The notes under the pieces: generated by a model | Seen by the model: only the letters and a program-made list of their open reading frames with translations | Told to the model about the DNA's origin: nothing | Databases searched by the model: none | Made by a program: the position numbers and the translations under genes | NCBI GenBank assembly: GCA_963833975.1 | Contig: CAWIAB010000004.1 | Span: 434,586 to 498,585 of the forward strand | Direction: 5' to 3' | Length of the DNA: 64,000 nt | Origin: an uncultured Actinomycetota bacterium | GTDB taxonomy: Bacteria; Actinomycetota; Actinomycetes; Propionibacteriales; Nocardioidaceae | Part shown: positions 1 to 64,000 of the stretch, piece after piece | Layout of the letters: each line of letters starts with the position of its first letter | How positions within the stretch are numbered: the stretch's first letter is position 1

Positions 1-735
1 ACCCCCGATGCCGCCTCCTGGGCGTCATCGGCAGCCTTCGCCGGGTCCGCCGCCAGGATCGCCGCAGCGACAATGATCTTCAACCGCCGCCACGTCAACC
101 CCCCGGCCAGGTCCGCGATCCGCGCATCCACCGCCGCCGCAGCCTCCACGCGTCAGCGGCCGGGCCTCTTGCACGATCCGGCGGGCCAACCACACCTCCA
201 CCCACCCGTCCTGGACCCGTCGCCACAACAGCGGGAACCGGTGCCGCAGATCCAGCCCATCCCCGATCAGCGACTTCGCCGCACCATCCGTCCTCCCGAG
301 CACCGCACCCAGCTCGGCCGGTGCGAACTCCGCCACCTCCGGCGTCCCATCCCCACCCAGCCGCACCAGCCGCTCCCGACCCCTCCCGGTCGCACCCGGA
401 CGAGCCAGCACCGCATGCAGGTCCGCCCAATGCAGAGCCAGCCACAGCTGCTTGGCCTGCACCCGCCGCTCCGCCTGCTTCGTGCCGGCCGCCTCCGCGA
501 GAGTTCCATCGGCATCCAGCCCGTCCAGCCGGGACTGCTCAAGCGACGCCTCGAAGTCCGCCATCGCATGCGCCGCCACCTCATGGATGGGCACCAAGTC
601 GTTGTCGTCTGGCGCCTCCGGGTCGCCCTCATCGAGTTCGTCGACATCGATGATGTCGTCGTCGGCCGGAGGCACCGGCGGCACGAAATCCGCCCACACC
701 TCCGCCTCATCCGACGGATCCATCATCTCGAACAT
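1..735 (-). pseudogene. DUF222 / HNH-endonuclease-family protein (13E12-repeat-like), N-terminal part, frameshifted, runs off the left edge
   Basis: ORF 25..777 (-); likely ATG at 735 (MFEMMDPSDEAEVW). The middle (LWLALHWADLH...APAELGAVLGRTDGAAKSLIGDGLDLRHRFPLLWRRVQDGWVEVWLARRIV) resembles actinobacterial DUF222 proteins from memory. After ...QEARPLT (about nt 148) the listed frame becomes Gly/Cys/Arg junk. The next frame reads EAAAAVDARIADLAGGLTWRRLKIIVAAAILAADPAKAADDAQEAASG to the window edge, implying a 1-nt insertion. Confidence 0.55.
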
Positions 736-938
736 GTGCACTAATCTACTACCGCTCACCGACACTCCCCTGCCCATACCCCGTTATCCACAACGCGGTT
801 GCACCACTTCACTTCGGCGGCGGCATCGCGGATACCGAAGACGTGCTGTGACTACTGGCCCCCCTTTGCCGGGAAGGGTCCGGCCAATAGCGAGTCCTAG
901 GATGAACTCCAGTGCGCATCGACGGGAGACGACGAGAC

Positions 939-1238
939 ATGGTGATGGTGGGGGTGTTGGCTCAGTTCGAGTTCAAGGCCGGCGAGGAGGCGGGCGCTCG
1001 AGAGTTCTTCGACAATGGCCGGCTCATCGTCGAGGAGCAGCCGGCCACGACCGTGTGGTACGCCTTCAGATCGGGGCCTACGACGTACGGCGCGTTCGCC
1101 GTCTTCTCGGATGAGGCAGATCGAGACGCACTGCTCTCCGCCGGTGGGCCGAAGTCAGCACGCACGAACGCCGACCTGTTCGAGCGACCACCGACCTTCG
1201 AGAAGGTTGAGATCGTCGCCGCCCGAGACAAGGGCTGA
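939..1238 (+). CDS. antibiotic-biosynthesis-monooxygenase (ABM) fold protein, YgiN-like
   Basis: ORF 912..1238; preferred ATG at 939 downstream of GGGAGA. About 100 aa. The pattern VGVLAQFEFKAGEEAGAREFF...VWYAF...YGAFAVFSDEADRDA is typical of ABM-domain proteins. Confidence 0.6.
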   Translation: MVMVGVLAQFEFKAGEEAGAREFFDNGRLIVEEQPATTVWYAFRSGPTTYGAFAVFSDEADRDALLSAGGPKSARTNADLFERPPTFEKVEIVAARDKG

Positions 1239-1254
1239 CTCGGTCGGCGTCGGC

Positions 1255-2169
1255 TCAGAAGAGGGCGGCAGTGAGTGCTCGCCTGGCCTTGCCGACACGC
1301 GCGTCGGCATCGCCGACGACCGAGAACAGGTCTAGGAGATGCTTGCGCGCGGCGTCGCGATCGCCCTCGCTGGTGCGTCGGATCAGGTCGATCATCCGGG
1401 CGAAGGCGTCGTCGACATGACCACCGAGCAGGTCGAGGTCGGCTACCAGGCTCTGTGCCGCCACGTCATCAGGCGTGGCCGCTGCGGCGGCGCGGGCCGC
1501 TGCCTGGTCGACGCCGATGGTGCGCTTCAGCATCTTCGCCCTGGCCAGTCCCTCCTGCGCCTCGGCGTCGCCTGGAAGCTTCGCGAGCTCCGCCTCGTAC
1601 TGGGCGATCGCCTCGTCCAGGTCACCGCGAAGCAGGGCATCCTCGGCGGCCGGGAACCTGGCTGGCGGCTCCTCGGGCGCGGCTTGGTCGACGGCGGGCG
1701 CGACCGGCTCCGCCGTACCCGTGATGCCGTTGGCCGCCGCGGCCTGCAGGATCTGCTGGATCACTGCCCGCATCTCTGCTTCGGGCAGCACCTCCTGGAA
1801 GAGCGGCGCCAGCTGACCTCGCAACGCGGCCGCCACGAGCGGAACGCTCGGGATCCCGATGGCCGCCACCAGAGTGGCGTTCGCCTGCGCATCCAGGGTG
1901 GCCAGCAGAAACCGACCGCCGAACTCAGTGGCGAGCTTCGTCAGAGTCTCGTTGATCTGAACTGACTCGGGGACGTCCGGTGACCAGACGCTGAGCAGCA
2001 CGACCACCGACATGGAGCGCTCGACGACATCGATGCTGAGCGACTCCTCGCCCGTGACCTCCACCACGAACGTCCCGCCGCCGCCACCGCCCGCGCCGGG
2101 ACGCGCCTGGGTGGGGCGGAACGCGGACAGGTCGACCGCGCCCGGCCTCGAGAACTGCGGAGTCGTCAT
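1255..2169 (-). CDS. thioredoxin-domain plus TPR co-chaperone (YbbN/CnoX-like)
   Basis: Intact 304-aa ORF. It has an N-terminal thioredoxin-like region without a CxxC motif and a C-terminal TPR-like region (LLRGDLDEAIAQYEAELAKLPGDAEAQEGLARA...). Its ATG overlaps the stop of the upstream gene (ATGA at 2166-2169). Confidence 0.8.
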   Translation of the reverse strand: MTTPQFSRPGAVDLSAFRPTQARPGAGGGGGGTFVVEVTGEESLSIDVVERSMSVVVLLSVWSPDVPESVQINETLTKLATEFGGRFLLATLDAQANATLVAAIGIPSVPLVAAALRGQLAPLFQEVLPEAEMRAVIQQILQAAAANGITGTAEPVAPAVDQAAPEEPPARFPAAEDALLRGDLDEAIAQYEAELAKLPGDAEAQEGLARAKMLKRTIGVDQAAARAAAAATPDDVAAQSLVADLDLLGGHVDDAFARMIDLIRRTSEGDRDAARKHLLDLFSVVGDADARVGKARRALTAALF

Positions 2170-4128
2170 GGCTTCATCTTAGTGTTCGCTTTCCGTCGGG
2201 TCGGCGGCGTGCCGCGAACGGGTCGGTAGTGGTCGAAGGTGCACTCGAGCACCGCTTCACCGCGAGTAAGCGCTGGGAGCCTTTCCTGCAGCTTCGGCAC
2301 GGCGGTTGCGGGGATCTCGCCCGCCAGCCGGTACGAGGAACCTCTCAGCTCCGGCGTTCCTGGCACCGCTCGCAGCAGGGAGAGGACGGGCAGCACAGGT
2401 CCCAGCGCCTGGTGGGGAATCTCCAGCTGGAAACGGTGGATCGGCTCACACACGCAGGTCCCGGCCCGCTTCAGGGCCGCCGCGACAACCAGTCGTCGTC
2501 ACAGCGCGGAAGTCGTCGGCCGTGCTCGACATCGCCTTGTCGAAGTGGGCGTGGGTATGGCTCTGGCGGGCGGCATAGCCGGAGCTCACGATCGTCACCC
2601 GGCAGTCGATGACCTGCCATCCGTAGCGACCGGAGCGTAGTGCCAGCGGGATGGTCTCCTCGATGGCCGTGAGAAACGCGCGCGTGAGTGCCCCTCGCTC
2701 GATCTCGAGCTGCACGGTGATCCCTGAACCCTCAGCCGCCGGCTCGACCCGGAGCCCAACGCCGGCGAGGTATGGCCGCTCTGGCGTGCGCCCGCTCGGC
2801 AGCAGCTCGATGGCCGTACCGGAACCGACCGGCCGCTCGACGCAGATCGTCGTCGACTCGAGGAAGTCGACCTGTACATCGAAGTCCTCGGCCAGCGTGT
2901 CGCGGATGACCTCCTTCTGCACCTCGCCGTACAGGGAGACGATCGTCTCGCCCGAACCCTCGATCTCACGGAGGTTGATCAGCGGGTCTTGTTCCGCGAG
3001 CTGCGTGAGCGCGAGATGGAGGCCTGCCCTGTCGGCAGTGTTACGAGGGACCACCACCGTCTCCAGGGTCGGTGGAGCGAACCGATAGCCGTTCGACCCG
3101 GGCGGCGCCATCCCGATCATGTCACCGATCTGGACGTCCCCGAGGCCCCAGACCTTGCCGATCCGACCAGCCGCAAGGGTTTCACGCGGGGTCGCCGTCC
3201 CGCGCTCGAAGACGCTGATCCCGGTGACCTTGCGTCGGTGGTTCCCACCCACCAGCAGCCGGTCCCGCGTTCGCAGGGTGCCCGCGAACAAGCGCACGTA
3301 GGCGATCCGCTCTCCCGACGCGCCGCGGTCGATCTTGAAGACCGTTCCCGAGGGGTCGGCATCGACGTTGCCCTCGACGGCAGGCAGCAGGCCGGCGATA
3401 CCGGTCATCAGCGAGTCCACCCCCGCCCCGGTGATTGCCGAACCGAGGTAGACCGGATGCACCAGCGCCCGCCGAGTCTGGTCCCTCAGTTCCTCGCACA
3501 GGCGTGGGTGCGACATCGCCGGCTCGTCGCCCAGGTACGTGGCCAGGAAGGCATCGTCGTGGTCGGCGAGCAGATCGACCAGCCGGGACCTGGCGTTTCG
3601 GTCCGCTCGCGCCGTACGGCGAGAACCGCAGCGTGTCGCGAGCCGAGGCCGCTCACGGATCCCATCACGACCGGAGCCAGTCCCAGCTTGTCCACGACAT
3701 CGGAGACGACTCGCTCGTCGTTCGCGCCTCGCCGGTCGATCTTGTTCACGAACACCAGGGTGGGCACGCGCAGCCGCCGCAACGCACGCACCAGCACCCG
3801 AGTCTGGGCCTGGACGCCTTCCACAGCAGAGATGACGAGGACGGCGCCGTCGAGCACACCGAGCACCCGCTCCACCTCGGCGATGAAGTCCGGGTGCCCG
3901 GGCGTATCGATCAGGTTGACGGTCACGTCGTCGATGACGAAGGAGACGACGGCGGACTTGATCGTGATGCCGCGTCGTCGTTCCAGGACCAACGTGTCGG
4001 CCTGCGTGGTGCCGTCATCGACGCTGCCGACCTCGTCGATGACCCCGGCGGCATAGAGCAGCCGCTCGGTCAGAGCTGGTTTTACCGGCGTCTACATGCG
4101 CCAGAATCCCCAGGTTGAGCGTTCGCAT
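2166..4128 (-). pseudogene. Tet(M)/OtrA-type ribosomal-protection GTPase (EF-G family), interrupted by four 1-nt insertions
   Basis: ATG at 4128 gives MRTLNLGILAHVDAGKTS, then a frame break at about 4074 before LTERLLYAAGVIDEVGSVDDGTTQADTLVLERRRGITIK...NLIDTPGHPDFIAEV...NKIDRRGA (G1-G4 motifs). Further breaks are at about 3638, 3607 and 2493. Length 1963 nt = 653 codons + 4. Pieces appear in ORFs 3486..3992, 2446..3516 and 2166..2453. Confidence 0.8.
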
Positions 4129-4295
4129 CAAGCGTCATGTCCTTTGGATAGGCGAAAGTTCCCCTTCCTGTGCACATGAACGCTCTTCGCATGTCACTCT
4201 CCTCGCTCGATTGCCGTAAGCCGGAGAGTGCAACAGACCGGCCGCCCTGGGGGCAACCGGTTTGTTGGGTGAGGCTCAGTTCGTCGGCGTCCGGA

Positions 4296-5998
4296 TCAGA
4301 ACCGGGCGGGCTCGCGGTACTCGCCCCACTCGGCGCGCAGGGCGTCGCAGATCTCCCCCAGCGTGGCCTCGGCGCGCGCGGCATCGAGCATCGCCGGGAT
4401 CATGTTGTCGCTTGACCGCGCAGCCTCGACCATCCGGCCGAGCGCCTCGTCGACCACTGCCTGGTCGCGGACCTGACGCCGCCCGGTGAGGTCGCGCACC
4501 TGGTCGACCTCGACCTCGTGCGAGACCCGCAGGATCTCGAGGTCATGGGTCACCGAGTCGAGGTGGCAGTTGACGCCGACGACCTTCTTCTCGCCCTTCT
4601 CGAGCGCGACCTGGTACTGGAAGGCCGCCTCGGCGATCTCCGACATGAACCAGCCGTCCTCGATGCCGCGCAGGATGCCGCTCGTCATCGGGCCGATCTC
4701 GTGCTTGCGCTGGTCGCCGCCGCCCATCTCCTTGACCCGGGCGAAGATGGCCTCCGCCTCCGCCTCGAGCCGGTCGGTCAGCGCCTCGACGTACCACGAA
4801 CCGCCGAGCGGGTCGGCGACGTTGACGACGCCGGTCTCCTCCATGATCACCTGCTGGGTGCGCAGGGCGATCTCGGCCGCCTGCTCGCTGGGGAGGGCCA
4901 GCGTCTCGTCGAGGGCGTTGGTGTGCAGGGAGTTCGTGCCCCCGAGTACGGCGGCCAGCGCCTCGACCGCCGTACGCACGACGTTGTTGTACGGCTGCTG
5001 GGCGGTCAGCGAGACGCCGGCGGTCTGGGTGTGGAAGCGCAGCCACTGGGCGCGGTCGGTCTTCGCGCCGTACACGTCACGCATCCAGCGCGCCCAGATC
5101 CGCCGGGCGGCGCGGAACTTCGCGATCTCCTCGAAGAAGTCCAGGTGCGCGTCGAAGAAGAACGACAGGCCCGGCGCGAAGACGTCGACGTCCAGGCCGC
5201 GGGAGAGGCCGAGCTCGACGTACCCGAAGCCGTCGACGAGGGTGAAGGCGAGCTCCTGCGCGGCCGTCGAGCCGGCCTCGCGGATGTGGTAGCCGGAGAC
5301 GCTCAGCGGCTTGTAGTCGGGGATCTCGGCGGCGCAGTACTCCATCAGGTCGCCGATCAGCCGCAGGTGCGGCGCCGGCGGGAACAGCCACTCCTTCTGC
5401 GCGATGTACTCCTTGAAGATGTCGGTCTGCAGCGTGCCGTTGAGCTTGCCGATGTCGGCGCCCTGCCGCTCGGCCGCGACCAGGTACATGCAGAACACCG
5501 GGACGGCCGGGCCGGAGATCGTCATCGAGGTGGTGACGTCCTCGAGCGGGATGTCGCGCGAACAGCGCCTCCATGTCGACCGCGCTGTCGATCGCGACGC
5601 CGCAGTGCCCGACCTCGCCCAGCGCCTGCGGGTCGTCGCTGTCGCGGCCCATCAGGGTCGGCATGTCGAACGCGACGGAGAGCCCGCCGCCGCCGCGACC
5701 GAGGATCATCTTGTAGCGCTCGTTGGTCTGGACGGCGTTGCCGAAGCCGGCGAACTGACGGATCGTCCAGCTGCGCCCGCGGTAGCCGGTGGGGTAGAGG
5801 CCTCGGGTGAACGGGTACTCGCCCGGCCAGCCGATGCGCTCGAAGTCGGGCCGGGTCTCGCCTGGCTCGGGACCGTAGACCGGGTCGACCTCGACCCCGG
5901 ACAGCGTGGTGAAGTCGATGTCACGGACCCGAGAGGCCGCGTAGCGCTGTTCCCAGCGCCGGCGGCCGGCCTCGATGTCGTCGTCCGATGTCAGCCAT
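4296..5998 (-). pseudogene. icmA: isobutyryl-CoA-mutase-type acyl-CoA mutase large (catalytic) subunit without B12 domain, two 1-nt insertions
   Basis: ORF 4296..5525 plus ORF 5077..5709 and upstream frame. Sequence: MADI|DDDIEAGRRRWEQRY...GWPGEYPFTRGLYPTGYRGRSWTIRQFAGFGN...LSVAFDMPTLMG...MEALF|DIPLEDVTTSMTISGPAVPVFCMY...EWGEYREPARF. Breaks are at about 5986 and 5558. 1703 nt = 567 codons + 2, matching the roughly 566-aa IcmA size I recall. Subfamily (Icm versus Hcm or other) is not resolvable here. Confidence 0.8.
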
Positions 5999-6029
5999 GG
6001 TCGCCTCCGCAGTGCTCACTGTCTGGGCA

Positions 6030-6053
6030 AACTAGTTGGACGTCCAACTAGTT
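6030..6053. promoter_or_regulatory. perfect 24-bp palindrome AACTAGTTGGACGTCCAACTAGTT, candidate operator upstream of the icmA-like gene
   Basis: Read directly: three nested 8-bp palindromes (AACTAGTT, GGACGTCC, AACTAGTT). It is AT-richer than its surroundings and lies 32 nt upstream of the ATG at 5998, in a 260-bp intergenic gap. Confidence 0.5.
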
Positions 6054-6258
6054 GGCTCAAGGGTAGCCCGGCATTGCTCTTCGCGCCGAATCCATCGACA
6101 CGTCACACCAGACCGACCGAGAAGCGCACCGGGACCAAAGGCGAGATGTGAGGCGGACTGGAGCCGCGTCGTCGTCGCTGCGGTTGCAGTGAGGGAACCA
6201 CAGCCGAACCGCAGCCGAGAACTCTGGACCGTGGCATAACCCCAGCCGGCAGAGACCG

Positions 6259-6765
6259 CTACTCGGTGAAGTCTCCGGCGGCCAGCCGGACCGGGCGCAG
6301 GACGTCGAAGATCGCCTCGAGCTCGGCCGAGCCGAGGCTGCCCAGCCCGAAGTCGGCCTCGACGAGAGCCTTGGTCGCGTCGGCGACCCGCTCGCGGCCG
6401 AGGTCCGTGATCTCGGCGAGCACGGTACGACGATCCGTCGGGTGGTTGCGTCGGGTGACGAGCGACGCCGCCTCGAGCCGCCGGATGATCGACGTGACCG
6501 ACGTCGGATGCACCTGGAGGCGCTCCCCCATCTTGCCCAGCGGGAGCGACCCGCGGCGGGAGAACGTCAGCAGCACCAACGCCTCATACCGGGCAAACGT
6601 CAGACCATGCTCACGCAACGTCTCGTCGAGCTCGTTCAGCACGAGCTGTTGCACGCGCATCAGGCTGGTCACGGCGCGCATCCCGTCGACCGCATCCCAT
6701 CGGGTCGACCAGTGGCGCGCTGCCTCCTCGATGGGGTCGAACGGCAGCGGCTCGTGACGAGCCAT
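6259..6765 (-). CDS. MarR family transcriptional regulator
   Basis: Intact 168-aa ORF with a winged-helix region (LTFARYEALVLLTF...LPLGKMGERLQVHPTSVTSIIRRLEAASLVTRRNHPTDRRTVLAEITDLG). Confidence 0.85.
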   Translation of the reverse strand: MARHEPLPFDPIEEAARHWSTRWDAVDGMRAVTSLMRVQQLVLNELDETLREHGLTFARYEALVLLTFSRRGSLPLGKMGERLQVHPTSVTSIIRRLEAASLVTRRNHPTDRRTVLAEITDLGRERVADATKALVEADFGLGSLGSAELEAIFDVLRPVRLAAGDFTE

Positions 6766-6785
6766 GATCTGACCCTAGCGGTCGG

Positions 6786-7805
6786 TCAGGGCACCAGTTC
6801 GATGACCGCGTGAGCCAGCGACCGGACCATCGACTCGTGCGACGGCGGTTTCCTCGTCGACGACCACGACGCGCCGGAACCCAGTCGGCCCGGCACCCCA
6901 CGGTGCACCGTGAAGCGCCAGCTCCCCGTCTCATCCACGGCCAGGATCGCGCGCAGGTCACCGTATGGGGTCTCCAGCGTGGCCGCAGCGTCCCGCCGGA
7001 TCTGGCTGGCCATGTGTTCGACCCGCGCGGCCAGCCAGTCGGGGAGGGCCATCCCGTGGTGGAGCTCGGGCGAGACCGCCAGCGCCTCCAGACGGGGGTC
7101 CGAGACGAGCTCCGCGACGAGGCTCGAGCTTCCGCCGACGTAGGTCCACGCCAGGTCGATATCGGTCGCCAAACACCAGGAGTGGTCGCTCGGCCACCAC
7201 AGGTTCGGAGTCTGATGCTTGCTCTCCATGAGCGCCAGGGCGTCACCCGGGCCGCCGGAGTAGAGGAAGTACTCGCGGCCCGGCAGCTCGGCCGTCGGTC
7301 CGGCCCGAACGTCTGTCGGCACCGGGTCTCCTAGCATGGCCAGCACCTCTTCGCGCTCGGGTGCATCAGCACCGGGGCTGGCGGACAAAGCCGAGAGCTC
7401 GGCCGCCGACGTCTCCCAGCCGAAGCCATGCCACACCCCGAAAGACCACGGCAGGCGACCGCCTTCACTCGCGAACAGGATCTCGCCGAGCGCGGCTGCG
7501 TACGCCGGACTCAGCGTCCCCTCCTCGGGGCCGGTGTCCCAGGGCAGCGGCGCGACCGGCAGCCGCTCCGGCAGCGCGATCTCCGGGAACTGGGCGTCGG
7601 GCCTCAGTGGAAGCCCGCTCCAGGCGGCAACCTCGGACCAGCGCACGGGAACCGGCTCATCGCCCACCGTCCGCGACGCCGGGTGGAAGATCCGGGCGTA
7701 CGCCTCGAAGCCCCCTGGGACGACAGACGTCGCAATCCCGGAGTCGAGCGGCGACAAGCGAGTACGGATCCAGTCCACTTGTCCCACGTCGCCACTCCAC
7801 TCCAT
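6786..7805 (-). CDS. hypothetical protein (339 aa), co-oriented between the ABC permease and MarR genes
   Basis: Intact ORF with coding-like composition and no family I can name with confidence. Internal motif WWPSDHSWCLATDIDLAWTYVGGSSSLVAEL. Confidence 0.55.
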   Translation of the reverse strand: MEWSGDVGQVDWIRTRLSPLDSGIATSVVPGGFEAYARIFHPASRTVGDEPVPVRWSEVAAWSGLPLRPDAQFPEIALPERLPVAPLPWDTGPEEGTLSPAYAAALGEILFASEGGRLPWSFGVWHGFGWETSAAELSALSASPGADAPEREEVLAMLGDPVPTDVRAGPTAELPGREYFLYSGGPGDALALMESKHQTPNLWWPSDHSWCLATDIDLAWTYVGGSSSLVAELVSDPRLEALAVSPELHHGMALPDWLAARVEHMASQIRRDAAATLETPYGDLRAILAVDETGSWRFTVHRGVPGRLGSGASWSSTRKPPSHESMVRSLAHAVIELVP

Positions 7806-7818
7806 GCCGACCAGCGTC

Positions 7819-10800
7819 CTATCGGGCGTTCTCGCGGAGACTGGCGGTTCGGGCTCCCCGGACGGTCAGCCCCGCCACCGTGACCGCGACCACCAGCAGG
7901 GCCGCCGTCACCAGCACCAACAGGCCGGTGACGCTGCCCAGGTTGAGTGACGGCAGCAGTCGCGGGGTGTGCTCCGTGTCGGCATACCCCAGCGTGACGG
8001 TGCGCACAACGACATACTGCGCCAGTGAGCCCGCCGCGACTCCGGCCAGTGCAGCGGCTCCGAGCACGACGACGAACTCGGCGACCACGGCCGCGATGAT
8101 CGAACGCCGACGCAGACCCACAACACGCAGCGATGCTGCGTCCCGCCGCCGGGCCGGCATCTGTACGGCGAGGTTGGCGCCGAGGCCCGCCAGCGCGAGC
8201 AGGATCACGATGACCGTGACGACGAGGTAGAGGTTCAGCGCCAGCGCGAAGGCGTCCTGGTCGAGCAGGCCGCGAGTCGTCGACAGCTGTCTGCGGACGG
8301 CTGATTCCGTTGTCCGCAAGGGCAGCTGACCACGGAGCTCGGGGTGTCGGAGCGGGCCAGGATCGTCACGAACGTGATCGAGTCGTCGATCGTCCACGTC
8401 GCGCGAGAGCATCGTGTAGTCGATCAGCATCCCGGCAGGGCCGAGCACCGGCATCGACTCGGCGGTCGCGACCGGATGGACGTCGAGTGTCGCGAACGCA
8501 CCCTGCAGACGGAGGTCATCGCCGGTCGCGCCGGACCACCTTGGGATGGGCGTCCGCCCGATGACCACCGGTCGGACGGCCGGAACGTCGCCGGGCGTGA
8601 TGGCCGCGAACGAGTCGGAGCTCTTGGCGTCGAACCTCACCACGAGACCGTCACCGCTCACCCGCGGCACCCCGGCCACGCCGACCGGCGTGTTGAGCAG
8701 CGGCGTGGCGACCCGCCAGGACTGGTCGATCGCCGCCGGGACGGCGGTTCCGTCGACGTCGAACGCGGTCACCGTGGCCTGCCCGTGCATCGCCTCGCGG
8801 TAGCCGCCGGGACCGCCGAAGGCCAGCTGCGTCACCAGACAGCCGGCCGTGCAGCCGGGCAGCCGGGCCGAGACCGTCGAGACCCCCTGGGCGAAGGGCC
8901 GACCACGACACTGGTCCTCGGCCCGTTCGCGCTGCACGATCGCCAGGGTCGCGGCGAGCTCCGGCGGAGTCGCCCGTGACCGGGTTGTCGATCGTGAGCG
9001 ACACCCGCGACCCGGTGAGCTCGAACGCTCTGTCGGTGCACCGACAGCTCGGCTGCGAGATGTCGGCCGCCGACGAGCCCGGCGTCCAGCTGTTCGGCCA
9101 TAGGCCGACCCGAGGCAGCCGCGGGGTGTCCATGATCAGCGTCTGGTTGTCCGCCGTCGTACTCGGCGCCGATCGCCATCAGCCACCTGCCGTCCGGGTC
9201 GATCTGGTGGGTCAGGGCGACGGCCTGGTCCATGCTGAGCTGGGTGCTGTAGGAGACGTCGGCTCCGACCAGCGTCGCCGCGTCGCTCGCCCGCCAGTCG
9301 GCGGCGGCCGTGAAGACGCCGGCCGCGAACACCGAGACCGCGAGCGCCGCGGTGAGCGGCAGGATCACCAGCGTGCCCTCGCGTCGCCGCGAGATCGTCC
9401 GCGACGCGAGGTAGGCGAAGACGCCGCGTCGCTCGCCGGTCCAGCGCGGCCCAGGAGCGGGCGAGCGCCTGCGCCGCGAAGGTGGTGATGAGCCCGGCGG
9501 CGACGGCGAGCAGGATCGGCAGGGCGAGGTCGGTGGCGTCCGGGCTCGACTTCTTCGACGACGCCAGCGTGGCCACCAGGACGGTCAGAGCGCGCGCGCG
9601 ACCAGGACGAGCTGCAGCAGCAGGCCCCAGCGGCCGGACCGGCCGGGCCGCCGTACCCCGGCGATCTGGGCGCTCAGCGGCTCGCTGACGGAGTCTCGCA
9701 CGACGAACGCCGCCACCACGAGGGTCGCGACGACGACCGCCGAGCATGGCCAGCAGACTGGCGGGCCCGAGCGGCATCGGCAGCCCCGGGACGAGCCAGA
9801 CGCCGGCCAGCGCCCGAGCGCTCAGGTAACCCGCCGACGATGCCGATCGGGGTGGCGATGGCCAGCATGAGGACCGGCTCCAGCAGCCCGAGCACCCACA
9901 TCTGCCGGCGGGAGAAGCCGCGGAGCGACGCGAGCGCGAGCTCCGGACCGCCGGAGCTCCATGGCTGCCGACAGCAGCCGGAGCAGCAGCACGAGCGCGA
10001 CCAGGATGACCGAGACCACAGCCGGAGCGACGGTGCTGCGCGCGGTCGCGCGCCGCTCCTGCACCTCGCTCTGGCGACGCCAACAGCGCGTTCCCGAACT
10101 CGGGGGTGAGCGTCCCCGGCCGGAGCGGCCGGGAACCGCCTGCTGGTCCGCCTCGAGGGCAGCGACCGCTCCGGTCGCCCGCTGCAGGTCCGCGAGCGTC
10201 GTCTCCGGGGTGACGGTCGAGCCGCCGGGTCGCCCGGACGAACCACGAGCCCCGTGGCCATCGTCTGGAACGTCTCGGGAGTGACGAGCAGCGGGGCGGG
10301 ATGGTACGGCGCCGAGCGCGTCTCCACTGCCACTTGGTTGCGGCGGCACGCTCTCGAGGTCGCTGCAGGTTGAACCAGTAAGTTCTCGTCGGTCGCGCGC
10401 GGTGCGTAGGTCCCCACGATGGTGATCGGGCGTGTGCAGGCCCTCGAGCTTGACCGACTGACCGATCTTGAGCGGTGCGTATGTGCTGTCCTGCTTGAGG
10501 ATCAGCGCCTCGCCGACCTTGCTCGGGCATCGACCGACCAGGTGGACGTGGGCGCACTGGCCGGGGGCCGAGACCAGGTTGGCGGCACCGTCGTGTCCGG
10601 GGAAGCCGTTGAACCGTTGGCTCCAAGTGGCGATCGTCGCCGGGGCGAACTGGTCGTTCAGCTCGCGGTCAGCCAGACTCCGGGCCGAGGACAGCTGCTC
10701 GGCGTAGGTGTCCTCCGGATCGAGGGTCGGCCGGTAGTCGAAGACGACACCCGTCAGGAAGTTCGGCTCCGACTGGAGCTTGGTCACCAGGTAGGACGAC

Positions 10801-10952
10801 GCGGCCCCGGCCTGGTACATCGGACCGACGACCGCGGCACCGACGGAGATCGCGGCCAGCAGGATGGAACCGAGGGTGAGCAGCAACCGCGACCGGAGAC
10901 CTCGCATGCCGGTGCCGAGCAGGGACCACACGCCCGAGCCGCGGCGCGTCAC
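7819..10952 (-). pseudogene. large FtsX-domain ABC transporter permease (about 1040 aa), heavily frameshifted
   Basis: GTG at 10952 overlaps the stop of the upstream permease (GTGA). N-terminus is VTRRGSGVWSLLGTGMRGLRSRLLLTLGSILLAAISVGAAVVGP; the C-terminal FtsX TM bundle is in ORF 7819..8937. The sequence must be followed through ORFs 9822..11159, 9674..10417, 9136..10626, 8832..9368, 8651..9133 and 7819..8937. I count at least about 12 frame changes, including a compensated pair near 8383 (+1) and 8345 (-1). 3134 nt is not a multiple of 3. Confidence 0.7.
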
Positions 10953-13270
10953 GAGGGGTCCTCGCGGAGGATGCGGGGCGGGGAGGCGCGCCCCACCCCG
11001 CGGAAGGCGAGGAAGGTCGCCACGCCCACGACGCACGCCAGCGACGAGCGCGGACAGCGGCGATGAACGACAGACGCGGGGCCGCGTCCAGCGGGGGCGC
11101 GAACTCCCAGCCCGAGCACCAGCGGCAGGGCGGGAAGCAGCACGCGGCAGGCCATCCACGCGGCGACCGCCGTCCCGACGAACGTCGCTGTCGCAAGGAC
11201 CACAGCCTCGCGGCGGTAGGCTCCGGCGATGGCCCGCGCTCGCACCCCGACGCTGCGCAGGCTGGCCGCCTCCCGCCGCCGCTCACCGGTCTGCTGCGCA
11301 AGGGCGGAGGCGATGCTCACCAGGGCGATCAGCCCGGCGAAGATCGCGACCAGGACATAGAGCCGGGTTCCTTGCGCTCGCTGGGTCTGATCCAGCCGCT
11401 TCAGGACGTTGGCGTACGTCGTCGGCTTGCCCACGGAGTGGGTCGCCCGCAGTGCCGCGATGACCGCCTGCCGGGGTGTCCGAGCGCGCCAGCACCACGG
11501 CTTGCGTGTCAGGGACGCTGCCGCCCGAGCCGACGAGCACCGTGCCCAGGTCGAGCAGGGTGCCCCGCGTGCCCACGAACGGAAGCACGGATCTCGCGCG
11601 CCACGACCGATGTCCGGCGCGGGACTCCGTCGACCCCGGCGACGTCGGGTCGGCCGTGGTCGAGATCCGGCTCGAAACCCCCGGTGGTCAGAGACGGCAG
11701 GATGGCCTGGCTCCGGAAGCTGCCCAGCGCCCACGCCTGCGAGTTGTCGTAGGCCGACATCGTGACCCTGAGCGTGGCCCCGTCCCGCACGAGGTGCAGC
11801 CCATCCTGGCCAGGGACCAGCCGGATTCCCGTTGACTCCCCCAATGTCTCCTGGCCGGCGATCGTCAGATCCACGAGCTGAAGAGGCGGACGGGGGCGGC
11901 GCGGGTCCTGCGTCCGGCCGCTGACGTCGATCTCGAGCACCGAGCAAGCGAAGTTGCATCCCGGCAGCCGGCCAGCGAACCGGCTCAGACCCGGACCCGC
12001 GGACGTTCCACCGCCGGGGCGGAGCGCCAGGCTGGCCGCGCTGGTATCACCGTGGTCGTCGACGTACTGGATCCCCAGGGACAGCCGCTGGGTGCCTTCG
12101 AGCGAGCTGGTGACGACGGTTGCGGACAGCTCGCTCCGGGTACCGACCCGAACGGCCGGGGTCGTCGCCAAGGCATCGAGCCGGTGGGTCACGGCTGCGA
12201 CCGGCGTGTCCGCGAAGAAGTCCCCCGACCACGGCCTGCCACCGGTCGGACTCGACGAAGACCCGACGCTCGGTGCCCTCGGTCGACGAGGTGTACGCCG
12301 CCACCGGCATCAACCAGCGCCCGTGCGGGTCCGCTCGCGCCGCTGCCTGGTAGGCGCGCAGCGCACCGTCAGCCACCGGGTAGCTCACGGGAGCGCCGAC
12401 CTGCAGCCGGGCGCGCTCCTCGCGCCAGCTCTGGGCCGCCGTCGACGCGCTCGCGGCGACGCCGAAGACCACACCGGCCGCGACGACGATGCGGATCACC
12501 GCGAGGCTGTCCGCACGGCGCAGCAGTCGCCGAAGTGTCAGGAACCAGCCGACGCGGGCGCTCCGGGTGCGAGGTACGAGGAACGCGAGCAGCGCCAGCA
12601 CCAGCCAGATCATCACCTGCCCCGCCGCCAGCCCGACGACGGCCGGAGCCACCAGCGTCACCCAGTCGACCCGCGACGCCGTCGCCTGGTGGGCCTGGTA
12701 GATGCGACACGACGGCGCCGAGGACGAGCACCAGCTGGAGGAAGAGGGCCGACCGTGCTGGCTGTCCGCGGGCGTCGGGCGCCGGCGAGCTGCTCCAGCA
12801 GCGGAGCCCGGGCGATCCGCCAGCTCGACGCCACGACGATGACCAGGCTGCCGAGAGTGACCAGCCCGACGCCGGCCCACTCCTCCGTGCCGAAGCTCGC
12901 CGTGGTGCCCGCTGGCAGCCAGGCCCCGACGACCAGCCGGGTGACCAGCCAGCCGGCCACGACTCCCGCGACGGCCCCGGCAATGACCACCGCACAGGGC
13001 TCGGCGACGGCGAAAACCAGCAGACGCAGACCGCGCCGGCCCGCGGAGGCGAGCCAGCGCCAGCTCGGCCTCGCGACGCCGTACCGACTCGACCGACTGG
13101 GCCGCGAGCGCGACGAATCCCAGCAGCACAAGGGCGCCCGCGGACCCACGAGAGACGGACGTGAGGCGGCTGAACGACACGGAGACCACCGTCCCTGAGA
13201 CCACGAGCGCCGTGAGCGCGAAGATCGTCAGGGAGAGCAGCCGACGAGCCGCGATGCCACGCCAGATCAC
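10949..13270 (-). pseudogene. FtsX-domain ABC transporter permease (about 770 aa), nine 1-nt insertions
   Basis: GTG at 13270 (VIWRGIAARRLLSLTIFALTALVV). Frame joins are at about 13040, 12757, 12704, 12224, 11589, 11473, 11110, 11052 and 11033. These link ORFs 12047..13270, 12658..13149, 12369..12995, 11509..12192, 11283..11588, 10949..11959 and 10669..11301. C-terminal FtsX helices are present (LYVLVAIFAGLIALVSIASAL...). 2322 nt = 771 codons + 9. Confidence 0.7.
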
Positions 13271-13271
13271 G

Positions 13272-13976
13272 TCACGTGCCGCCGAAGCCGACGTGCCCCG
13301 ATCCCAGCCCCGCGATGCTCACCGGCTCGATGTGGTCGGTCAGCACCCCGTCGTCGAGGATGAAGTGCCGGTCCGCGGACGCGACGACGGCCGGGTCGTG
13401 GGTCGCGACGACCACGATCGCGCCGCGGGTCGCCTCCGCGCGCAGCTGGTCCATCACGTGCTCGCGGTTGCCCTCGTCGAGCTCGCTGGTCGGCTCGTCG
13501 GCGAGCAGGATGGCCGGCGAGACGGCGAACCCGCGGGCGCAGGCCACCCGCTGCATCTGCCCGCCGGAGAGCTCCTCGACCTGGCGGTCGCCCAGGTCGC
13601 CGATATGGAAGCGCCGTAGCTGGTCGTCGGCTGTCCGGTTCGCCTCCGCGGGAGAGATGCCGCGCGCACGCAGGGCGATCGCGACGTTCTCCCGTGCGCT
13701 GAGGATGGGAACCAGGCCGTAGACCTGCAGCACGAAGGCGACCTCGTGGCGCGGGTCGCCGTCGCCCTGCCACATCGGCAGGTCGCCGTACGACGCACTT
13801 CCGCGGGTGGGCCGCTGCAGCCCGCCGGCGATGGACAGCACCGTCGTCTTCCCCGAGCCGGATGGCCCGGATACGGCGGTGACCTCGCCCGGGTGGAACA
13901 CCAGACTCATGGTCTGCAGGATCTGGTGCTCGCCGATGGTCAGCTGGACGTCGTCGAGTCGCAGGGTCGCGCTCAC
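13272..13976 (-). CDS. ABC transporter ATP-binding protein
   Basis: Intact 234-aa ORF with Walker A GPSGSGKT, signature LSGGQMQR and Walker B LLADEPTSELD. Its start overlaps the upstream ATPase stop (ATGA). Confidence 0.9.
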   Translation of the reverse strand: MSATLRLDDVQLTIGEHQILQTMSLVFHPGEVTAVSGPSGSGKTTVLSIAGGLQRPTRGSASYGDLPMWQGDGDPRHEVAFVLQVYGLVPILSARENVAIALRARGISPAEANRTADDQLRRFHIGDLGDRQVEELSGGQMQRVACARGFAVSPAILLADEPTSELDEGNREHVMDQLRAEATRGAIVVVATHDPAVVASADRHFILDDGVLTDHIEPVSIAGLGSGHVGFGGT

Positions 13977-14899
13977 GGGTCGTCCTCGTCGGCGTCGACC
14001 GCCTCAGGCCGGCTCAGCACAAGCCGCTCCCGGGTCTCCGGCTCGATCCGGACCAGGGTGCCGGGCGGCCACTCGCGAGCCACGTGGGCCGGCAGGTGCA
14101 CGACCCCGTCGACTCCGACCACGACGTACTCGGCACCGTCGCGGCCCTCCGAGCCGACGCGTCCGCCGCGCATGGTGACGGTACGCGGGAACGTGTCGGC
14201 GACCTCGGGCTGGTGTGTCACGACGAGGATCGTCGTACCGAACTCGTCGCCCAGACCGTGGATGAGCTCGAGCATGTGGTCGCGATCCTCGTGGCTGAGC
14301 TGGCTGGTCGGCTCGTCGGCCAGCAGCAGGGCCGGTGACGAGGTGACCGCGCAGGCGAGCGCCAGGCGCTGCCGCTGACCCCCGGACATCGTCCCGACCA
14401 CCTGGTCCACCTGGTCGGCGAGCCCGACCCGGCTGAACAGCTCGGCGTCGGACATCGCCGGTCGCCGCCCGCTCGTCCGGCTGGCCAGCTGGGCGAAGCC
14501 CAGGTTCTGCCGGGCGGTCGCGTAGTGAAGCAGGTTGCGGGTGGCGCCCTGGAGCATGGTGCTGACCCGGGAGGCCCGGACCTTGGTCAGCTGACGCTCG
14601 CTCATCCGGGAGATCTCGTCGTCACCGAGGAAGATCCGGCCGGCGGACGGACGCTGGATGCCGCCGAACAGCGTGAGCAGCGTCGACTTGCCCGAGCCGG
14701 AGGGACCGAGGAACGCCACCCGCTCACCCGGCTGCACGACCAGGTCGACGCCTTGGAGGGCGACGACGTCGTGGCCCTCGAACGTCTTGTAGAGGTGCAC
14801 GACCCCCTCGCACCGCACGCCGATGCCCGCCTCGTTGGGAGACGGCGGCGACAGGGTCGGCGCCGCGCCCGTTCCGAGCGATTCGCCCGCACGAGTCAT
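13973..14899 (-). CDS. ABC transporter ATP-binding protein with C-terminal extension
   Basis: ORF 13973..14977. Preferred ATG at 14899 (MTRAGES...) sits 11 nt after GAGGAGGAAG; the alternative start is 14977. Walker A GPSGSGKST, signature MSGGQRQR, Walker B LLADEPTSQL. Confidence 0.85.
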   Translation of the reverse strand: MTRAGESLGTGAAPTLSPPSPNEAGIGVRCEGVVHLYKTFEGHDVVALQGVDLVVQPGERVAFLGPSGSGKSTLLTLFGGIQRPSAGRIFLGDDEISRMSERQLTKVRASRVSTMLQGATRNLLHYATARQNLGFAQLASRTSGRRPAMSDAELFSRVGLADQVDQVVGTMSGGQRQRLALACAVTSSPALLLADEPTSQLSHEDRDHMLELIHGLGDEFGTTILVVTHQPEVADTFPRTVTMRGGRVGSEGRDGAEYVVVGVDGVVHLPAHVAREWPPGTLVRIEPETRERLVLSRPEAVDADEDDP

Positions 14900-15038
14900 C
14901 GCCAGCCCCGCTTCCTCCTCGTGATGCCCCAGCGCAGTCAACCCGGCAACGCTAGCCGAGACAACGCCGCCAACCACCCGATGCCAGGGTCGTTACGAAA
15001 TCGATGTCAGGTGTCTGTCGTCCCGCAACGGGGCGGCG

Positions 15039-15060
15039 TTTGGGTGGTGCACCACTCAAA
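15039..15060. promoter_or_regulatory. 22-bp palindrome TTTGGGTGGTGCACCACTCAAA (one mismatch), candidate operator upstream of the ABC operon
   Basis: Read directly, in the 14978..15140 gap upstream of the first ABC ATPase gene. It is the partner of the site at 15103..15120 (centres 62 bp apart). Confidence 0.45.
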
Positions 15061-15102
15061 CATCCCTCAAGCCACTCAGATCTGGGTGGCTTGGGGGCGA
15101 TC

Positions 15103-15120
15103 TGGGTGGTGCACCACCCA
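15103..15120. promoter_or_regulatory. perfect 18-bp palindrome TGGGTGGTGCACCACCCA, candidate operator or stem-loop just after the meaB stop
   Basis: Read directly; lies 21 nt 3' of the meaB stop (15141). GATCTGGGTGG also occurs at 15079..15089. Confidence 0.45.
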
Positions 15121-15140
15121 AACTCCCCCGGCGGACGGCG

Positions 15141-16154
15141 TCAGAGGGCGGCGAGCAGGGTGTCGGCGGCGGCGTAGGGGTCGGTCGAGCCGGTGACCAC
15201 CTGCTCGGCGAGCGCGTCGAGGGCGTCGTGGCCGTGCAGGTCGCCGAAGCGCTCCCGAAGCGCGGTCAGCGCGATCGCCTCGATCTCGTCCCGGGCCCGA
15301 CGGGTACGGCGGATGACCAGCTCGCCGGACTCGGCGAGGGCCGACCAGTGCTTGTCGATGGCGGCCACCAGCTTGTCGATGCCCTCGCCGCTCTGCGCTA
15401 CGGTGCTCACGATCGGCGGCCGCCAGGCGCCAACGTCTGCGGCGCCCAGGCTCAGCACCGACCGGAGGTCGCGTACGACCTGGTGCGCGCCGTCCCGGTC
15501 GGCCTTGTTGACGACGTACACGTCGCCGATCTCGAGGATGCCGGCTTTGGCCGCCTGGATGCCGTCGCCCATCCCGGGCGCCAGCAGCACCAGCGTCGTG
15601 TCGGCCTGCCCGGCGATCTCGACCTCCGACTGCCCGACGCCGACGGTCTCGACGATGATGACCTCGCAGCCAGCCGCGTCGAGCACCCGCAGCGCCTGCG
15701 GCGTGGCCCACGCGAGCCCGCCGAGCCGGCCCCGGGTGGCCATCGACCGGATGAAGACCTGGCCGTCGGTGGCGTGGTTCTGCATCCGTACCCGGTCCCC
15801 GAGCAGGGCGCCCCCGGAGAACGGCGACGACGGGTCGACGGCGAGCACCCCGACGCGCCTGCCCTGTTCGCGGAAGACGCTCACCAGTGCTGACGTGGTC
15901 GTGGACTTGCCGACGCCGGGCGAGCCGGTGATCCCGATGATCTGCGCGTGCCCGGTGTGCGGGGCGAGCCGCTCCGCCACCTCGCGGAGCAGGGGCGAGG
16001 CGTCCTCGACCAGCGAGATGAGCCTGGCCACCGCCCGCGGGTCGCCGGATCGGGCGCGCTCGACGAGATCTCCGACCGAGGCCTGTGCGCCGGCCCGTCG
16101 GCCGATGACCTGACGCGAGCGCTGCGGACGAGGGGTCGCTCGCGTCCGGCTCGG

Positions 16155-16158
<4 letters not shown>
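15141..16158 (-). pseudogene. meaB: methylmalonyl-CoA-mutase-associated G3E GTPase MeaB/ArgK, probable 1-nt insertion near the N-terminus
   Basis: ORF 15141..16031 (GTG) carries the P-loop GSPGVGKST and downstream G-motifs. The family-typical N-terminal helix (QVIGRRAGAQASVGDLVERARSGDPRAV) is encoded in frame upstream of 16031, but there is no start codon back to an in-frame TGA. A GTG at 16158, overlapping the thiolase stop, is one frame off, so one extra base is implied near 16100. If that is wrong, the CDS is 15141..16031. Confidence 0.6.
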
Positions 16159-17347
<1,189 letters not shown>

Positions 17348-17489
17348 CCGGCGCCTCCAGGTTCGATTCGTCTTCCCTGTGAACGATACCCAGCGCGCCG
17401 GGCGCAGGCGAAGCCCCGAGGCCTGGTTCGGCTGTCGAACGCGTCACAGCCCTTGGCGCGTCGCCGGCGTAGTCCGCGACGATGGACCG

Positions 17490-17939
17490 ATGTTCCCCGC
17501 CGGCCTGATCACCGCCGTCGACCACGTCGGCATCGCCGTACCCGACCTCGATGATGCGGTCGCCTTCTATGCCGAGAACTTCGGCTTCCAGGTCGTGCAC
17601 GAGGAGGTCAACGAGGGGCAGGGTGTCCGAGAGGCGATGCTGGCCGTCGGCGACTCCGGGGTCTGCCTCCAGCTGCTGGCCCCGCTCGGCCCCGACTCGG
17701 CGATCACGACGTTCCTGGAGCGGCAGGGACCAGGCGTCCAGCAGGTCGCGTACCGGGTCACCAGCATCGACGACGCCATGACCGCCGTGCGCGAGCAGGG
17801 CATGCGGCTGCTGTACGACGAGCCGCGGCGTGGGACCGCGAACAGCCGGATCAACTTCATCCACCCGAAGGACGCCGGCGGGGTCCTCGTGGAGCTGGTC
17901 GAGCCGGCTTCCGCCGACGCAGGCGCTCCGGGCCACTAG
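17490..17939 (+). CDS. mce: methylmalonyl-CoA epimerase (VOC superfamily)
   Basis: ATG at 17490 within ORF 17244..17939: MFPAGLITAVDHVGIAVPDLDDAVAFYAENFGF...GVQQVAYRV...INFIHPKDAGGVLVELVE. Intact. Confidence 0.8.
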   Translation: MFPAGLITAVDHVGIAVPDLDDAVAFYAENFGFQVVHEEVNEGQGVREAMLAVGDSGVCLQLLAPLGPDSAITTFLERQGPGVQQVAYRVTSIDDAMTAVREQGMRLLYDEPRRGTANSRINFIHPKDAGGVLVELVEPASADAGAPGH

Positions 17940-17950
17940 GCTCCCCAGCC

Positions 17951-19292
17951 ATGGAGGAGATCCTGAGCGCGATCCTCGCCGGTGACACCTCGCGGGAGGA
18001 GTTCGCCGCCCTGCCGCTGCCGGAGTCGTACCGCGGTGTGACGGTGCATGCGGACGAGGTCGAGATGTTCGACGGCCTCGAGTCCGCGGACAAGGACCCG
18101 CGCCGGAGCCTGCACCTCGACGAGGTGCCGGTCCCCGAGCTCGGGCCGGGCGAGGCCCTGGTGGCGGTCATGGCCTCGGCGATCAACTACAACACCGTGT
18201 GGACGAGCATCTTCGAGCCGGTGCCGACGTTCACCTTCCTGCGCCGGTACGGCAGGCTGTCGCCGATCTCGAAGCGTCACGACCTGCCGTACCACGTCGT
18301 CGGCTCCGACCTCTCCGGCGTCGTCCTGCGTACCGGCGCCGGCGGTCCACACCTGGCATCCCGGCGACCAGGTGGTCGCGCACTGCCTGTCGGTCGAGCT
18401 CGAGAGCCCGGACGGCCACAACGACACGATGCTCGACCCGGAGCAGCGGATCTGGGGCTTCGAGACGAACTTCGGCGGGCTGGCGCAGCTCGCCCTGGTG
18501 AAGTCGAACCAGCTGATGCCGAAGCCACGCCACCTCACCTGGGAGGAGGCGGCCTGTCCTGGTCTGGTCAACTCCACGGCGTACCGGCAGCTCGTCTCTC
18601 GCAACGGCGCCGCGATGAAGCAGGGCGACACGGTGCTGATCTGGGGAGCATCGGGTGGGCTCGGGTCGTACGCGACCCAGCTCGCGGTCAACGGCGGTGC
18701 GCTGCCCGTGTGCGTCGTCTCGTCGACGGACAAGGCCGACCTGTGCCGGGCGATGGGTGCGGAGCTGATCATCGACCGCCGCGAGTCGAGGACTACCACT
18801 TCTGGAGCGACGAGCACACCCAGGACCCGAGCGAGTGGCGTCGCTTCGGCGCCCGCATCCGTGAGCTGACCGGCGGCTACGACCCGGACATCGTGTTCGA
18901 GCATCCGGGCCGCGAGACGTTCGGCGCCTCGACGTTCGTCGCTCGCCGTGGCGGCACCATCGTCACCTGTGCGTCGACGTCGGGATATCATGCACGAGTA
19001 CGACAACCGCTATCTCTGGATGAACCTCAAGCGGATCATCGGGTCACACTTCGCCAACTACCGGGAGGCGTGGGAGGCGAACCGGCTGATCGCCCGCGGG
19101 CTGGTCCACCCGACGCTGAGCAAGACACACCCGCTGGAGAGCACCGGCGAGGCCGCCTATGAGGTACACAAGAACCAGCACCAAGGCAAGGTCGGCGTGC
19201 TGTGTCTCTCACCCGAGGGTGGACTGGGGGTCAGCGACGAGGCGTTGCGACAGCGTCATCTGGATGCGATCACCAGGTTCAGTGGCGTCTAG
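17951..19292 (+). pseudogene. ccr: crotonyl-CoA carboxylase/reductase, three frame changes
   Basis: ORFs 17951..19162, 18048..18869 and 18948..19292. Sequence: ...GVVLRTGAG|VHTWHPGDQVVAHCLSVELESPDGHNDTMLDPEQRIWGFETNFGGLAQ...LIIDRRE|(V)EDYHFWSDEHTQDPSEWRRFG...TCASTSGY|MHEYDNRYLWMNLKRIIGSHFANYREAWEANRLI...HQGKVGVLCL. This closely follows the Streptomyces Ccr sequence as I remember it. Changes: +1 at about 18344, -1 at about 18785, +1 at about 18989. 1342 nt = 447 codons + 1. Confidence 0.85.
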
Positions 19293-19666
19293 ACCGTGGC
19301 GGACCGCAGAAACGCCGCACCGAGCGTGAAAAGGTGGGTATGACACCGCGGGAGCCGGCAGGACTCCCCAACCAGGACTGAGGAATTGCAGACGCCGATG
19401 ACCGAGCAGCCACCTTCGCCACAGCCCGGACTCTCCATCTTCGAGTCTCCACCCGAGCGACCAGCAGAGCGCGCCACCCGCGGAGGCTCCGCGGCCCCGC
19501 CTGCCGGCGGCACCGCGCCCGTCGGACCGGCTTCCGCTGGACCCGCCTCCGGTGAACCCGCCGGTAACCGGTCGGTGGACCCTCGACCGGTGGGTCGACC
19601 GCCGCCGGACCGGCTCCGGTCCCCAACCAGGCCAATCCGGCCGGCGGGGGACAGCCCGCGTTCGCG

Positions 19667-20698
19667 GTGGTGCGCCGCGGCGGCTACGACCGGGCGGCGG
19701 TCGACTCCTACGTGAGCCAGACCGAGTCCCTACGGGTCGGCGCGAACCAGGCCGACCAGGCGTCCAAGCAGGAGCTCCGGAGCCTTCGGGACAAGGTGGC
19801 CGAGCTCGAGCAACGGCTGTCCGAGACCGAGACACCGACCTACGCCGGTCTGGGTGGGCGGGCCGCGGCGATGCTGCGGCTGGCCCAGGAGGAGGCCGAC
19901 GACGTCCGTAGCCGGGCCCAGCTCGCCGCGGAGGAGTCCCGACGGCACATCGTCAGCGAGGCCGCCGCGCTCCGCGCCGACGCCGAGAAGGAGGCCGAGG
20001 ACATCCGGTCGGTGCAGATGCGCGAGATCGACGAGCGTCGCTCATCGGTGCTCGCCGAGGCCGAGCAGGAGCGGTCGCTGGCCCGGGCCGAGGCGCACGA
20101 CATCCTGGCGTCTGCCAACCGGGAGGCCGAGCAGCTCCGGCTGGCCGCCCAGCAGGAGGTCAATGCGCTGCGCACCACAGCCAGGCGCGAGGCCGAGCAG
20201 CTCCGCGCCGCGGCCGACCGCGAGACGATGGAGGCCCGCCGCACGCTGGCGGTCGAGAAGGAGCGGCTGACCAAGGAGGCCGCGGAGCGGCACTCGGTGG
20301 CCGTCTCCGAGACCGGCCGACTCGTGGAGGAGGCCGAGGCTCGGGCGAACGGCGCCGAGGAGCGGGCCAGGGAGGCCATCGCCACCGCGACCAAGCATCG
20401 CGAGCAGACAACCGCCGAGGGTGAGAAGACGCTTGCCCGGTCGCGGCGCGAGGCGGAGCAGATGGTGACGGCAGCGCGCAAGCAGGCCGAGCAGATCGTC
20501 CGCAACGCCGAAGCCGACGCCGAGCGACGTCAGGCGGCGACCCGGCACGACCTCGAAGCCTTGCAGGCCAGACGGGACGGCATCGTCGCTCAGCTCGGCC
20601 AGCTCCAGGACGTGCTGCGGTCGTTCTCGAACGACCCTGGGTCGCTGGACGCGGACGCCTCGACGTCGGACGACCCACCGCCGGGTGCCACGACGTAG
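19667..20698 (+). CDS. DivIVA-domain coiled-coil protein
   Basis: ORF from GTG 19667 (VVRRGGYDRAAVDSYV...) followed by long Ala/Glu/Arg coiled-coil repeats. The family motif needs the upstream F (PAFAVVRRGGYD), and that frame has no start back to a TAA at 19565. A Pro/Gly-rich N-terminus starting at ATG 19398 (MTEQPPSPQPGLSIFE) would join it with a 1-nt deletion near 19565 (tentative). Confidence 0.65.
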   Translation: MVRRGGYDRAAVDSYVSQTESLRVGANQADQASKQELRSLRDKVAELEQRLSETETPTYAGLGGRAAAMLRLAQEEADDVRSRAQLAAEESRRHIVSEAAALRADAEKEAEDIRSVQMREIDERRSSVLAEAEQERSLARAEAHDILASANREAEQLRLAAQQEVNALRTTARREAEQLRAAADRETMEARRTLAVEKERLTKEAAERHSVAVSETGRLVEEAEARANGAEERAREAIATATKHREQTTAEGEKTLARSRREAEQMVTAARKQAEQIVRNAEADAERRQAATRHDLEALQARRDGIVAQLGQLQDVLRSFSNDPGSLDADASTSDDPPPGATT

Positions 20699-20745
20699 CC
20701 AACGCGCCGCGTTGTTGACCCGCCGATATATGCCAAGGTGGTCCC

Positions 20746-21945
20746 ATGTCGGCGCGTGAGGAGCCTGCCCATCCGCTGGAGCAGCTGTCCGGCGCCGCCG
20801 ACCGGGCGCTGACCCAGCGCGAGTCCGCCATCCGGGACGACGTACCTCCCCGACCGGACGTGGCCGAGCCTGAGGTCGATGACGAGGAGCATCCGTTCGG
20901 AGCACCCGGGCCGCCGATCTCCCGCCACTCGGCTTTCTACAAGGGCTTCTGGACGGGTCTGGGGGCCTTCACGGCGCTGGCGCTGGCGTTGGCCATTCGT
21001 CACGTCGAGTCCGTCATCGTGCTTCTGCTGGTCTCGATCTTCCTCGCGGTCGGCCTCAACCCGCTGGTCGAGTGGCTCGAGCGGAGGTCGATCAGGCGCC
21101 GGTGGGCCGTCCTCATCGTCACCCTCGGCCTGCTCGGCTTCGTCGCCCTGTTCATCGTGTCGTTGGTGCCGGTCCTGCGGGACCAGATCAACGAGCTGAT
21201 CGACAACGCACCCGGCTGGCTGGACTCGCTGCGCCGCAACCAGACGGTCAAGGACCTCGACGAGAAGTACGGGGTGATCGACAAGGTCACCCAGAAGCTT
21301 CAGGACCCATCCCTCGCCACGACGGCCTTCGGCAGCATCTTCAGCGTCGGTCTGGCCGTGCTGAGCGCGCTGCTCAACGCCTTCCTCGTCTTCGTGCTGA
21401 CCCTGTACTTCCTGACGTCACTGCCGCAGATCAAGAAGGCGTGCTACTCCCTCGCCCCCGCGTCGCGTCGGGAGCGAGTCACCAACCTCGGTGACGAGAT
21501 CCTGCGTGGGGTCGGCGGATACGTGTCTGGGGCCTTCCTGGTCGCGCTGTGCGCGGGCGTCTCGTCGTTCGTCTTCCTGGAGATCGCAGGCCTCGGGAAG
21601 TACGCCCTCGCGCTGGCCCTCGTCGTGGCGATCCTCGACTTCATCCCGCTGGTCGGCGCCACCATCGCAGCGGTCCTGGTGTCGGTGGTCGGGTTCGCCA
21701 CCTCGCTGGGGATCGGCATCGCCTGCGTGGTCTTCTACATCATCTACCAGCAGATCGAGAACTATGTCTTGTACCCGCGCGTGATGCGGCACTCCGTCGA
21801 CGTACCAGGCATCGTCACCGTGGTGGCCGTGCTGGTCGGTGGCACCCTGATGGGTGTCGTCGGTGCGCTGCTCGCGATCCCCATGGCGGCCGCGATCCTG
21901 CTTCTGGTGAGGGAGATCGTCGTACGGCGCCAGGACGAGACCTAG
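20746..21945 (+). CDS. AI-2E family transporter (PerM/YhhT-like permease)
   Basis: Intact 399-aa ORF with multiple TM segments and the family-typical C-terminal half (LDFIPLVGATIAAVLV...YQQIENYVLYPRVM). Confidence 0.8.
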   Translation: MSAREEPAHPLEQLSGAADRALTQRESAIRDDVPPRPDVAEPEVDDEEHPFGAPGPPISRHSAFYKGFWTGLGAFTALALALAIRHVESVIVLLLVSIFLAVGLNPLVEWLERRSIRRRWAVLIVTLGLLGFVALFIVSLVPVLRDQINELIDNAPGWLDSLRRNQTVKDLDEKYGVIDKVTQKLQDPSLATTAFGSIFSVGLAVLSALLNAFLVFVLTLYFLTSLPQIKKACYSLAPASRRERVTNLGDEILRGVGGYVSGAFLVALCAGVSSFVFLEIAGLGKYALALALVVAILDFIPLVGATIAAVLVSVVGFATSLGIGIACVVFYIIYQQIENYVLYPRVMRHSVDVPGIVTVVAVLVGGTLMGVVGALLAIPMAAAILLLVREIVVRRQDET

Positions 21946-22010
21946 CGAGGCTTGGCCGGCCGGTGACACACTGCAGACCTCACATCAAGCACCATTCGGG
22001 GAGGTCCGGC

Positions 22011-23192
22011 ATGAAGATATGCTCGCGCGCTTTAGGCTGCGCACTGGTGGCGATCGGCGGGCTGCTGCTCGGCTCGGTTCAAGCGGCACAGGCCGCACCT
22101 GGAGCCCCCTCGCCGGCGCCCTGGGTCAGCACCACAGCGGGCGCGGCCCAAACCTGCGGGTTGCGCAGCAATCTCGGCCTGTGGTGTTGGGGTTTCAACA
22201 GCTACGGCCAGGTTGGCGACGGAACCACGACCTGGCGCAGCCTGCCGGTCCGGATCGGGCGGCAGGCGACCTGGGCTTCCGTGAGCGCGGGTTTCGTCCA
22301 CACCTGCGCGATCCGCACCGATGCCACCGCCTGGTGTTGGGGAGACAACCGGGCCGGCCAGCTGGGCGACGGGACGTCCGTGCAGCGCCATAGCCCCTTC
22401 CAGGTGGGCAGCAACGACGACTGGGCGACCATCAGCGCAGGGGGGCGGCACTCGTGCGGCACCCGGACCGACGGCACGGTCTGGTGCTGGGGGGCGAACG
22501 GCTATGGTCAGCTCGGCGACGGCACAACGCGACGTAAGAGGATCCCGGTGCAGGTCGGCACAAGCCACGACTGGGTGAGTGTGAGTGCGGGGCACATGCA
22601 CACCTGTGCGACGAAGGCTGATGGCTCCGCCTGGTGCTGGGGCCACGACGCCACCGGTCAGCTGGGCGACGGCACGCGGACCGACCGCAACGTCCCCGTC
22701 CAGGTCGACGGGGTCGGGGAATGGCGGCTCGTCGTGGCGGGCTACGGGCACACCTGTGGCATCAGAGCCGATGGCTCCGCCTGGTGCTGGGGCGCCAACA
22801 GCCGAGGGCAGCTAGGCGACGGCACCCATGCCCTGAGCGCCGTACCGGTGCAGGTGGGCTCCGCCACGAGCTGGGCGGGGATCGCCGTGGGCGGTCGTCA
22901 CACCTGCGCCACCCGCATCACCGGCACCGCCTGGTGTTGGGGCGGCAACCCGTTCGGGGCGCTGGGCGTCGGGGATCGGTCCGACCGCTCGTCACCCACC
23001 CAGGTCGGGACGGCGACGATCTGGGCCTCGATCTCCGCGGGTCACTACCACTCGTGTGCCCTCGAGCTCTCGGGACGGGCTTGGTGCTGGGGCTTCAACG
23101 GCGCCGGACAGCTAGGGACCGGCGACACCCGTGACCGGATCAGACCGGTCCAGGTGAAGCGTGACCACCAGGATTCGGCGTCCGGCGGTTAG
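22011..23192 (+). CDS. secreted RCC1-repeat (beta-propeller) protein
   Basis: ATG at 22011 follows GGGGAGG. Signal peptide MKICSRALGCALVAIGGLLLGSVQAAQA. Seven repeats of the type HTCAxxxDGxAWCWGxNxxGQLGDGT. The annotated ORF 21549..23192 starts too far upstream. Confidence 0.85.
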   Translation: MKICSRALGCALVAIGGLLLGSVQAAQAAPGAPSPAPWVSTTAGAAQTCGLRSNLGLWCWGFNSYGQVGDGTTTWRSLPVRIGRQATWASVSAGFVHTCAIRTDATAWCWGDNRAGQLGDGTSVQRHSPFQVGSNDDWATISAGGRHSCGTRTDGTVWCWGANGYGQLGDGTTRRKRIPVQVGTSHDWVSVSAGHMHTCATKADGSAWCWGHDATGQLGDGTRTDRNVPVQVDGVGEWRLVVAGYGHTCGIRADGSAWCWGANSRGQLGDGTHALSAVPVQVGSATSWAGIAVGGRHTCATRITGTAWCWGGNPFGALGVGDRSDRSSPTQVGTATIWASISAGHYHSCALELSGRAWCWGFNGAGQLGTGDTRDRIRPVQVKRDHQDSASGG

Positions 23193-24028
23193 CTGCCCTC
23201 GGGTGCGCCGTGGGCCTTGATGGACAGCGGCTCCCACTCGCGCCAGGTGGCGAGCCGGTTCTCGTAGTCCTTGGTCGCGATGGCCAACGGACCGTCGCCG
23301 AAGAAGATCCGCAGCGGCGGGTTCTCGGCGTCGACCAGCTCGAGGATCGCCTCCCGAGTAGCCAGCGGGTTGCCGCGACCAGGCGCGACCTCGGCCCGCC
23401 GAGCCTCGAGCCGGGTCCGGAGGTCGTCGTAGGCGTCGATGGTTGTCGTGTGCCGTGCCGACGGGCCGGCCCAGTCCGTTGTGTAGCCGGCCGGCTCGAT
23501 CACGGTGACCTTGATGCCGAACTCTGCGACCTCGGCGGCGAGTGACTGGCTGATGCCCTCGAGCGCCCACTTGGAAGCGTGGTACATGCCGATGTTCGGG
23601 AAGGCGGTGATGCCGCCGATCGACGTGACCTGCAGGATGTGTCCGGATCCCTGTGCCCGCAAGAACGGCAGCGCCGCCTGCGTCACCCAGAGCGCGCCGA
23701 AGAGGTTCGTCTCGATCTGGTCGCGGGCCTCCTGCTCACTGAGCTCCTCGACGAAACCGAACTGGCCGTAGCCCGCGTTGTTGATGACGATGTCGAGCCG
23801 ACCGAACGTCTCGTGCGCCTTCGCGACGGCCGCGAAGTCGGCCTCGCGGTCGGTCACGTCGAGCCGAAGCGGGAGGAGTGCGGTGCCGTACGTGTCGGCG
23901 AGGTCATCGAGCGTGGAGGTGTCGCGCGCCGTGGCCGCGACCGAGTCGCCGCGTTCGAGCGCGGCGATCGTCCACTCGCGGCCGAAGCCTCGGGAGGCGC
24001 CGGTGATGAACCATGTCTTCTCTGCCAT
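23189..24028 (-). CDS. SDR family oxidoreductase
   Basis: Intact 279-aa ORF with TGASRGFG, NNAG and YHASKWA motifs. Confidence 0.85.
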   Translation of the reverse strand: MAEKTWFITGASRGFGREWTIAALERGDSVAATARDTSTLDDLADTYGTALLPLRLDVTDREADFAAVAKAHETFGRLDIVINNAGYGQFGFVEELSEQEARDQIETNLFGALWVTQAALPFLRAQGSGHILQVTSIGGITAFPNIGMYHASKWALEGISQSLAAEVAEFGIKVTVIEPAGYTTDWAGPSARHTTTIDAYDDLRTRLEARRAEVAPGRGNPLATREAILELVDAENPPLRIFFGDGPLAIATKDYENRLATWREWEPLSIKAHGAPEGS

Positions 24029-24064
24029 CAGATCTCCTGTTGTCTACGTGGCGTTCGGGTCGGC

Positions 24065-25063
24065 TCAGCGGCTCGCGGAAGGGATCAGGCCAGCCGCTTC
24101 GGCGAGCAGCTCGAACGAACGCAACCGTTGCGGTCCGCTCGGCGACTGACCGGCCACGATCAGCTCATCGGCGTCCGCGTGCGCGACGAATCCGTCCAGG
24201 TAGTCCTTGACCTCGGGCGGTGTCCCCAGGGCTGTGTACGTCGTCATCTGCCGAATCTGCTGTCCTGCAGGCGACTCGAGGAGGATGTCGGCCTGCTCGT
24301 CGGTGAAGCGCCGACCGCGGCCCAGCATGAGACTGACTCGCCGCCGCAGCGCCACCCGCAGCTGCTCCTGCGCTTCGTCGGTCGTATCGGCCGCGATGAC
24401 GTTCACCCCGGCGACGACGTACGGCTCCGCGAGCTGCTCCGACGGCTGAAAGTCCCTTCGGTATGTCGCGACGGCGTCGTGCAGCGCGGCCGGGGCGAAG
24501 TGCGAAGCGAAGCAGTACGGCAGCCCGAGCGCGGCGGCCAGCTGCGCGCCGAAGAGGGACGAGCCGAGGATGTAGAGCGGCACCTGCGTACCCCGGCCCG
24601 GCGTCGCGTGGACCCCTGGCACCCGGGAGTCGGTGGACAGATAGCCCTGGAGCTCGAGCACGTCCTGCGGGAAGGTGTCGGCGGACATCGGGTTGCGCCG
24701 CAGTGCCCGCATCATCTCCTGGTCGCCGCCCGGGGCTCGGCCGAGGCCGAGGTCGATCCGCCCGGGGTGCAGCGTCTCGAGGGTGCCGAACTGCTCCGCG
24801 ATCGTCAGCGGCGCGTGGTTCGGCAGCATGACACCGCCCGCCCCGACCCGGATCGTCGAGGTGTTCGCCGCGATGTGCGCGATCAGCACACTGGTCGCGG
24901 ACGAGGCGATGGTCGACATGTTGTGGTGCTCGGCGTACCAGACTCGGCGGTATCCCCACGCCTCTGCGCGCTGGGCTAGCTCGACACTGGCCGTGAAGCT
25001 GTCGCGTGCCGTCTCTCCCTCGCCGATCGCGGCCAGGTCGAGGATCGAGAGGGGAACTGTCAT
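24065..25063 (-). CDS. LLM-class (luciferase-like) flavin-dependent oxidoreductase
   Basis: ATG at 25063 ([17 protein letters not shown]...) within ORF 24065..25363. Contains WYAEHHNM and other luciferase-like monooxygenase family features. Confidence 0.8.
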
Positions 25064-25101
25064 CCTTGGCGGCAACCGATCGACGCTGCTCCCTATTCCC
25101 G

Positions 25102-25855
25102 TTAGTGGCCCAGGACCCGCGGAGGCTCGTGTGTGATGTCGCCCACCCAGGTGGTCGGCAGGGGCGCGGCGGCCGGGTTGAGGTGCTGCACGATGAGGTC
25201 GAGCACGATGTCGGCCTGCCCCACCCAGAGATGCTTCCCGTCGGGTACGGCGATCACCTCGGCCTGCGGGATCGCGGCGAACCGCCGGCGCGCCTCGTCG
25301 GGACGCAGGTAGTCGTCGTACTCGGGCACGATCGCCACGACCGGCTTGCCGGAGTCGGCCCACCCGGCAAGATCCGCGTCAGCTGCGGACTTCAGCGGCG
25401 GGGACAGGAGAACGGCGCCGATCACGGACGGCTCGTTGCCGTACCTCAACGCCAGGTCGGTGCCGAACGACCAGCCGACGACCCAGCACTTCGGCAGATC
25501 GGCGAACTCGGCGTACTCGACAGCGGCCGCGACGTCGTACCTCTCGCCCGTCCCGTCGTCGAACACTCCCTCGCTGGTGCCGTGGATGCTCGACGTGCCG
25601 CGGGTGTTGAAACGCACCACTGCCAGCTGCGCCAAGGCAGGCAACCGGGCGGCCGCCTTGCGGAAGATCTGGCTGTCCATCATGCCACCGTGGGTCGGCA
25701 GCGGGTGCAGGCAGAGCATGGTCGCCACCGGATCGGAGTCGACCGGTAAGGCGACCTCGCCCACCAGACTGAGACCGTCTCGCCGTGGTGAGCGTGATCG
25801 GTTCGCGGCGGGCAGGGAGCAGCGAGTTCGACCGGATCTTGTGAGTGGTGGGCAC
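25102..25855 (-). pseudogene. alpha/beta hydrolase, one 1-nt insertion near the N-terminus
   Basis: ORF 25102..25764 starts at GEVALPVD. Upstream, one frame off, is VPTTHKIRSNSLLPARREPITLTTA followed by DGLSLVGEVALP, consistent with an extra base at about 25780. GTG at 25855. 754 nt = 251 codons + 1. GWSFG nucleophile elbow is present. Confidence 0.65.
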
Positions 25856-25872
25856 GTCGTGCTCGAGACTGC

Positions 25873-27660
25873 TCAGCTCGCAGAGTGGTCGCGGAACCCG
25901 CGGCCGGTCTTGCGACCCAGGTAGCCGGCGGTCACCATGTGCTCGAGCAGTGGCGCGGGGGCGAAGCCAGGCTCGCGGAACTCGAGATAGAGCTGGCGCT
26001 GGATCGCGAGCGAGACGTCGTTGCCGACGACATCGAGCAGCTCGAACGGTCCCATCGGCAGCGCACACCCTTGTTTCATTGCGGTGTCGATGTCGTCGGC
26101 GGTCGCGTAGTGAGCCTCGAGCATGCGCACGGCGTCGTTGAGGTACGGGAAGAGCAGCGCATTGACCACGAAGCCTGCTCGGTCGCCGCACGCGACCGGG
26201 TGCTTGCCGATCGCCAGGCAGACCGCGCGCGCGGTCTCCGTCACCTCTGGCGCTGTCGACACCGTCGAGACGACCTCGACCAGATCCATGACCTGTGCCG
26301 GGTTGAAGAAGTGCATCCCGACGACATCGGACGGCCGCCCGGTCACCGAGGCGATCTCGATCACCGGAAGAGACGACGTGGTCGTCGCCAGGATCGCCCC
26401 AGGCCTGCAGATCTCGTCGAGATTCTCGAACAACGCCTGCTTCACGCTCAGGTCCTCGGCAACCGCCTCGATCGACCAGGTCGACACCGGCCAGGTCGTC
26501 GAGGCGTCGTCGAGCCGTGGATGCGGGCGAGCGCGGTCTCGCGGTCCGACGCGTCCAGCCGGCCACGCTGGACCGCCTTCTCCATGCTGCGCGCCACGAC
26601 CTCGCGGACCTGAGCCACCTTCTCCGGACTGCGGGTGACGTAGGTGACCTCGATGCCTGCCTTGGCGAAGACCTCCACGATCCCGCTGGCCATCGTGCCC
26701 GAACCGACGACTCCGACGTGCTCGACCGGACGCCGCAGCTGCGGGGCCGACTCCGGACGTCGGCGACTCGGCGTCGGCGACCACGACCGGACTGTCCGCG
26801 GCCTCGTAGGTGTAGAAGCCGCGGCCGGTCTTCCGGCCGAGCAGCCCGGCCGTCACCATCTGCTTGATGATGGGCGCCGGAGCGTGCAGCCGGTTGCGAC
26901 CCTGGCGATACATCGTCTCGAGGATCTCGTACGCCGTGTCCAGGCCGATCAGGTCGAGCAGGGCGAGCGGACCCATCGGATACCGGCAGCCGAGCTTCAT
27001 GCCAGCGTCGAGATCCTCACGCGTCGCGTAGTCGGCTCTCGTACATCGAGACCGCATGGTTGAGGTAGCCGAAGAGCAGCGCGTTCGCGATGAAACCCGC
27101 CTTGTCTCCGACGGACACCGGGTTCTTGCCGAGGCGTTTCGCCAGCGCCAGCATGCTCTTCGACGATCTCCGGGTCTGTGACGACGGTGCGGATCACCTC
27201 GACGAACTGCTGCACGGGGGCGGGGTTGAAGAAGTGCATCCCGATCACCCGACCCGGCTGCGAGGTGGCCGCCGAGATCTCCGTGACGCTGAGCGACGAA
27301 GTGTTCGTGGCCAGGACGGCGTCCGGGCGGACGATCTCGTCGAGCTGCTGGAAGATGCCTGCGCTTGAGATCGAGACGCTCGACGACGGCCTCGACGACG
27401 AGGTCGCACTCCTTGAGGTCGCTGAGCGAGGTGGTCAGGGTGAGGCGGTCGAAGAGCGCCTGCTGGTCCGCCGGCGCGAGCTTCCCGCGCTTGACCGCCC
27501 GGTCGGTCGAGTGCTGCACGTGCCCCCGGCCCCGCTCCACCTGCTCGTCGGTCTGCTCGACCCCGATGACGGCGAACCCGTTGCGCGCAAAGACTTCCGC
27601 GATCCCGGCGCCCATCGTGCCCAGACCGACTACGCCGATGGTGGTGAACTCTCGTGCCAT
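25873..27660 (-). pseudogene. tandem-domain 3-hydroxyacyl/3-hydroxybutyryl-CoA dehydrogenase, six 1-nt insertions (net in frame)
   Basis: The 595-aa ORF stays open, but two stretches are out-of-frame junk. The proper sequence is recovered by skipping bases at about 27363, 27155 and 27034 (first domain: ...ERLDLK|[30 protein letters not shown]...[19 protein letters not shown]...IVEE|[28 protein letters not shown]...YES|DYATREDLD). The second domain needs skips at about 26754, 26504 and 26473 (...ESAPQLRRPVEHVGVVGSGTMASGIVEVF...HGSTT|LDDLAGVDLV|IEAVAEDLSVK). Confidence 0.8.
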
Positions 27661-27721
27661 GCTGTGAGTCTTTCACGAACCCTCTCGGCCGGACCAAACC
27701 GGTTGACGGGACACTTGCCTG

Positions 27722-28393
27722 GTGCGTCTCGTCATCGCCCGTTGCCAGGTCGACTACGCCGGACGGCTCACGGCGCACCTGCCGATGGCCATCCGGCTCC
27801 TGATCGTGAAGGCCGACGGGTCGGTGCTCGTGCACTCCGACGGGGGGTCGTACAAGCCCTTGAACTGGATGTCTCCTCCGTGCACCTTGATCGAGGGTCA
27901 TACGGAGGACGGCGCCGTCGAGTGGGTCGTCGAGGCCAAGGGCGGCGACACGCTCCGCATCCTGGTCGAGGAGGTGCTCAGCGACACGTCGTACGAGCTC
28001 GGCATCGATCCGGGGCTGCAGAAGGACGGTGTCGAGAAGCACCTGCAGGAGCTGCTCGCGGAGCATCCCGTGCGGTTGGGTGTGGGGCTCTCGCTGGTAC
28101 GCCGCGAGTACCCGACGGCCATCGGACCGGTGGACCTGCTGTGCCGCGACGAGGCCGGATCGGTCGCGGTCGAGATCAAGCGCCGCGGCGAGATCGACGG
28201 GGTCGAGCAGCTGACCCGCTACCTCGACCTGCTCAACCGCGACCCCCTGCTGGCCCCGGTACGAGGCATCTTCGCCGCCCAGGAGATCAAGCCACAGGCC
28301 CGCACCCTCGCCGCCGACCGCGGGATCGCCTGCATAGTGGTCGACTACGACGAGCTCCGCGGCATGGACGACCCCACCGCACGCCTCTTCTAG
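27722..28393 (+). CDS. nucS: endonuclease NucS (EndoMS)
   Basis: Intact 223-aa ORF from GTG: [21 protein letters not shown]...SYKPLNWM...[15 protein letters not shown]...[24 protein letters not shown]. Confidence 0.9.
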
Positions 28394-28396
28394 CCC

Positions 28397-28417
28397 GTTG
28401 CGTGGTCACGTCGGTCC
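28397..28417 (+). repeat. solitary copy (E1) of the 22-bp GTTGAG...CCGGTCC repeat family, 3 nt after the nucS stop
   Basis: GTTGCGTGGTCACGTCGGTCC. 18/19 identical to 28912..28930 (14-nt perfect core GTGGTCACGTCGGT). About 15/21 identical to the array-unit sense form GTTGAGATGCCACTCCGGTCC. Confidence 0.55.
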
Positions 28418-28469
28418 GGTCCTGCCAGGTTGAAGCGTCACTTCCGTCCACTCTCTGACCGTCGAGGTG

Positions 28470-28871
28470 TCAGTTCGGTACGGCATGGCGCTGGACGAGC
28501 TCGATCGGGTTGCCGTCGAGATCCGCGACCCAGGCCACCCGCAGCGAGCCCTGGAGCCAGTCGTGCGGCTCGGACATCGAGAGGGCCCCCGCCGCCAGCA
28601 GCTCGGCGTAGGCGTGGTCGACGTCCTCGGTCCATAGACAGATCTCCATGGCGTTGCCGTCGGGCGACACGTCCAACCCATGGTCGGACCGCGCGGAAGC
28701 GACGTTCGCGATCCCCAGACAGAACCCGTCGAGACGCAGCTCGACGTGGATGGGCGAGCCTTCTCGAGGGGTCCGGAAGGACTCCTCGAACCCCAATCCG
28801 GTATAGAACGTCACAGACCGCTCGACATCGTCGACGTACATGTTGACCTGGGGACGGTGAAACGGTGCCAC
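28470..28871 (-). CDS. VOC family (glyoxalase/bleomycin-resistance fold) protein
   Basis: GTG at 28871 within ORF 28470..28961: VAPFHRPQVNMYVDDVERSVTFYTGLGFEESF...VAWVADLDGNPIELVQ. Confidence 0.7.
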   Translation of the reverse strand: MAPFHRPQVNMYVDDVERSVTFYTGLGFEESFRTPREGSPIHVELRLDGFCLGIANVASARSDHGLDVSPDGNAMEICLWTEDVDHAYAELLAAGALSMSEPHDWLQGSLRVAWVADLDGNPIELVQRHAVPN

Positions 28872-28911
28872 GTCTACCTCCACCTCGGTACGGTCGCGTC
28901 CTGGCCAACAT

Positions 28912-28963
28912 GTTGAGTGGTCACGTCGGTGCAGCAATGAGGGACCGGAGTGACCACTCAACC
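28912..28963. repeat. inverted pair (E2/E3) of the 22-bp repeat family forming a 12-bp-stem hairpin, 6 nt after the stop of the 28970..29869 gene
   Basis: Arms TTGAGTGGTCAC (28913..28924) and GTGACCACTCAA (28950..28961) with a 25-nt spacer. E3 (28942..28963, GGACCGGAGTGACCACTCAACC) is 19/22 to 20/22 identical to units of the 40.1-kb array. Confidence 0.65.
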
Positions 28964-28969
28964 TTAGGG

Positions 28970-29869
28970 TCAGAAGTCGCCGCCGCCGAAGTCGCCACCG
29001 CCGTCGAAACCACCGCCGTCGAAACCACCCCCGTCGAACCCGCCGCCATCGAAACCGCCGCCGTCATAGCCACTACCGTCGCCGCCGGACCCGCTGTCGT
29101 CGTACCCGCCCTGGTCCGAGCCCTGGTCCGAGCCTTGGTCGGAGCCGGCGTCATAACCCGCGTCGTAGCCCTGGTCGTATCCACCTCCGCCGTCGAACAG
29201 CCCACCCATCATGGTGCCGACGAACAACAGCTCCAACGGGAAGAACGCACCGAAATATCCCGCGGTCCACGGCTGGAAAGCCGGTCCTGCCTGCCAGTAC
29301 GGCACCCGCTGGGGCCCCACCATGACCTGGCGGGTCATCGGCTCCGCGCCCGAGGCAATTCGCTCCGCGTCGGCCGCGCAGACCGGCACCTCGCGTGGCG
29401 CCCCGCCCTCGGGCGACCAGGTGATGTCCTTGACCGAGGGACCGTGTTGGGGGTTGAAGAAGCAGGGCGAGCGACGTTGCGGAATCGGCTCGCCGGCTAC
29501 CCGGGCACGCACGCAGGTGACCGAGTATCGGCCATCCTCCAGGATCTCGGTGACGTGGCGGATCTGGTCGGGACGGGTGACGGCGGCGACCGACTCCTTG
29601 GCGGCCTCGTAGCCGTCCAGCGCGCGTTGATAGTCCTGCCTGGCGGTCGCATCGAGCTCGTGCCCCGCCAGGTCGACGTCCAGCTGACGGAGGTCGTCAC
29701 CGAACACCGTGACGTCCTCGTCCGCGGCCCTCTTGACCGCCTCGAGCTGCTCGGCAGAGATCCGCTCCCGCCGCTCCGCAGCCTCCCGGCTGGCGGTCCG
29801 CCCGCGAGACACGGCGCTGGCAATCCCGATGAGGGCGACGACGACCACCACCAGTAGTACCCAGATCAA
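28970..29869 (-). CDS. membrane-anchored protein with Gly/Asp-rich repetitive C-terminus
   Basis: Intact 299-aa ORF (TTG start). N-terminal TM MIWVLLVVVVVALIGIASAV, a second TM near the C-terminus, then (GGGFD)x4. Function unknown. Confidence 0.65.
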   Translation of the reverse strand: MIWVLLVVVVVALIGIASAVSRGRTASREAAERRERISAEQLEAVKRAADEDVTVFGDDLRQLDVDLAGHELDATARQDYQRALDGYEAAKESVAAVTRPDQIRHVTEILEDGRYSVTCVRARVAGEPIPQRRSPCFFNPQHGPSVKDITWSPEGGAPREVPVCAADAERIASGAEPMTRQVMVGPQRVPYWQAGPAFQPWTAGYFGAFFPLELLFVGTMMGGLFDGGGGYDQGYDAGYDAGSDQGSDQGSDQGGYDDSGSGGDGSGYDGGGFDGGGFDGGGFDGGGFDGGGDFGGGDF

Positions 29870-30024
29870 GAGTCCTCCGTCTCTATCCCGTCGACCAGCT
29901 CACCACCTCGTCGGCGCACCCCCACGAGACTGTGACGCCGGCCCCCCGTGTCCGTAACAGTGCACCACATATGCCCCGCCCGAAACCCGTTCGACCTCGA
30001 GCCGCACCTGCTCGCGGGGCAAGG

Positions 30025-30549
30025 TCAGGCGCCGGCGCTCGGCGGCGCCGTCGAGTCGCTGTCCGCGGAGCTCTGCTCCCGTGCGACGTACTCCTCGATG
30101 GCCTCGATGTCGGCCTTCGCGCGCTTCACGACCGTGAGCAGGTCGGACATCGTTGAGACCTCCTCGACCTGCTCTTTGATGAACCACTGGGTGAACTGGT
30201 CCGACGCGAAGTCGTTCTCGGCGCGAGCGATCGCGGTGAGCTCGTAGATCTGCTGGGTGACCCGCCGCTCCTGCGCGAGGGCGAGCTCGACCGGCGCGAC
30301 GATGTCGGCGAAGTCGTTGCGCGGTGCCCCCACCCCAGGGATCTCAACCGGCTCGTCCTGGTCGAGCAGGTACTGCACCATCATCATGGCGTGATCGCGC
30401 TCCTCGAGGGCCTGACGGTAGAAGAAGCCGGCCATCTGCGGCATGGTGAGCCCGTCGTAGTAGACGGCGCACGCGACGTACTGCTGGTGTGCTGCGAACT
30501 CGTTGCCGATCTGCAGGTTGAGCTGGTCGACGAACTTCCTCGAGGCCAT
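30025..30549 (-). CDS. ferritin (non-haem, BfrB/Ftn-like)
   Basis: ATG at 30549 follows AGGAG. Sequence MASRKFVDQLNLQIGNEFAAHQQYVACAVYY...ALEERDHAMMMVQYL...QERRVTQQI...FIKEQVEE carries ferroxidase-centre E/H residues. Confidence 0.85.
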   Translation of the reverse strand: MASRKFVDQLNLQIGNEFAAHQQYVACAVYYDGLTMPQMAGFFYRQALEERDHAMMMVQYLLDQDEPVEIPGVGAPRNDFADIVAPVELALAQERRVTQQIYELTAIARAENDFASDQFTQWFIKEQVEEVSTMSDLLTVVKRAKADIEAIEEYVAREQSSADSDSTAPPSAGA

Positions 30550-30598
30550 ACGGATACTCCTGAGAGCAGCTCGGAACGGCACCAGCGGGTGTCAGGTG

Positions 30599-30617
30599 CC
30601 AAGTTAGGCATACCTTA
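30599..30617. promoter_or_regulatory. candidate IdeR/DtxR iron box
   Basis: CCAAGTTAGGCATACCTTA matches 13/19 of the consensus TTAGGTTAGGCTAACCTAA as I recall it. It lies in the 91-bp divergent gap between the ferritin gene and the small Cys-rich ORF. Confidence 0.35.
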
Positions 30618-30640
30618 GCAGCGTTGGTTATGCTCATCCG

Positions 30641-30832
30641 GTGGCGGCGAAGCATCCCAAGCGAAAGTGCTGCATCAGCAGACCGAAGTGCAAACGCTGC
30701 CCCTTGCGGATGATGGCCGACGGAACGCTGCCACCGGGCTTCACCGTCAAGAAGCGCAAGCTGGTCAAGGTCAAGAAGATCAAGAAGTCGGCAAAGGGAT
30801 CCGGCCGAGGCAGCATCCCGAAGGCCGCCTAG
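30641..30832 (+). CDS. small basic Cys-rich protein (63 aa)
   Basis: GTG-start ORF VAAKHPKRKCCISRPKCKRCPLRMMADGTLPPGFTVKKRKLVKVKKIKK... with a CC-x6-C-x2-C cluster. Codon usage is coding-like and it is divergent from the ferritin gene. No strong SD. Confidence 0.45.
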   Translation: MAAKHPKRKCCISRPKCKRCPLRMMADGTLPPGFTVKKRKLVKVKKIKKSAKGSGRGSIPKAA

Positions 30833-30850
30833 CCCGACCGCGGACTGCCT

Positions 30851-31462
30851 TCACACCGGCACGTCGGCCCACGTGCGCAGGAGCCAGCCGTCGGCATCCA
30901 CGTCCAGCTCGCAGGTCGCGCAGTTGTTCAGCGGCCGGCCGCGGGCATAGTCGCGGGGCACGTTGCTGGCCAGCATCGGCAGGGTCACGCCGATCGCTCC
31001 ACCGTGGCTCACCACCAGCACGGTCTCGCCGCGGAACTGGTCTGCTGCGGATTCGAGCTCACCGCTCATCCGCCGTACGACATCCTCGCCGGTCTCCGCA
31101 TCGGGAGCCGACGCGGTCAGATCCCCGTCGATCCAGCGCTGGAAAACCGGGTCGAAGATCCCGCGAGGATCCGGCAGCCCCGCGAAGCCTCCGACCGAGG
31201 CCTCCCGCAGGTCATGACGAACGCGGACCGGCGCTCCGAGCACGGCCGCGACGATCTCGGCGGTCTGGACCGCGCGAGACATGTCGCTGCACCAGATCGC
31301 CGCCAGTCGACGATCCGCGAGCCGGCCCGCGAGCTCCGCGGCCTGGCGGCGGCCGAGATCCGTCAGCCATCCACCATCGTCGCTCGCGATGCCGATCACG
31401 TCATAGGTCGCCTCGCCATGGCGGGCGACCACCAGCGTGGCCGGGCAGAACAGGTCGGACAT
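30851..31462 (-). CDS. histidine phosphatase (phosphoglycerate mutase) family protein
   Basis: Intact 203-aa ORF with the RHGE motif (VVARHGEATY) and a later SHGG. Confidence 0.85.
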   Translation of the reverse strand: MSDLFCPATLVVARHGEATYDVIGIASDDGGWLTDLGRRQAAELAGRLADRRLAAIWCSDMSRAVQTAEIVAAVLGAPVRVRHDLREASVGGFAGLPDPRGIFDPVFQRWIDGDLTASAPDAETGEDVVRRMSGELESAADQFRGETVLVVSHGGAIGVTLPMLASNVPRDYARGRPLNNCATCELDVDADGWLLRTWADVPV

Positions 31463-31497
31463 CGAGCCACTCTAACCTCAGTCGATAGGGTCGGTGC

Positions 31498-32661
31498 ATG
31501 GCCGATCTGCAGGTTCGCGACCTGGTACCCGACGACCACGACGCGGCGCTTGACGTGCGCACGCGATCGTTCGGTCCCCTCTCCGATGGCGGCCGGGCGT
31601 GGTGGCGCGAGCATTTCGAGCGCAACATCGCCGCGCACCGTGGGCTCGGCGTGTTCGCAGACGACAAGGTCGTAGCGATGGCACGGATCCACGGGTACCG
31701 ACAGCTCTGGGGTGGCCGGGCCCTTCCGATGGCCGGCATCGCCGGCGTCGTGGTGGCCCCCGAATGGCGCGGTCGAGGGGTCGCGCGGATGCTTATGATC
31801 GCGGCGATGCAGCGGTCCATCGAGCTGGGCGATGTCGTGTCGGTGCTCTTCCCGGCCGTCTCTACGCCGTACCGGCGTCTTGGCTGGGAGATGGCCGGAG
31901 CAGTGACGAGAACGACGCTGCCGGCGGACGCGCTTCGTCGGCTCGGCGCCCCGGCGGTCCCGGTACGGCGAGCCGGCATCCAGGACACGGACGAGATCGT
32001 TCGGCTGGTCCAGCGTGAGGGGCGCCGCACCCACGCTAGTGGCCCCTTGGAGCTGACGGTCGATGACGTGACCGAGCTGTTGTCGGATGCGGACAACTTC
32101 TGCTACCTCACCAACGACGGCTTCGTTGCCTATGCCTGGCACGAGAACGACCTGCGCGTGGAGCGGCTGGTAGCCGAGAGCCCCGAGACGATCAGGGCGT
32201 TGTGGGCCTTGGTGGGCTCCGGAGCCTCGATCGTCCGTCAGGTCTACACCTACCTCCCCACCCATGACCCGATCCACTGGTTCCTTGACGAGAAAGCGAG
32301 AACCGAGATTCAGGAGGAGCGGTGGATGTTGCGGCTTCTCGACGCGCCGGCAGCGATCGCCGGCCGCGGCTATCCCGCCGGCCTCGACGCGGACGTAGCG
32401 GTCACTCTGGTCGACCCCTGGCTCGCAGGCTGTGGGGGCTCCTTCCGGCTGCGCGTGAGCGCCGGGTCAGGCGAGCTGCGTCCGACCGACCCGGACTCGG
32501 ACGCGGTCGTGCTCGGCCCGAACGGCATGGCGGCCTTGTATGCCGGGACTCCGATGTACACCGTGCGCGCTGCCGGCCTCGCGACCGGCGGCCACCCCGA
32601 CGACGACGCCCTCCTCGACGCGGTCTTCGCCTCGCGCTGTTACCTCATCGACAGCTTCTGA
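31498..32661 (+). CDS. Eis-like GNAT N-acetyltransferase with sterol-carrier-like C-terminal domain
   Basis: Intact 387-aa ORF with the acetyl-CoA motif VVAPEWRGRGVARMLM. Length and architecture are typical of Eis-family proteins. Confidence 0.75.
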   Translation: MADLQVRDLVPDDHDAALDVRTRSFGPLSDGGRAWWREHFERNIAAHRGLGVFADDKVVAMARIHGYRQLWGGRALPMAGIAGVVVAPEWRGRGVARMLMIAAMQRSIELGDVVSVLFPAVSTPYRRLGWEMAGAVTRTTLPADALRRLGAPAVPVRRAGIQDTDEIVRLVQREGRRTHASGPLELTVDDVTELLSDADNFCYLTNDGFVAYAWHENDLRVERLVAESPETIRALWALVGSGASIVRQVYTYLPTHDPIHWFLDEKARTEIQEERWMLRLLDAPAAIAGRGYPAGLDADVAVTLVDPWLAGCGGSFRLRVSAGSGELRPTDPDSDAVVLGPNGMAALYAGTPMYTVRAAGLATGGHPDDDALLDAVFASRCYLIDSF

Positions 32662-32721
32662 TCAGGCCCAGTATCGACCGGCCGGCTTGCGCATGTCTTA
32701 CCGCCTCGGGACCATGAGGAC

Positions 32722-34131
32722 GTGACCACAGACGAGTACGACTACGACCTGCTCGTCATCGGTAGCGGCCCGGGAGGGCAACGTGCCGCAGTTGCCGCCG
32801 CGAAGCTCGGCAAACGGGTGGGCGTCGTCGACCGCCGCAGCATGGTCGGGGGTGTCTGCATCAACACCGGGACCATTCCTAGCAAGACGTTGCGTGAGGC
32901 GGTGCTCTACCTCACCGGCATGGCTCAGCGGGAGATGTACGGCGCAAGCTACCGGGTCAAGGACGACATCCAGATCTCCGACCTGACCGCCAGGACGCAG
33001 CACGTCATCGGCCGAGAGGTCGAGGTCGTGCGCAACCAGCTGCTGCGCAACCACATACACCTGCTGGCCGGCACGGCCACGTTCGTCGATCCCCACACAT
33101 TTCGTGTCGAGGGGCATGAGCGAATCATGGTCTCCGCCGACAAGATCGTGCTCGCGCCGGGCACACAGCCCGCGCGGCCGTCCCACGTCGAGTTCGACGA
33201 TGCTCATGTCGTCGACTCCGACGGCATCCTGGCCCTGGACGCTGTCCCCGCCTCCATGCTCGTGGTTGGCGCCGGCGTCATCGGCATCGAGTACGCATCG
33301 ATGTTCGCGGCTCTGGGCACTCGGGTCACGGTCGTGGACCAGCGACCGAGCATGCTGGACTTCTGTGACGAGGAGATCGTGGAGTCGCTTCGCTTCCACC
33401 TTCGGGACCTGGCCGTCTCGTTCCGGTTCGGCGAGCAGGTAGAGAAGGTCGAGGTCGGCGCCCGAGGCACGATCACCAGTCTGGCGAGCGGAAAGCGGAT
33501 TCCGGCGGAGACCGTGATGTACTCCGCCGGACGCTACGGAGCGACCGGTGAGCTGGATCTGGACAAGGCAGGGGTGATCGCTGACTCCCGTGGACGGATC
33601 CTGGTGGATGGGACGTACCGCACCAACGTCGACCACATCTATGCCGTGGGTGATGTCGTGGGCTTTCCCGCTCTCGCGGCAACCAGCATGGAGCAGGGCC
33701 GACTCGCGGCGCTGCATGCAATGGGCGAGGCCACCCGAAGTCTCACCGCCCTACAGCCGATCGGCATCTACACCATTCCAGAGATCTCGTACGTCGGAGC
33801 CAACGAGTCCGAGCTCACGACACAGGCAGTCCCTTATGAGGTAGGGCTTTCGCGCTATCGAGAGCTCGCGCGAGGTCAGATCGTAGGCGACTCCTACGGC
33901 ATGCTCAAGCTGATCGTGCACGCCACCGAGCGAACCATCTTGGGCGTCCACATCTTCGGCACCGGGGCGACGGACCTCGTCCACATCGGCCAGGCCGTCA
34001 TGGGGTGCGGCGGCACCGTCGACTACCTCGTCGACACCGTGTTCAACTACCCGACGCTCTCCGAGTCGTACAAGGTCGCCGCGCTCGATGCGACGAACAA
34101 ACTGCGAACCCTCGATCGCCTGCTGGGCTGA
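32722..34131 (+). CDS. sthA: soluble pyridine nucleotide transhydrogenase (Si-specific)
   Basis: Intact 469-aa ORF from GTG: [30 protein letters not shown]...[19 protein letters not shown]. It has two Rossmann motifs and a dimerisation domain. Confidence 0.85.
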
Positions 34132-34133
34132 AC

Positions 34134-34580
34134 ATGGCGACGTCTGACGACCATTCGCAGCTCAGCGATCTCATCCAGCGGTTCCTTCGGGCAGTCTCAT
34201 TCACTCCGGGGACGCGTCCGACGTACGACGAGATTCATGACCTGTTCACCGATACCGGGACGCTGACGCCAACGAGCTCAGGGACACCCCAGACCATGAC
34301 CGTGTCCCAGTTCGTCGGCTCGCGTTGGGCAATGGTCGACGCAGGCGAGCTCACGGCCTTCTACGAGGGCGAGATCTCTGACATCACGGAGATCTTCGGA
34401 AACGTGGCCCATCGGCTCAGCGTCTATGTGAAGCGCGGTACGGCGACGACCGGGCCGATCGAGTCGCTGGGCGCCATCTCGACGCAGTTCGTCAGGACAC
34501 CCGCCGGCTGGCGAGTTCTCTCGATGATCTGGGACGACGAGCGGCCCGGCCTCGAGCTTCCTCTTCGCTACCGGCCCTGA
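34134..34580 (+). CDS. NTF2/SnoaL-like fold hypothetical protein
   Basis: ATG at 34134 within ORF 34005..34580, 2 nt after the sthA stop. About 148 aa. The family assignment is weak. Confidence 0.5.
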   Translation: MATSDDHSQLSDLIQRFLRAVSFTPGTRPTYDEIHDLFTDTGTLTPTSSGTPQTMTVSQFVGSRWAMVDAGELTAFYEGEISDITEIFGNVAHRLSVYVKRGTATTGPIESLGAISTQFVRTPAGWRVLSMIWDDERPGLELPLRYRP

Positions 34581-35155
34581 GACTCGAGCAGCGGCACGAA
34601 GGCATAGTGACCGACCCGCCGTACCTGGACCCCACCGTCGAGGTCGCGATCCACCACCGAGAGCCGACCCGCCACGGGGATCACCATCCGACCGCCCGGC
34701 GCTACCTGTTCGACGAGGGAGTCGGGCAGCGCGCGAGCCTCTGCGGAGACGAGCACCCGGTCGTACGGCGCGTGCCCTGACAGGCCCAGCCGATCGGGAT
34801 CTGCCTGCTCGATGGTGGCCCACTCGTACTGGTACCCGGTGAGATTGACCCTCCCCCATTCGGTCAGCTCCGGAACCAGCTCGACCCCGAACACCCGTCC
34901 GGTCGGGGTCACCAGCGTGGCGAGCAGCGCGGTGGTCCAACCGGATCCGCTGCCGACGTCGAGCACTCGGTGACCCGGACGCGGATCCAACAGAGCCAGC
35001 ATGTTCCGTACCGTCGTCGGCTGAGAGTTCGTCTGGCCGTGGCCGATGAAGAGAGGTCGATCCTGGTCTGCGTTGCTGCGTTGCTCTTTGGTGAGGAAGT
35101 CCGACCGATCCACCGCGGCGAATGCTGCGCTCAAGCGCTCGGTCTCATCGGTCAT
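34568..35155 (-). CDS. protein-L-isoaspartate O-methyltransferase (PCMT) family methyltransferase
   Basis: Intact 195-aa ORF: IGHGQTNSQPTTVRNMLALLDPRPGHRVLDVGSGSGWTTALLA...PYDRVLVSAEA...APGGRMVIPV. Confidence 0.75.
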   Translation of the reverse strand: MTDETERLSAAFAAVDRSDFLTKEQRSNADQDRPLFIGHGQTNSQPTTVRNMLALLDPRPGHRVLDVGSGSGWTTALLATLVTPTGRVFGVELVPELTEWGRVNLTGYQYEWATIEQADPDRLGLSGHAPYDRVLVSAEARALPDSLVEQVAPGGRMVIPVAGRLSVVDRDLDGGVQVRRVGHYAFVPLLESQGR

Positions 35156-35171
35156 GTCCGGACCTCCGCCC

Positions 35172-35576
35172 TCAGCTGGTCAGCACGTCTCCCGAGCCGA
35201 CGTCGTCGCGACTCACCTTGTCGAGCAGGAGACCGACATTCTGGCCCGCCACGGCGGTGTCGAGCTCCTTGCGGAACATCTCGACGCCGGTCACCTTGAC
35301 CCGTCGCTGCACCTCCCCTTGACGGGTTATCGCCACGGCTGATCCGACCGATACGCTCCCGGAGTCGATCTGCCCCGTGACCACGGTCCCTCGGTTCTTG
35401 ATCACGAAGACGTCTGCGACCGTGAGCCGGAAATCGACCGACGGACTGCCTAGGTTTGCGTCGGCCGAGCCGACATCGGCGACGGCACCGGGACCGGCCG
35501 TGCCCGACGCGTCGACGGACTGTTGGAGCAGATGCTCGGCGTCAACGACCTCGGTCTTACGACGGAACCAGCTCAT
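35172..35576 (-). CDS. stand-alone EF-Tu domain-II-like protein (134 aa)
   Basis: The C-terminal 90 aa ([33 protein letters not shown]...[26 protein letters not shown]...DVGSGDVL) parallels EF-Tu domain II ([25 protein letters not shown]...[25 protein letters not shown]...RGQVL). There is no GTPase domain. The N-terminal 45 aa is low-complexity. Confidence 0.6.
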   Translation of the reverse strand: [134 protein letters not shown]

Positions 35577-35685
35577 GCCTGGAGCCTAATGGTCAGATGC
35601 CGAGTCGTCTGTCCCACAGTCGATTCTGGAGGTGTCGGTCGTCACCGGACACCTCACCGCACTCGCCTGAGACGGAGACGGCCCA

Positions 35686-36540
35686 TCAGTCGAGGAAGCG
35701 AACCGCCAGTCGGTCACTGACCGGGCGATACCCGATCTGTTGATAGATCGAGTTGGACGTCGGGTTGGCCAGATCCGTGAAGAGCACCACCTGGTCGGCG
35801 TGTTCCAGCGCATCGATCGAGCAGGCTGCGGTCACGGCCGCTGCGAAGCCATGCCGTCTGAGGTCGGGAGGGGTATAGACCGGCCCGATCCGCGCAACGC
35901 CGACCGCGGTCTTCTGTCGCGCGGCGAGCGAGACGACCTGGTGCGACTCGTCCTCCCACAGCCACATCCGCCGGTCAGCTATCCGGCCGCGGACAGCCGG
36001 CGCCACATCGCTCCCAGGTAGGCCGACCTCGAGGTGAAAGGCAAGGAACCACTCGACGGCGACATCGGTGTCGCTCTCGACCGCCAGCCGGGCCTGGCCC
36101 AGCGGCAAGGGTGCAGGGGCCACGAGCTCACCCAGACGGTAGAGCCGCATCCGGAAGAACGTCTCGGCTCGCTGGTTGGTGCCTGCCAGCCATCGCGTGC
36201 TGAACTCGTCGACAACCTCGACGTCGCCGTTGGCCCCGGGCAGCCGGGCACCATGACCCCGCAACGCCGCGACCAGGTTCGCCGTACCTTCCTCGGGAAT
36301 GACCGCGAGGATCAGCTCGTACGGCGGAGTCATCAAGATCGCACCGGTGATGACGGACTGACCCGGAGACTCGCACCACCCGAACAGCAGCGGATCGGCG
36401 GACTGCCGGTCGTCCATTCGGCCTTCGCGAACGGAGTCCAGGACGGTCAGCGGCACCGTGTGGCGGACCGGGTCCTCGGCAAGGATTGGTCTGGCCCGCT
36501 CTGCGAACGTCTCGACGTCGTCAGTGAACCTCCACCCCAT
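35686..36540 (-). CDS. GNAT family N-acetyltransferase
   Basis: Intact 284-aa ORF with a C-terminal GNAT core (IGPVYTPPDLRRHGFAAAVTAA...NPTSNSIYQQIGYRP). Confidence 0.8.
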   Translation of the reverse strand: MGWRFTDDVETFAERARPILAEDPVRHTVPLTVLDSVREGRMDDRQSADPLLFGWCESPGQSVITGAILMTPPYELILAVIPEEGTANLVAALRGHGARLPGANGDVEVVDEFSTRWLAGTNQRAETFFRMRLYRLGELVAPAPLPLGQARLAVESDTDVAVEWFLAFHLEVGLPGSDVAPAVRGRIADRRMWLWEDESHQVVSLAARQKTAVGVARIGPVYTPPDLRRHGFAAAVTAACSIDALEHADQVVLFTDLANPTSNSIYQQIGYRPVSDRLAVRFLD

Positions 36541-36561
36541 CGCTCCACGATAGGCGTTTCA

Positions 36562-37401
36562 CTACGACAACGAATGCGTTCTTCGTGCACCCGCTGCTGA
36601 ACCAACCAGCCCCGCAGACATCGACAGTACCGGCACGAGTAGGAGAAGCATCATGCCCGTTCCGAGACTGTCGTTGACCGCGTAGGTCGCGAGGTCGGAG
36701 GCCCCGCTTGTCTTGAAGTCGCGCAGCATCCCGGCGTCGTAGGGCCGTCCGCCGGTAGCCACCGTCGCACCCGTCCAGAGCAGGAACAGCGCGAACCCAG
36801 CGATGAGGGAGGTGAGACCCACGCAGCCGATGCCTGCACCGGGGGCGGTCGACCGTCTCGTCGCCACCCAGCCGACAACAAGAGAGATGAGCGGGCCGAG
36901 CGCGAGCAGCACCATGTCCAGCGTGGCCGATCCGCCCAATGATGAGTCCAAACCCAATGCAAGCCACGAGGCCGCGATGCCCACACCCCCAACCACCGCT
37001 ATCAGCGCAAGGAAGTCGTCCTGCTGCCGAGCACCGAGATTGACGGCGCACGCGACGTACACCACGAGCAGCACGACGAAGATGGCGATCGCGACCCACG
37101 TTCGTGCTCCGGAAACAATGCCCGGGTAGCGGACCAGACCAACCGTGACGACCGCCATGCTGCCTGCCGCGGCGGCCCAAGCCCCCGCTGTGACTGCTCG
37201 CTGCGAGCCTCGAGGAGGTACGGCAAAAGCGATGGAGCGAACGCAACCGAGGGCGAATACCCACCGTGCACGACGGCCTTGCAGCTGTGTGAGCTCAACC
37301 TGCATGGCACGACCCCAATCCGGTCTGTTCGCACCGAAAGCAAAGACGCACGCGTTGAGCATCAGCATCGGCAGGTCTCGACTCTCGCCCGTGACCCTCA
37401 T
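36562..37401 (-). CDS. polytopic membrane protein, partner of the PadR regulator
   Basis: Intact 279-aa ORF with at least 6 hydrophobic segments. Its start overlaps the PadR stop (37398..37401). Confidence 0.6.
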   Translation of the reverse strand: MRVTGESRDLPMLMLNACVFAFGANRPDWGRAMQVELTQLQGRRARWVFALGCVRSIAFAVPPRGSQRAVTAGAWAAAAGSMAVVTVGLVRYPGIVSGARTWVAIAIFVVLLVVYVACAVNLGARQQDDFLALIAVVGGVGIAASWLALGLDSSLGGSATLDMVLLALGPLISLVVGWVATRRSTAPGAGIGCVGLTSLIAGFALFLLWTGATVATGGRPYDAGMLRDFKTSGASDLATYAVNDSLGTGMMLLLLVPVLSMSAGLVGSAAGARRTHSLS

Positions 37402-37706
37402 ACCGGCCCCAGCTGCGCGCGACGCGTAGTCTCCCGCCTCGCCTCGTGACCGACTGCACCGGCCTCGTTCATACCTGCCTCAGTCAGGCGATACAGATGA
37501 CGGGGCGGCCTCCCCGGGTCAGCCGGCTCCCAGGACGACTCCAGCAGGCCACGGTCCGCCAGCCGGATGAGGATGGGATACAGGGAGCCCGATTTCAGCC
37601 CCAGCTCGACGCACAGGTCATAGCCATAACGCCATCGTGTCTGATCAGCGGCGAGCGCGTGGAGAAGCACGACGGTTTGAGTGGAGTGGCCGCGGCGACG
37701 CTGCAT
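37398..37706 (-). CDS. PadR family transcriptional regulator
   Basis: Intact 102-aa ORF: VLLHALAADQTRWRYGYDLCVELGLKSGSLYPILIRLADRGLLES. Confidence 0.85.
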   Translation of the reverse strand: MQRRRGHSTQTVVLLHALAADQTRWRYGYDLCVELGLKSGSLYPILIRLADRGLLESSWEPADPGRPPRHLYRLTEAGMNEAGAVGHEARRETTRRAQLGPV

Positions 37707-37712
37707 GCACTA

Positions 37713-37729
37713 ACTCTACTCATGTAGAG
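37713..37729 (-). promoter_or_regulatory. candidate leaderless padR promoter (-10 TAGAGT) overlapped by an inverted repeat CTCTAC-N4-GTAGAG
   Basis: On the sense strand, TAGAGT ends 6 nt before the padR ATG (37706). The 16-bp inverted repeat spans 37714..37729. Confidence 0.4.
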
Positions 37730-37770
37730 ATAGCGTGGCAAGGAAACAGTGCGTTCGTGCGCCCCTCGGA

Positions 37771-39000
37771 CTACAGCTCGGTCAGGCGGCGTTGCAACAG
37801 GCGTCGCTCAGGCTGCCCGGAGGGAGCAAGATGGAGCGCCTCGAGATAGGCGTCTCGCGCCTCATCGGTCAAGCCCAGCCGGCGTAGGAAGTCTGCACGC
37901 GCAGCCGGCAGCAGGTAGTAGCCGGCGAGCGCGGTGGCATCCAGCGCGTCAAGCTCAGCCAGGCCGGCGTTGAAGCCATCGCGGAACCCGACGGCGATGG
38001 CCCGGTTCAAGGCGATCACGGGTGACGGTTGGGTCGCGTAGAGAGCGTCGTACAGGCTGACGATCGTGCGCCAGTCAGTGACCTCAGCCTTCGGCGCCCC
38101 GACATGGCAGGCAGCAATCTGGGCCTGGAGTCGGTAGGGTCCGGGCGGTCGTCCCGAGCGAGCCGCTCGATACAGGTCACGCCGCCCGGCCTCGATGAGG
38201 GACGCATCCCAGCGGCCGCGGTCCTGCTCCTCCATCGGGACAAGGTCGCCGCGGGCATCGAACCGGGTCGAGCGCCGAGCCAGCTGCAACGTGACCAACG
38301 CCAACAGTCCGAGAGCCTCGTCCTCACGGGGCATCAGGTCGACCAGCAACCGGGTCAGCTCCAGCGCCTCGCCCGCGAGCTGGTCGTCGTACTGGCCATA
38401 GCCCTGGTTGAAGATCAGATAGAGCACGATCAGCACGCCGGCAGTGCGCTCGGGGAGCAGCTCCTCGGGTGGCACCCGATACGGGATGGCTGCGTTGGAG
38501 ATCTTTCGCTTGGTCCGCAACAGGCGTTGCGACATGGTGGCCTCGGAAACCAGGAACGCGCGGGCGATCTCGGCGGTGCTCAGGCCGCCCACCGTCTTCA
38601 GCGTCAACGCCACCCGACCCTCGAGGGCGAGTGCCGGATGACAGCAGGTGAAGATCAACCGCAGCCGGTCATCGGTCCCAGGCGCATCCTCGTCTGCAGC
38701 ACCCCGGGCAGCCTCATCCAAGATCGCTCGCTGCTGGAGCTTTGCACGTTCGGTCGTGCGGCGACGCAGGACGTCGAGTGCCCGGTTCCTGGCTACTGTC
38801 GTGAGCCAGGCCGCCGGTGACCGCGGCACCCCGTCACCGGGCCAGACCATGAGGGCCTTCTCGACCGCATCCTGCACGCAGTCCTCGGCCAGGTCCCAGT
38901 CGCCAGTGAGCCTGATCAGGGTCGCGACCATGCTGGCGCGTTCCGCTGCCACGGCCGAGGCTGCTGCCTCGGCCGTGGCCTGGTGTGCGTCCGTGGTCAA
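37771..39000 (-). CDS. ECF-type sigma-70 factor with long C-terminal TPR-like extension (ECF42-like)
   Basis: Intact 409-aa ORF with sigma region 2 (DLAEDCVQDAVEKAL...WLTTVARNRALDVLRR) and region 4 (LSTAEIARAFLVSEATMSQRLLRTKRKI), plus about 220 extra C-terminal residues. Confidence 0.8.
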   Translation of the reverse strand: MTTDAHQATAEAAASAVAAERASMVATLIRLTGDWDLAEDCVQDAVEKALMVWPGDGVPRSPAAWLTTVARNRALDVLRRRTTERAKLQQRAILDEAARGAADEDAPGTDDRLRLIFTCCHPALALEGRVALTLKTVGGLSTAEIARAFLVSEATMSQRLLRTKRKISNAAIPYRVPPEELLPERTAGVLIVLYLIFNQGYGQYDDQLAGEALELTRLLVDLMPREDEALGLLALVTLQLARRSTRFDARGDLVPMEEQDRGRWDASLIEAGRRDLYRAARSGRPPGPYRLQAQIAACHVGAPKAEVTDWRTIVSLYDALYATQPSPVIALNRAIAVGFRDGFNAGLAELDALDATALAGYYLLPAARADFLRRLGLTDEARDAYLEALHLAPSGQPERRLLQRRLTEL

Positions 39001-39341
39001 TCCTCGTCAGTCCAGAACGGACGGATCTCGAGCTTCCCGCCGTTGGCTTGCGGGTGCCGTGCAGCGATCTCGATGGCTTCGTCCAAGTTGTCGCACTCCA
39101 AGATGTCGAAGCCGGCGATCCACTCTTTCGACTCGGTGAACGGGCCATCGGTGACCAGCACCTGCCCTCGGCTGATCCTGACCGTGGTGGCGTCGCTGAC
39201 TGGACGTAGCCGGTCGCCGGTGAGGCGTTTCCCCCGACCGTCGACATCATCCAGCCACTGCTCGATGGTCAGCTCATCGGCTATCGGCTCTGCCTCGGCA
39301 GCCGCCGCGGGGTCGGAAACGACGAACATCATGTATTTCAT
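38997..39341 (-). CDS. YciI/DGPF family protein
   Basis: Intact 114-aa ORF; AGGAG lies 8 nt before the ATG. The stop overlaps the sigma-factor start. Sequence MKYMMFVV...DGPFTESKEWIAGFDILECDNLDEAIEIA. Confidence 0.8.
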   Translation of the reverse strand: MKYMMFVVSDPAAAAEAEPIADELTIEQWLDDVDGRGKRLTGDRLRPVSDATTVRISRGQVLVTDGPFTESKEWIAGFDILECDNLDEAIEIAARHPQANGGKLEIRPFWTDED

Positions 39342-39380
39342 GGGTTTGCACTCCTGGCTAGGTTGTCTTGACGAAGATAC

Positions 39381-39408
39381 GACGATCGGGAGACGTACGG
39401 ATCCGACA
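39381..39408 (-). promoter_or_regulatory. ECF-type promoter-like motif TGTCGGAT-N16-CGTC upstream of the yciI-sigma operon
   Basis: Sense strand: TGTCGGAT (39408..39401), a 16-nt spacer, then CGTC (39384..39381), 40 nt before the ATG at 39341. Motif assignment is from memory of ECF autoregulated promoters, so confidence is low. Confidence 0.3.
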
Positions 39409-39434
39409 CGTCGGGTCAGCAGAATCCATGACGA

Positions 39435-39926
39435 CTACAGCACCACCCATTGACGGCCGTCGATCAGCTCTCGTACGGCGTCGAGATGTCCGGCGTGTAC
39501 GGCGGTCTCGGTGATCACATGCATCATCACCGAGCGCAGATCCGGGAACTCCATGCCCCAGCTGGCCCATTCTGGATCGGGCCGCTTCGGAGCGGCGTCC
39601 ATGGCCGTCACCGCCAGGATCTCGTCGGCGCGGCGAATCTCCCCCCGGTACGCCTCTACGACTGCATCGGCGGGCTCGTCCGGCCCGACCAGCCAGTCGC
39701 CGTTCGGCTCCTTCGGAAAGTAGTCGAGCGATTCGCCAGCGACGACGCAGCGAAACCAGTAGTGCTCGTCTGACAACGCCAGATGCTGGACGAGGCCAAG
39801 ACAGCTCCAGCCTGAAGGGAGCACCGGTCGGCGTAGCTGCTCATCCGACAGACCCTCCAGGCTGCCGAGCACATGCCGGCGTTGCGCGTCCAGCTGCCCG
39901 CGGAGTACGGCTCTCTCGCGGCTCAC
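39435..39926 (-). CDS. DinB-family (mycothiol-transferase-like, DUF664) protein
   Basis: Intact 163-aa ORF: LDAQRRHVLGSLEGLSDEQLRRPVLPSGWSCLGLVQHLA...ETAVHAGHLDAVRELIDG. Confidence 0.8.
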   Translation of the reverse strand: MSRERAVLRGQLDAQRRHVLGSLEGLSDEQLRRPVLPSGWSCLGLVQHLALSDEHYWFRCVVAGESLDYFPKEPNGDWLVGPDEPADAVVEAYRGEIRRADEILAVTAMDAAPKRPDPEWASWGMEFPDLRSVMMHVITETAVHAGHLDAVRELIDGRQWVVL

Positions 39927-40071
39927 CGGTGAGGCTCCGTCGTACGGCGAGACGTTGGGCCTGGCCTATGCGTACCAATCGAGTCGACCATCGTGCGTCC
40001 TTCCGTTGTCAGTGTCACCTACCAATCGACGTACGGGACAGGTCCTGATCCGACAGCCGTTGCTGGAAAAC

Positions 40072-40247
40072 GGACCGAACTGGCAGCTCAACCCGGCCGG
40101 ACTGGCATCTCAACCGGACCGGAGTGGCATCTCAACCGGACCGGACTGGCATCTCAAGCGGACCGGAGTGACATCTCAACCGAACCGGAATGACATCTCA
40201 ACCGGACCGGAGTGACATCTCAACCGGAGCCGGACTGGCAGCTCAAT
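40072..40247. repeat. tandem array of eight 22-bp units (consensus + strand GGACCGGACTGGCATCTCAACC)
   Basis: Units at 40072, 40094, 40116, 40138, 40160, 40182, 40204 and 40226, read directly. Variants are TGGCAT / TGACAT / TGGCAG. It overlaps the 3' end of the meaA-like ORF. Confidence 0.9.
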
Positions 40248-42251
40248 CCGGGGCAGGGAGTGGAAGAGGCGGATGATGTTGGTGATCTGGGCGATGATCG
40301 CGGTCAGCCCGAAGTCCTTGGGGGTGAAGACCGCAGCGACGCCCGACGCGATGAGCTGGGCAGCGTCCGCGGCCGGCACGATCCCACCCACCACGACCGG
40401 GATCTCGCCCGCGCCGGCCTCCCGCAGACCTCTCACGATCGCCGGCACCAGCTCCAGATGTGAGCCCGAGAGGATCGAGATCCCGACGCAGTGCACATCC
40501 TCTGCGACTGCGGCCGCCACGATCTCCTCCGGGGTCAACCGGATCCCTTGGTAGATGACCTCGAAGCCGGCGTCTCTGGCCCGGACCGCGACCTGCTCTG
40601 CCCCATTGCTGTGACCGTCCAGCCCGGGCTTGGCGACGAGCAACCGCAGCCGACCCCCGAGCTGTTCACCGGTCTCGCGCACCAGGCTCCTGAGCGCCGT
40701 CAGCTCGGCTCCCGCACCCGGCGCAGTGACGACACCACCTACCCCGGTCGGTGCGCGGTACTCGCCGAACACCTCGCGCAGCACACCCGCCCACTCCCCC
40801 GTCGTCGCCCCGGCTCGGGCGGCCGCGATGGTGGCGGGCATCAGGTTCTCCGCGGTCTTTGCCTGTTCGCGAAGCCGGTCGAGCGCCGTTGCGACGGCCA
40901 CGGCGTTCCGCTCGGCGCGCCAGCGGCCGAGGGAATCCAATGCGGCGCGCTCAGCCTCCGGGTCGGACGCCTGGATCGCGGCGTCGAGGTCCACCGTCAA
41001 CGGCGAGACCTCGCTCTCCACGAACGCGTTGACACCGACCACGATGTCCTCTCCGGACTCGATGCGCGCCAGACGGAGTGCGTGTGATGCCACGAGCGCC
41101 TGCTTGAGGTAGCCGGACTCGACCGCCGCGACCGCTCCGCCCATCGCCTGGATCCGGTCCATCTCGGCGGTGATGGCCTGCACCAGCTCGGCGACCTTCG
41201 CCTCGACCACGCGTGACCCGTCGAAGAGATCGTCGTACTCGAGCAGGTCGGACTCGAAGGCCAGCACCTGCTGAAGGCGCAGGGACCATTGCTGGTCCCA
41301 GGGGCGGGGCAGTCCGAGGGCCTCGTTCCAGGCCGGGAGCTGCACGGCTCGGGCGCGGGCCTCTTTCGACAGGGTCACGCCGAGCATCTCGAGGACGATG
41401 CGCTGGACGTTGTTCTCCGGCTGAGCCTCCGTGAGACCCAGGGAGTTCACCTGCACGCCGTAGCGGAACCGGCGTTGCTTCGTATCCTCGATGCCGTAAC
41501 GCTCACGGGTGAGGCTGTCCCACAGCACCGCGAACGCGCGCATCTTGCACATCTCTTCGACGAAACGCACCCCTGCGTTGACGAAGAACGACATCCGCCC
41601 GACCACCTCGCCGAACCGCGCGGTCGGCACCTGCCCCGAGTCGCGAACGGCATCCAGGACGGCGATCGCCGTGCACAACGCGAAGGCCACCTCCTGGACC
41701 GGCGTCGCGCCAGCCTCCTGTAGGTGGTAGCTACAGACGTTGATGGGGTTCCACTGCGGCATCTCCGCCACGGTGTAGGTGATCAGATCCGTCGTCAGCC
41801 GAAGTGACGCCTCCGGGGGGAATACATACGTCCCCCGCGAGAGGTACTCCTTGATGATGTCGTTCTGGGTCGTCCCGGTCAGCAGCCGCGGGTCGGCGCC
41901 CTGCTCCTGCGCCACGATCTGGTAGAGCGCCAGCAGCCACATCGCGGTGGCGTTGATCGTCATGGACGTGTTCGTCTCGGCGAGCGGGATCGAGTCGAAG
42001 AGCCGGCGCATCTCCCCGAGGTGCGGTATCGGCACACCGACCCTGCCTACCTCGCCGCGAGCCAGTGGCGAGTCGGGGTCGTAGCCGGTCTGTGTCGGCA
42101 GGTCGAATGCGACCGAGAGACCGGTCTGACCCTTTGCGAGGTTGCCCCGGTACAGCGTGTTCGAGCCTTGCGCGGAGCTGTGGCCGGCGTAGGTGCGCAT
42201 CACCCACGGCTGGTCACGCTGTGCCGCTTTCGGCTGCGGTTCCGCGGTCAT
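40176..42251 (-). CDS. ecm: ethylmalonyl-CoA mutase-type (MeaA/Ecm) B12-dependent acyl-CoA mutase, fused catalytic and B12-binding domains
   Basis: Intact 691-aa ORF. PWVMRTYAGHSSAQGSNTLYRGNLAKGQTGLSVAFDLPTQTGYDPDSPLARGEVGRVGVP...NTSMTINATAMWLLALY closely matches MeaA as I recall it. The C-terminal DxHxxG B12 motif (GLDGHSNG) is present. The last roughly 24 codons and the stop are encoded by the repeat array. Confidence 0.85.
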   Translation of the reverse strand: MTAEPQPKAAQRDQPWVMRTYAGHSSAQGSNTLYRGNLAKGQTGLSVAFDLPTQTGYDPDSPLARGEVGRVGVPIPHLGEMRRLFDSIPLAETNTSMTINATAMWLLALYQIVAQEQGADPRLLTGTTQNDIIKEYLSRGTYVFPPEASLRLTTDLITYTVAEMPQWNPINVCSYHLQEAGATPVQEVAFALCTAIAVLDAVRDSGQVPTARFGEVVGRMSFFVNAGVRFVEEMCKMRAFAVLWDSLTRERYGIEDTKQRRFRYGVQVNSLGLTEAQPENNVQRIVLEMLGVTLSKEARARAVQLPAWNEALGLPRPWDQQWSLRLQQVLAFESDLLEYDDLFDGSRVVEAKVAELVQAITAEMDRIQAMGGAVAAVESGYLKQALVASHALRLARIESGEDIVVGVNAFVESEVSPLTVDLDAAIQASDPEAERAALDSLGRWRAERNAVAVATALDRLREQAKTAENLMPATIAAARAGATTGEWAGVLREVFGEYRAPTGVGGVVTAPGAGAELTALRSLVRETGEQLGGRLRLLVAKPGLDGHSNGAEQVAVRARDAGFEVIYQGIRLTPEEIVAAAVAEDVHCVGISILSGSHLELVPAIVRGLREAGAGEIPVVVGGIVPAADAAQLIASGVAAVFTPKDFGLTAIIAQITNIIRLFHSLPRIELPVRLRLRCHSGPVEMSFRFG

Positions 42252-42329
42252 ACCCGGACTGTACGGCGTGATCAGGCGTGGCCGACGACGATGTCGACGG
42301 GATCACACCCGCTGAATCGTTCCCTGGTC

Positions 42330-42647
42330 TCAGGCGGAGAGACTGACGTGACCTCGGTCGAGGTGCAGGATCCGGTTGAGCCGGGTGACGGCCAGGACGC
42401 GTCGAATCTCGCGCGGGCAGTTGAGCAGCACCAGTCGATGACCGGCTCGTTCGCAGCGTAGGTGGACGGCCGTGAGCATGCCCAGACCGGCAGCGTCGAT
42501 CGACTCCAGATTGGCCATGTCGAGCACGACATCGCCGGCGCCGTCCTCGATGACCGAGTACAACGTCGCACGCGCGCTACCAACCGTGCGCACGTCGAGA
42601 TGCGCTCCGAGCTTGACCATGTTGCTGGTCGTGGAGCTGACCACCAT
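42330..42647 (-). CDS. STAS-domain anti-sigma-factor antagonist
   Basis: ATG at 42647 follows GGGGAGG (within ORF 42330..42737): MVVSSTTSNMVKLGAHLDVRTVGSARATLYSVIEDGAGDVVLDMANLESIDAAGLGMLT. Confidence 0.75.
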   Translation of the reverse strand: MVVSSTTSNMVKLGAHLDVRTVGSARATLYSVIEDGAGDVVLDMANLESIDAAGLGMLTAVHLRCERAGHRLVLLNCPREIRRVLAVTRLNRILHLDRGHVSLSA

Positions 42648-43074
42648 GTCGCCTCCCCGCCGAAGGTTTTTCTGTGCGCTATGTCCATGAGACGCACGGT
42701 CGACGCCAAAGGTTGCCGTCGACAGCCAGTTCGTCACCGAATCGTTGTCATTCGTCTCACCATGATGAGGATCAGGCTAGGTCTCAGATACAGCGCAGAG
42801 GCGGACATGACGGCACGACGGCGTGTCGTACGTCACACAAGACTCCGCTTCACGAGGCCAAGCGATCCCATCGACAGCCGGGCAAAGGATGAATTTCGGC
42901 TAGGCTCGGCGACTGAGACCGTTCCTCACTGCCGCCATCCGCACGGGACGAAGGATGGCCCTGCGTCTGCCCACACTGTCGCTCGCATACCGATCCGACT
43001 TATATTCACTCCATCCGACAAGCGCAAGCGACCTCAGGGCATGTCAAAACAAACCATTGAAGGGGTAACCGTCA

Positions 43075-44229
43075 ATGTGGAATCACCTGAAGAACGTCGT
43101 GCGGGGATCGGCGTTGCTCCTTGCTGGGCTGACGCTGACGGCTGGGCCCGGAGCCGCCTCGACGGAAGCTCACGCTTCGGAGGTCTCCACTATTCCTGGG
43201 TCCCTCGAGGGTGTCACCGCTGTCTCGGCCACCGACGTGTGGGCCGTCGGCTATCACGACGACACGAAGGCCCTGATCGAGCACAACGATGGGACAGGCT
43301 GGACTCGCGTGCCCAGTGCCCATCCGCAGGCCGCGAACAGATTGAGTGGCGTGGCGGCGGTTGCGGCCACGGACATCTGGGCGGTCGGCTGGTCCGGTAT
43401 CGCAAGCAGCCATTGGCGCACCTTGATCGAACACTGGAACGGGACCACCTGGTCACGGGTGCGGAGTGCCACCCCGGAGTCAGCTACTCAGGCGAGGCTG
43501 ACCGGGGTAAGCGCGACGTCCGCTAGTGACGCCTGGGCAGTTGGCTACTACTTCACCGAAGGGTTCAGGGTTAAGACGATCATCGAGCACTGGGACGGTG
43601 CCGCGTGGGACATTCTCAGAAGTCCGAATCCGGGCAAAGACAACTATCTTAACTCGGTGTACGCCTTCTCTCCGACCGACGTGTGGGCCGTGGGAAGTCA
43701 GTATCGTCAGGGATACCACACGTTCACAACGCATTGGGACGGCACAAACTGGAGCGTCGTCCCCAGCCCTGACAAGCGCTCCCAGAACTCCCTCGCAGGA
43801 GTGAGTGGGACCTCCAGTTCCGATGTATGGGCGGTGGGTTCCGCCAGTGGCGGGGAGGCGCTCAACGGTAAAGCCATGGCCGAAGACTCGGCTTTGGCCG
43901 GACGACCCGCCCAGACCCTCATAGAGCATTGGGATGGCAGCGCGTGGTCCCTCGTACCTAGCCCGAACCCGGGCGACTCCGACCGCGCACTCGCAAGCGT
44001 GAGCGCGGGTTCGGTCTCGGAGGCCTGGGCCGTTGGACACTACGCCGGGGGGCGTCACGTGTGTCTGCACTGGGATGGGTCCGCCTGGAAGCAGACGAAG
44101 TCTCCATTGCCACCCGATGGGTTCGACCAGCTGCAGGGTGTGACTACCCTGTCCCCGACCAATGCCTGGGCGGTCGGCAGCTCGGGACAAACACAGCATT
44201 GGGATGGGACCGGCTGGACGTCGCCGTAG
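43075..44229 (+). CDS. secreted beta-propeller-like repeat protein
   Basis: ATG at 43075 follows GAAGGGG; a signal peptide is present. Seven or eight repeats of the type DVWAVG...LIEHWDGTxWSxVPSP. G+C is visibly lower than in neighbouring genes. Confidence 0.7.
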   Translation: MWNHLKNVVRGSALLLAGLTLTAGPGAASTEAHASEVSTIPGSLEGVTAVSATDVWAVGYHDDTKALIEHNDGTGWTRVPSAHPQAANRLSGVAAVAATDIWAVGWSGIASSHWRTLIEHWNGTTWSRVRSATPESATQARLTGVSATSASDAWAVGYYFTEGFRVKTIIEHWDGAAWDILRSPNPGKDNYLNSVYAFSPTDVWAVGSQYRQGYHTFTTHWDGTNWSVVPSPDKRSQNSLAGVSGTSSSDVWAVGSASGGEALNGKAMAEDSALAGRPAQTLIEHWDGSAWSLVPSPNPGDSDRALASVSAGSVSEAWAVGHYAGGRHVCLHWDGSAWKQTKSPLPPDGFDQLQGVTTLSPTNAWAVGSSGQTQHWDGTGWTSP

Positions 44230-44340
44230 ACCCACGACCACCTGCTGCATGCGCCTGCCCTAGGCGGGTCGGTGAGCACGACCTTGGGGACGCGGTCGCC
44301 ATCGCCGAGTGCCGCCTGCGAGTGACAGGTCGACCATCGA

Positions 44341-45096
44341 TCAGCGAGGGGCCATCCGGAGGGCGCCGTCCATGCGGATGACCTCGCCGTTGAGATAGTC
44401 GTGCTCCACCAGGGTGGTGACGAGGGATGCGTACTCGTCCGGCCTGCCCAGCCGCTTGGGGAAAGGCACCCCGGCCGCGAGGGTCGCCCGGAACTCCTCG
44501 TTGACCCCGGCGAGCATCGGGGTGTCGATGATCCCTGGGGCGATCGTGCAGACCCGGATGCCGAACGTCGCCAGGTCGCGGGCTGCCGACAGCGTCATGC
44601 CGACGACGCCACCCTTCGATGCGGCGTACGCCACCTGACCGACCTGACCGTCGTACGCCGCGATCGACGCCGTGTTGACGATGACGCCCCGTTGGCCGGC
44701 GTCGTCCGCGGAAGTCTGCACCATGACCTCGGCACCGAGTCGCAGCACGTTGAACGTGCCGACCAGGTTGATATCGACGACCTTGCGGAACAAGGCGAGG
44801 TCGTGCGGCCCTGACTTGGAGAGGACCCGACTGGCCGGCCCGATCCCCGCGCAGCTGACCACGATGCGCAAGGGCAGGTCCGCGCCGGCGCGGGCGACGG
44901 CCTCGCGGACCTGGTCCTCGTCCGTGACATCGGCGGCAAGCAACGTCACGCCTTCGACCGGCTTGGCTCCCTCGATCGCTCCTGGCAGGTCGAGGCCGAA
45001 CACCACGGCGCCCTTGGCAGCGAGGGCAGCCGCCGTCGCGCCTCCGAGACCAGAGGCGCCCCCAGTGACGACGGCTGCACACTCGCTGATTCGCAT
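44341..45096 (-). CDS. SDR, 3-hydroxyacyl-CoA dehydrogenase type-2-like
   Basis: Intact 251-aa ORF: AVVTGGASGLG...NTASIAAYDGQVGQVAYAASKGGVVGMTL...IAPGIIDTPM. Confidence 0.8.
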   Translation of the reverse strand: MRISECAAVVTGGASGLGGATAAALAAKGAVVFGLDLPGAIEGAKPVEGVTLLAADVTDEDQVREAVARAGADLPLRIVVSCAGIGPASRVLSKSGPHDLALFRKVVDINLVGTFNVLRLGAEVMVQTSADDAGQRGVIVNTASIAAYDGQVGQVAYAASKGGVVGMTLSAARDLATFGIRVCTIAPGIIDTPMLAGVNEEFRATLAAGVPFPKRLGRPDEYASLVTTLVEHDYLNGEVIRMDGALRMAPR

Positions 45097-45126
45097 GACG
45101 GGCAGACTAGCGGGCCGCCCGAGAGC

Positions 45127-46083
45127 TCAGCCGGTGGCCTTCCAATGCGAGAACGGCTTGATCATCTGGTAGCTGAAGCTGTCGCAGTGGAAGTCCCCGG
45201 CAGGATGGTCGTAGGCCTGGCCGGCGTTCGTCGGGTCCGCCGGTACCAAGGCCCCGCCGACGCCGACCATGATGCCCTTGGCCGCGATGCGCTTGCCCTC
45301 CAGGTCGGCGCACGCGTAGCTCTGGCCGTCACCGTCCAGCTCGGAGTACAGCTCATAGACGTCCCAGCCTTGGACACCGGACAGCTGCGAGGTGCCGCTC
45401 TGCGAGAAGAACTGCTCCCACTTGTCGGACTTGTAGTTGTACAGGTACGAGGTCCACGTATTGGGCGACGCCTTCGTCTGCACGATCTGCGTGGAGTAGC
45501 TGTGGTGTTTCGTGTACGTCGCCATGAAGCTCTTGTCGATGGTGACCTGGGCCACGAAGGTGATCGCCTGGCACCAGTCCCACGCCGCCACGACCTGCGA
45601 GTCGGAGAAGTACGCCGTACTCATCTCGATGCAGGAGCCGGGCGTGCTGCCACCCGACGGGTACATCGTGGGCGTGTAGAGCGTGGTGCCTCCGTTGGCC
45701 GGCTTGATCTTCGTGGAGACACTCTGGGTCGCCTGGGAGCCGACGGTGTTTGCGTTGAACGAGGTCCCGTCGCTCGGATGAATCGTGTCGATCGACTGTC
45801 CGGTCTTCGAGGTAGCACCCGAGATCAGACCTCGGTGCAGGACACGGAAGGCGTGGACCGACTGCGGGTTGTTGACCGAGATGTTCGGGCCGTACTGCAC
45901 GCCGGCTACGTGACCGGCGTGCTGTGCGTCGGGGGCGGGGATGGCCGAGCCGGACGTCGTCGCATGGACAGCGGCACCACCCACAGGTGGCGATGCGTTG
46001 GAGGCGACGGTGCCGGCGATGGTGAGGGAGACGGCGGCGAGGAGGGCCCCGGCGCCGAGGGCGAATGTGCGGTTGGTTGGCAT
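45127..46083 (-). CDS. secreted hypothetical protein (318 aa)
   Basis: Intact ORF with a signal peptide (MPTNRTFALGAGALLAAVSLTIAGTVASNA), Ser/Thr/Tyr-rich, with lower G+C. I can assign no family. Confidence 0.6.
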   Translation of the reverse strand: MPTNRTFALGAGALLAAVSLTIAGTVASNASPPVGGAAVHATTSGSAIPAPDAQHAGHVAGVQYGPNISVNNPQSVHAFRVLHRGLISGATSKTGQSIDTIHPSDGTSFNANTVGSQATQSVSTKIKPANGGTTLYTPTMYPSGGSTPGSCIEMSTAYFSDSQVVAAWDWCQAITFVAQVTIDKSFMATYTKHHSYSTQIVQTKASPNTWTSYLYNYKSDKWEQFFSQSGTSQLSGVQGWDVYELYSELDGDGQSYACADLEGKRIAAKGIMVGVGGALVPADPTNAGQAYDHPAGDFHCDSFSYQMIKPFSHWKATG

Positions 46084-46096
46084 GACGGCTGTTATA
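46084..46096 (-). promoter_or_regulatory. candidate leaderless promoter (-10 TATAAC ending 7 nt before the ATG)
   Basis: Sense strand cgaTATAACagccgtcATG with no SD. The geometry fits actinobacterial leaderless transcripts. Confidence 0.3.
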
Positions 46097-46153
46097 TCGT
46101 GCCAACCCGACGGCTGGGAGGCGGCCGGCTGTACCGACTTCGGTCCGGTCGGG

Positions 46154-46735
46154 TCAGCGCTCGCCGCCCGGCTTCCAGAGCACGTCGCCCTGGTCCCGGT
46201 TGGCGTGTCTGGCGAGGATGAACAGCAGGTCGCTGAGCCGGTTGAGGTACTTCAGCGCCAGCACGTTCATGGTGTCGCCATGCTCGGCGTACGCCGCCCA
46301 ACCGGCCCGCTCCGCACGACGTACGACGGTCCGGGCGACGTGCAGCAGCGCCGCGCCTGGCGTGCCACCGGGCAGGATGAAGGAACGCAGCGGCTCCAAC
46401 GGCTCGTTGAACTCGTCGCACCAGCCCTCCAGCCGGTCGACGTAGTCGGGCTCGACCCGAAGGGGCGGATACGCCGGATTCGCCACGATCGGGCAGGACA
46501 GGTCTGCTCCGACATCGAACAGGTCGTTCTGCACATGGACCAGCGCCGTGACAACGTCCGGCTCTAGGTCGCCGACCGCGATCGCGTAACCGATCTGGGA
46601 GTTCGCCTCGTCGCAGTAGGCGTAGGTCTCGAGTCGCAGGTCGGTCTTGCTGACCTCGCTCATGTCCCCGAGCCGGGTGGTGCCGGCGTCACCGGTCCGG
46701 GTGTAGATCTTCGAAAGGATGACCATGTCGGCCAT
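46154..46735 (-). CDS. PduO-type ATP:cob(I)alamin adenosyltransferase
   Basis: Intact ORF: (MAD)MVILSKIYTRTGDAGTTRLGD...FILPGGTPGAALLHVARTVVRRAER. The second ATG at 46726, 9 nt after AGGA, may be the true start. Confidence 0.85.
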   Translation of the reverse strand: MADMVILSKIYTRTGDAGTTRLGDMSEVSKTDLRLETYAYCDEANSQIGYAIAVGDLEPDVVTALVHVQNDLFDVGADLSCPIVANPAYPPLRVEPDYVDRLEGWCDEFNEPLEPLRSFILPGGTPGAALLHVARTVVRRAERAGWAAYAEHGDTMNVLALKYLNRLSDLLFILARHANRDQGDVLWKPGGER

Positions 46736-46743
46736 CCTAGGCG
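46730..46743. repeat. 14-bp direct repeat GGCCATCCTAGGCG (left copy), flanks the RCC1 gene
   Basis: Identical to 47990..48003. The sense-strand form CGCCTAGGATGGCC contains the SD and first ATG of the adenosyltransferase gene. Confidence 0.8.
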
Positions 46744-46747
46744 TGGC

Positions 46748-47956
46748 TCAGGGAGCCTCGACCTGCTCGGGCAGCAGGACCTGCCGCTCATGGGTTCCGG
46801 AGCCCACCTGACCGTACTTGTTGTAGCCCCAGCACCAGAGCGTCTGGTCCGCGCCGAGACCACAGGTGTGGACGTTGCGCACCACGACCTGAGAGGCCCA
46901 GTGGCGGGCTCCGCCGAGCACCCGCGTCGGGAGGGCCTGCGAATGCCGGTTGCCGTTTCCGAGCTCACCCTTGAAGTTCTCACCCCAGCACCAGGCGCTG
47001 CCGTTCGCCCTGGTGCCGCACGTCGTCGCCGAGCCTGCGGTGACCGACCTCCAACCGCGACTGCCGCCGACCTGCACCGGCGTGAGCCGCTCGACGGTGG
47101 TGCCGTCGCCCAGCTGACCGCGCGCGTTCAGGCCCCAGCACCAGAGGGTGCCGTCGGTCTTGCTGGCGCAGGTGTAGCCGCTACCGGCGGACTCCGCGAC
47201 CCAGTCGGAGTCACTGCCGATCCGCTCCGGCTCGAGTGCCGTCTCGGTCGTCCCGTTGCCGAGGTCGCCCGACCCCCAGCACCAGAGGCTGCCGTCCGCC
47301 TGAGTGCCGCAGGAGCGAGCGTTGCCGGCGCTGATCGAGGTCCAGTCGGACGTGCTGCCCACCTGGGTCGGGGTGCGCCGGTCATCCTGGGTGCCGTCCC
47401 CCACCTGCCCGGCCGCGTTCTCGCCCCAGCACCACGCGGTGCCGTCGGTGTGCAGCCCGCACGTGTGGGAGTCGGTCTCATACCCCGTACCACCGTTGCT
47501 GCCGCTCACCGACGCCCAGTCCGTCGCGGTCCCGATCCGCTCCGGCGTCCGGGCGATGGCGGTCTGCCCGTCGCCGAGCTGGCCGTGGTCGCCGCGACCC
47601 CAGCACCAGAGCGTGCCGCCTGTGGGTATGGCACAGCCGGAGTTGTGCCCGGCCATGACGAACACCCAGTCAGTGCGCGTTCCGACCTGCACAGGTTGAA
47701 ACTGCCACGACTTGTCCCTGCCGGTGCCGAGCTCCCCGGACTTGTTCGGACCCCAGCACCACAGCGTGCCGGTCTGCTGGATGCCACACGAGTGCCAGGT
47801 ACCCACCGCGACCGAGGCCCAGGCGCCGGCCTTCGGCGATGCAACTTCGGCCCGCCCTTGATCCCCCTGGGCGGACTGGGCCCAGGACAAGGTCGCCGAG
47901 AAGAGAGCGGTGGCGGCAAGGGTGCTGATCAGGACGACGCGAGAACGCTTACGCAT
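46748..47956 (-). CDS. secreted RCC1-repeat (beta-propeller) protein
   Basis: ATG at 47956 follows GGGGAGAG (within ORF 46748..48013). Signal peptide MRKRSRVVLISTLAATALFSATLSWAQSAQG. Seven RCC1-type repeats (HSCGxxxxGTLWCWGxNxxGELGTG). Confidence 0.85.
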   Translation of the reverse strand: MRKRSRVVLISTLAATALFSATLSWAQSAQGDQGRAEVASPKAGAWASVAVGTWHSCGIQQTGTLWCWGPNKSGELGTGRDKSWQFQPVQVGTRTDWVFVMAGHNSGCAIPTGGTLWCWGRGDHGQLGDGQTAIARTPERIGTATDWASVSGSNGGTGYETDSHTCGLHTDGTAWCWGENAAGQVGDGTQDDRRTPTQVGSTSDWTSISAGNARSCGTQADGSLWCWGSGDLGNGTTETALEPERIGSDSDWVAESAGSGYTCASKTDGTLWCWGLNARGQLGDGTTVERLTPVQVGGSRGWRSVTAGSATTCGTRANGSAWCWGENFKGELGNGNRHSQALPTRVLGGARHWASQVVVRNVHTCGLGADQTLWCWGYNKYGQVGSGTHERQVLLPEQVEAP

Positions 47957-47989
47957 GGACTCTCCCCGAGTGGTTGCGTGACGGAACGT

Positions 47990-48003
47990 GGCCATCCTAG
48001 GCG
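47990..48003. repeat. 14-bp direct repeat GGCCATCCTAGGCG (right copy)
   Basis: Identical to 46730..46743, 1260 bp away. Confidence 0.8.
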
Positions 48004-48026
48004 CCTGGGCCATGCATGTGTCTTGG

Positions 48027-48365
48027 TCAGGCGAAGGCGTCGGTCGACTCGTCGAGGTAGTAGTCGAAAGCCAGCCGTTGGCACTCGTGGGCGTCCAGCC
48101 AGTGCACCAGGACCTGGTGCGCCGGATGTCCCACGTAGGTGGCGAGCGAGTCGGTGTCCCGGAACTCCGTGAACAGGAGGTAGTGGTAACCCTGGGTCCG
48201 GGACCCGTTCAGATCGGACCCGAACCGGCACGCCAGCAGCTCGTCGATCTCGTCCGGGAGGGACAGCACGATCCCGCGGAGCTCCGCGTCCTCAGCTGCG
48301 CCGAGCTCGCTCGGAAACTTCATCAGTACGACATGTTGCAGGCGTGAGGTGCCAGACTCGGTCAT
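48027..48365 (-). CDS. Dabb (stress-responsive alpha/beta barrel) family protein
   Basis: ATG at 48365 follows GGGAGG (within ORF 48027..48623): LQHVVLMKFPSELGAAEDAELRG...YHYLLFTEFRDTDSLATYVGHPAHQ. Confidence 0.7.
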   Translation of the reverse strand: MTESGTSRLQHVVLMKFPSELGAAEDAELRGIVLSLPDEIDELLACRFGSDLNGSRTQGYHYLLFTEFRDTDSLATYVGHPAHQVLVHWLDAHECQRLAFDYYLDESTDAFA

Positions 48366-48379
48366 AGGGCCTCCCTGGG

Positions 48380-48838
48380 TCAGTTCAGCAGTCGGTCGTG
48401 ACCGGGCGGGGCCGCCTCGGTCCAAGCCAGGAACGCGGTGAGTGCCCGCTCGCTCATCGCCAGCTCGATCGACGAGCCGGAGTCCAACCGGACCCCGACG
48501 ACGACATGCCCCGCGTAGAGCGAGAACGCCTCGGCTCCGTGTGGCTTGCGCTGGGTGAGGACCTCCAGGGACCGGTCGAATACGGCCTTCGGGCGGGGCG
48601 AGAACGAGAACACCCGGAACCACTCGAGGTTCTCACCGTCGTACCTGCCGAGGCCGAGCTCCCAGCCGCGGGCTCCCGTGGGCGACGGCTTGGCCGGTGC
48701 CCTCATCCGCACGCTGCACTCGAACGTGCCACCCTGCCGGCTCAGCACCCGGCGGCGTACGAAGAGGAACACGAAGACGCCGATCGCGATGACCGCGAGC
48801 AGGCCGACGACATCGAGGATGTCTGCCCACCACGGCAT
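48380..48838 (-). CDS. DUF2550 membrane protein
   Basis: Intact 152-aa ORF with an N-terminal TM and the conserved position directly after atpC. GGTFECSVR...WELGLGRYDGENLEWFRVFS. Confidence 0.75.
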   Translation of the reverse strand: MPWWADILDVVGLLAVIAIGVFVFLFVRRRVLSRQGGTFECSVRMRAPAKPSPTGARGWELGLGRYDGENLEWFRVFSFSPRPKAVFDRSLEVLTQRKPHGAEAFSLYAGHVVVGVRLDSGSSIELAMSERALTAFLAWTEAAPPGHDRLLN

Positions 48839-48883
48839 CGGTCACTCCTCTCGGGCCGGCCATCGCGAGCCGTCTGCTGTCGG

Positions 48884-49275
48884 CTAGGAGGCCCTCTCGA
48901 CGGCGTCGATACGGGCCTCCGCCGCGGCGATCGCATGCTTCGATCGGGCGCTGTCGTCGCGTTCCTGCTGGGCTTGCTCGAGATCACGCCTGGCTTGGGC
49001 GATGTCGATGTCGTCGGCCAGCTCGGCTCGCTCCGCGAGGATCGAGATCCGGTTGTGGGCCACGGAGATGAAGCCGCCGTCGACCGCCGCGATCATCGCA
49101 GCGCCGTCCTCGGGACGAATCTCCACCGCGCCAGGTGCGAGCACGCCCAGAAGTGGCGCGTGGTTCGCCAGGATGCCGACCTCCCCCTCGAGGGTCCTGG
49201 CGATGACCATCGTCGCCTCGCCGGACCAGACGATCCGGTCGGCAGCGACGAGCTCCAGCTGGAACGTGGCCGCCA

Positions 49276-49276
<1 letters not shown>
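48884..49276 (-). CDS. atpC: F0F1 ATP synthase subunit epsilon
   Basis: Intact 130-aa ORF: LELVAADRIVWSGEATMVIARTLEGEVGILANHAPLL. The start overlaps the atpD stop. Confidence 0.9.
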
Positions 49277-51653
<2,377 letters not shown>

Positions 51654-51654
51654 G

Positions 51655-53292
51655 TCAGCCTCGCTTCTGCTTGACGATCTGCTCCTGCTCGACGTCCTCG
51701 TCGGCCAACGCCTCGTGCTCCTCGTGGCCGGCGCGGAGCGAGCCACCCTCGCCCGTCTCGAACTGGTCGAGGAACGAGTCGTATGCAGCGCGGACCGCCG
51801 CCTCCGTGTCGTCGGAGAACTCCTTGGACTCACGGATCGTGTCGAGGGCGCTGCCGTCGCGCTTCAGGTGGTCGAGGAACTCGCGCTCGAAGCGCAGCAC
51901 GTCCTCGACCGGTACGACGTCGAGCAGGCCGGCGGTGCCCAGGAAGATCGACACTGTCTGCTCCTCGACGGGGTACGGCGATCCCTGCGGCTGACGAAGC
52001 AGCTCCATCAGCCGGCCGCCTCGGTCCAGCTGGCGACGAGACGCCGCATCGAGGTCCGAGGCGAACATGGCGAACGCCTCCATGGCACGGAACTGGGCCA
52101 GGTCGACCTTCAGCGACCCGGTGACTTTCCGCATCGCCTTGACCATTGCCGCGCCACCGACCCGGGAGACCGACTGGCCGACGTCGATGGCCGGTCGCTG
52201 GTTGGCGTTGAACAGGTCGGACTGCAGGAAGATCTGCCCGTCCGTGATCGAGATGACGTTGGTCGGGATGAAGGCCGAGATGTCGTTGGCCTTCGTCTCG
52301 ATGATCGGCAGCCCGGTCATCGACCCGGCGCCCATGTCGTCGGACAGCTTGCCGCAACGCTCGAGCAGCCGGCTGTGCAGGTAGAACACATCTCCGGGGT
52401 AGGCCTCACGGCCCGGCGGACGGCGCAGCAGCAGCGATACCGCGCGGTAGGCCTCGGCCTGCTTGGTGAGGTCGTCGAACACGATCAGCACGTGCTTGCC
52501 GTCGTACATCCAGTGCTGCCCGATGGCCGAGCCGGTGTAGGGGGCGAGGTACTTGAACCCCGCCGCATCGCCCGCGGGAGCCGCCACGATCGTCGTGTAC
52601 TCGAGTGCGCCGGCCTCCTCGAGGTCGCCGCGGACCGCGGCGATGGTCGACGCCTTCTGGCCGATGGCGACGTACACGCAGCGCACCTGCTGCTTCGGGT
52701 CGCCGGTCTCCCAGTTCTGCTTCTGGTTGATGATCGTGTCGGTCGCGATGGTCGTCTTGCCGGTCTGCCGGTCGCCGATGATCAGCTGACGCTGGCCGCG
52801 CCCGATCGGCGTGAGGGAGTCGATCGCCTTCAGACCGGTCTGCATCGGCTCGCGGACGCTCTGCCGCTGCACGACCGAAGGCGCCTGCACCTCGAGCGGT
52901 CGGCGTTCGGTGGTCTCGATCTCGCCGAGTCCGTCGAGGGGCTGGCCAAGCGGGTTGACCACACGTCCGAGGTAGGCGTCACCGACTGGAACGGAGAGGA
53001 CCTCACCGGTACGACGTACGGGCTGTCCCTCCTCGATGCCGGAGAAGTCGCCGAGCACGACGACGCCGATCTCGCGGACGTCGAGGTTCAGCGCGATACC
53101 GAGCGTGCCGTCCTCGAACTCCAGGAGCTCGTTCGCCATGGCCGAGGGAAGTCCCTCGACCCGGGCGATGCCGTCCATCGCCTCCGCGACGTGGCCGACC
53201 TCCTCGCGGGTGGCGTCGTCCGGCTTGTAGTCATTCACGAAGCGCTGCAGCGCCTCCTGGATATCTTCGGGCCGGATCGTCAGCTCGGTCAT
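51655..53292 (-). CDS. atpA: F0F1 ATP synthase subunit alpha
   Basis: Intact 545-aa ORF with Walker A GDRQTGKT. Confidence 0.95.
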
Positions 53293-53356
53293 GTGTGTTG
53301 CCTCTCTGCGACTGTGGTGCTCTGCGACTGTGCGGAATGCATGGGGAACCTGGGGC

Positions 53357-54166
53357 TCAACGGACCAACCGGCGCTGCGCCTGCGCCAACCTGGTCTCGA
53401 CTGTGGAGTCGATCACGTCGTCGCCGATGGACACCCGGACTCCACCGAGTACCGCCTTCTCGACGACCACGTTGAGGTGCACCTCCTGGGAGTACTGCGA
53501 CGCGAGCGACTCCGCCAGCCGGTTCTTCTGATCGTCGGTGAGCGGTGCAGCGACCCACACCATGGCGACCAGGCGGGACCTGCGGGCGGCGGCGATCTCC
53601 TGGTAGTGGGTCAGGCCCGCAGCCAAGGACCGCTGCCGACCGATCAGCAGCTGGTCGAGCAGGACCTTGGTCACCGGGGCGACCTTGCCTTCGATGAGCC
53701 CGTCCAACAGGGCCCGCTTGGCCTCCATCGGTGCCGCCCGGTCCGACAGGGCGTCGCGCAGGTCCGTGTTGGCCGCCAGGATGCGGCCGAACCGGAACAG
53801 GTCGTCCTCGAGGCTGTCCAGCTGACCGTCCTGCTCGGCCTTGGCGGCCAGCGCGATGACCGCACACCGCTCGAGGGCATCGACCAGGTCGCGGGTGCGG
53901 GACCAGCGCTCCGAGACGGCGGCTCCGACGACGTCGACCGCGCTGCTCGAGATCTTGCCGTCCAGCAGAGAACGCGCCATCGCGTTGCGCTGCGCTGCCT
54001 CGACGGACGGCTCGGTCAGGGCGCGGCGCAGTGTCGGCTCGTGGTCGAGCATGCCCACCACGGCGAAAAGGTCACTGCCGAGCGCGTCTGCGTCGACTCC
54101 GCCGTCGAGGATCCCGTCCAGAGCTTCGAGCAGGGCGGCCTGTGAGCGCGTCGATCCGGCCTGCAT
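53357..54166 (-). CDS. atpH: F0F1 ATP synthase subunit delta
   Basis: Intact 269-aa ORF in the conserved operon position. The C-terminal OSCP-like part is [28 protein letters not shown]. Confidence 0.85.
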
Positions 54167-54711
54167 CAGCCGGCCCCCCGCGAGGTCGCCGAGTCCTGGC
54201 TCTCCAAGGTGGCGATGAAGCGCTCCACGGTGCGGTTACGGCGCGCATCGTCCTCGAGCGACTCTCCGACGATGCGGCCGGCGAGCGTCGTCGCCATCGT
54301 GCCGACTTGCGTACGCAGCTGTTGCAGAACCTGCTGGCGCTCCGCATCGACCTGGAGGTGGGCGTGCTTGAGGATCCGCTGCGACTCCGACTGGGCCTGC
54401 TCGCGCATCTCGGCGATGATCGCGGCACCCTCCTCGCGAGCCTCCTCGCGAATGCGTGCCGCCTCATGGCGGGCCTCGACCAGCTGCTGCCGGTACTCGT
54501 TCTCCGCCGCTTCCGCGTTGGCCTTCGCCGTCTCGGCCTCGTCGAACTCCTTCCGGATCGCCTGTTGCCGCTCCGCAAGACTGCCACTGATCAGGGGCAG
54601 CACGTATTTCCCGAGCAGCGTCAAGATCACGGCGAAGATGATGAGCTCGACGATGAACGTCGCATTGGGTACCAGGAAGTTGTCTGCCGCCACTGGTCGT
54701 CCCATCAGCAT
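54166..54711 (-). CDS. atpF: F0F1 ATP synthase subunit b
   Basis: Intact 181-aa ORF with an N-terminal TM followed by a long charged helix. ATGA overlap with atpH. Confidence 0.85.
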   Translation of the reverse strand: MLMGRPVAADNFLVPNATFIVELIIFAVILTLLGKYVLPLISGSLAERQQAIRKEFDEAETAKANAEAAENEYRQQLVEARHEAARIREEAREEGAAIIAEMREQAQSESQRILKHAHLQVDAERQQVLQQLRTQVGTMATTLAGRIVGESLEDDARRNRTVERFIATLESQDSATSRGAG

Positions 54712-54753
54712 TTGCCTCTCTTCACAGAATCCCGCTCTCCGGTGACCCGTCGC

Positions 54754-55020
54754 CTACTTGCCGAGAACGAAGACGAACAGGGCCATGAACGCGAGGTTGA
54801 TGAAGTACGCCGCCTCGACCAGACCGACGGTCAGGAAGAACAGCGTCTGGAGACGACCCTGCGCCTCCGGCTGCCGCGCGACTCCCTGGATGAGCGAGCT
54901 ACCGGCAAGACCGTCGCCGATGGCCGCGCCGACCGCGCCGCCGCCAAGGGCGAGACCGCCACCCACCAGGGCGCCGGCGGTCTTGATCGCCGAGTTGAGG
55001 TTCTCTGCATCTGTTGCCAT
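54754..55020 (-). CDS. atpE: F0F1 ATP synthase subunit c
   Basis: ATG at 55020. 88 aa with two TM helices, the loop [10 protein letters not shown] and a conserved carboxylate in helix 2 ([10 protein letters not shown]). Confidence 0.9.
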
Positions 55021-55145
55021 AACGTCCGTGGCTCCTTGTCGTCCTGTGCTCGGGTCCCGGACGGGGTGCCGGACCGAGATTGCTTCGTGTTGCCGGTGTG
55101 CTGCGGTGGTGCGGGTGGGTCGTACCAGCGCCTGAGCCAGGAGGC

Positions 55146-55976
55146 TCAGTGCGCTCCACTCAGCGCGGGCTGGGCGGTCTCCGACTCGGTGGAGCCGGCA
55201 GTCTCCTGCTCGGTGGAGCCAGCAGGCTGATGCGGATCGGCGTGGTCGTCGCTCGGGTGGCCCATCATCCCGTAGTAGATGATGGTCAACAGGGCGAAGA
55301 TGAACGCCTGGATCAGGCCGATGAACATATCGAAGAGCTTCCAGATCAAGGTCGGCGCCCAAGCGCCCCAGATCGGGATCAGACCGATGATCGCCAACAT
55401 GATGCCGCCGGCGAAGATGTTGCCGAAAAGACGAAGAGCCAGCGTGAACGGCTTGACGATCTCCTCGATGACGGTGAGCGGGATCAGGATCTTCGGTCCG
55501 TGTGAGTAGTACGAGAAGTAGCCGCGCGCGCCCTTCTGCTTGACGCTGTTCAGGTGCACGCCGACGATGACGATCAGGGCGAGCGCGTAGGTCAGGTTCA
55601 CATCAGCGGTCGGAGCGGCGAGGATCTTGGGGTCGTCGCCGCTCGGGATCACCTCGAGCCAGTTGGACACGAGGATGAACGTGAAGAGGGCCACCGACAG
55701 CTCGACGACGTACCGGTCGACCTTGCCCAGCGAGCTCTCGACCTCGTTGGTCAGGTAGGTGATGATCTGCTCCCAGGCCAGCTGTGCCCTGGTCGGGTGC
55801 TTCGCACTTGCCTTGCGGGCCACCCAGAGCCCGAGACCGACGACGACCGCACCCGCGATGAGGCTGGAGTAGATCGTGTCGACGTTGAACGTGAGCCCGG
55901 CGATCGTCACCGTGATGTGGTGGCCGACCTCGATGTTGGTCTCGGCCACCGGCGTCGTGGACAGCGCGCCGCTCAT
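55146..55976 (-). CDS. atpB: F0F1 ATP synthase subunit a, with a repetitive C-terminal extension
   Basis: ATG at 55976 within ORF 55146..56438. The conserved [13 protein letters not shown] is present. The tail ...[28 protein letters not shown] is encoded by a 24-nt tandem duplication. Confidence 0.9.
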
Positions 55977-56359
55977 GCTTTCTTCAGCTCGTTGAGTAGC
56001 GGCAGGCCGGTGAAGATCAGCATGACCAGGTGCATGACCGCCAGGCCGAGGAAGACTGCTGCGCCGTACGGCCAGAACAGCAGCACGATCACGAGGGCGA
56101 TCAAGGTGATGAGCCCGAGCCGGCCGAGCGAGCCCATGGCGAACTGCTTGCGGCTGATCTCTCCGCCGCTCTCGAGGGAGCGGGCCAGGCCGAGCTCGGT
56201 GAGCACGTGGTTGAGCAGGCTGAGGAAGATGCCGACCGCAAAGAAGACGCCGACCTCCGCACGCCCGAGCGGAACCGAGATCCACAGTCCCGCCACCGAC
56301 AGCAGGCCGGCGACCAGAAGCGGTCGGCGCTGACGAACAAGCACGGTCGTGAGGGTCAC
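55973..56359 (-). CDS. ATP synthase protein I-like membrane protein
   Basis: Intact 128-aa hydrophobic ORF immediately upstream of atpB (ATGA overlap). Confidence 0.65.
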   Translation of the reverse strand: MTLTTVLVRQRRPLLVAGLLSVAGLWISVPLGRAEVGVFFAVGIFLSLLNHVLTELGLARSLESGGEISRKQFAMGSLGRLGLITLIALVIVLLFWPYGAAVFLGLAVMHLVMLIFTGLPLLNELKKA

Positions 56360-56404
56360 CTGTCTGCCTTCCGTATACGCGGGGACCGCTGACTCGGTGT
56401 CGGG

Positions 56405-56662
56405 TCAGCGGCGTAGGTAGCTTGCGATCCGCACACACGATCCCACGACTGCGACGACAACGCCAACGGAGAGACCGATGAGGATGCCGACCGGGGACGA
56501 GTCCGCGGCGTTGTCGATGAGGCCACCGATGACGAGACCTGCGACGACGCAGCCCACCAGGAAGCCACCGAGACCGACGAGAGTCCAGGCGTTGATCGTC
56601 GGATCGGCGTTGATCGTCGGACCCGGGTCGTCATCGCTCACCACCCGAACGGCTCCCGTCAT
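56405..56662 (-). CDS. AtpZ/AtpI family small membrane protein
   Basis: Intact 85-aa ORF with two TM segments, first gene of the atp cluster. It contains an in-frame 18-nt tandem duplication (DPTINA x2). Confidence 0.6.
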   Translation of the reverse strand: MTGAVRVVSDDDPGPTINADPTINAWTLVGLGGFLVGCVVAGLVIGGLIDNAADSSPVGILIGLSVGVVVAVVGSCVRIASYLRR

Positions 56663-56828
56663 GGCCGAGGTCTGTGTGTGCAGCCCCTGCGTCGAGCTGC
56701 TGCAGGAGGGGCTCCAAGCCTACAAAGGACCTGGCTCGGACCGGTGAGCGGTCCACGGAACTGGTCGTCATGTCGGCGGCCATCCTCGATAGGTCGGTGG
56801 TGGATCTAGGGAGGTAATCTGCTTGTGA

Positions 56829-56859
56829 AATTTAGCACAAGCACCTGAGAGATTGCCAA
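56829..56859 (-). promoter_or_regulatory. candidate atp operon promoter (-35 TTGGCA, extended -10 TGcTAAATT) in an AT-rich island
   Basis: Sense strand: TTGGCA (56859..56854), a 19-nt spacer, then TAAATT (56834..56829). This is the most AT-rich stretch of the window, about 165 nt upstream of atpZ, overlapped by the inverted repeat CTTGTG-N8-CACAAG (56822..56841). Confidence 0.4.
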
Positions 56860-56872
56860 TTCTGACCCCTGG

Positions 56873-58024
56873 CTAGGCCGACGACTCCGACTTGATGATG
56901 CCGGCGTGGCCGGGCAGCCCGAAGGTGAGCAACAGCGCCGAGACGGCCATCAACCCGATGCCCAGCGCGGACCACCACCCCGAGAACAGGCTCACCACCA
57001 CGACCCCGAAGGCGACCAGCCCGGTCCAGAGGTACATCACGAGCACGGCGCGCCGTTGCGAGTGCCCGATCTCGAGCAGCCGGTGGTGGAGATGCTTCTT
57101 GTCCGGCGCCATGGGCGAGCGACCGGCCCGGGTGCGCCGTACGACGGCCAGCAGTAGGTCGAGGAACGGGACCACCAGCACAGCGAACGGCAGAACCAGC
57201 GGCAACACCTCGGGCAGCAGGCTGGCCTTGGCTCCCGCGATCCCCGCGTCGATGTTGTTAGCCGAGAACTGGCCGGTGAGGCTGATCGCCGAGCACGAGA
57301 GCATCAACCCGATCAGCATCGACCCGGAGTCGCCCATGAACATCCGGGCCGGCCAGAAGTTGTGCGGCAGGAAGCCGATGCAGGCGCCCGCGAGCGCCGC
57401 TGTCAGCATGGCCGCGGTGGTGAAGATCGCCTGGCCGTTGACGAAGATCAGCAGGACCGAGAACGAGAAGAAAGCGGCGGCGCCGATGCCGACGACGCCC
57501 GCGGCCAGCCCGTCCAGGCCGTCGACGAAGTTCACGGCGTTGACGGTGGTGACGATGATGATGACGGTGAGAAGGGCCGACTGTGAGCCTCCGAGGGTGA
57601 ACGTGGAGACCGATCCGCCACCCGGCAACGGCAACCAGAGCAGCTGCACACCTTGGATGACCACCACGCCGGCGGCGAGCACCTGGCCGGCCAGCTTCGT
57701 GACGGCGTCCAGCTCGTAGATGTCGTCGATCACCCCCACCAGACAGATCAAGGCGCCCCCGATCAGGATCGCCCAGGCGTCATGGAAGATGTGCCCGCGG
57801 TCCGGCGAGTGGCCGAGGAACGGCAGCTGGGAGGCCACGAAGATGGCCGCCGCGAGACCGGCGAGCATCGCCACCCCGCCGAAGTACGGGATGGGTACCT
57901 CGTGGACGTCGCGGTCGCGGACCTTGGCGAAGGCGCCGAAGCGCATCGCCAGCTCGCGGGCGAGCACCGCGAGCAGATAGGTCACGGCGAAGGCCGTGAT
58001 GAAGACGAGGAGGTACTCGCGCAT
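56873..58024 (-). CDS. GT4 polyprenyl-phosphate N-acetylhexosamine-1-phosphate transferase (WecA/Rfe-like, MraY family)
   Basis: Intact 383-aa polytopic ORF: DDIYELD, NAVNFVDGLDGLA, MGDSGSM motifs. Confidence 0.85.
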   Translation of the reverse strand: MREYLLVFITAFAVTYLLAVLARELAMRFGAFAKVRDRDVHEVPIPYFGGVAMLAGLAAAIFVASQLPFLGHSPDRGHIFHDAWAILIGGALICLVGVIDDIYELDAVTKLAGQVLAAGVVVIQGVQLLWLPLPGGGSVSTFTLGGSQSALLTVIIIVTTVNAVNFVDGLDGLAAGVVGIGAAAFFSFSVLLIFVNGQAIFTTAAMLTAALAGACIGFLPHNFWPARMFMGDSGSMLIGLMLSCSAISLTGQFSANNIDAGIAGAKASLLPEVLPLVLPFAVLVVPFLDLLLAVVRRTRAGRSPMAPDKKHLHHRLLEIGHSQRRAVLVMYLWTGLVAFGVVVVSLFSGWWSALGIGLMAVSALLLTFGLPGHAGIIKSESSA

Positions 58025-58677
58025 CAGTCGGGCTCGGCGACCTCGAGGTTGCTGACCACGGCACGCAGCGCCTCTACGTCGATCACACCCTGTCGCCGGA
58101 CGATGAGGATGTCGGTGGTGGCATCGACGATCGTGGAAGGGATGGCACCCGGGGTCGGACCCGAGTCGAGGTAGACGTCCACTGCCTCACCGAGCATCTC
58201 CTGGGCGTGCGTGACGGTGAGCGGGGCCGGCAGCCCGGTGGTGTTGGCGCTGCTGACCGCGAGGGGACCGGTGTCACCCAACAGTGTGAGGGCGTCCTCG
58301 TGGTCCGGGACGCGCATCGCGACCGTGCCTCGGCTGTCGCCCAGGTCCCACCGCAGGCTGGACTGCTGCCGGAAGATCAGGGTCAGCCCGCCCGGCCAGA
58401 AGGCGTCGGCGAGCTCGCGCGCCTCCACCGTGACTCCCGTGGCGAGCGCAGGGAGCACCTCAGCGCTGGCGATCAGCACCGGGATCGGCATGTTGCGGCC
58501 CCGGCCCTTCGCGCGCAGCAGGCGGCGCACCCCGGTCGGGTCGAAGGCGTCGGCGGCGATGCCGTACACGGTGTCCGTCGCCAGGACCACCAGCCCGCTG
58601 CGGTTGAGTGAGTCCTTCGCGCGGGTCAGGCCATCCGTGCGCTGGGCCGGGTCGAGCAGGGAGAAGAGGTCGCTCAC
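58024..58677 (-). CDS. L-threonylcarbamoyladenylate synthase (YrdC/Sua5 family)
   Basis: GTG at 58677 overlaps the prmC stop (GTGA): [10 protein letters not shown]...GLVVLATDTVYGIAADAF...GGLTLIF...LAVSSANTTG. The longer track ORF (to 58779) overlaps prmC. Confidence 0.8.
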   Translation of the reverse strand: MSDLFSLLDPAQRTDGLTRAKDSLNRSGLVVLATDTVYGIAADAFDPTGVRRLLRAKGRGRNMPIPVLIASAEVLPALATGVTVEARELADAFWPGGLTLIFRQQSSLRWDLGDSRGTVAMRVPDHEDALTLLGDTGPLAVSSANTTGLPAPLTVTHAQEMLGEAVDVYLDSGPTPGAIPSTIVDATTDILIVRRQGVIDVEALRAVVSNLEVAEPD

Positions 58678-59570
58678 AGGTCCATGGTGCCAGCCGGGCG
58701 GGATCGACGGGCCACTCGGCGCGCAGTCACGAACCGGGGCCGGCCGGCCAGGTCGCGATGGTCGCGGACGCTGCGCCAAGCCGGCAGCGCGGAGAAGACC
58801 GTGGGAGCGGACTCGTGCTGGACCTCGGCATGCTCGCAGAGCAGCAGGCCGCCGTCGACCAGGAGTCTGGCGGCGACCTCGGCGACCACCCGAGTCGCAT
58901 CCAGCCCGTCCTGGCCCGACCAGAGCGCCTCTGCTGGGTCGTGGTCGCGTGCCTCGGGTTCGACCGACTCGAAGGCTTCGAGGGGGATGTACGGCGGGTT
59001 GGCGGTGACCACGTGGACGGTGCCCGCGAGGTCGTCCACCGCGTGCGCCATGTCGCCGAGCCGGACGTCGACACCGAAGGGTGCCGCGTTGCGTACGGCG
59101 AAGGCGTAGGCCGGCTCCGCGATCTCCACCGCGGTGACCCGAGTCCGCGGCGCCTCGGTTGCCAGTGCGGCCGCGATGGCGCCAGAGCCGGCGCAGAGGT
59201 CGACGGCGACCGGGTGCTCGACGCCATCAACCACCAACCGGACCAGCTCCTCGACCGCCTGACCGGCAAGGATCTCGGTCTCCGGGCGGGGGACGAAGAC
59301 ACCTGGTCCGACGACGATGTCCAGGTGGCGGAAGCCGGCCAGGCCGGTCAGATGCTGGAGCGGTTCGCGCGCCGCTCTCCTCGACACCAAAGTCGCCGCG
59401 GCCGCCAGGTCCGCCGCGTCCAGGGCGGTCTCGCGGGTGTAGAGCGCAGCTCGCGTCGTACCGAGCACGAAGGCCAGCAGCGCCTCCGCGTCGTGACGCG
59501 GTGACGGCACCCCCGACTCGGCTAGTCGACGCGTCGCGTCGTCGAGGAAGTCCCGGGTGCCGTCCCTCAC
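58674..59570 (-). CDS. prmC: peptide chain release factor N5-glutamine methyltransferase
   Basis: GTG at 59570 overlaps the prfA stop (GTGA): ...[31 protein letters not shown]...[13 protein letters not shown]...VTANPPYIP. The rest of ORF 58674..60500 is a shadow of prfA. Confidence 0.85.
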
Positions 59571-60655
59571 GAGGGGGACGACTCGACCGCTGCCAGCCGG
59601 TCGGCCAGGTCGGCGTCCACGCAGGCGTCGATGACAGCCTGCAGATCGCCCTCGAGCACGTGGTCGAGGTTGTGCGCCTTGAAGCCCACCCGGTGGTCGG
59701 TGATGCGGTTCTCGGGGAAGTTGTACGTGCGGATGCGCTCGGACCTGTCGACGGTCCGGATCTGTGAGCGGCGGGCCGTGCTCGCCTCCGAGGCCGCCTC
59801 CTCCTCGGCCATGGCCAGCAGCCGCGAGCGCAGGACACGCATGGCCTGCTCGCGGTTCTGCAGCTGGCTCTTCTCGTTCTGGCACGAGACGACGGTGCCG
59901 GTCGGCAGGTGGGTGATCCGGACGGCGGAGTCGGTGGTGTTGACGCTCTGGCCCCCGGGTCCCGACGAACGGAACACGTCGATCCGCAGGTCGTTCTCGT
60001 CGATGGTGACGTCGATCGGCTCGGCCTCCGGCATCACCAGCACCCCTGCGGCGGAGGTGTGGATCCGGCCCTGGGACTCGGTCACCGGCACTCGTTGGAC
60101 CCGGTGGACACCGCCCTCGAACTTCAGCTGCGCGTACGGCGCCTCGCCGGGCGCTGGTGTCCCCTTCGCCTTGACCGCGACGGTCGCGCTCTTGACCCCG
60201 CCCAGGTCGCTCGGCGCCTCGTCCAGCAGCTCGACCTTCCAGCCGCGGTTCTCGGCGTACCGGGTGTACATCCTCAGCAGGTCCCCGGCGAACAGCGCTG
60301 ACTCCTCGCCGCCCTCGCCGGCCTTGATGTCGAGGATGGCGTCCTTCTCGTCGATCGGGTCGCGCGGCACGAGAAGCCGCCGCAGCCGCTCCTCGAGCTC
60401 CTGCCGGTGCAGGTCCAGGCGGCCGGCCTCGGCAGCGAACGACTCGTCGTCGGCGCCGAGCTCGGTCGCGGCCTCGAGGTCCTCGAGGGTGGTCTGCCAC
60501 TCGTGGTAGGTGTTGACCACCGCGGTCAGAGCGGCGTACCGCTGGTTCAGCCGGCGCGAACGTGTCTGGTCCGAGAAGAGGTCAGGGTCGGCCAGCTGGA
60601 CCTCGAGCGAAGCGTGCTCGTCGACCAGTGACTGCACGGCCTCGAACATGAGCAC
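59567..60655 (-). CDS. prfA: peptide chain release factor 1
   Basis: Intact 362-aa ORF with PAT-type recognition region and GGQ motif ([24 protein letters not shown]). Confidence 0.95.
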
Positions 60656-60708
60656 TCACTTCCACTTCACTCGCCAGCTCGAATCTTGCCTGTGGGACAC
60701 ATGACAGC

Positions 60709-60745
60709 GGCGCCGACCCGCTCGCCGGAGCGATGGGTCGGCGCC
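60709..60745 (-). terminator. GC-rich stem-loop between rpmE and prfA (terminator or attenuator-like, no U-tract)
   Basis: GGCGCCGACCC (60709..60719) pairs with GGGTCGGCGCC (60735..60745). An inner stem CGCTC/GAGCG adds to it. It starts 10 nt after the rpmE stop. Confidence 0.4.
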
Positions 60746-60754
60746 GATGCGTCG

Positions 60755-60976
60755 TTACTTTGCAGCAGCAGTCTTCTTGGCGTAGCGGGCTTGGAAGCGC
60801 GCAACGCGACCGCCGGTGTCGAGGATCTTCTGCTTGCCGGTGTAGAACGGGTGGCAGTTCGAGCAGACGTCGGCATGCATCGTGCCGCTGGTCGCCGTAC
60901 TGCGGGTCGTGAACGTGTTTCCACAGGTACAGGTGACCTGCGTCTCCGCGTACGCGGGGTGGATGTCCTTCTTCAT
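60755..60976 (-). CDS. rpmE: 50S ribosomal protein L31 (Zn-ribbon type)
   Basis: ATG at 60976: [27 protein letters not shown]...[17 protein letters not shown]. The upstream part of ORF 60755..61222 reads through the repeats and is not coding. Confidence 0.9.
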
Positions 60977-61126
60977 GGGTGTTCCTCTCGAGTATCGGCC
61001 GCTGGGTCGCCACCACCGAGTCAGCGGGACGTGAACCAGAACCATCGGAGATTGTGCCACTCCTACCCCCTCCAAGCCCAAATCCCCTGCCAATATTCCC
61101 TCCCGCCGAGTCCCCCTCCACCCCCC

Positions 61127-61334
61127 GTTGAGATGCCACTCCGATCGTGTTGAGATGCCACTCCGGACGTGTTGAAATGCCGATCCAGTTGGCATCTCAA
61201 CCGGACCGGACTGGCATCTCAACCAGACCGGACTGGCATCTCAACCAGACCGGACTGGCATCTCAACCAGACCGGACTGGCATCTCAACCAGACCGGACT
61301 GGCATCTCAACCGGACCGGACTGGCATCTCAACG
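61127..61334. repeat. bipartite array of the 22-bp repeat: about 3 inverted units followed by 7 direct units
   Basis: Inverted units: 61127..61148, 61149..61170 and 61171..61188 (GTTGAGATGCCACTCCG...). Direct units: a partial unit at 61189..61202, then 61203, 61225, 61247, 61269, 61291 and 61313 (each 22 bp). The four at 61225..61312 are identical (AGACCGGACTGGCATCTCAACC). The last unit supplies the gpx stop codon. Confidence 0.9.
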
Positions 61335-61817
61335 AGGGACAGGGAGGAGGGACTCGATGGTGGAGGTGAGGTCGGCGGGCTCGGTGGAGGGACCGCTGCG
61401 TTGGACGACCTGGCCGGCGGGGTCGACGAGGAACTTGGTGAAGTTCCACTCGATGGCCTCACCCGAGTCGGCCGAGGCCTGGCTACGCAGCCAGGAGAAC
61501 AGCGGATGCGCATCCTCGCCATTGACCTCGACCTTGGCGAACATCGGGAACTCGACGCCGTACGTCAGCGAGCAGAACTCCTGGATCTCGGCCTCAGAAC
61601 CCGGCTCCTGGTGACCGAACTGGTCGCACGGGAAGCCCAGCACGACGAGGCCGCGGTCGGCGTACTTCTCGTGGAGCTGCTCGAGCCCCTCGTACTGCGG
61701 AGTCATCCCGCACTTGCTGGCCGTGTTGACCACCAGCATGACCTTGCCCTGGTAGTCCGACAGCGGTTGCTCGGCTCCGTCGATCGTCGTGGCGGTGAAG
61801 TCGTAGGCGGTGGTCAC
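61329..61817 (-). CDS. glutathione peroxidase
   Basis: GTG at 61817 within ORF 61329..62090: VTTAYDFTATTIDGAEQPLSDYQGKVMLVVNTASKCGMTPQYEGLEQLHEKY...GFPCDQFGHQEPG...WNFTKFLVD. Confidence 0.85.
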   Translation of the reverse strand: MTTAYDFTATTIDGAEQPLSDYQGKVMLVVNTASKCGMTPQYEGLEQLHEKYADRGLVVLGFPCDQFGHQEPGSEAEIQEFCSLTYGVEFPMFAKVEVNGEDAHPLFSWLRSQASADSGEAIEWNFTKFLVDPAGQVVQRSGPSTEPADLTSTIESLLPVPR

Positions 61818-61827
61818 CGTCGCCTCG

Positions 61828-63885
61828 TCAGTCTTCGTCGGAGGAGCCGCGGAGCCCGGACACGCTCGGCGTGGTCCGGTTGACCTCCATGAGGAACTCC
61901 ACGTTGCTCTTGGTCTGCCGCAGCTTCTGCAACAGCAGCTCCAGGGCCTGTTGACCCTCGAGGGCTGAGAGCACTCGGCGGAGCTTCCACACGATCTGGA
62001 GCTCGTCCTTGGCCAACAGCAGCTCTTCGCGTCTGGTCCCCGACGCGTCGACGTCGATAGCCGGGAAGATCCGCTTGTCGGCGTACTCACGGCGCAGCCT
62101 GAGCTCCATGTTCCCGGTGCCCTTGAACTCCTCGAAGATGACCTCGTCCATCTTGGACCCGGTCTCGATCAGCGCCGTCGCGAGGATGGTCAGCGAGCCG
62201 CCGTCCTCGATGTTGCGTGCCGCTCCGAAGAAGCGCTTCGGCGGGTACAGCGCGGACGAGTCGACACCACCGGACAGGATGCGCCCACTCGCAGGCGCGG
62301 CCAGGTTGTAGGCGCGGCCCAGCCGGGTGATCGAGTCGAGGAGCACGACAACGTCGTGGCCCAGCTCGACCAGTCGCTTGGCCCGCTCGATGGCCAGCTC
62401 GGCCACGGTCGTGTGGTCGGTCGCGGGACGGTCGAAGGTCGAGGCGATGACCTCGCCCTTGACGGCGCGCTGCATGTCGGTGACCTCTTCGGGCCGCTCG
62501 TCGACGAGCACGACCATCAGATGGCATTCAGGGTTGTTCGTCGTGATCGCGTTGGCGATCGACTGGAGCACGATCGTCTTGCCGGCCTTGGAGGGGCTCA
62601 CGATCAGTCCGCGCTGGCCCTTTCCGACCGGCGCAACGATGTCGATGAGCCGCCCGATCAGCTGGTTGGGCTCGGTCTCGAGACGGAGCCGGTCTGCGGC
62701 GTACAGCGGCGTGAGCTTCGCGAACTCCACGCGGTTGCGGGCCGCGTCCGGCTCGGCGCCGTTGACCGTGTCGATGCGCACCATCGGGTTGAACTTCTCC
62801 CGGCGGTCGGTGTCCTGGCTCTGCCGAACCATGCCGGTGATGGCATCGCCCTTGCGGAGCCCGAACTTGCGGACCATCGACAGCGAGACGTAGACGTCGG
62901 TCGGTCCGGGCAGGTAGCCGGTCGTACGGACGAACGCGTAGTTGTCGAGCAGGTCCAAGATCCCGGCTGCGGGGATCAGCACGTCGTCCTCGTTGACCTG
63001 CGGCTCGCCGTCGCTGCCGCCTACGCGTGGCTTGTCGCGGTCACGGTAGCGGTCCCGGCTGCGGCTGCGGCGACGGCTGTTGCGGCTGCCGGCCTGCGAG
63101 TCGCGATCGGCACCCTGCTGGGCCTCGCGGCTCTGGCTGGTGCCCTGGCCCGCCGGCCGGGAGTCCGAGCCCTGGCTGCTGCCCTGGTTCCGGCTGGACG
63201 GCGACTGGCTGGACTGTCCTTGACCGGACTGTCCTGCGCCGGACTGACCACCCGCCTGCGCTGCGACATGCTGCTCGCGGGCATGCTGCGCCTGGTCACT
63301 GCGGTCCTGAGCACTGTTGTCCTGCTGGCTTGGGCTGCGGTCGCTGCCCTGACCGTCGTGGCCGCTCCGTCCGTCGGCACTCTGGCCACCGGCGAACGGC
63401 TTGTTGCGGTCATGCACCTGCGGCTCCTGCCGGCTGCCGCTGCTGCGGCGCTCTGCGGAGGTGCTGGTACGGCGGGAGATGGAGCGACTGGCTTCCGGAT
63501 CAGCGGCGGTAGGCGCCGCCTCGTCCGTGTCCGGCTCACTTGGTGTCCGCGACGCGCCAGACGTGCGTCGACCGGACGTAGTGCGGGCTGAGGAGCTTGG
63601 CGCGGACGTCCTACTGGTCGACGCGCCTTGGCCCGCCGATGTCTGGCCCGAGCCCTGGCCCGAGCTCTGGCCGGAGCGCTGGGCCGAGGTGATGGCGTCG
63701 ACGAGCGCGCTCTTGCGCATCCCCGTCGTGCCTTTGATGCCGAGCGTGCCGGCAAGGTTCTTGAGATCCGACATCAACATCTTGTTGAGGCCGACCTGCT
63801 TCCCGCGGCTCGTTGAGCCCGCCTCTGCAGTCTCTGCGGAGGCGGAACTGGCGCCGGAGGCGGCGGTGTCGGTGGTTTGGGTCAC
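61828..63885 (-). CDS. rho: transcription termination factor Rho with long Arg/Ser/Gln/Gly-rich N-terminal insertion
   Basis: ORF 61828..63951; preferred GTG at 63885 follows GGAAGGA. C-terminal RecA-type core (GQRGLIVSPSKAGKT..., DSITRLGRAYN). The low-complexity N-terminal domain is typical of Actinomycetota. Confidence 0.9.
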   Translation of the reverse strand: MTQTTDTAASGASSASAETAEAGSTSRGKQVGLNKMLMSDLKNLAGTLGIKGTTGMRKSALVDAITSAQRSGQSSGQGSGQTSAGQGASTSRTSAPSSSARTTSGRRTSGASRTPSEPDTDEAAPTAADPEASRSISRRTSTSAERRSSGSRQEPQVHDRNKPFAGGQSADGRSGHDGQGSDRSPSQQDNSAQDRSDQAQHAREQHVAAQAGGQSGAGQSGQGQSSQSPSSRNQGSSQGSDSRPAGQGTSQSREAQQGADRDSQAGSRNSRRRSRSRDRYRDRDKPRVGGSDGEPQVNEDDVLIPAAGILDLLDNYAFVRTTGYLPGPTDVYVSLSMVRKFGLRKGDAITGMVRQSQDTDRREKFNPMVRIDTVNGAEPDAARNRVEFAKLTPLYAADRLRLETEPNQLIGRLIDIVAPVGKGQRGLIVSPSKAGKTIVLQSIANAITTNNPECHLMVVLVDERPEEVTDMQRAVKGEVIASTFDRPATDHTTVAELAIERAKRLVELGHDVVVLLDSITRLGRAYNLAAPASGRILSGGVDSSALYPPKRFFGAARNIEDGGSLTILATALIETGSKMDEVIFEEFKGTGNMELRLRREYADKRIFPAIDVDASGTRREELLLAKDELQIVWKLRRVLSALEGQQALELLLQKLRQTKSNVEFLMEVNRTTPSVSGLRGSSDED

Positions 63886-64000
63886 GTGAGGTCCTTCCCA
63901 CGTCTGGTGCGCAGTGAAGATTGCGCCCATTGATAGAGGTGAAATGCTCATGCGAATGCTGTGCTGATGCGATCAGCGTGGAATGCCGCGTTGGAAGTAC

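Follow-up and report, generated by a model that had tools for sequence, protein, structure and literature searches.

In the pseudogene accumulation of Mycobacterium leprae and of recent host-restricted pathogens, many adjoining genes are frameshifted. Such decay combines nonsense mutations, deletions and IS elements, is common to sister strains and comes with raised dN/dS. It is deletion-biased, as is bacterial mutation in general, and slippage, which duplicates a neighboring base, is the main source of 1-bp insertions in nature. Programmed +1 frameshifting, as in prfB, leaves a lone extra base in an otherwise intact coding sequence, at a site that is single, conserved and motif-dependent. Small-indel frameshifts are also a documented weakness of long-read consensus sequence (PMC9262707; bioRxiv 10.1101/2021.08.23.457338), and Nanopore consensus errors are described mainly as homopolymer indels (PMC9262707). 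Here we compare with these systems a window of 64,000 nucleotides, the whole stretch of DNA analyzed, whose left part is dense with frame changes and whose extra bases are very probably errors of the deposited consensus.

Frameshift-aware protein-to-DNA alignment against orthologues located 48 frame changes in eleven genes, at positions from ~150 to 27,360. The initial annotation had reported about 45 indels in the first 27.7 kb; these proved real, nearly base for base, and what changes is the count, now 48 to 52 depending on extra calls in permease A. Its estimate of ten, plausibly eleven genes agrees with the eleven found here, the DivIVA-like case staying tentative. The spectrum is strongly skewed, with 44 events being +1 and four net +2/−1 (binomial P = 1.5e-9 for the imbalance between +1 and deletion-like events). 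A nearly pure +1 spectrum with three deletions had been proposed, of which the first part stands; at least two of the “deletions”, namely those of ccr (~18781) and permease A (~9051), belong to the four deletion-like events and are better read as paired +1 insertions a few bases apart.

The aligner was written for this purpose and matches protein to DNA with frameshifts permitted, using L082, L001, L003, L081 and TetM-family proteins as references. Relatives came from a contig search with mce as query, in which the best match was 83% identical; L081 and L082, found through cluster members, share ~80% DNA identity with the window, and all comparison references belong to other species. Each frame segment could be aligned to orthologues at 59–89% amino-acid identity, and the frameshift-aware alignment revealed no in-frame stop codons in the hit genes. 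Aligning the repaired frames to orthologues confirmed the frame joins drawn initially; nearly all sites listed there were recovered within a few bases, and the accompanying gene-length arithmetic (1963, 1703, 1193 and 2322) is correct. A reference-free codon-position HMM returned identical frame switches on the left, and on the right only ordinary gene boundaries.

At the left end, a DUF222-like gene (1–783, minus strand) continues past the window edge, so the affected tract spans at least 27 kb and its left limit may lie beyond the window. The gene carries one +1 near 150, where the frame reads ...EVWLARRIVQEARPLT, skips one base and resumes with VEAAAAVDARIADLAGG..., and the HMM switches frame at 150/151. 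The fragment has no Pfam match, and its family name, taken from the initial annotation, is putative. Four +1 insertions (2493, 3607, ~3626 and 4074) interrupt a gene for a TetM/TetO-family ribosomal-protection GTPase (2166–4128, minus strand) with EF-G domains II–IV by Pfam, the sites being placed by alignment to P0100, P0101 and P0188. In the icmA-like acyl-CoA mutase gene (4296–5998, minus strand), +1 events lie at 5556 and ~5986, and the ATG at 5998, preceded by a GGAGG Shine-Dalgarno sequence, does not share the frame of the conserved body (DDDIEAGRRRW).

Event density reaches ~1 per 200 nt in two FtsX-family permease genes. Permease A (7819–10952, minus strand) holds 18 to 22 frame changes, more than the “about twelve” first counted. 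The core 18, agreed by four references, comprise sixteen +1 events plus net +2 changes at 9051 and 9598, the latter an additional GC within a (GC)5 run. Permease B (10949–13270, minus strand) has nine +1 events, at 11033, 11055, 11116, 11471, 11598, 12226, 12704, 12747 and 13042; all nine are identical with L082, L001 or L003 as reference, and a few differ with the distant L002.

The remaining hit genes are mainly ones of acyl-CoA metabolism. meaB (15141–16158, minus strand) has a single +1 close to the N-terminus, at ~16110–16122. The gene starts with a GTG that overlaps the stop codon of the thiolase gene (GTGA), and with the same reference the controls L001 and L003 align without a shift of frame. 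The thiolase gene itself (16155–17347, minus strand) has +1 events at 16494 and 16546. The crotonyl-CoA carboxylase/reductase gene ccr (17951–19292, plus strand) is shifted by +1 at 18344 and 18989; its net +2 at ~18781 probably reflects a pair of +1 insertions separated by 4 nt. In the DivIVA-like gene (19386–20698, plus strand), N-terminus and body are read in separate frames, and the N-terminal residues, MQTPMTEQPPSPQPGLSIFE, match those with which the L082 protein begins; the net −1/+2 near 19567 is a tentative call in a poorly conserved, low-complexity stretch. A hydrolase gene (25102–25851, minus strand) follows with one +1 at 25780. The double-domain 3-hydroxyacyl-CoA dehydrogenase gene hbd (25873–27660, minus strand) has six, at 26473, 26507, 26751, 27031, 27155 and 27360, and their net +6 leaves a 595-aa ORF open with about one third of its residues out of frame.

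Clean genes are interleaved with these. They comprise the TPR_20-domain gene (1255–2169, minus strand; initially “trx-TPR”), which shows no frameshift against L082; the MarR gene (6259–6765) and a 339-aa ORF (6786–7805), together spanning 6259–7805 on the minus strand; two ABC ATPase genes (13272–14977, minus strand); the methylmalonyl-CoA epimerase gene mce (17490–17939, plus strand); and a clean block (20746–25100) encoding an AI-2E transporter and an RCC1-repeat protein on the plus strand and an SDR and a luciferase-like monooxygenase (LLM) on the minus strand. Positions 21946–25136 form a synteny gap, missing in the relatives. Alignment found the TPR, MarR, 339-aa, ABC ATPase, mce and AI-2E genes without a frame break, and RCC1, SDR and LLM each have an uninterrupted ORF that matches Pfam domains, as the initial reading of the interleaved genes had it. 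Its further claim, that everything from nucS to the right edge is clean, is upheld as well: from nucS through the genes for the ATP synthase alpha and beta subunits, prfA and rho (27722–64000), the HMM detected no frame breaks and Pfam domains are covered essentially end to end. These two measures were used instead of a plain GC3 threshold for ORF tiling, which is too strict to certify the right side.

The distribution of events is correspondingly patchy. At the left-hand rate, zero events in the right-hand 36.3 kb has a probability of 5e-28. Within the left part, events are significantly clumped (variance/mean 2.5, P = 1e-4) and the largest event-free gap measures 6.2 kb (P = 2e-4); the process is indeed non-uniform, in keeping with the early remark that uniform errors ought to have hit the interleaved sequence too. 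In an informal comparison, none of GC content, gene conservation, strand or accessory/core status appears to part hit from clean patches. The boundary at 27.4–27.7 kb is collinear with L001, L003, L081 and L082, and the L001 alignment crosses it unbroken. There is therefore no structural breakpoint, and a structural break at 27.7 kb was ruled out.

Apart from the frame changes, nothing suggests decay, since dN/dS against L082 in the hit genes (0.11–0.39) matches that of their clean neighbors (0.10–0.30), a measure that averages over the whole lineage and that very recent events would escape. The inserted bases are likewise unusual. Only 23% duplicate a neighbor, versus 44–51% expected at random (P = 2e-4 to 3e-3); the other ~77% are not neighbor copies and are mostly non-homopolymer, which fits the earlier observation that the extra bases fall mostly outside homopolymers. 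No common sequence or slippery motif was found at the window insertion sites. The whole departs from the mixed lesion spectrum, relaxed selection and slippage-type duplications expected of genuine pseudogenes.

The same signature appears in another assembly. L081 (ENA ERZ25039475 contig_52533, 266 kb), most likely a long-read metagenome contig, comes from a related but different species and has about 33 frameshifts, single-base insertions outnumbering deletions by 30 to 4. They fall at codons other than the window's and are confined to 1325–12468 of the locus, 12.5–20.9 kb being clean. Because errors are restricted to one part of this locus too, patchiness looks like part of the artefact and not like a point against it. 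Neighbor-duplicating insertions make up 17% in L081, the random expectation over the window and L081 being 44–53%. In L081, G[C]G and C[G]C insertions are moreover overrepresented (20/54 vs ~4 expected, P = 8e-10). At about 5.4/40, the window has no clear excess, and the motif was dropped as a link between the two.

Five conserved genes were surveyed in 80 species-representative loci. The 21 loci from Nanopore “MFD” MAGs yielded seven frameshifts, all of them +1, and the remaining 59 loci two +1 and three −1. Whether relatives share the lesions had been raised as a check; orthologues in the 80 loci, none of which is same-species DNA, are essentially intact and lack the window's frameshifts. 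Relatives catalogued alongside the window's contig are Nanopore MAGs.

Further contigs come from the Logan assembly of run ERR11718634. Two of them encode proteins identical to clean window genes (the 339-aa and the 304-aa TPR_20 proteins), and the contig with the 339-aa protein also carries a 168-aa MarR-family gene, with intergenic spacings as in the window. Adjacent to these proteins, the permease A ORF stays open over at least 566 codons (window: 438) and the TetM-like C-terminal frame over at least 254 (window: 110). These contigs thus lack, at a minimum, the lesions at 2493 and ~9.0–9.1 kb; they cover few of the 48 sites, were compared as ORFs and proteins, and may belong to a sister strain. 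Exact-protein look-ups for AI-2E, ABC2, nucS, mce and ABC1 gave no match, and the Logan partial proteins have no entry in the protein database.

We therefore infer, with little doubt, that the organism itself does not carry the extra bases, which are errors of the deposited consensus. A consensus or polishing artefact had been suspected from the start, and the decay-free genes, the non-duplicating insertions, L081, the MFD loci and the Logan ORFs all support it. The window is part of an 832-kb contig of a Nocardioidaceae-like bacterium, present at NCBI and ENA without protein names and most likely assembled from a long-read metagenome, a platform that we infer. A consensus or polishing step would have left spurious single-base insertions in kb-scale patches over at least 27 kb and clean sequence elsewhere, perhaps owing to locally weak read support (low or one-sided coverage, mixed strains or unpolished stretches). 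As the insertions are mostly non-homopolymer, the exact error mode is not known to match a published description. One conceivable mode, which we rate as unlikely, is that two strains were collapsed and both alleles of a SNP kept side by side, each pair producing a +1, with the patches marking strain differences. Several sites do look like one codon carrying a choice of third base (TA[T/C] or AG[C/T], for instance), the inserted bases differ from their neighbors beyond chance, and microdiversity is reported to hamper MAG recovery among Danish Nanopore MAGs (PMC12313526). The third-base doublets carry little weight, however, because a GC3 of ~90% makes most of them synonymous by chance, and the exact insertion slots of L081, at 19, 15 and 9 by codon position, are fitted about equally well by a uniform model and by a SNP-driven one. 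Retained alleles also predict about equal −1 and +1 events unless the caller is asymmetric. Finally, the lesions spare the accessory island and the 339-aa ORF yet hit the TetM-like accessory gene, which leaves no simple tie to strain-variable content.

Explanations that place the lesions in the organism fare worse. A real, very recent inactivation by a burst of untemplated +1 insertions over ~27 kb, through localized error-prone repair or an intercalating mutagen, would accord with events that gather in one tract and are not scattered over the genome, and with lesions that stand in the public record, where P0001 and P0088, both broken ORFs, are listed as proteins. We regard it as very improbable. 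There are no stop codons, larger deletions or raised dN/dS; the 44:4 insertion bias is opposite to the deletion bias of bacteria; and the inserted bases are mostly not neighbor duplicates. Thiolase, ccr, hbd, meaB and icmA, all of central acyl-CoA metabolism, would have been lost simultaneously, L081 shows the same pattern at other sites, at least two breaks are missing on Logan contigs with identical neighbor proteins (possibly of a sister strain), and the surveyed orthologues are essentially intact. That a localized process adds untemplated bases and has knocked out eleven genes together with nothing else yet decayed seems more improbable still; if it did, the insertion process would have struck a second time in L081, in the syntenic hbd–ccr–thiolase neighborhood of a related species. 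Programmed ribosomal frameshifting or transcriptional slippage might bypass the lesions in the living cell; the sole point in favor is that each gene reads through once one base is skipped. Such recoding would have to operate at up to 22 sites within one gene, and L081 positions differ from the window's. With zero sites conserved among orthologues from the 80 loci and no shared slippery motif, recoding is effectively refuted, and we assign it a negligible probability.

If the consensus is at fault, the affected genes are almost certainly intact in the living organism, and for that reason the lesions have no biological significance: they are a data-quality warning, not a discovery. Broken ORFs have already entered protein catalogues, as a 372-aa fragment (P0001) and a 356-aa fragment (P0088), and hbd would pass as an intact ORF despite its out-of-frame third. 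Inference of metabolism, pseudogene load or protein families from this MAG would mislead, the most exposed being the ethylmalonyl-CoA-type genes (ccr, meaB, mce, thiolase, hbd and icmA) and the TetM-like resistance gene. The signature of kb-scale patches with almost only +1, mostly non-homopolymer insertions may help to flag such tracts automatically.

Compared with the described systems, the window shares with the pseudogene accumulation of M. leprae many adjoining frameshifted genes, and none of the nonsense mutations, IS elements, deletion bias, sharing among sister strains or raised dN/dS of natural decay. With prfB-type frameshifting it shares the lone extra base in an otherwise intact coding sequence, although its sites are many, unconserved and motif-less. 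It differs from published long-read artefacts, which stress homopolymer indels, in that about three quarters of its insertions are non-homopolymer, deletions are nearly absent, and kb-scale patches lie beside error-free sequence. As in the long-read artefacts exposed by IDEEL-type tests and proovframe (PMC9262707; bioRxiv 10.1101/2021.08.23.457338), single-base indels split or garble conserved genes free of other lesions, and frameshift-aware alignment restores the full-length proteins.

To map the frame changes, we used a purpose-written protein-to-DNA aligner that permits shifts of +1, +2, and -1, with orthologous proteins from four related loci (L082, L001, L003, and L081) as references. 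All affected genes are intact in L082, an Illumina-style MAG (GCA_033850885.1). The TetM-like GTPase gene is without an orthologue in these loci and was aligned to TetM-family proteins. Frameshift-aware alignment yielded 48 frame changes in eleven genes, comprising 44 of +1 and 4 of net +2/-1. The indel map of the initial annotation was reproduced nearly base for base; nearly all its listed sites stood, permease A proved to carry 18–22 events and the total came to 48 rather than about 45.

Single changes fall in the DUF222-like gene (~150), meaB (~16122), and the hydrolase (25780), and two each in icmA (5556 and ~5986) and the thiolase (16494 and 16546). Three lie in ccr (18344, ~18781, and 18989), four in the TetM-like gene (2493, 3607, 3626, and 4074), and six in hbd (25873–27660), all +1 (26473, 26507, 26751, 27031, 27155, and 27360). 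The two FtsX-family permease genes are the most heavily affected, with nine sites in permease B and 18 core sites, up to 22 with some references, in permease A. The DivIVA-like gene shows a net -1/+2 change near 19567, within low-complexity sequence. The icmA site at ~5986 derives from the start-codon frame, as an ATG at 5998, preceded by a GGAGG Shine-Dalgarno, differs in frame from the conserved body. The meaB site is based on the conserved GTGA in which the meaB start overlaps the stop of the thiolase gene, and the L001 and L003 controls were clean. In the window, this GTGA occupies 16155–16158, with the meaB GTG start over the thiolase TGA stop, the same arrangement as in L082.

The events at ~18781 in ccr and ~9051 in permease A are each better read as a pair of +1 insertions separated by a few bases, and the permease A event at 9598 is an additional GC within a (GC)5 run; there may thus be hardly any genuine single-base deletions. 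None of the codons in the frameshift-aware alignments is an in-frame stop. Net shifts per gene showed no trend toward frame restoration, with the exception of hbd, where six +1 changes sum to two codons. The resulting 595-aa ORF is open from start to stop with about one third of its residues (~200) out of frame, and hbd would consequently be annotated as intact.

The lesions are patchy. Orthologue alignment found no frameshifts in the TPR, MarR, both ABC ATPase, mce, and AI-2E genes, and the SDR, RCC1-repeat, and luciferase-like monooxygenase genes each form an intact ORF that matches Pfam domains. A codon-position HMM, trained on long ORFs and independent of any reference, recovered the same left-side frame switches as the aligner; between 27.7 and 64 kb, it placed switches only at ordinary gene boundaries and none inside genes. 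Ten right-hand genes, including atpA, atpD, prfA, rho, and a fused mutase, match their Pfam domains over practically the full length. The clean interleaved genes and clean right side noted in the initial annotation were thus borne out by alignment, Pfam, and the HMM, and its point that the lesions are not uniform holds as an observation: the right 36.3 kb holds 0 events versus ~63 expected at the left-hand rate (P = 5e-28), the left part is clumped (variance/mean 2.5 in 1-kb bins, P = 1e-4), and its largest event-free gap spans 6.2 kb (P = 2e-4). Patches, at 2.5–4.1, 5.5–6.0, 8.3–13.0, 16.1–16.5, 18.3–19.6, and 25.8–27.4 kb, measure 0.4–4.8 kb and clean runs 1.5–6.2 kb. By inspection, neither GC content, gene conservation, strand, nor accessory status apparently separates hit from clean stretches. 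No structural breakpoint was seen at 27.4–27.7 kb, the alignments to L001, L003, L081, and L082 being collinear throughout.

The window has a GC content of 68% and a Nocardioidaceae-like actinobacterial host; the nearest species-representative loci are Nocardioidaceae/Propionibacteriales MAGs at 70–85% nucleotide identity. It encodes two acyl-CoA mutases, an icmA-like large subunit only (4296–5998) and a 691-aa fusion of mutase and B12-binding domain (40176–42251), which with ccr, mce, meaB, thiolase, and hbd make up a dense ethylmalonyl-CoA-type metabolism cluster. The TetM/TetO-family ribosomal-protection GTPase gene (2166–4128) is missing at the syntenic position in L081 and L082, where TPR and icmA are adjacent, as is a 339-aa ORF without a Pfam match (6786–7805), where MarR and permease A are adjacent. 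The RCC1-repeat, SDR, and monooxygenase genes lie between the AI-2E transporter and the hydrolase in a frameshift-free block (21946–25136) that is missing at that position in L001, L081, and L082 and, judging by this comparison, looks like an accessory insertion. Another RCC1-repeat protein gene (46748–48013, 421 aa) lies ~1.3 kb from the ATP synthase beta gene (49276–50742) on the same strand.

Several lines of evidence bear on whether the lesions are biological. Relative to L082, dN/dS was 0.11–0.39 for hit genes and 0.10–0.30 for clean genes. Bacterial mutation is deletion-biased; here, 44 insertions stand against no more than 4 deletion-like events (binomial P = 1.5e-9). In nature, slippage is the main source of 1-bp insertions and copies an adjacent base. 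When the extra base was located by local re-scoring against several orthologues, ~23% of insertions in the window duplicated a neighbor versus 44–51% expected at random (P = 2e-4 to 3e-3). Across 80 species-representative loci, thiolase, ccr, hbd, meaB, and mce orthologues were essentially frameshift-free. Genuine pseudogenes were rejected, because the tests of lesion spectrum, selection, and mutation context all failed to support them, and recoding was rejected because the sites are neither conserved nor associated with a motif.

A similar pattern appears in other assemblies. L081 (ENA ERZ25039475 contig_52533, 266 kb, with the locus at ~55–76 kb of the contig) comes from a different species, close to L082, and its gene calls are broken into fragments. 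The aligner found ~33 frameshifts, almost all +1, in its nucS, hbd, DivIVA-like, ccr, thiolase, meaB, and permease B genes, and direct DNA alignment to L082 gave 30 single-base insertions and 4 deletions. These indels lie within 1325–12468 of L081, save two intergenic ones near 17.9 and 19.7 kb, with 12.5–20.9 kb otherwise clean, and they occupy other codons than the window sites. The L081 tract starts near the nucS/hbd junction, as does the window tract. L081 has a strong excess of insertions of the type G[C]G or C[G]C (20/54, P = 8e-10), an excess not clearly common to the window. Across ~90 kb of five conserved genes, the 21 loci from a Danish Nanopore MAG collection ('MFD' isolates) carried 7 frameshifts, all +1; in the other 59 of the 80 loci, 198 kb yielded 2 +1 and 3 -1, in part owing to effects at alignment ends. 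Hence, the near-pure +1 spectrum appears to be a property of this class of assemblies rather than of this organism. For the Danish collection, R10.4.1 reads were assembled with metaFlye and polished in a single Medaka round (PMC12313526). Several database homologues of the TetM-like protein on large ENA or JGI contigs (P0114 and P0191) have termini of arginine/serine-rich nonsense, which suggests that they may likewise be frameshifted near the C-terminus.

The frameshifts belong to the public record and are not a product of how the window was cut, since the broken ORFs at 7819–8937 (372 aa) and 2446–3516 (356 aa) are already catalogued as proteins P0001 and P0088 from one 832,190-bp contig in NCBI and ENA. 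Two Logan contigs from run ERR11718634 (3,634 and 2,128 bp, corresponding to window 5,900–9,530 and 800–2,930) encode proteins identical to clean window genes at equal intergenic spacings: the 339-aa ORF beside a 168-aa MarR-family gene on the first (13 and 20 nt), and the 304-aa TPR protein on the second, where the 4-nt overlap and 16-nt spacer also agree with the window. The adjacent permease A ORF on the first contig continues for at least 566 codons, up to the contig end, versus 438 for that frame in the window, and the TetM-like ORF on the second contig stays open for at least 254 versus 110, with the caveat that off-frames in high-GC DNA open by chance. To the limited extent that ORF lengths, not DNA, can indicate, at least the breaks at 2493 and ~9.0–9.1 kb therefore appear to be absent there; the run could hold a sister strain. 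The MarR-icmA spacer (5999–6258) is 260 nt versus 261 nt between the matching Logan gene calls. Either a 1-nt difference in the spacer or another start call could account for this, a hint that there may also be intergenic indels, which a frame-based test does not see.

We conclude that the frame changes are not a real biological feature and very probably reflect local failure of consensus or polishing in a presumed long-read metagenome contig. The dN/dS values, insertion spectrum, neighbor duplication, L081, the Danish loci, and the Logan ORFs all support this artefact interpretation, which the initial annotation had favored. Patches and clean runs are similar in size to typical long reads from soil, which would fit fluctuating read support, whether from coverage that is low or confined to one strand, competition between strains, or unpolished stretches. 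Each insertion might also be a SNP with both alleles retained in the consensus, a rather unlikely form of this artefact that the codon positions of the L081 insertions neither support nor oppose. A real localized burst of insertions in the organism would be remarkable and is highly improbable.

Small-indel frameshifts are a well-documented weakness of long-read consensus and the motive for IDEEL-type checks and frameshift correctors (PMC9262707; bioRxiv 10.1101/2021.08.23.457338). Compared with textbook long-read indel errors, however, those in the window differ in being insertion-only, in falling mostly outside homopolymers, and in occurring in patches beside error-free sequence.

Follow-up and report, generated by a model that had tools for sequence, protein, structure and literature searches.

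What kind of element is a 22-bp sequence that recurs at gene ends, against stop codons, and what could it do there? The question was raised by the window (the whole stretch of DNA analysed here, 64,000 nucleotides from a soil actinobacterium of the Nocardioidaceae), in which a first-pass annotation had described one element of about 22 bp at four places. The element was confirmed by TRF, a pattern search and a PWM. TRF identified 22-bp arrays at 40071-40251 (8.1 copies, 86% match), 61127-61181 (2.5 copies) and 61190-61333 (6.5 copies, 98% match). A search with the consensus GGTTGAGATGCCAGTCCGGTCC, allowing at most three mismatches, returned 13 matches confined to the two arrays, and 100 shuffles returned none. 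The PWM was derived from array units and the window was scanned at >8 bits. Such matches were found at the four loci only; shuffled windows contained about 5.5 of them, randomly scattered. Under permutation, the similarity claimed for the solitary copies stood for the unit at 28942-28963 (minus strand), which beat every shuffle (25.4 bits vs a null maximum of 19.2), but the diverged units at 28396, 28428, 28460 and 28911 were each borderline when taken alone. For the cluster next to nucS, made of three same-strand units within 86 bp at an exact spacing of 32 bp, the chance expectation estimated from the PWM null hit rate is ~3e-6. The 22-bp repeat family common to all four sites is real and far above chance.

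The unit consensus over the four sites is nGTTGAGnTGyCnnTCCGGnnn. The 5' half of the module (GTTGAG-n-TG-y-C) is conserved, with GTTGAG as the best-conserved segment, and the 3' half around TCCGG is more variable. All arrays repeat every 22 bp, apart from one 23-nt step (40204 to 40227) in the 40-kb array, and the units of the window arrays abut with no spacers between them. A site consists of one copy, of a head-to-tail array, or of an array beside the gene with an inverted arm at its far end. Units stay alike within one array, and unit sequence and copy number vary between species; the likeness inside one array is, judging by the sequences compared, that of concerted evolution. For 17 of the 24 unit variants, a tandem array has a TGA in each of the three reading frames. 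GTCGAG units, which make up 13% of the distinct units and have no TGA, were counted against the explanation preferred below. Short palindromes are present in some subfamilies (e.g. GCCGG-T-CCGGC, GGCCC-TCC-GGGCC), and the 3' half, these palindromes included, is not conserved between subfamilies. Fourfold tandems of the 24 variants folded like tandems of shuffled units (z between -1.6 and +1.4). Since the units have no structure of their own, hairpins are formed by opposed arms only. The repeat matched no Rfam family, either at the gathering threshold over the whole window or at an E-value threshold over 61050-61400, and literature searches found no description of it, in agreement with the first-pass annotation, which had not recognised it. 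The stop-codon repeat family is previously undescribed and has its own architecture, though it is akin to known bacterial extragenic repeats.

The most elaborate of the four sites lies between gpx and rpmE:

61181 to 61334, minus strand: gene-proximal array of seven units (TRF, pattern search, sequence reading)
61126 to 61191, plus strand: opposed arm of three units, CGTTGAGATGCCACTCCGATCG and variants (inverted repeats I9-I17, 81-84% complementary)
60997 to 61045, minus strand: L31-Actinobacteria ribosomal leader upstream of rpmE (Rfam RF03158, 43.1 bits)

The stop codon of gpx (TGA, 61329-61331) is the TGA within the CGTTGAG of the first unit. As 61126-61191 is inverted with respect to 61181-61334, the locus is a giant hairpin and not a single array. 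Of the two tandem arrays previously proposed for the window, that at 40 kb is indeed head-to-tail, but that at 61 kb is made of two opposed arrays, 7 vs 3 units. The opposed arms form an imperfect hairpin of ~65 bp, with an RNA fold of -161.9 kcal/mol (z = -13.4). Alignment with the related locus L034 showed that they occupy the gap from the gpx stop to the conserved rpmE promoter and leader. L034 itself carries 6 + 6 units, with the gpx stop inside the first one, followed by the same promoter and leader. The spacer is occupied in other species whose Gpx is 72-79% identical, and in L035 a solo unit lies 1 nt past the TAA. A terminator scan of 60900-61450 detected no terminator-like site with a T-run, and the sequences past the stems are G-rich.

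The second array lies on the 3' end of meaA:

40072 to 40248, minus strand: head-to-tail array of eight units without opposed arm (TRF, pattern search, ORF list)

The first 72 nt of the array are read in the meaA frame, which is closed by a TGA belonging to one of the units (40176-40178). MeaA is accordingly annotated with a 24-residue tail in the source genome, and the database copy of the protein (P0001) includes the array-encoded tail. Tails of the form ..PVEMPLRSG are found in the closest relatives only. The array ends 145 nt before the MST start. The same gene end is occupied in other species with 84-89% identical MeaA; L007, L008, L010 and the window have arrays of 2.7 to 8 units, and L009 has a degenerate copy. 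The RNA fold of this one-directional array is not unusual (z = -1.9); the best-conserved site thus has no significant structure, which indicates that the hairpin is not the whole story. At this meaA stop, L031 carries an array whose sequence is unrelated but whose period is again 22 bp, a hint that sequence matters less than period and position.

The remaining units are found at two neighbouring gene ends:

28396 to 28417, plus strand: degenerate unit E1, CGTTGCGTGGTCACGTCGGTCC (PWM 10.1 bits)
28428 to 28449, plus strand: degenerate unit U2, GGTTGAAGCGTCACTTCCGTCC, 32 bp after E1 (PWM 14.2 bits)
28460 to 28481, plus strand: degenerate unit U3, CGTCGAGGTGTCAGTTCGGTAC, 32 bp after U2 (PWM 17.3 bits)
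28911 to 28932, plus strand: unit E2, TGTTGAGTGGTCACGTCGGTGC, far arm of a hairpin pair (PWM 11.7 bits)
28942 to 28963, minus strand: unit GGTTGAGTGGTCACTCCGGTCC, gene-proximal arm of the hairpin pair (PWM 25.4 bits)

E1 begins 2-3 nt beyond the nucS stop (TAG, 28391-28393), and U3 overlaps the stop (28470-28472) of a convergent VOC/glyoxalase gene (ORF list; Pfam Glyoxalase). The single copy that had been reported after nucS must therefore be replaced by three degenerate units at 32-bp spacing. E1 and E2 are diverged, as previously described; they are identical at 19 of 22 positions and have the exact 14-mer GTGGTCACGTCGGT in common. The gene-proximal arm starts 6 nt from the TGA (28970-28972) of a 299-aa gene. 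It agrees with the units at 40160 and 40204 at 20 of 22 positions, within the 19-20/22 given before for units of the 40.1-kb array. The inverted pair was recognised correctly; its perfect stem is 13 bp (28912-28924 with 28950-28962) instead of 12 bp, and its RNA fold has a z of -3.9.

The family is not confined to the window, contrary to a possibility that the first-pass annotation had left standing. About 20 further loci following the same stop-codon rule were found in related Nocardioidaceae contigs. A metagenome scan gave 19 loci, and seven contigs of the metagenome Ga0209796 hold at least nine array sites. All window sites and the ~20 related loci are located at gene 3' ends, including those of meaA, gpx, nucS and a heme A synthase-like gene. 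The GTTGAG end either coincides with the stop codon of the gene that runs into the array or follows that codon by 0-12 nt, so that the orientation reported for either strand holds in the window and in the relatives alike. In a hand tally, GTTGAG pointed toward the stop of a high-GC3 ORF in ~28 of ~28 gene-adjacent arms, with none reversed, and the stop was the unit's own TGA or TAG in about seven independent cases. GTTGAG faced outward in 11/11 independent inverted arrangements, among the inverted pairs being a REPIN-like one in L008 (17516-17554), and orientation switched once at most per locus. Opposed arms folded with z values of -13.4, -15.3 and -3.9, and stems reached ~65-120 bp.

Other species also carry the repeat at three of the four window sites. 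At nucS, this is a remnant unit in the adjacent spacer of one relative (L030, between a 290-aa gene and nucS). Comparison of array lengths, which had been suggested at the outset, revealed variation at meaA (2.7 to 8 units), at gpx (7 + 3 vs 6 + 6) and between L013 and L023, whose flanks are near-identical and which carry 3 vs 2 units, a difference of one 22-bp unit. Metagenome contigs assembled from short reads may misstate copy numbers, and several arrays are located at contig ends.

With moderate confidence, the sequence comparisons are best explained by a clade-specific, gene-oriented 3'-end repeat of Nocardioidaceae that would expand by slippage and whose opposed arms would serve as 3'-end barriers. 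Replication slippage or unequal recombination may account for the growth and shrinkage of arrays. If a site has an opposed arm, the transcript of the upstream gene would fold into a long imperfect hairpin starting from the stop codon. On the basis of these predicted folds, the probable role of the opposed arms is that of a barrier at the transcript 3' end, whether by termination or pausing, by protection from 3' exonucleases, or by insulation of the next promoter (gpx from rpmE). Since the unit TGA gives stops in three frames within 66 nt (17/24 variants), overrun into an array should cost a short C-terminal tail only. One-directional arrays would be arms without a partner and may have no role at the RNA level. 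The barrier function is weakened by the absence of a U-tract after any of the hairpins and by the terminator scan, which detected no site.

An alternative that we regard as unlikely is a non-autonomous mobile element, the module being inserted at a TTGA- or GTTGA-like target by an enzyme encoded elsewhere, such as a RAYT, an IS200/IS605-like single-strand transposase or another nuclease or recombinase. Insertions at stop codons alone would survive, self-targeting would create arrays of exact period, and effects on transcripts would be secondary. The target of IS200/IS605 insertion is a stretch of 4-5 nt on single-stranded DNA, and the element lands 3' of it; RAYTs recognise a tetranucleotide that is conserved on the 5' side of REPs. 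The conservation peak at the 5' GTTGAG is consistent with such a mechanism, as are the frequent exact coincidence of gene stops with the unit TGA, the strictly strand-specific orientation relative to that TGA, the exact 22-bp period of every array and the scattering of the family over many unrelated gene ends. Y1 transposases recognise a hairpin, however, and the units have none of this kind. No transposase was found among the ~40 window ORFs, as the first-pass annotation had stated for RAYT and IS200-like enzymes; this is weak evidence, because a RAYT gene is usually single-copy per genome. The occupation of three sites at the same gene ends across species points to old residents and not to recent hops. 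GTTGAG follows the native stop at a distance of 1-12 nt in about two thirds of the junctions, which argues against a single precise target, and no target-site duplication is evident.

A device acting at the level of translation was judged very unlikely. Ribosomes would terminate and re-initiate unit by unit, with a +1 frame shift each time, or the array would trap read-through or frameshifted ribosomes by its stops in three frames; in either form, the device would tie translation to the melting of the hairpin or the fate of the mRNA. The unit can be read as TGA-G-NTG, five sense codons and the next TGA, and 21 + 1 nt make up the 22-nt period. An ATG, TTG or GTG stands one nt after the TGA in 93% of distinct units, as position 8 is free and T9/G10 are nearly invariant, a conservation which is partly circular because T9, G10 and other positions were fixed by the search pattern and the PWM. 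C12, T15, G18 and G2, which rank among the best-conserved sites of the unit, are the second bases of the mini-ORF codons, and stops in three frames are offered by 17/24 variants. MIRUs have likewise been proposed to act through overlapping stop and start codons. Against such a device, solo and hairpin units often have no NTG (TGG, GCG, TCG, TCC or ACG instead), GTCGAG arms have no stop, the peptide that a unit would encode varies (MPVRSG for the window units, MPAWSG for those of L034), no Shine-Dalgarno-like sequence is present, and arrays do not end on downstream starts (the gap is 145 nt before MST in the window and 18 nt in L011). An element directed at stop codons appears quite unlikely, either as a translation-coupled 3'-end device, with its 22-nt period set by the succession of stop, one nt and start and with control over whether the giant hairpin forms, or through an enzyme targeting stops for module insertion; if true, it would define a new class of element and not another REP-like repeat.

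Also very unlikely is an array of protein-binding sites at the DNA level, with a nucleoid-associated protein, gyrase or a regulator bound to gene ends as IHF and gyrase are to BIMEs: the period of about two helical turns would place the sites on one helix face, and the strict 22-bp phasing across diverged subfamilies and the unrelated L031 meaA array, the half-site-like core, the short palindromes of some subfamilies and the conserved one-directional meaA array without RNA structure would all suit it, but it leaves unexplained the stop-codon start and the orientation to the upstream gene obeyed without exception by the ~28 hand-tallied arms, the 3' half with the palindromes is not conserved between subfamilies, and no candidate binding protein was identified.

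The arrays add encoded tails to annotated proteins such as MeaA, appear to break short-read assemblies, and would suit as VNTR markers for the clade. High-GC actinobacteria have few canonical terminators. CRISPR arrays were rejected as the units abut without unique spacers. Iterons, tandem repeats of about 17-22 bp at a replication origin beside an initiator gene, were rejected since no initiator gene lies close to the arrays, which are spread over the ends of many housekeeping genes. As in intrinsic or bidirectional terminators, the opposed arms form very stable hairpins right after stops, often between convergent genes. A canonical intrinsic terminator was rejected, as the hairpins have no U-tract and the scan of 60900-61450 was empty; moreover, the ~65-120 bp stems are built from modules, their sequence is common to unrelated genes, and one-directional arrays have no hairpin.

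The likeness to REP/BIME and MIRU elements suggested by the first-pass annotation holds for lifestyle (extragenic position, 3' ends, stop overlap, copy number) but not for membership. With MIRU/VNTR loci the family has in common direct intergenic tandem repeats, oriented with the flanking genes, overlapping stops and variable in copy number. MIRU units are 40-100 bp long and lie within operons, the last unit overlapping the start of the next gene. The family has a 22-bp period in every array, and it overlaps the upstream stop, but the next start is 145 or 18 nt off or the genes are convergent; MIRU membership was rejected on both points. Opposed arrays with long hairpins are common here, unlike in MIRUs. 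REP/BIME elements and Pseudomonas REPINs are similarly extragenic, at gene 3' ends, between convergent genes and a few nt from stops; they also occur as singles, inverted pairs (here 28911-28963 and L008 17516-17554) and clusters, and have a conserved 5' head. A REP unit is an imperfect palindrome of about 20-40 nt forming its own stem-loop, BIME clusters alternate the orientation of units with specific linkers, and a RAYT (Y1 transposase) gene flanked by repeats co-occurs with REP/REPIN. Membership was rejected since the 22-bp units are not palindromic (z between -1.6 and +1.4; 40-kb array z = -1.9) and the arrays are head-to-tail with a 22-bp period, not alternating. Orientation locked to the upstream gene further separates the family from REP/BIME.

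The closest known analogue, compared by description and not mentioned in the first-pass annotation, is TRIT, the Tuberculosis Rho-independent terminator motif (Gardner et al., 2011; RNIE, PMC3152330). This actinobacterial motif is strongly conserved, with many dispersed copies at gene termini, and its very narrow position distribution overlaps the stop codon, around -8; it is palindromic, bidirectional, devoid of a classical U-tract and restricted to Mycobacterium (PMC3152330). No more than 2-4% of the transcript 3' ends that have been mapped coincide with a predicted TRIT site (preprint 10.1101/2022.06.01.494293); by analogy, this low figure weighs against the barrier function of the 22-bp family. 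The 22-bp family likewise occupies a narrow window on or near stop codons, with GTTGAG at 0-12 nt or containing the stop, and it is likewise dispersed, lineage-restricted and without U-tract. TRIT is a single palindromic motif of Mycobacterium, whereas the Nocardioidaceae family is a non-palindromic module that makes hairpins through opposed copies and also forms head-to-tail arrays. Conserved, oriented by the gene, starting at the stop codon, persistent across species and able to build hairpins of 65-120 bp, it is a tangible candidate for a non-canonical 3'-end signal, and one that lends itself readily to manipulation, in parallel to the unexplained TRIT of mycobacteria.

The arrays of the window consist of 22-bp units whose sequence, in the sense of the upstream gene, is GGTTGAGATGCCAGTCCGGTCC or a close variant of it. 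The tandem arrays were delimited by TRF and further units by a position weight matrix (PWM) made from the array units. Pfam analysis identified NucS, VOC/glyoxalase, MeaA-type mutase, MST/DinB, GSHPx and L31 among the products of the flanking genes.

Repeat units and TRF arrays in the window
28396, 28428, 28460, plus strand: three diverged units, nucS 3' end
28911-28963, opposed: diverged unit at 28911 and solitary unit at 28942-28963, 3' end of the 299-aa gene
40071-40251, minus strand: 22-bp array, 8.1 copies, meaA 3' end
61127-61181, plus strand: 22-bp array, 2.5 copies, gpx|rpmE spacer
61190-61333, minus strand: 22-bp array, 6.5 copies, 98% matches, gpx 3' end

Searching the window with the consensus and up to three mismatches gave 13 matches, all within the two arrays at 40 and 61 kb, and none in 100 shuffles. 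The PWM exceeded 8 bits solely at the four loci of the first-pass annotation, while Markov shuffles of the window produced about 5.5 matches above this value, randomly placed (mean maximum 12.8 bits, extreme 19.2 bits). The solitary unit at 28942-28963 reached 25.4 bits and matches two units in the 40-kb array at 20 of 22 positions. The diverged units at 28396, 28428, 28460 and 28911 scored 10-17 bits each and are significant only jointly: the three located directly downstream of the nucS stop lie on one strand with an exact spacing of 32 bp, and those at 28396 and 28911 are 19/22 identical with an exact 14-mer in common. The proposed similarity of the solitary copies therefore did not vanish under permutation. 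The repeat family is real and statistically solid.

The GTTGAG end had been described as facing the upstream gene at its stop, and the same rule was found across related loci, with the stop 0-12 nt upstream of GTTGAG. Using ORFs with GC3 above 0.8 as gene proxy, a high-GC3 ORF was seen to read into the GTTGAG end of essentially every array. On four contigs from relatives or metagenomes (L016, L018, L019, L024) an apparent gap between stop and array is filled by one more degenerate unit. The gene stop is supplied by the TGA or TAG of the unit itself in some seven independent cases (window gpx, L013/L023, L020, L025, L026, L008-17516 and the meaA orthologues). By hand tally, every one of ~28 gene-adjacent arms has GTTGAG toward the gene, and all inverted arrangements (11/11 independent cases) have it outward. 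As annotated initially, orientation tracks the gene and not the chromosome strand: units are plus-strand at nucS, itself a plus-strand gene, and minus-strand at the three remaining window genes, all encoded on the minus strand. Convergent genes possess one arm each, hence the opposed arms; arrays with a promoter or gene start on their far side are nevertheless closed by a short inverted arm (window 61 kb, L011, L016/L024, L018, L026). Avoidance of the reverse orientation for lack of stops was also considered, but 62% of random GC-rich 22-mers are likewise stop-free in tandem, which makes this argument uninformative.

The meaA site was compared across species. The source is a member of the Nocardioidaceae, to judge by the organism names of MeaA homologues. 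At 85-89% MeaA identity, the 3' end of the gene carries at least 4 units in L007, 2.7 in L008 and 8 in L010. One decayed copy is left there in L009, and L030 has none. The source MeaA (P0001, 691 aa) has a 24-residue C-terminal tail, RIELPVRLRLRCHSGPVEMSFRFG, wholly encoded by the array (40176-40247), and the tails of relatives comprise 8-9 residues (PVEMPLRSG). In a set of 120 MeaA homologues, array-encoded tails of the form ..PVEMPLRSG are limited to the five closest, and all others end near ..IRxAHGL. This distribution indicates that the module has taken over the native meaA stop in one clade. Apparent single-base frameshifts occur in a neighbouring gene, and an assembly indel could account for a 23-nt step in the 40-kb array and hence for the extended tail of MeaA. 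The FadB-like 3-hydroxyacyl-CoA dehydrogenase gene (25873-27660, minus strand) aligns with its L009 orthologue in three different frames, which change near 27358, 27158 and 27032, and a 595-aa ORF is nonetheless open in one frame. These apparent single-base indels reflect either a pseudogene or assembly errors, and they bear on the judgement of 1-nt irregularities in the arrays.

The genes just 3' of the meaA array differ among relatives (window 37771-39926 compared with L008 12017-12111 and L030 11990-11996).

Genes downstream of the meaA array
Window and L010: MST/DinB, YCII, ECF sigma factor
L008 and L030: directly FR47 acetyltransferase
L009: peptidase S8
L031: AbiEi

In L031 a 22-bp tandem array of ACGATCCGAGAGTTTCGGCACC (11991-12091, 4.6 copies) begins 3 nt past the meaA TAA, and its reverse complement (13159-13271, 5.1 copies) adjoins the stop of a Pyr_redox gene, with an AbiEi_1 gene between the two. 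Period, position and opposed layout agree with the window family; the sequence does not. Membership in the family was rejected, as the best cyclic identity of 11-12/22 equals the null median, and the array may be either a diverged descendant or an independent array. Because a sequence-unrelated 22-bp array occupies the same meaA stop, this single case hints that sequence may be less important than period and position.

The gpx|rpmE site is also populated in relatives. In L034 (Gpx 79% identical), the gpx TGA lies within the first unit of an array of six, and a further six units in inverted orientation precede an almost identical rpmE promoter and leader; in L035 (Gpx 72% identical), a solo unit is located 1 nt past the TAA. 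The spacer between the 299-aa gene and nucS has kept a remnant unit in L030 (17284-17318) and is an empty site, TGAcccgTCA, in L009 (18665-18676). Units resemble each other more within an array than they resemble orthologues in other species (e.g. GATG vs GGTG vs GCTG), which indicates concerted evolution of units within arrays. The arrays of L013 and L023, whose flanks are near-identical, differ in length by a single unit.

The VOC/glyoxalase gene (28470-28871, minus strand) sits inside the repeat structure (28394-28969) between nucS and the 299-aa gene, flanked by the direct units at 28396 and 28911. It may have been inserted into, or by means of, the repeats. The flanking of gene cassettes by repeats, a layout also seen around the L031 AbiEi gene, is regarded as a lead only, since the MST-YCII-sigma insertion adjoining meaA has no unit at its far edge. 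Two sets of ~150-bp periodic repeats (22287-23155 and 46793-47800; families D2 and D3, inverted repeats I1-I8) are mutually similar on opposite strands. Synteny with the gene at 6283-7491 in L009 matches the second set to an RCC1-repeat (beta-propeller) gene.

A metagenome scan with a degenerate two-unit pattern yielded 19 loci of 66-72% GC, seven of them on contigs from one metagenome, with subfamilies that include GGTTGAGTTGCCGGTCCGGCGG, GGTTGAGTTGGCCCTCCGGGTC, CGTCGAGTTGCCACTCCGAGCC and GGTTGAGTCCCCACCTTGTGGG. The logo of 87 distinct units reads nGTTGAGnTGyCnnTCCGGnnn, partly constrained by the search pattern. The contig ends of L007, L019, L025 and L027 fall inside arrays, which suggests that short-read assemblies break at the repeats and that the copy numbers at these ends are minimum values; those from metagenome contigs are in general provisional. 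A scan of GTDB representative genomes, a set outside which the source genome lies, returned for GGTTGAGNTGNCANTCCGGTC just six single chance-level matches in unrelated taxa. Viral contigs contained no true member, both matches being forced by the search pattern. A protein-level census with the stop-free reverse-frame translation of the arrays (six-variant alignment) retrieved no protein at E <= 0.001. At the gathering threshold, Rfam detected only the L31 leader (60997-61045) in the whole window and assigned the arrays to no family; at an E-value threshold, the 61-kb hairpin gave only spurious miRNA-precursor matches.

The 61-kb locus had been annotated as one array. It is instead composed of minus-strand units (61181-61334) starting on the gpx stop and of plus-strand units (61126-61191) opposing them, and the position of the L31 leader shows that these opposed arrays occupy the whole interval from the gpx stop to the promoter and leader of rpmE. 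As gpx-strand RNA the locus is predicted to form a single long imperfect hairpin (-161.9 kcal/mol, z = -13.4), and the L034 counterpart reaches -194.9 kcal/mol (z = -15.3). The pair at 28911-28963 forms a perfect 13-bp stem (z = -3.9), and no structure was predicted for the one-directional 40-kb array (z = -1.9) or the three nucS units (z = +1.0). No U-tract, consensus terminator or promoter was found in 60900-61450. The unit itself is not a small REP-like hairpin or palindrome: when each of 24 unit variants was repeated four times in tandem, the folding was like that of shuffled units in tandem, and short palindromes occur in some subfamilies only. A separate hairpin of ~100 nt (15032-15129, minus-strand sense; -84.9 kcal/mol, z = -9.3) starts 12 nt past the meaB stop. 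Its arms include GTTTGAGTGGTGCACCACCCAAAC, a sequence that has TTGAGTGGT in common with the 28942-28963 unit. This hairpin may be distantly related to the family or may just represent an ordinary terminator-like palindrome.

To the observed position, orientation, cross-species persistence, copy-number change and hairpin potential of opposed arms, a mechanism may be added in which slippage or unequal exchange would expand and contract the arrays, and opposed arms would serve as a transcript barrier, stabiliser or insulator. The TGA borne by most units would make over-running the native stop nearly harmless; for 17/24 unit variants, a tandem array has a stop in each of its three frames. The main weakness of the hairpin reading is that meaA, the best-conserved site, has no hairpin. 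A mobile element with a stop-codon-like target seems unlikely; in line with the first-pass annotation, no transposase domain was found among ~40 window ORFs, a survey that hardly addresses the other megabases of the genome. The 22-bp period is the same in every array of the PWM and TRF scans, including the 19 metagenome loci. A phased array of DNA-binding sites is an improbable reading, and a chain of TGA-N-NTG mini-ORFs whose length would set the 22-nt period deserves equally little credence.

Among known systems, the comparison with REP/BIME and MIRU elements holds for the general kind, i.e. extragenic repeats at gene 3' ends, to which TRIT also belongs. It fails in detail: REP units are palindromic whereas the present units are not, and membership tests showed that the arrays fit neither BIME-like alternation nor CRISPR or iterons. 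The closest analogue is TRIT, a genus-restricted mycobacterial motif with 147 copies around -8 of stop codons (PMC3152330). Of the 3' ends that have been mapped, only 2-4% overlap predicted TRIT sites (preprint 10.1101/2022.06.01.494293), which by analogy would be a second weakness of the transcript-barrier reading. The literature search found no paper describing the arrays, and the family is apparently undescribed. It is unusual in combining a non-palindromic module of 22 bp, strict gene-relative orientation, stop-codon donation and opposed tandem arms with hairpins of 65-120 bp.

Follow-up and report, generated by a model that had tools for sequence, protein, structure and literature searches.

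A 22-bp repeat array at the end of a MeaA/Ecm-type mutase gene and a stop-anchored repeat family in Nocardioidaceae

The end of the mutase gene

The window, by which we mean the whole stretch of 64,000 nucleotides analysed here from an uncultured bacterium of the Nocardioidaceae, contains on its minus strand a gene (meaA) for a B12-dependent acyl-CoA mutase whose reading frame runs into a tandem array of 22-bp units; beyond the array, in the direction of transcription, lies a gene of the mycothiol S-transferase (MST)/DinB_2 family (Table 1). The mutase product matches the Pfam families MM_CoA_mutase (E 7e-126) and B12-binding (E 7e-21), its frame is supported as coding by GC3, and the same 691-residue protein is called in the public annotation of the source genome (P0001). 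Homologues at 79-89% identity, from Nocardioidaceae, are named ethylmalonyl-CoA mutase or MeaA, and the fusion of the two domains together with the names of the orthologues places the protein in the MeaA/Ecm type, its substrate being a putative assignment read from sequence.

Table 1. Coordinates of the mutase gene, its neighbour and the members of the 22-bp repeat family in the window
Feature	Position	Strand	Basis or sequence
Degenerate three-unit member, 32-nt spacing	28397..28482	+	PWM scan
Minimal member, one direct and one inverted unit	28912..28962	-	GTTGAGTGGTCAC...GTGACCACTCAAC; PWM scan
Next gene downstream of meaA, MST/DinB_2 family	39435..39926	-	Pfam
Eight-unit 22-bp array	40071..40251	-	Tandem Repeats Finder, core matches, unit list
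Unit 8	40092-40071	-
Unit 7	40114-40093	-
Unit 6	40136-40115	-
Unit 5	40158-40137	-
Unit 4	40180-40159	-
Unit 3	40202-40181	-
Unit 2	40224-40203	-
Unit 1	40247-40225	-	ATTGAGCTGCCAGTCCGGCTCCG, 23 nt
Mutase stop codon TGA, from unit 4	40176..40178	-	Inside GTTGAGATG (GT-TGA-GATG)
MeaA/Ecm-type B12-dependent acyl-CoA mutase ORF, 691 aa	40176..42251	-	Pfam
Second member, inverted arm, 3 units	61127..61192	+	Unit list
Second member, direct arm, about 7 units (98% alike)	61190..61333	-	Tandem Repeats Finder, unit list

The array is reported by Tandem Repeats Finder as 8.1 copies of period 22, with 86% matches and a score of 246. Allowing up to two mismatches, its core TGGCATCTCAAC is matched 19 times in the window against 3.5 expected, a count reached in none of 100 shuffles; eight of these matches form the meaA array, spaced 22 nt apart between 40081 and 40247 save for one step of 23 nt, ten fall in a second locus at 61127-61333, and the remaining one, at 30337, looks like chance. 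Taken with the list of units, these results confirm the original prediction of eight head-to-tail 22-bp units at the end of the mutase. On the sense (minus) strand the unit is GTTGAGATG(C/T)CA(C/G)TCCGGTCCG, and unit 1 carries one extra C, with CCGGCTCCG in place of CCGGTCCG; this single base and the exact number of units rest on one assembly. After ...LFHSLPR the mutase reads IELPVRLRLRCHSGPVEMSFRFG, which is to say 23 codons drawn from units 1 to 3 and the first 2 nt of unit 4, corresponding to residues 669-691. That the repeat supplies both the tail and the stop codon, as had been proposed, is supported by this reading of the frame and by the tails and loci of the orthologues described below.

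Compared with its 120 best homologues, most of which end a few residues past ...IRxAHGL, the window mutase continues for 25 residues beyond the position equivalent to L666, after which an alignment of 34 orthologues has no further nearly invariant column. Alignment to solved methylmalonyl-CoA mutases covers residues 14-646 only, the last helix of the AlphaFold model spans residues 649-663, and among orthologues the C-terminus bears between 0 and about 15 extra residues. Mean pLDDT in the tail is 34 for residues 671-680 and 28 for residues 681-691, in an AF2 model that is moderate overall (mean pLDDT 66), which makes the disorder of the tail weak evidence. Judged from alignment and model, the tail lies beyond the conserved part of the mutase, after the last B12-binding helix and in a stretch that varies freely among orthologues; for this reason it is most likely tolerated, and the repeat-encoded residues are probably a harmless by-product.

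In the window the meaA array has no inverted partner arm and folds as RNA no better than its shuffles (z -1.4). No promoter-like site was found in or beside it, and no intrinsic terminator, as a G+C-rich hairpin with a T run, was found in 39300-40500. A CRISPR array was rejected, since the units are contiguous, without unique spacers, and the linker of 10-11 nt is itself repeated. A Rho loading site on the sense RNA was likewise rejected, the sense strand being G-rich with C/G mostly below 1. Across the arrays at 40071-40247 and 61190-61333 in the window and those of loci L003-L007 and L015 elsewhere, sense-strand C/G runs from 0.38 to 1.04, with one array at 1.41; speculatively, an antisense transcript, or one reading through from a convergent gene, would be C-rich over most arrays, a composition that Rho prefers.

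The MST/DinB_2 gene is not part of the repeat element; in L001 the array precedes a different gene. The original prediction had set the 146 nt between the array and this gene beside the 150 nt at the other array, and while both numbers are right their likeness is coincidental, because the other spacer holds an L31 leader (RF03158) and the meaA spacer measures 55 nt in L001. Within the spacer between the array and the MST/DinB gene stands a 10-nt direct repeat, TACCAATCGA, at 39973-39982 and 40020-40029 (47 nt apart), a candidate operator or promoter of the MST/DinB gene. The segment from the array to an FR47 acetyltransferase gene (about 36560-40070) encodes MST/DinB, YCII, an ECF sigma factor with DUF6596, PadR and a 279-residue protein of unknown kind. 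None of these genes passes the GC3 > 0.82 filter, unlike the flanking core genes, and the block is absent from the same position in L001 and L013; from this absence, it seems to have been inserted right after the array. On the other side of the mutase gene, the interval up to an adh_short gene (42272-44340) has a lower G+C of 0.62-0.64, and the ORFs at 42272-42709 (minus) and 42462-43526 (plus) have no Pfam match; in relatives a STAS-domain gene lies directly upstream of meaA.

A dispersed family of 22-bp units

With the meaA array included, at least four members of the family lie in the 64-kb window, for which the weight-matrix (PWM) scan has a rate of about 0.4 false hits per 64 kb. The second member follows the glutathione peroxidase gene (gpx; Pfam GSHPx), where the first unit of the direct arm supplies the TGA stop (61331-61329, offset +2) and the whole element, 61127-61333, forms a long hairpin (fold z -13.1) just upstream of the L31 leader. 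This leader (L31-Actinobacteria, Rfam RF03158, 43 bits) is found at 60997-61045 on the minus strand, upstream of rpmE. The two smaller members are marked by the core variant GTTGAGTGGTCAC. The minimal one is a hairpin (fold z -3.9) situated 7 nt past the stop of gene 28970-29869(-), and the degenerate one starts 3 nt past the stop of gene 27722-28393(+), a putative nucS, its last unit overlapping the stop of the convergent gene. Gene 28970-29869(-) also contains 15/30-nt tandem repeats at 28983-29065, in its 3' end; these are translated into a C-terminus of GGGFD-type repeats and have no relation to the 22-bp family.

The family consensus over 22 nt is G-T-Y-G-A-G-n-T-G-c-C-n-n-T-C-C-G-g-n-n-n-g, conserved at positions 1-6, 8-11 and 14-18 (GTYGAG.TGcC..TCCGg) and variable at position 7 and the rest. 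Units are more alike within arrays (identity 0.90) than between them (0.73), which points to concerted evolution. Taken over positions 1-22 of the unit in all arrays, conservation shows a weak three-base period in the VEMPLR frame and is highest at second codon positions; selection on the unit at the peptide level was considered and found unconvincing (permutation p 0.11, or 0.04 with within-triplet shuffling).

A member may be a hairpin of two units, a pair of arrays that face each other or a single direct array. The hairpin doublet is present at 28912-28962 and 61127-61333 in the window and in L005, L006, L007, L014, L015 and L017, and absent from the meaA array of the window and of L003 and from L008 5426-5469. 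Against shuffles, the predicted folds of double-armed members are far stronger (z -3.9 to -13, or -6.4 to -13 with the hairpin at 28912-28962 left aside), and those of single-armed ones are no better (z -1.4 for the window meaA array and -0.15 for another); no inverted repeat was found inside single units.

What the members have in common is their place. Almost always they start within about 13 nt of the upstream stop, which in eight loci outside meaA falls at -8 to +2 from the first base of the first unit, in the frame defined by GC3; the corresponding offset is +24 in three meaA orthologues and +69 in the window meaA. The anchoring is not absolute, a hairpin revealed by the PWM scan between rpmE and prfA in L015 being 26 nt from the stop and the array of L017 13 nt away. 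Upstream genes are varied, and by Pfam encode an aldehyde dehydrogenase, a P450, lumazine synthase, a LigD primase-polymerase domain, an M16 peptidase, a methyltransferase and a UbiA-family prenyltransferase. The sense of the units is that of the preceding gene, the only exceptions being the inverted arms of the gpx locus, which face a direct arm without a convergent gene, and between co-directional genes the other end of the array lies 55-150 nt from the next start. Two further ideas were tried and rejected: TTGA as an insertion target, because the native stops upstream of arrays are CTGA, GTGA or TAG, and a relay of mini-ORFs (NTG...TGA) that would couple translation across the array, because there are GTCGAG arrays without TGA and arrays also between convergent genes.

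Beyond the window, the gpx locus holds 6 direct and 6 inverted units in L015 (same sample as L004), 2.5 direct and about 3 inverted units in L014 (same contig as L001), where gpx ends ...GEMPSWSG, and a single unit 2 nt after TAA in L016. The layout of direct and inverted arms is thus kept in L015 and L014 despite the lack of a convergent gene. Immediately past its single gpx unit, the L016 contig ends in a long G-rich stretch, nearly a homopolymer (10520-10641), that is probably an assembly artefact at the repeat. A pattern scan of metagenomes yielded contigs of another organism, whose units are GTTGAGTTGCCGGTCCGGTGGG and GTCGAGTTGCCACTCCGAGCCC. In L005, L006 and L007 two arrays lie opposed between convergent genes, and unpaired arrays occur in L008 and at another site in L005. 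With a second array found in L008 by the PWM scan, L005 and L008 each carry several members per 12-14 kb. The six loci of the metagenome scan, L005-L010, are an incomplete count, the contigs of L001 and L003 matching the pattern yet not being returned, and absence from that scan is weak evidence.

An exhaustive search of representative proteins with an antisense ORF encoded in the window gave 26 weak hits, among which P0243, a spurious ORF, was the only true array; the other hits whose sequences were read proved to be unrelated repeat proteins. P0243 led to L017, in another assembly, where 3 direct and 7 inverted units lie past the stop of an alpha/beta-hydrolase gene. L017 also holds an unrelated 62-bp tandem repeat at 1966-2186 (3.6 copies, 97% identity), within a called gene (1916-2851, minus strand) for a protein that gives a ferritin-fold-like match in Pfam. 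When a consensus array was translated in antisense and searched against proteins, nothing was returned at E <= 0.001; a pattern scan of viral contigs gave no hits, and blastn of the second array (61100-61345) against plasmids and phages found no match. Strict and relaxed two-unit patterns gave no hits in a collection of 185,579 species genomes, from which the source genome is absent or in which it is masked. This last result suggests a narrow distribution, though collections are incomplete for this lineage.

Orthologous mutase loci and the age of the capture

Three orthologues of the mutase, P0002 (89% identity), P0004 and P0005, end in a repeat unit read in one frame (...PVEMPLRSG or ...PVEVPVRSG, with ...IPVEVPVRSG in P0005), and orthologues without the repeat end at about ...IRxAHGL(D/P). 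The observation that the original prediction had named as telling against it, the same tail in genomes without the repeat, was not made: all of the orthologues that share the tail carry the repeat, at loci L004, L003 and L001. Their arrays differ in length, with at least 4 units at L004, where the contig ends inside the array, 8 at L003, including a run of identical GTTGAGCTGCCGCTGCGGTCCG units unlike those of the window, and 2.5 at L001. Further relatives show less, namely one degenerate unit whose TGA is the stop in L011 (P0003), one short relic in L002 and no repeat unit at the meaA locus of L013 (P0008). In a neighbour-joining tree the eight mutases of these loci form one clade, and orthologues outside it have neither tail nor repeat.

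The flank just past the array can be aligned between the window (...GTCGGATCAGGAC...) and L003 (...GTCGGATGGGGAC...), from which it follows that the two have the distal boundary of the array in common. The gene downstream differs between relatives: the window and L003 have MST/DinB there, L001, L011 and L013 a gene for an FR47 acetyltransferase, and L002 and L012 one for an S8 peptidase, from which it follows that the array travels with the end of meaA and not with the next gene. The simplest reading of these sequences would be a single acquisition in the ancestor of the clade, followed by expansion, contraction, homogenisation and occasional decay. That the array 'rewrites' the mutase in the sense of a recent event is therefore not borne out, the tree making the capture ancestral to a clade; what is specific to the source genome is the 23-nt first unit, which skips the usual stop and adds 15 residues. 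In mechanistic terms, the meaA terminus would have acquired the element, at its edge or across it, in the ancestor of a small Nocardioidaceae clade; from then on the mutase would have finished with unit 1, translated as V-E-M-P-L-R-S-G, and taken its stop from unit 2. The extra base in unit 1 would then have shifted the frame past the TGA of unit 2, so that the ribosome reads a further two units before the stop in unit 4. Within arrays, units stay alike while their number drifts, as replication slippage or unequal exchange would lead one to expect.

Nature of the arrays and their likely consequences

The family is dispersed, clade-restricted, anchored at 3' ends, strand-locked, persistent at orthologous loci and fast-evolving in copy number. 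We consider it probable that the meaA array is one locus of this lineage-restricted, extragenic family of 22-bp repeats at gene ends, and that the capture of the tail is ancestral and a by-product. The elements probably spread and persist in the manner of REP/REPIN- or MIRU-type repeats, and their basic form may be a two-unit hairpin of which either arm can amplify head-to-tail. The double-armed hairpin is probably a terminator or insulator, or a stabiliser of the mRNA 3' end; this idea does not cover the meaA array, which has no partner arm and no predicted structure, and the single-armed array there probably has little function of its own beyond providing a robust ending to the reading frame. 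The proximity to stop codons could reflect the mechanism of insertion, or else tolerance of insertions there and selection against them elsewhere.

Considerably less likely is that a dedicated factor reads the arrays as functional cis-elements, which would be either a phased platform for DNA or RNA binding at gene ends, with two helical turns to the unit, acting as a polar roadblock to transcription or as an insulator, or a 3'-UTR element controlling mRNA fate or translation termination. The strong conservation of the core across loci and organisms beside a variable linker, the strict 22-bp phasing, the orientation locked to the upstream gene with a start within a few nt of the stop, and the persistence of arrays at the same two loci across several species are all what such an element would display; however, such a factor has no known candidate, promoter- and terminator-like sites are lacking at the meaA array, a sense strand rich in G and not in C argues against Rho loading, and the range from 1 to 8 units at one locus, with complete loss in L013, argues against a strict requirement. 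Also doubtful, in our estimation, is that the units represent an undescribed class of actinobacterial element tied to gene ends, whether by strand-specific insertion where translation stops but transcription continues (into the exposed non-template DNA behind the stop, for example) or as a 3'-end signal read by a factor. Were this true, the donation of stops and tails to housekeeping genes (meaA, gpx and a ctaB-like gene) would be a regular by-product.

The behaviour of the reading frame bears on a further possibility. The consensus unit is read GTT GAG ATG CCA CTC CGG TCC G|GT TGA, giving VEMPLRSG and a stop in the next unit, and the two other frames of a consensus array meet a stop within two further units. 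Because the GTTGAG unit carries TGA and the period is of the form 3n+1, the array stops every frame within three units, and the original prediction to this effect holds for the consensus unit. The accompanying claim, that gain or loss of a unit changes the sequence and length of the tail, fails in simulation, where deletion or duplication of any one of units 2-8 keeps 691 residues with at most 3 residue changes. Only the 23-nt unit 1 alters the length of the mutase, to 676 residues when lost, 684 when doubled and 676 when trimmed to 22 nt; in the last case the protein ends ...PRIELPVRSG, the form seen in relatives, among which the P0002 mutase also has 676 residues. Nor does the tail depend on copy number in nature, as one tail of 8 residues is common to relatives whose arrays have 2.5, at least 4 and 8 units. 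The frame enters a periodic array at a fixed phase, which makes downstream copy number irrelevant. Thus, the long tail of the source genome is the effect of a one-base insertion and not of copy number, and the array buffers the end of the reading frame instead of acting as a frame-shifting switch. A contingency (phase-variation) locus, in which slippage by 22 nt would switch the mutase C-terminus and so tune the B12-binding domain, might have been expected from a period that is not a multiple of three and from the 1 to 8 units seen between species; it becomes very improbable once whole-unit changes are seen to leave 691 residues, with unit 1 the sole exception, one tail is common to relatives with 2.5 to 8 units, and that tail is found past the last conserved helix.

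It is hardly credible that the repeat-encoded peptide is a selected, functional extension of MeaA, such as a tag or an interaction motif: a VEMPLRSG-type tail is common to several orthologues, and conservation of the unit is weakly codon-like in that frame (p = 0.04-0.11), but the nucleotide motif is also kept where it is untranslated (behind native stops, in inverted arms and in GTCGAG variants without TGA), a sister lineage and all more distant orthologues lack the tail, and model confidence in it is low. An artefact of assembly or annotation, with a collapsed or mis-assembled repeat creating a false end to the reading frame, deserves as little credence, for although such arrays interrupt short-read assemblies (the L004 contig stops within one, and contigs of 1-2 kb carry the closest gpx homologues), assemblies made independently from different samples agree on the position and boundary of the array, and the heterogeneous units here are not those of a collapsed perfect repeat.

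Seen as a family of extragenic repeats, the elements have partial counterparts elsewhere. In the papers covered, literature searches by core sequence and by description of such repeats found nothing relevant, and the family is apparently undescribed; it works most like REP/REPIN or MIRU-type repeats, yet it fails some of the defining tests of each. REP, REPIN and BIME elements are repetitive extragenic palindromes mobilised by RAYT transposases (PMC3116915; PMC3337134), with which the family shares its short, dispersed, extragenic repeats with a conserved head, the hairpin made, at some loci, by two inverted copies (28912-28962 and the gpx locus) and vertical persistence at a locus. Higher-order tandem arrangements of REPs have been reported, in arrays spaced 72-112 bp (Bertels & Rainey 2011, PMC3116915), whereas the arms here are amplified head-to-tail with a period of 22 bp. 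Furthermore, the single 22-bp unit is not itself a palindrome, the family is placed tightly against stops and oriented with the upstream gene, and the host is an actinobacterium, a group of which the REPIN literature retrieved makes no mention.

Mycobacterial interspersed repetitive units (MIRU-VNTRs), with units of about 46-101 bp as against a period of 22 here, resemble the family in their description, both being actinobacterial intergenic tandem repeats that are co-oriented with flanking genes, vary in copy number and contain reading frames meshing with neighbouring genes. For MIRUs, however, the insertion described is at the start codon, and an ORF inside the unit is coupled, at a spacing of -4, to the gene that follows (PMC12548453), whereas the present family borders on the stop of the preceding gene and leaves 55-146 nt before the next start. 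Coupling to the downstream start of the MIRU type is accordingly not seen at meaA, where the next start is 145-146 nt away in the window, 140 nt in L003 and 55 nt in L001. The iterons of plasmid origins, such as the 22-bp iterons of R6K, likewise repeat directly in a 22-bp phase, the core being conserved and the linker variable, but the arrays described here are chromosomal, stand behind housekeeping genes (flanked in this case by meaA and an MST-family gene), come without a rep gene or origin feature and, for the second array, which was the one searched, have no similarity to records in plasmid or phage collections. Rickettsia palindromic elements offer a parallel in that repeats become protein-coding and add a peptide without destroying the protein; those elements are palindromic, occur singly and are inserted within genes in frame, and in the present case the extreme C-terminus and its stop have given way to a tandem array.

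For the mutase, little changes: annotation pipelines carry as real protein a 23-residue tail that is repeat-encoded and probably unstructured, and for the enzyme this is a modest curiosity. The repeat family is moderately interesting, as a REP- or MIRU-like repeat locked to stop codons and gene orientation in a high-G+C actinobacterial lineage, which keeps its place while orthologous proteins diverge by 10-30% and has repeatedly supplied stop codons and short tails to core genes. In practical terms, the arrays break short-read assemblies and could serve as VNTR markers. If the anchoring to stops reflects mechanism and not tolerance, it would give a way into the question of how such repeats select their targets, or of how bacteria with poorly understood terminators mark the ends of their genes.

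Follow-up and report, generated by a model that had tools for sequence, protein, structure and literature searches.

Judged from its sequence, the 22-bp repeat array between gpx and rpmE is a member of an undescribed family of short repeats that, in one group of Nocardioidaceae, are placed at the stop codons of genes or directly on them. The reading that we favor, at somewhat better than even confidence and with the function inferred, is that of a gene-end repeat family of the REP/BIME or MIRU kind, in which a 60-120-bp hairpin around the gpx stop codon would serve as a transcript-end or insulator structure that evolves like a variable-number tandem repeat (VNTR). Here, the window means the whole 64,000-nt stretch of DNA analyzed; coordinates refer to it unless a relative's contig (labels beginning with L) is named.

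A first-pass annotation of the window had described a bipartite 22-bp array between gpx and rpmE, and this description was borne out: seven direct units (61180-61333, minus strand) abut three inverted ones (61127-61192). Tandem Repeats Finder placed the direct side at 61190-61333 (period 22, 6.5 copies, 98% matches, score 274) and the inverted side at 61127-61181 (period 22, 2.5 copies, 90% matches), and a repeat search returned seven direct copies spaced 22 bp and three inverted copies of 100, 91, and 68% identity. The features of the array and its surroundings are as follows.

61828..63951, minus strand: rho, 707 aa, preceding gpx in the same direction
61329..61817, minus strand: gpx, glutathione peroxidase (GSHPx match), 162 aa, GTG start, 10 nt after the rho stop
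61329..61331, minus strand: gpx stop codon TGA, within GT-TGA-G of the first unit
61180..61333, minus strand: direct arm, seven 22-bp units in gpx sense orientation (GTTGAGATGCCAGTCCGGTCYG); Tandem Repeats Finder, repeat search, and PWM scan
61180-61201, minus strand: junction unit of the direct arm; repeat search
61127..61192, plus strand: inverted arm, three opposite units (61127-61148, 61149-61170, and the degenerate 61171-61192), where the sense RNA reads ..CGGAGUGGCAUCUCAAC; repeat searches and PWM scan
61171..61201, minus strand: junction mini-hairpin with an 11-bp stem and a 9-nt loop, GTTGAGATGCC-AACTGGATC-GGCATTTCAAC in the sense strand
61120..61340, minus strand: whole predicted RNA hairpin; RNA folding
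61061..61126, minus strand: G-rich tract running from the array to the rpmE promoter-like element, its first G-run pairing with the end of gpx
61051..61060, minus strand: extended -10-like element (TGnCACAAT), invariant GTGGCACAAT, immediately ahead of the L31 leader; putative rpmE promoter
60997..61045, minus strand: L31-Actinobacteria ribosomal protein leader, RF03158, 43.1 bits (gathering score 35)
60755..60976, minus strand: rpmE, ribosomal protein L31

On the minus strand the order is thus rho, gpx, array, G-rich tract, L31 leader, rpmE, prfA. The finer anatomy also agrees with what had been noticed at first pass. The junction, described as repeat-N9-repeat, reads GTTGAAATGCC (61171-61181), nine intervening nucleotides, and GGCATCTCAAC (61191-61201); the imperfect palindrome of roughly 60 bp has arms of 55 nt (61127-61181 and 61191-61245) that are 84% complementary across a 9-nt gap; and the four identical central units lie at 61224-61311, each GTTGAGATGCCAGTCCGGTCTG, with ..TCCG variants on the flanks. 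Likewise, the array does supply the gpx stop codon, as had been stated: the ORF ends ...LLPVPR and then meets the TGA at 61329-61331 (minus strand), inside the core of the first unit (61322-61333).

The same unit recurs elsewhere. It consists of a conserved 12-nt core, GTTGAG-NNG-NCA, followed by a variable linker of about 10 nt (giving the 22-bp period) or about 20 nt (a 32-bp variant). Allowing at most one mismatch, the window contains 16 copies of the core TGGCATCTCAAC, where shuffles predict 0.17. A position weight matrix (PWM) built from the units and applied, at a shuffle-derived threshold, to the 64-kb window and to the contigs of relatives found four window loci and more in the relatives, of which one has three in about 35 kb. 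Every locus in the window and in that relative lies at the 3' end of a gene, and some units overlap the last codons. Units occur singly, as a unit/inverted-unit hairpin, or as a head-to-tail array. Besides the gpx-rpmE array, the window holds the following family features.

40071..40247, minus strand: second array, eight direct degenerate units, sense-oriented after meaA
40176-42251, minus strand: meaA ORF (ethylmalonyl-CoA mutase), reaching about 3.5 units into that array
28912..28962, minus strand: single sense unit (28941-28962) and, inverted, a partial one (28912-28933), which together make a hairpin whose stem is perfect over 13 bp
28397..28482, plus strand: three degenerate sense units at 32-bp spacing, from 3 nt after the nucS stop (28393)

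The position of the unit relative to the gene end is narrowly set. In all eight independent gene contexts (gpx, meaA, qcrB on L014, a glycosyltransferase gene on L018, nucS, a 299-aa gene, rpmE on L022, and an oxidoreductase gene on L026), the sense unit starts about -25 to +26 nt from the stop codon; at the 299-aa gene, for example, it follows 7 nt past the stop (28970-28972). The stop codon itself lies inside a unit for gpx in the window, L022, and L027 (there the second unit), for qcrB on L014, and on L018 and L026 (TAG). Direct arrays are oriented like the upstream gene in five of five cases, and they sit between co-directional genes, namely gpx-rpmE and meaA-MST in the window and again in L026. 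Two high-GC metagenome contigs extend the pattern: L014 carries five units after qcrB, whose TGA is in the first unit (GGT TGA GAT), and L018 carries an array after a glycosyltransferase gene, whose TGA is in a degenerate first unit. Further unit/inverted-unit hairpins follow rpmE in L022 and, between convergent genes, lie at the TAG stop in L026.

Several local observations accompany these loci. The 32-bp-period variant (L023 748-1062; window 28397-28482) carries an extra 10 nt, GCTGCGTCYG; the two periods differ by about one helical turn. The protein of the 299-aa gene, which has no Pfam match, ends in a low-complexity C-terminal tail made from in-frame 15-bp and 12-bp repeats (GGGFD, GSDQ; window 28973-29150), and the family unit comes after the stop codon that closes this tail. 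On L014 (3291-3634), the five direct units and at least three inverted ones do not abut and have a 168-nt spacer between them, which resembles the layout of a REPIN or MITE; the inverted block is cut by the end of the contig.

The first-pass annotation had also pointed to a degenerate array at 40.1 kb, and Tandem Repeats Finder indeed reports the same unit at 40071-40251 (8.1 copies, 86% matches). In four relatives, MeaA (83-89% identical) has a unit-encoded tail, ..PVEMPLRSG*, ..PVEVPVRSG*, or ..PVEAPSG*, and the units are visible in the DNA after meaA in L025 and L026, where the array is orthologous to that of the window. The window MeaA tail, ..SLPRIELPVRLRLRCHSGPVEMSFRFG* (40176-40247), makes the protein 691 aa long, against 657-678 aa in relatives; it runs about 3.5 units into the array because the first spacing is 23 bp, not 22 bp, which puts the usual unit-2 TGA out of frame. 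Beyond this array, two copies of TACCAATCGA, about 47 bp apart (39972-40033), lie before the start of a mycothiol S-transferase/DinB-family gene (39435-39926) and may be an operator.

The relatives compared next were reached by way of homologues of Gpx and MeaA, and the MeaA matches assign the host to Nocardioidaceae. At the gpx-rpmE site, a bipartite array is found in four lineages (the window, L022, L024, and L027) whose Gpx proteins are 70-79% identical, and other relatives carry reduced or variant forms.

Window, Gpx reference: 7 direct and 3 inverted units; the first unit holds the stop
L022, Gpx 79%: 5.5 direct and about 6 inverted units; the first unit holds the stop (CAT TGA GAT)
L024, Gpx 79%: 4 direct and at least 7 inverted units, up to the contig end
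L027, Gpx 70%: 3 direct and about 2.5 inverted units; unit 1 is read through (..GEMPSWSG*) and unit 2 holds the stop
L023, Gpx 79%: direct array, 32-bp period
L008, Gpx 72%: one unit
L009, Gpx 71%: unit-like relics only, in a 157-bp spacer

The junction hairpin, GTTGAGATGCC-AACYGGATC-GGCAYKTCAAC, is near-identical in the window, L022, and L024. An assembly artifact, the case that the first pass had named as fatal to its description, is unlikely, because four relatives, each assembled independently from metagenomes, have repeats of this family at the corresponding site, and three of the four (L022, L024, and L027) repeat the bipartite architecture. The comparison of array structure that it had proposed shows copy number to vary (7+3, 5.5+6, 4 plus at least 7, and 3+2.5), as read between lineages and not among strains of one species; its VNTR interpretation fits this variation.

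The gene order, by contrast with the array, is stable. The hint that gpx might be an insertion tied to the array proved wrong: rho-gpx-rpmE-prfA is ancestral in all relatives examined, being present in L008, L009, L022, and L027, which makes the place of gpx unrelated to the array. To the question of whether gpx stands here in relatives lacking the array, L009 answers that it does, although L009 is not a clean empty site, given its degenerate unit-like relics. This gene order occurs both with and without arrays, so the array has been added to an operon boundary that is itself stable. Downstream, the array lies upstream of GTGGCACAAT and the L31 leader in the window, L022, and L027 (the L024 contig ends inside the array), and both elements are kept in all four lineages having that region (the window, L022, L027, and L009), array or none. 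This conservation with or without the array suggests that rpmE has its own promoter, as its upstream sequence makes it appear.

Two further observations concern this interval. The invariant AGGAGTGGCACAATCTCC at the start of the rpmE promoter and leader (61051-61070) resembles the inverted-arm unit CGGAGTGGCAYYTCAAC (61127-61170), and it is also present in L022, L027, and the array-less L009; the resemblance may be coincidental, or it may mean that a degenerate unit was exapted as a promoter or that this sequence seeded the inverted arm. The sense-strand tract rich in G-runs (61061-61126, minus strand), which is potentially G-quadruplex-forming, is conserved in relatives (L022 1264-1310; L008 6540-6641), and in L008 it ends in extreme poly-G that may be partly a sequencing artifact.

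RNA folding predicts a very stable hairpin for the bipartite array. The sense RNA of 61100-61345 has a predicted free energy of -166 kcal/mol (z = -13.9), and the base of the hairpin is closed by pairing between the final codons of gpx (CCCTC) and the G-run that follows the array, which puts the gpx stop codon inside the stem. In four of four lineages, the sense RNA folds better than the antisense RNA and with more G·U pairs.

Window (61120-61340): sense dG -155, antisense -124 kcal/mol; 8 sense and 2 antisense G·U pairs
L022: sense dG -195, antisense -180 kcal/mol; 16 sense and 9 antisense G·U pairs
L024: sense dG -168, antisense -126 kcal/mol; 24 sense and 12 antisense G·U pairs
L027: sense dG -68, antisense -48 kcal/mol; 12 sense and 2 antisense G·U pairs

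Further, across the 119 nt around the junction in three lineages, a consensus of 50 pairs is 94.7% paired, and five pairs have changed on both sides; the observed values were reached in only 4-13 of 500 shuffles, and slid registers were 21-50% paired. This modest but consistent signal from three sequences suggests that the complementarity of the arms has been maintained, most simply in the transcript or single strand of sense polarity. Strand-biased mutation could account for part of the G·U asymmetry, and the complementarity could be kept by conversion between the arms and not by selection. The core is also identical in the direct arms of the four lineages, beyond what pairing requires, a comparison that carries an ascertainment bias; this extra conservation hints at either sequence-specific recognition or gene conversion between loci. 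Among Rfam covariance models, none reaches its gathering score at the array, and only the neighboring L31 leader passes; the array matches models of eukaryotic miRNA-precursor hairpins below threshold (52 bits, where the gathering score is 230), which reflects generic hairpin shape. For the direct-only array at 40 kb, shuffled sequences fold about as well as the array itself (z = -1.4). Such chance-level folding of the direct-only arrays (meaA, 40 kb) indicates that hairpin formation is not a universal role of the repeat family.

These observations can be joined into a scenario for the gpx-rpmE site. An ancestral unit/inverted-unit hairpin would have arisen right after the gpx stop within the rho-gpx-rpmE-prfA operon, both arms would then have expanded by slippage or unequal exchange, and each arm would have been homogenized separately, giving species-specific linkers and identical interior units. 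The rho-gpx transcript would form an imperfect hairpin of 60-120 bp, with the gpx stop enclosed at its base, that could act as a terminator, a 3'-exonuclease barrier, an RNase III processing site, or a combination of these, and that would insulate rpmE and its autoregulatory L31 leader from rho-gpx read-through, while the copy number of the array drifts in a VNTR-like manner. The sequences and folding comparisons show the anatomy and dispersal of the units, their orientation and closeness to stop codons, their conservation at orthologous sites, the covariation of the arms, and the better folding of the sense strand; from these we infer that the hairpin may form in vivo and that the array may terminate, stabilize, or insulate the transcript. 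Of the strong bidirectional terminator or insulator once suggested for the array, the terminator or insulator part fits, given the folding z-score above and the position of the array, which has the gpx stop on one side and the promoter-like element of rpmE with its L31 leader on the other; "bidirectional" can be dropped, since gpx and rpmE run in the same direction. No U-tract lies 3' of the hairpin, where there is instead the G-rich tract (GGGGGGTGGAGGGGG), and a simple terminator scan of the minus strand found no terminator-like site at the array.

An unlikely alternative is that the array is a functionless minisatellite, selfish or neutral, which spreads by slippage, gene conversion, and occasional transposition to tolerated positions after stop codons, with the hairpin and the stop overlap as by-products. 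Copy number is indeed free to differ between lineages, identical interior units point to recent homogenization, the contigs of relatives break inside arrays (L018, L023, L024, and L025), and the C-termini produced are haphazard, with MeaA in the window longer by about 25 aa after a 1-nt change in spacing and Gpx in L027 longer by 8 aa. Yet the arrays persist at the same two sites although the neutral intergenic DNA of these lineages is no longer alignable, the bipartite architecture and its junction hairpin have been retained with compensatory changes that keep the arms complementary, and the sense orientation of the five direct arrays is strict.

Doubtful, too, is a reading in which the units are primarily binding sites for a trans-acting factor (a DNA roadblock or nucleoid protein, a mobilizing RAYT-like Y1 transposase, or an RNA-binding protein) and the hairpin is secondary. 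It would account for the retention of non-folding, direct-only arrays at the orthologous meaA site in at least four lineages, for periods of 22 and 32 bp that lie about one helical turn apart, and for a core, GTTGAG-NNG-NCA, that is conserved across paralogous loci and lineages while linkers have diverged, a contrast inflated by the fact that units were found by their core. Nevertheless, no candidate binder gene is linked to any unit locus, the arrays stand at unrelated housekeeping genes with their orientation set by the upstream gene, and the G·U-type asymmetry and compensatory changes in the arms are typical of pairing in RNA or single strands. The iteron or protein-binding array considered at first pass is unsupported on similar grounds: the units are dispersed at 3' ends of unrelated housekeeping genes and locked to their direction, the arms show RNA-type asymmetry and compensatory change, and there is no replication context. 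Iterons are 17-22-bp direct repeats beside a replication initiator gene or origin, whereas here there is no rep or dnaA context; the neighbors of the array are rho, gpx, rpmE, and prfA, and other arrays follow meaA, qcrB, nucS, and others. More speculative, and rather improbable in our estimation, is a narrower proposal, in which the sequence of the 12-nt core would itself mark gene ends for a dedicated factor of this Nocardioidaceae clade, either a polar roadblock on DNA or a protein that processes or terminates RNA at the 3' end. The number of units would tune the strength of the signal, and the gpx-rpmE array would be an especially strong boundary. If true, this would amount to sequence-specific, factor-dependent 3'-end definition in bacteria, a new kind of gene-end signal.

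We give least credence to a role at the level of translation, in which a stable structure on the stop codon would stall terminating ribosomes and tune the yield of the upstream protein, or the units would ensure termination in three frames. Work by Liang, Rudd and Deutscher from 2015 reportedly found that E. coli REP elements within about 15 nt of a stop codon stall terminating ribosomes, via tmRNA. Here, the first base of a unit falls -25 to +26 nt from the stop codon, which is often inside the unit, the base of the hairpin pairs the last gpx codons, and each 22-nt unit has a TGA, so that three consecutive units offer a stop in every frame. This role leaves the retention of structureless, direct-only arrays unexplained, however, and the ATG of the core is not conserved (GTG, CTG, ACG, and GCG variants occur), which makes a reinitiation signal unlikely.

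Other candidates were set aside. A stop-restart signal, UGAGAUG, was dropped for the same non-conserved AUG; a tRNA 3'-end mimic (..GCCA), since it is not retained in unit variants; HAIR and CIRCE operators, for wrong spacing or sequence; PhoP 11-nt direct repeats and the DasR dre site, after their likeness was considered by eye; a Rho rut site, the sense RNA being G-rich; complementarity to 16S helix 45, which concerns only the 32-bp variant over about 11 nt; and a promoter array, as there is no -10-like hexamer with A2/T6 and a scan of the array found no promoter-like sites. A sigma-54 -24 element was dropped because sigma-54 is not known from Actinobacteria. A site conserved across phyla was also considered. 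Scans of genome collections and metagenomes for two adjacent cores returned arrays in unrelated phyla, with L014 and L018 as the only true relatives. The others are 21-24-bp arrays that share the core TGRCATCTCAAC and otherwise nothing, in Sphingobacteriales (L003, L007, and L020), in Mariniblastus-like contigs (L006, L011, L016, and L021), in a Pyrinomonadaceae contig (L004), and in L001, L010, and L013, with low-GC contigs among the matches. Chance is the probable explanation, since nothing is alike beyond the core that the search pattern imposed, periods and gene contexts differ, and the count is near the expectation from a very large pool of tandem arrays. In a Micrococcales MAG (L005 / L019), the start codon of a minus-strand ORF that is AAA ATPase-like by eye is immediately preceded by three repeats of 23 bp (ACATCTCAACATGGTTCT.., 4913-4970); these may be an operator array unrelated to the gpx-rpmE family. 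A scan of viral sequences for two adjacent cores and a search of the translated array against a protein database each gave no match, and a literature search for the unit sequence returned unrelated primers only, with no paper giving the unit in a relevant context.

Returning to the gene-end hairpin reading, the family can be set against known repeat classes. With the REP and BIME elements of enterobacteria and pseudomonads, for which roles as mRNA 3' stabilizers, terminator-like elements, and translation modulators near stops have been proposed, it shares short, dispersed units at gene 3' ends that form mRNA hairpins and that occur singly, as inverted pairs, or in clusters. Three aspects differ. 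First, a REP unit is an imperfect palindrome of 20-40 nt that folds alone, whereas the present unit has only a 4-bp CCAG/CTGG self-complement and needs a second, inverted unit to make a hairpin. Second, BIME clusters alternate in orientation, while blocks of three to seven same-orientation units here abut one inverted block. Third, the present units form long, spacer-less head-to-tail arrays that overlap coding ends and supply stop codons. MIRU elements are likewise actinobacterial, tandem, intergenic within operons, oriented with transcription, overlapping flanking codons at their ends, and variable in copy number (PMC3184786, PMC12548453); the present family is like them in arrangement, orientation, and codon overlap, and its copy number differs between lineages. 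MIRUs, though, are 40-100 bp long, with small ORFs coupled to the downstream start codon and no head-to-head arrays (PMC3184786, PMC12548453), whereas the present units measure 22 or 32 bp (not multiples of three), overlap the upstream stop in place of the downstream start, and have no sequence similarity to MIRU. A mini-ORF, ATG..TGA (MPVRSG), does exist in the 22-nt unit, but its ATG is not conserved in variants and it does not overlap the downstream start.

The BrickBuilt minisatellite-MITE of Porphyromonas gingivalis is a spacer-less 23-nt tandem repeat, intergenic and species-restricted, with many dispersed copies per genome (PMC4596501); its structure includes leader and tail subunits and inverted-repeat ends, its distance from genes is 49-591 nt, and it contains promoters (PMC4596501). 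The spacer-less 22-bp arrays recall this element, but their units abut or overlap stop codons and the array has no promoter-like sites in our scan, and inspection of the array ends by eye found no shared leader, tail, or TIR modules and no duplication of the MITE kind. In the searchable text of the catalogues of bacterial stem-loop sequence families (PMC2267715, PMC1590033), no actinobacterial family with the present unit was found.

Intrinsic terminators, including the U-tract-less hairpins proposed for Actinobacteria, share with the gpx-rpmE array a GC-rich hairpin directly after the stop codon at an operon boundary, but the array has no U-tract, its stem is 5-10 times longer and built of repeats, and the stop codon lies within that stem. 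Canonical U-tract terminators are, to our knowledge, largely missing from Actinobacteria, and the way in which transcripts end in this group is debated. The repeat family is a specific candidate, open to direct testing, for an element that ends or insulates transcripts, one that is placed at stop codons, locked to gene direction, found at the same sites across genus-level divergence, and capable of forming co-varying predicted hairpins. Its arrays break short-read assemblies, and housekeeping enzymes (Gpx, MeaA, and QcrB) routinely take their stop codons and C-terminal tails from its units, which affects gene annotation. As part of a conserved, gene-end-locked, stop-donating repeat family, the gpx-rpmE array is more than a lone VNTR.
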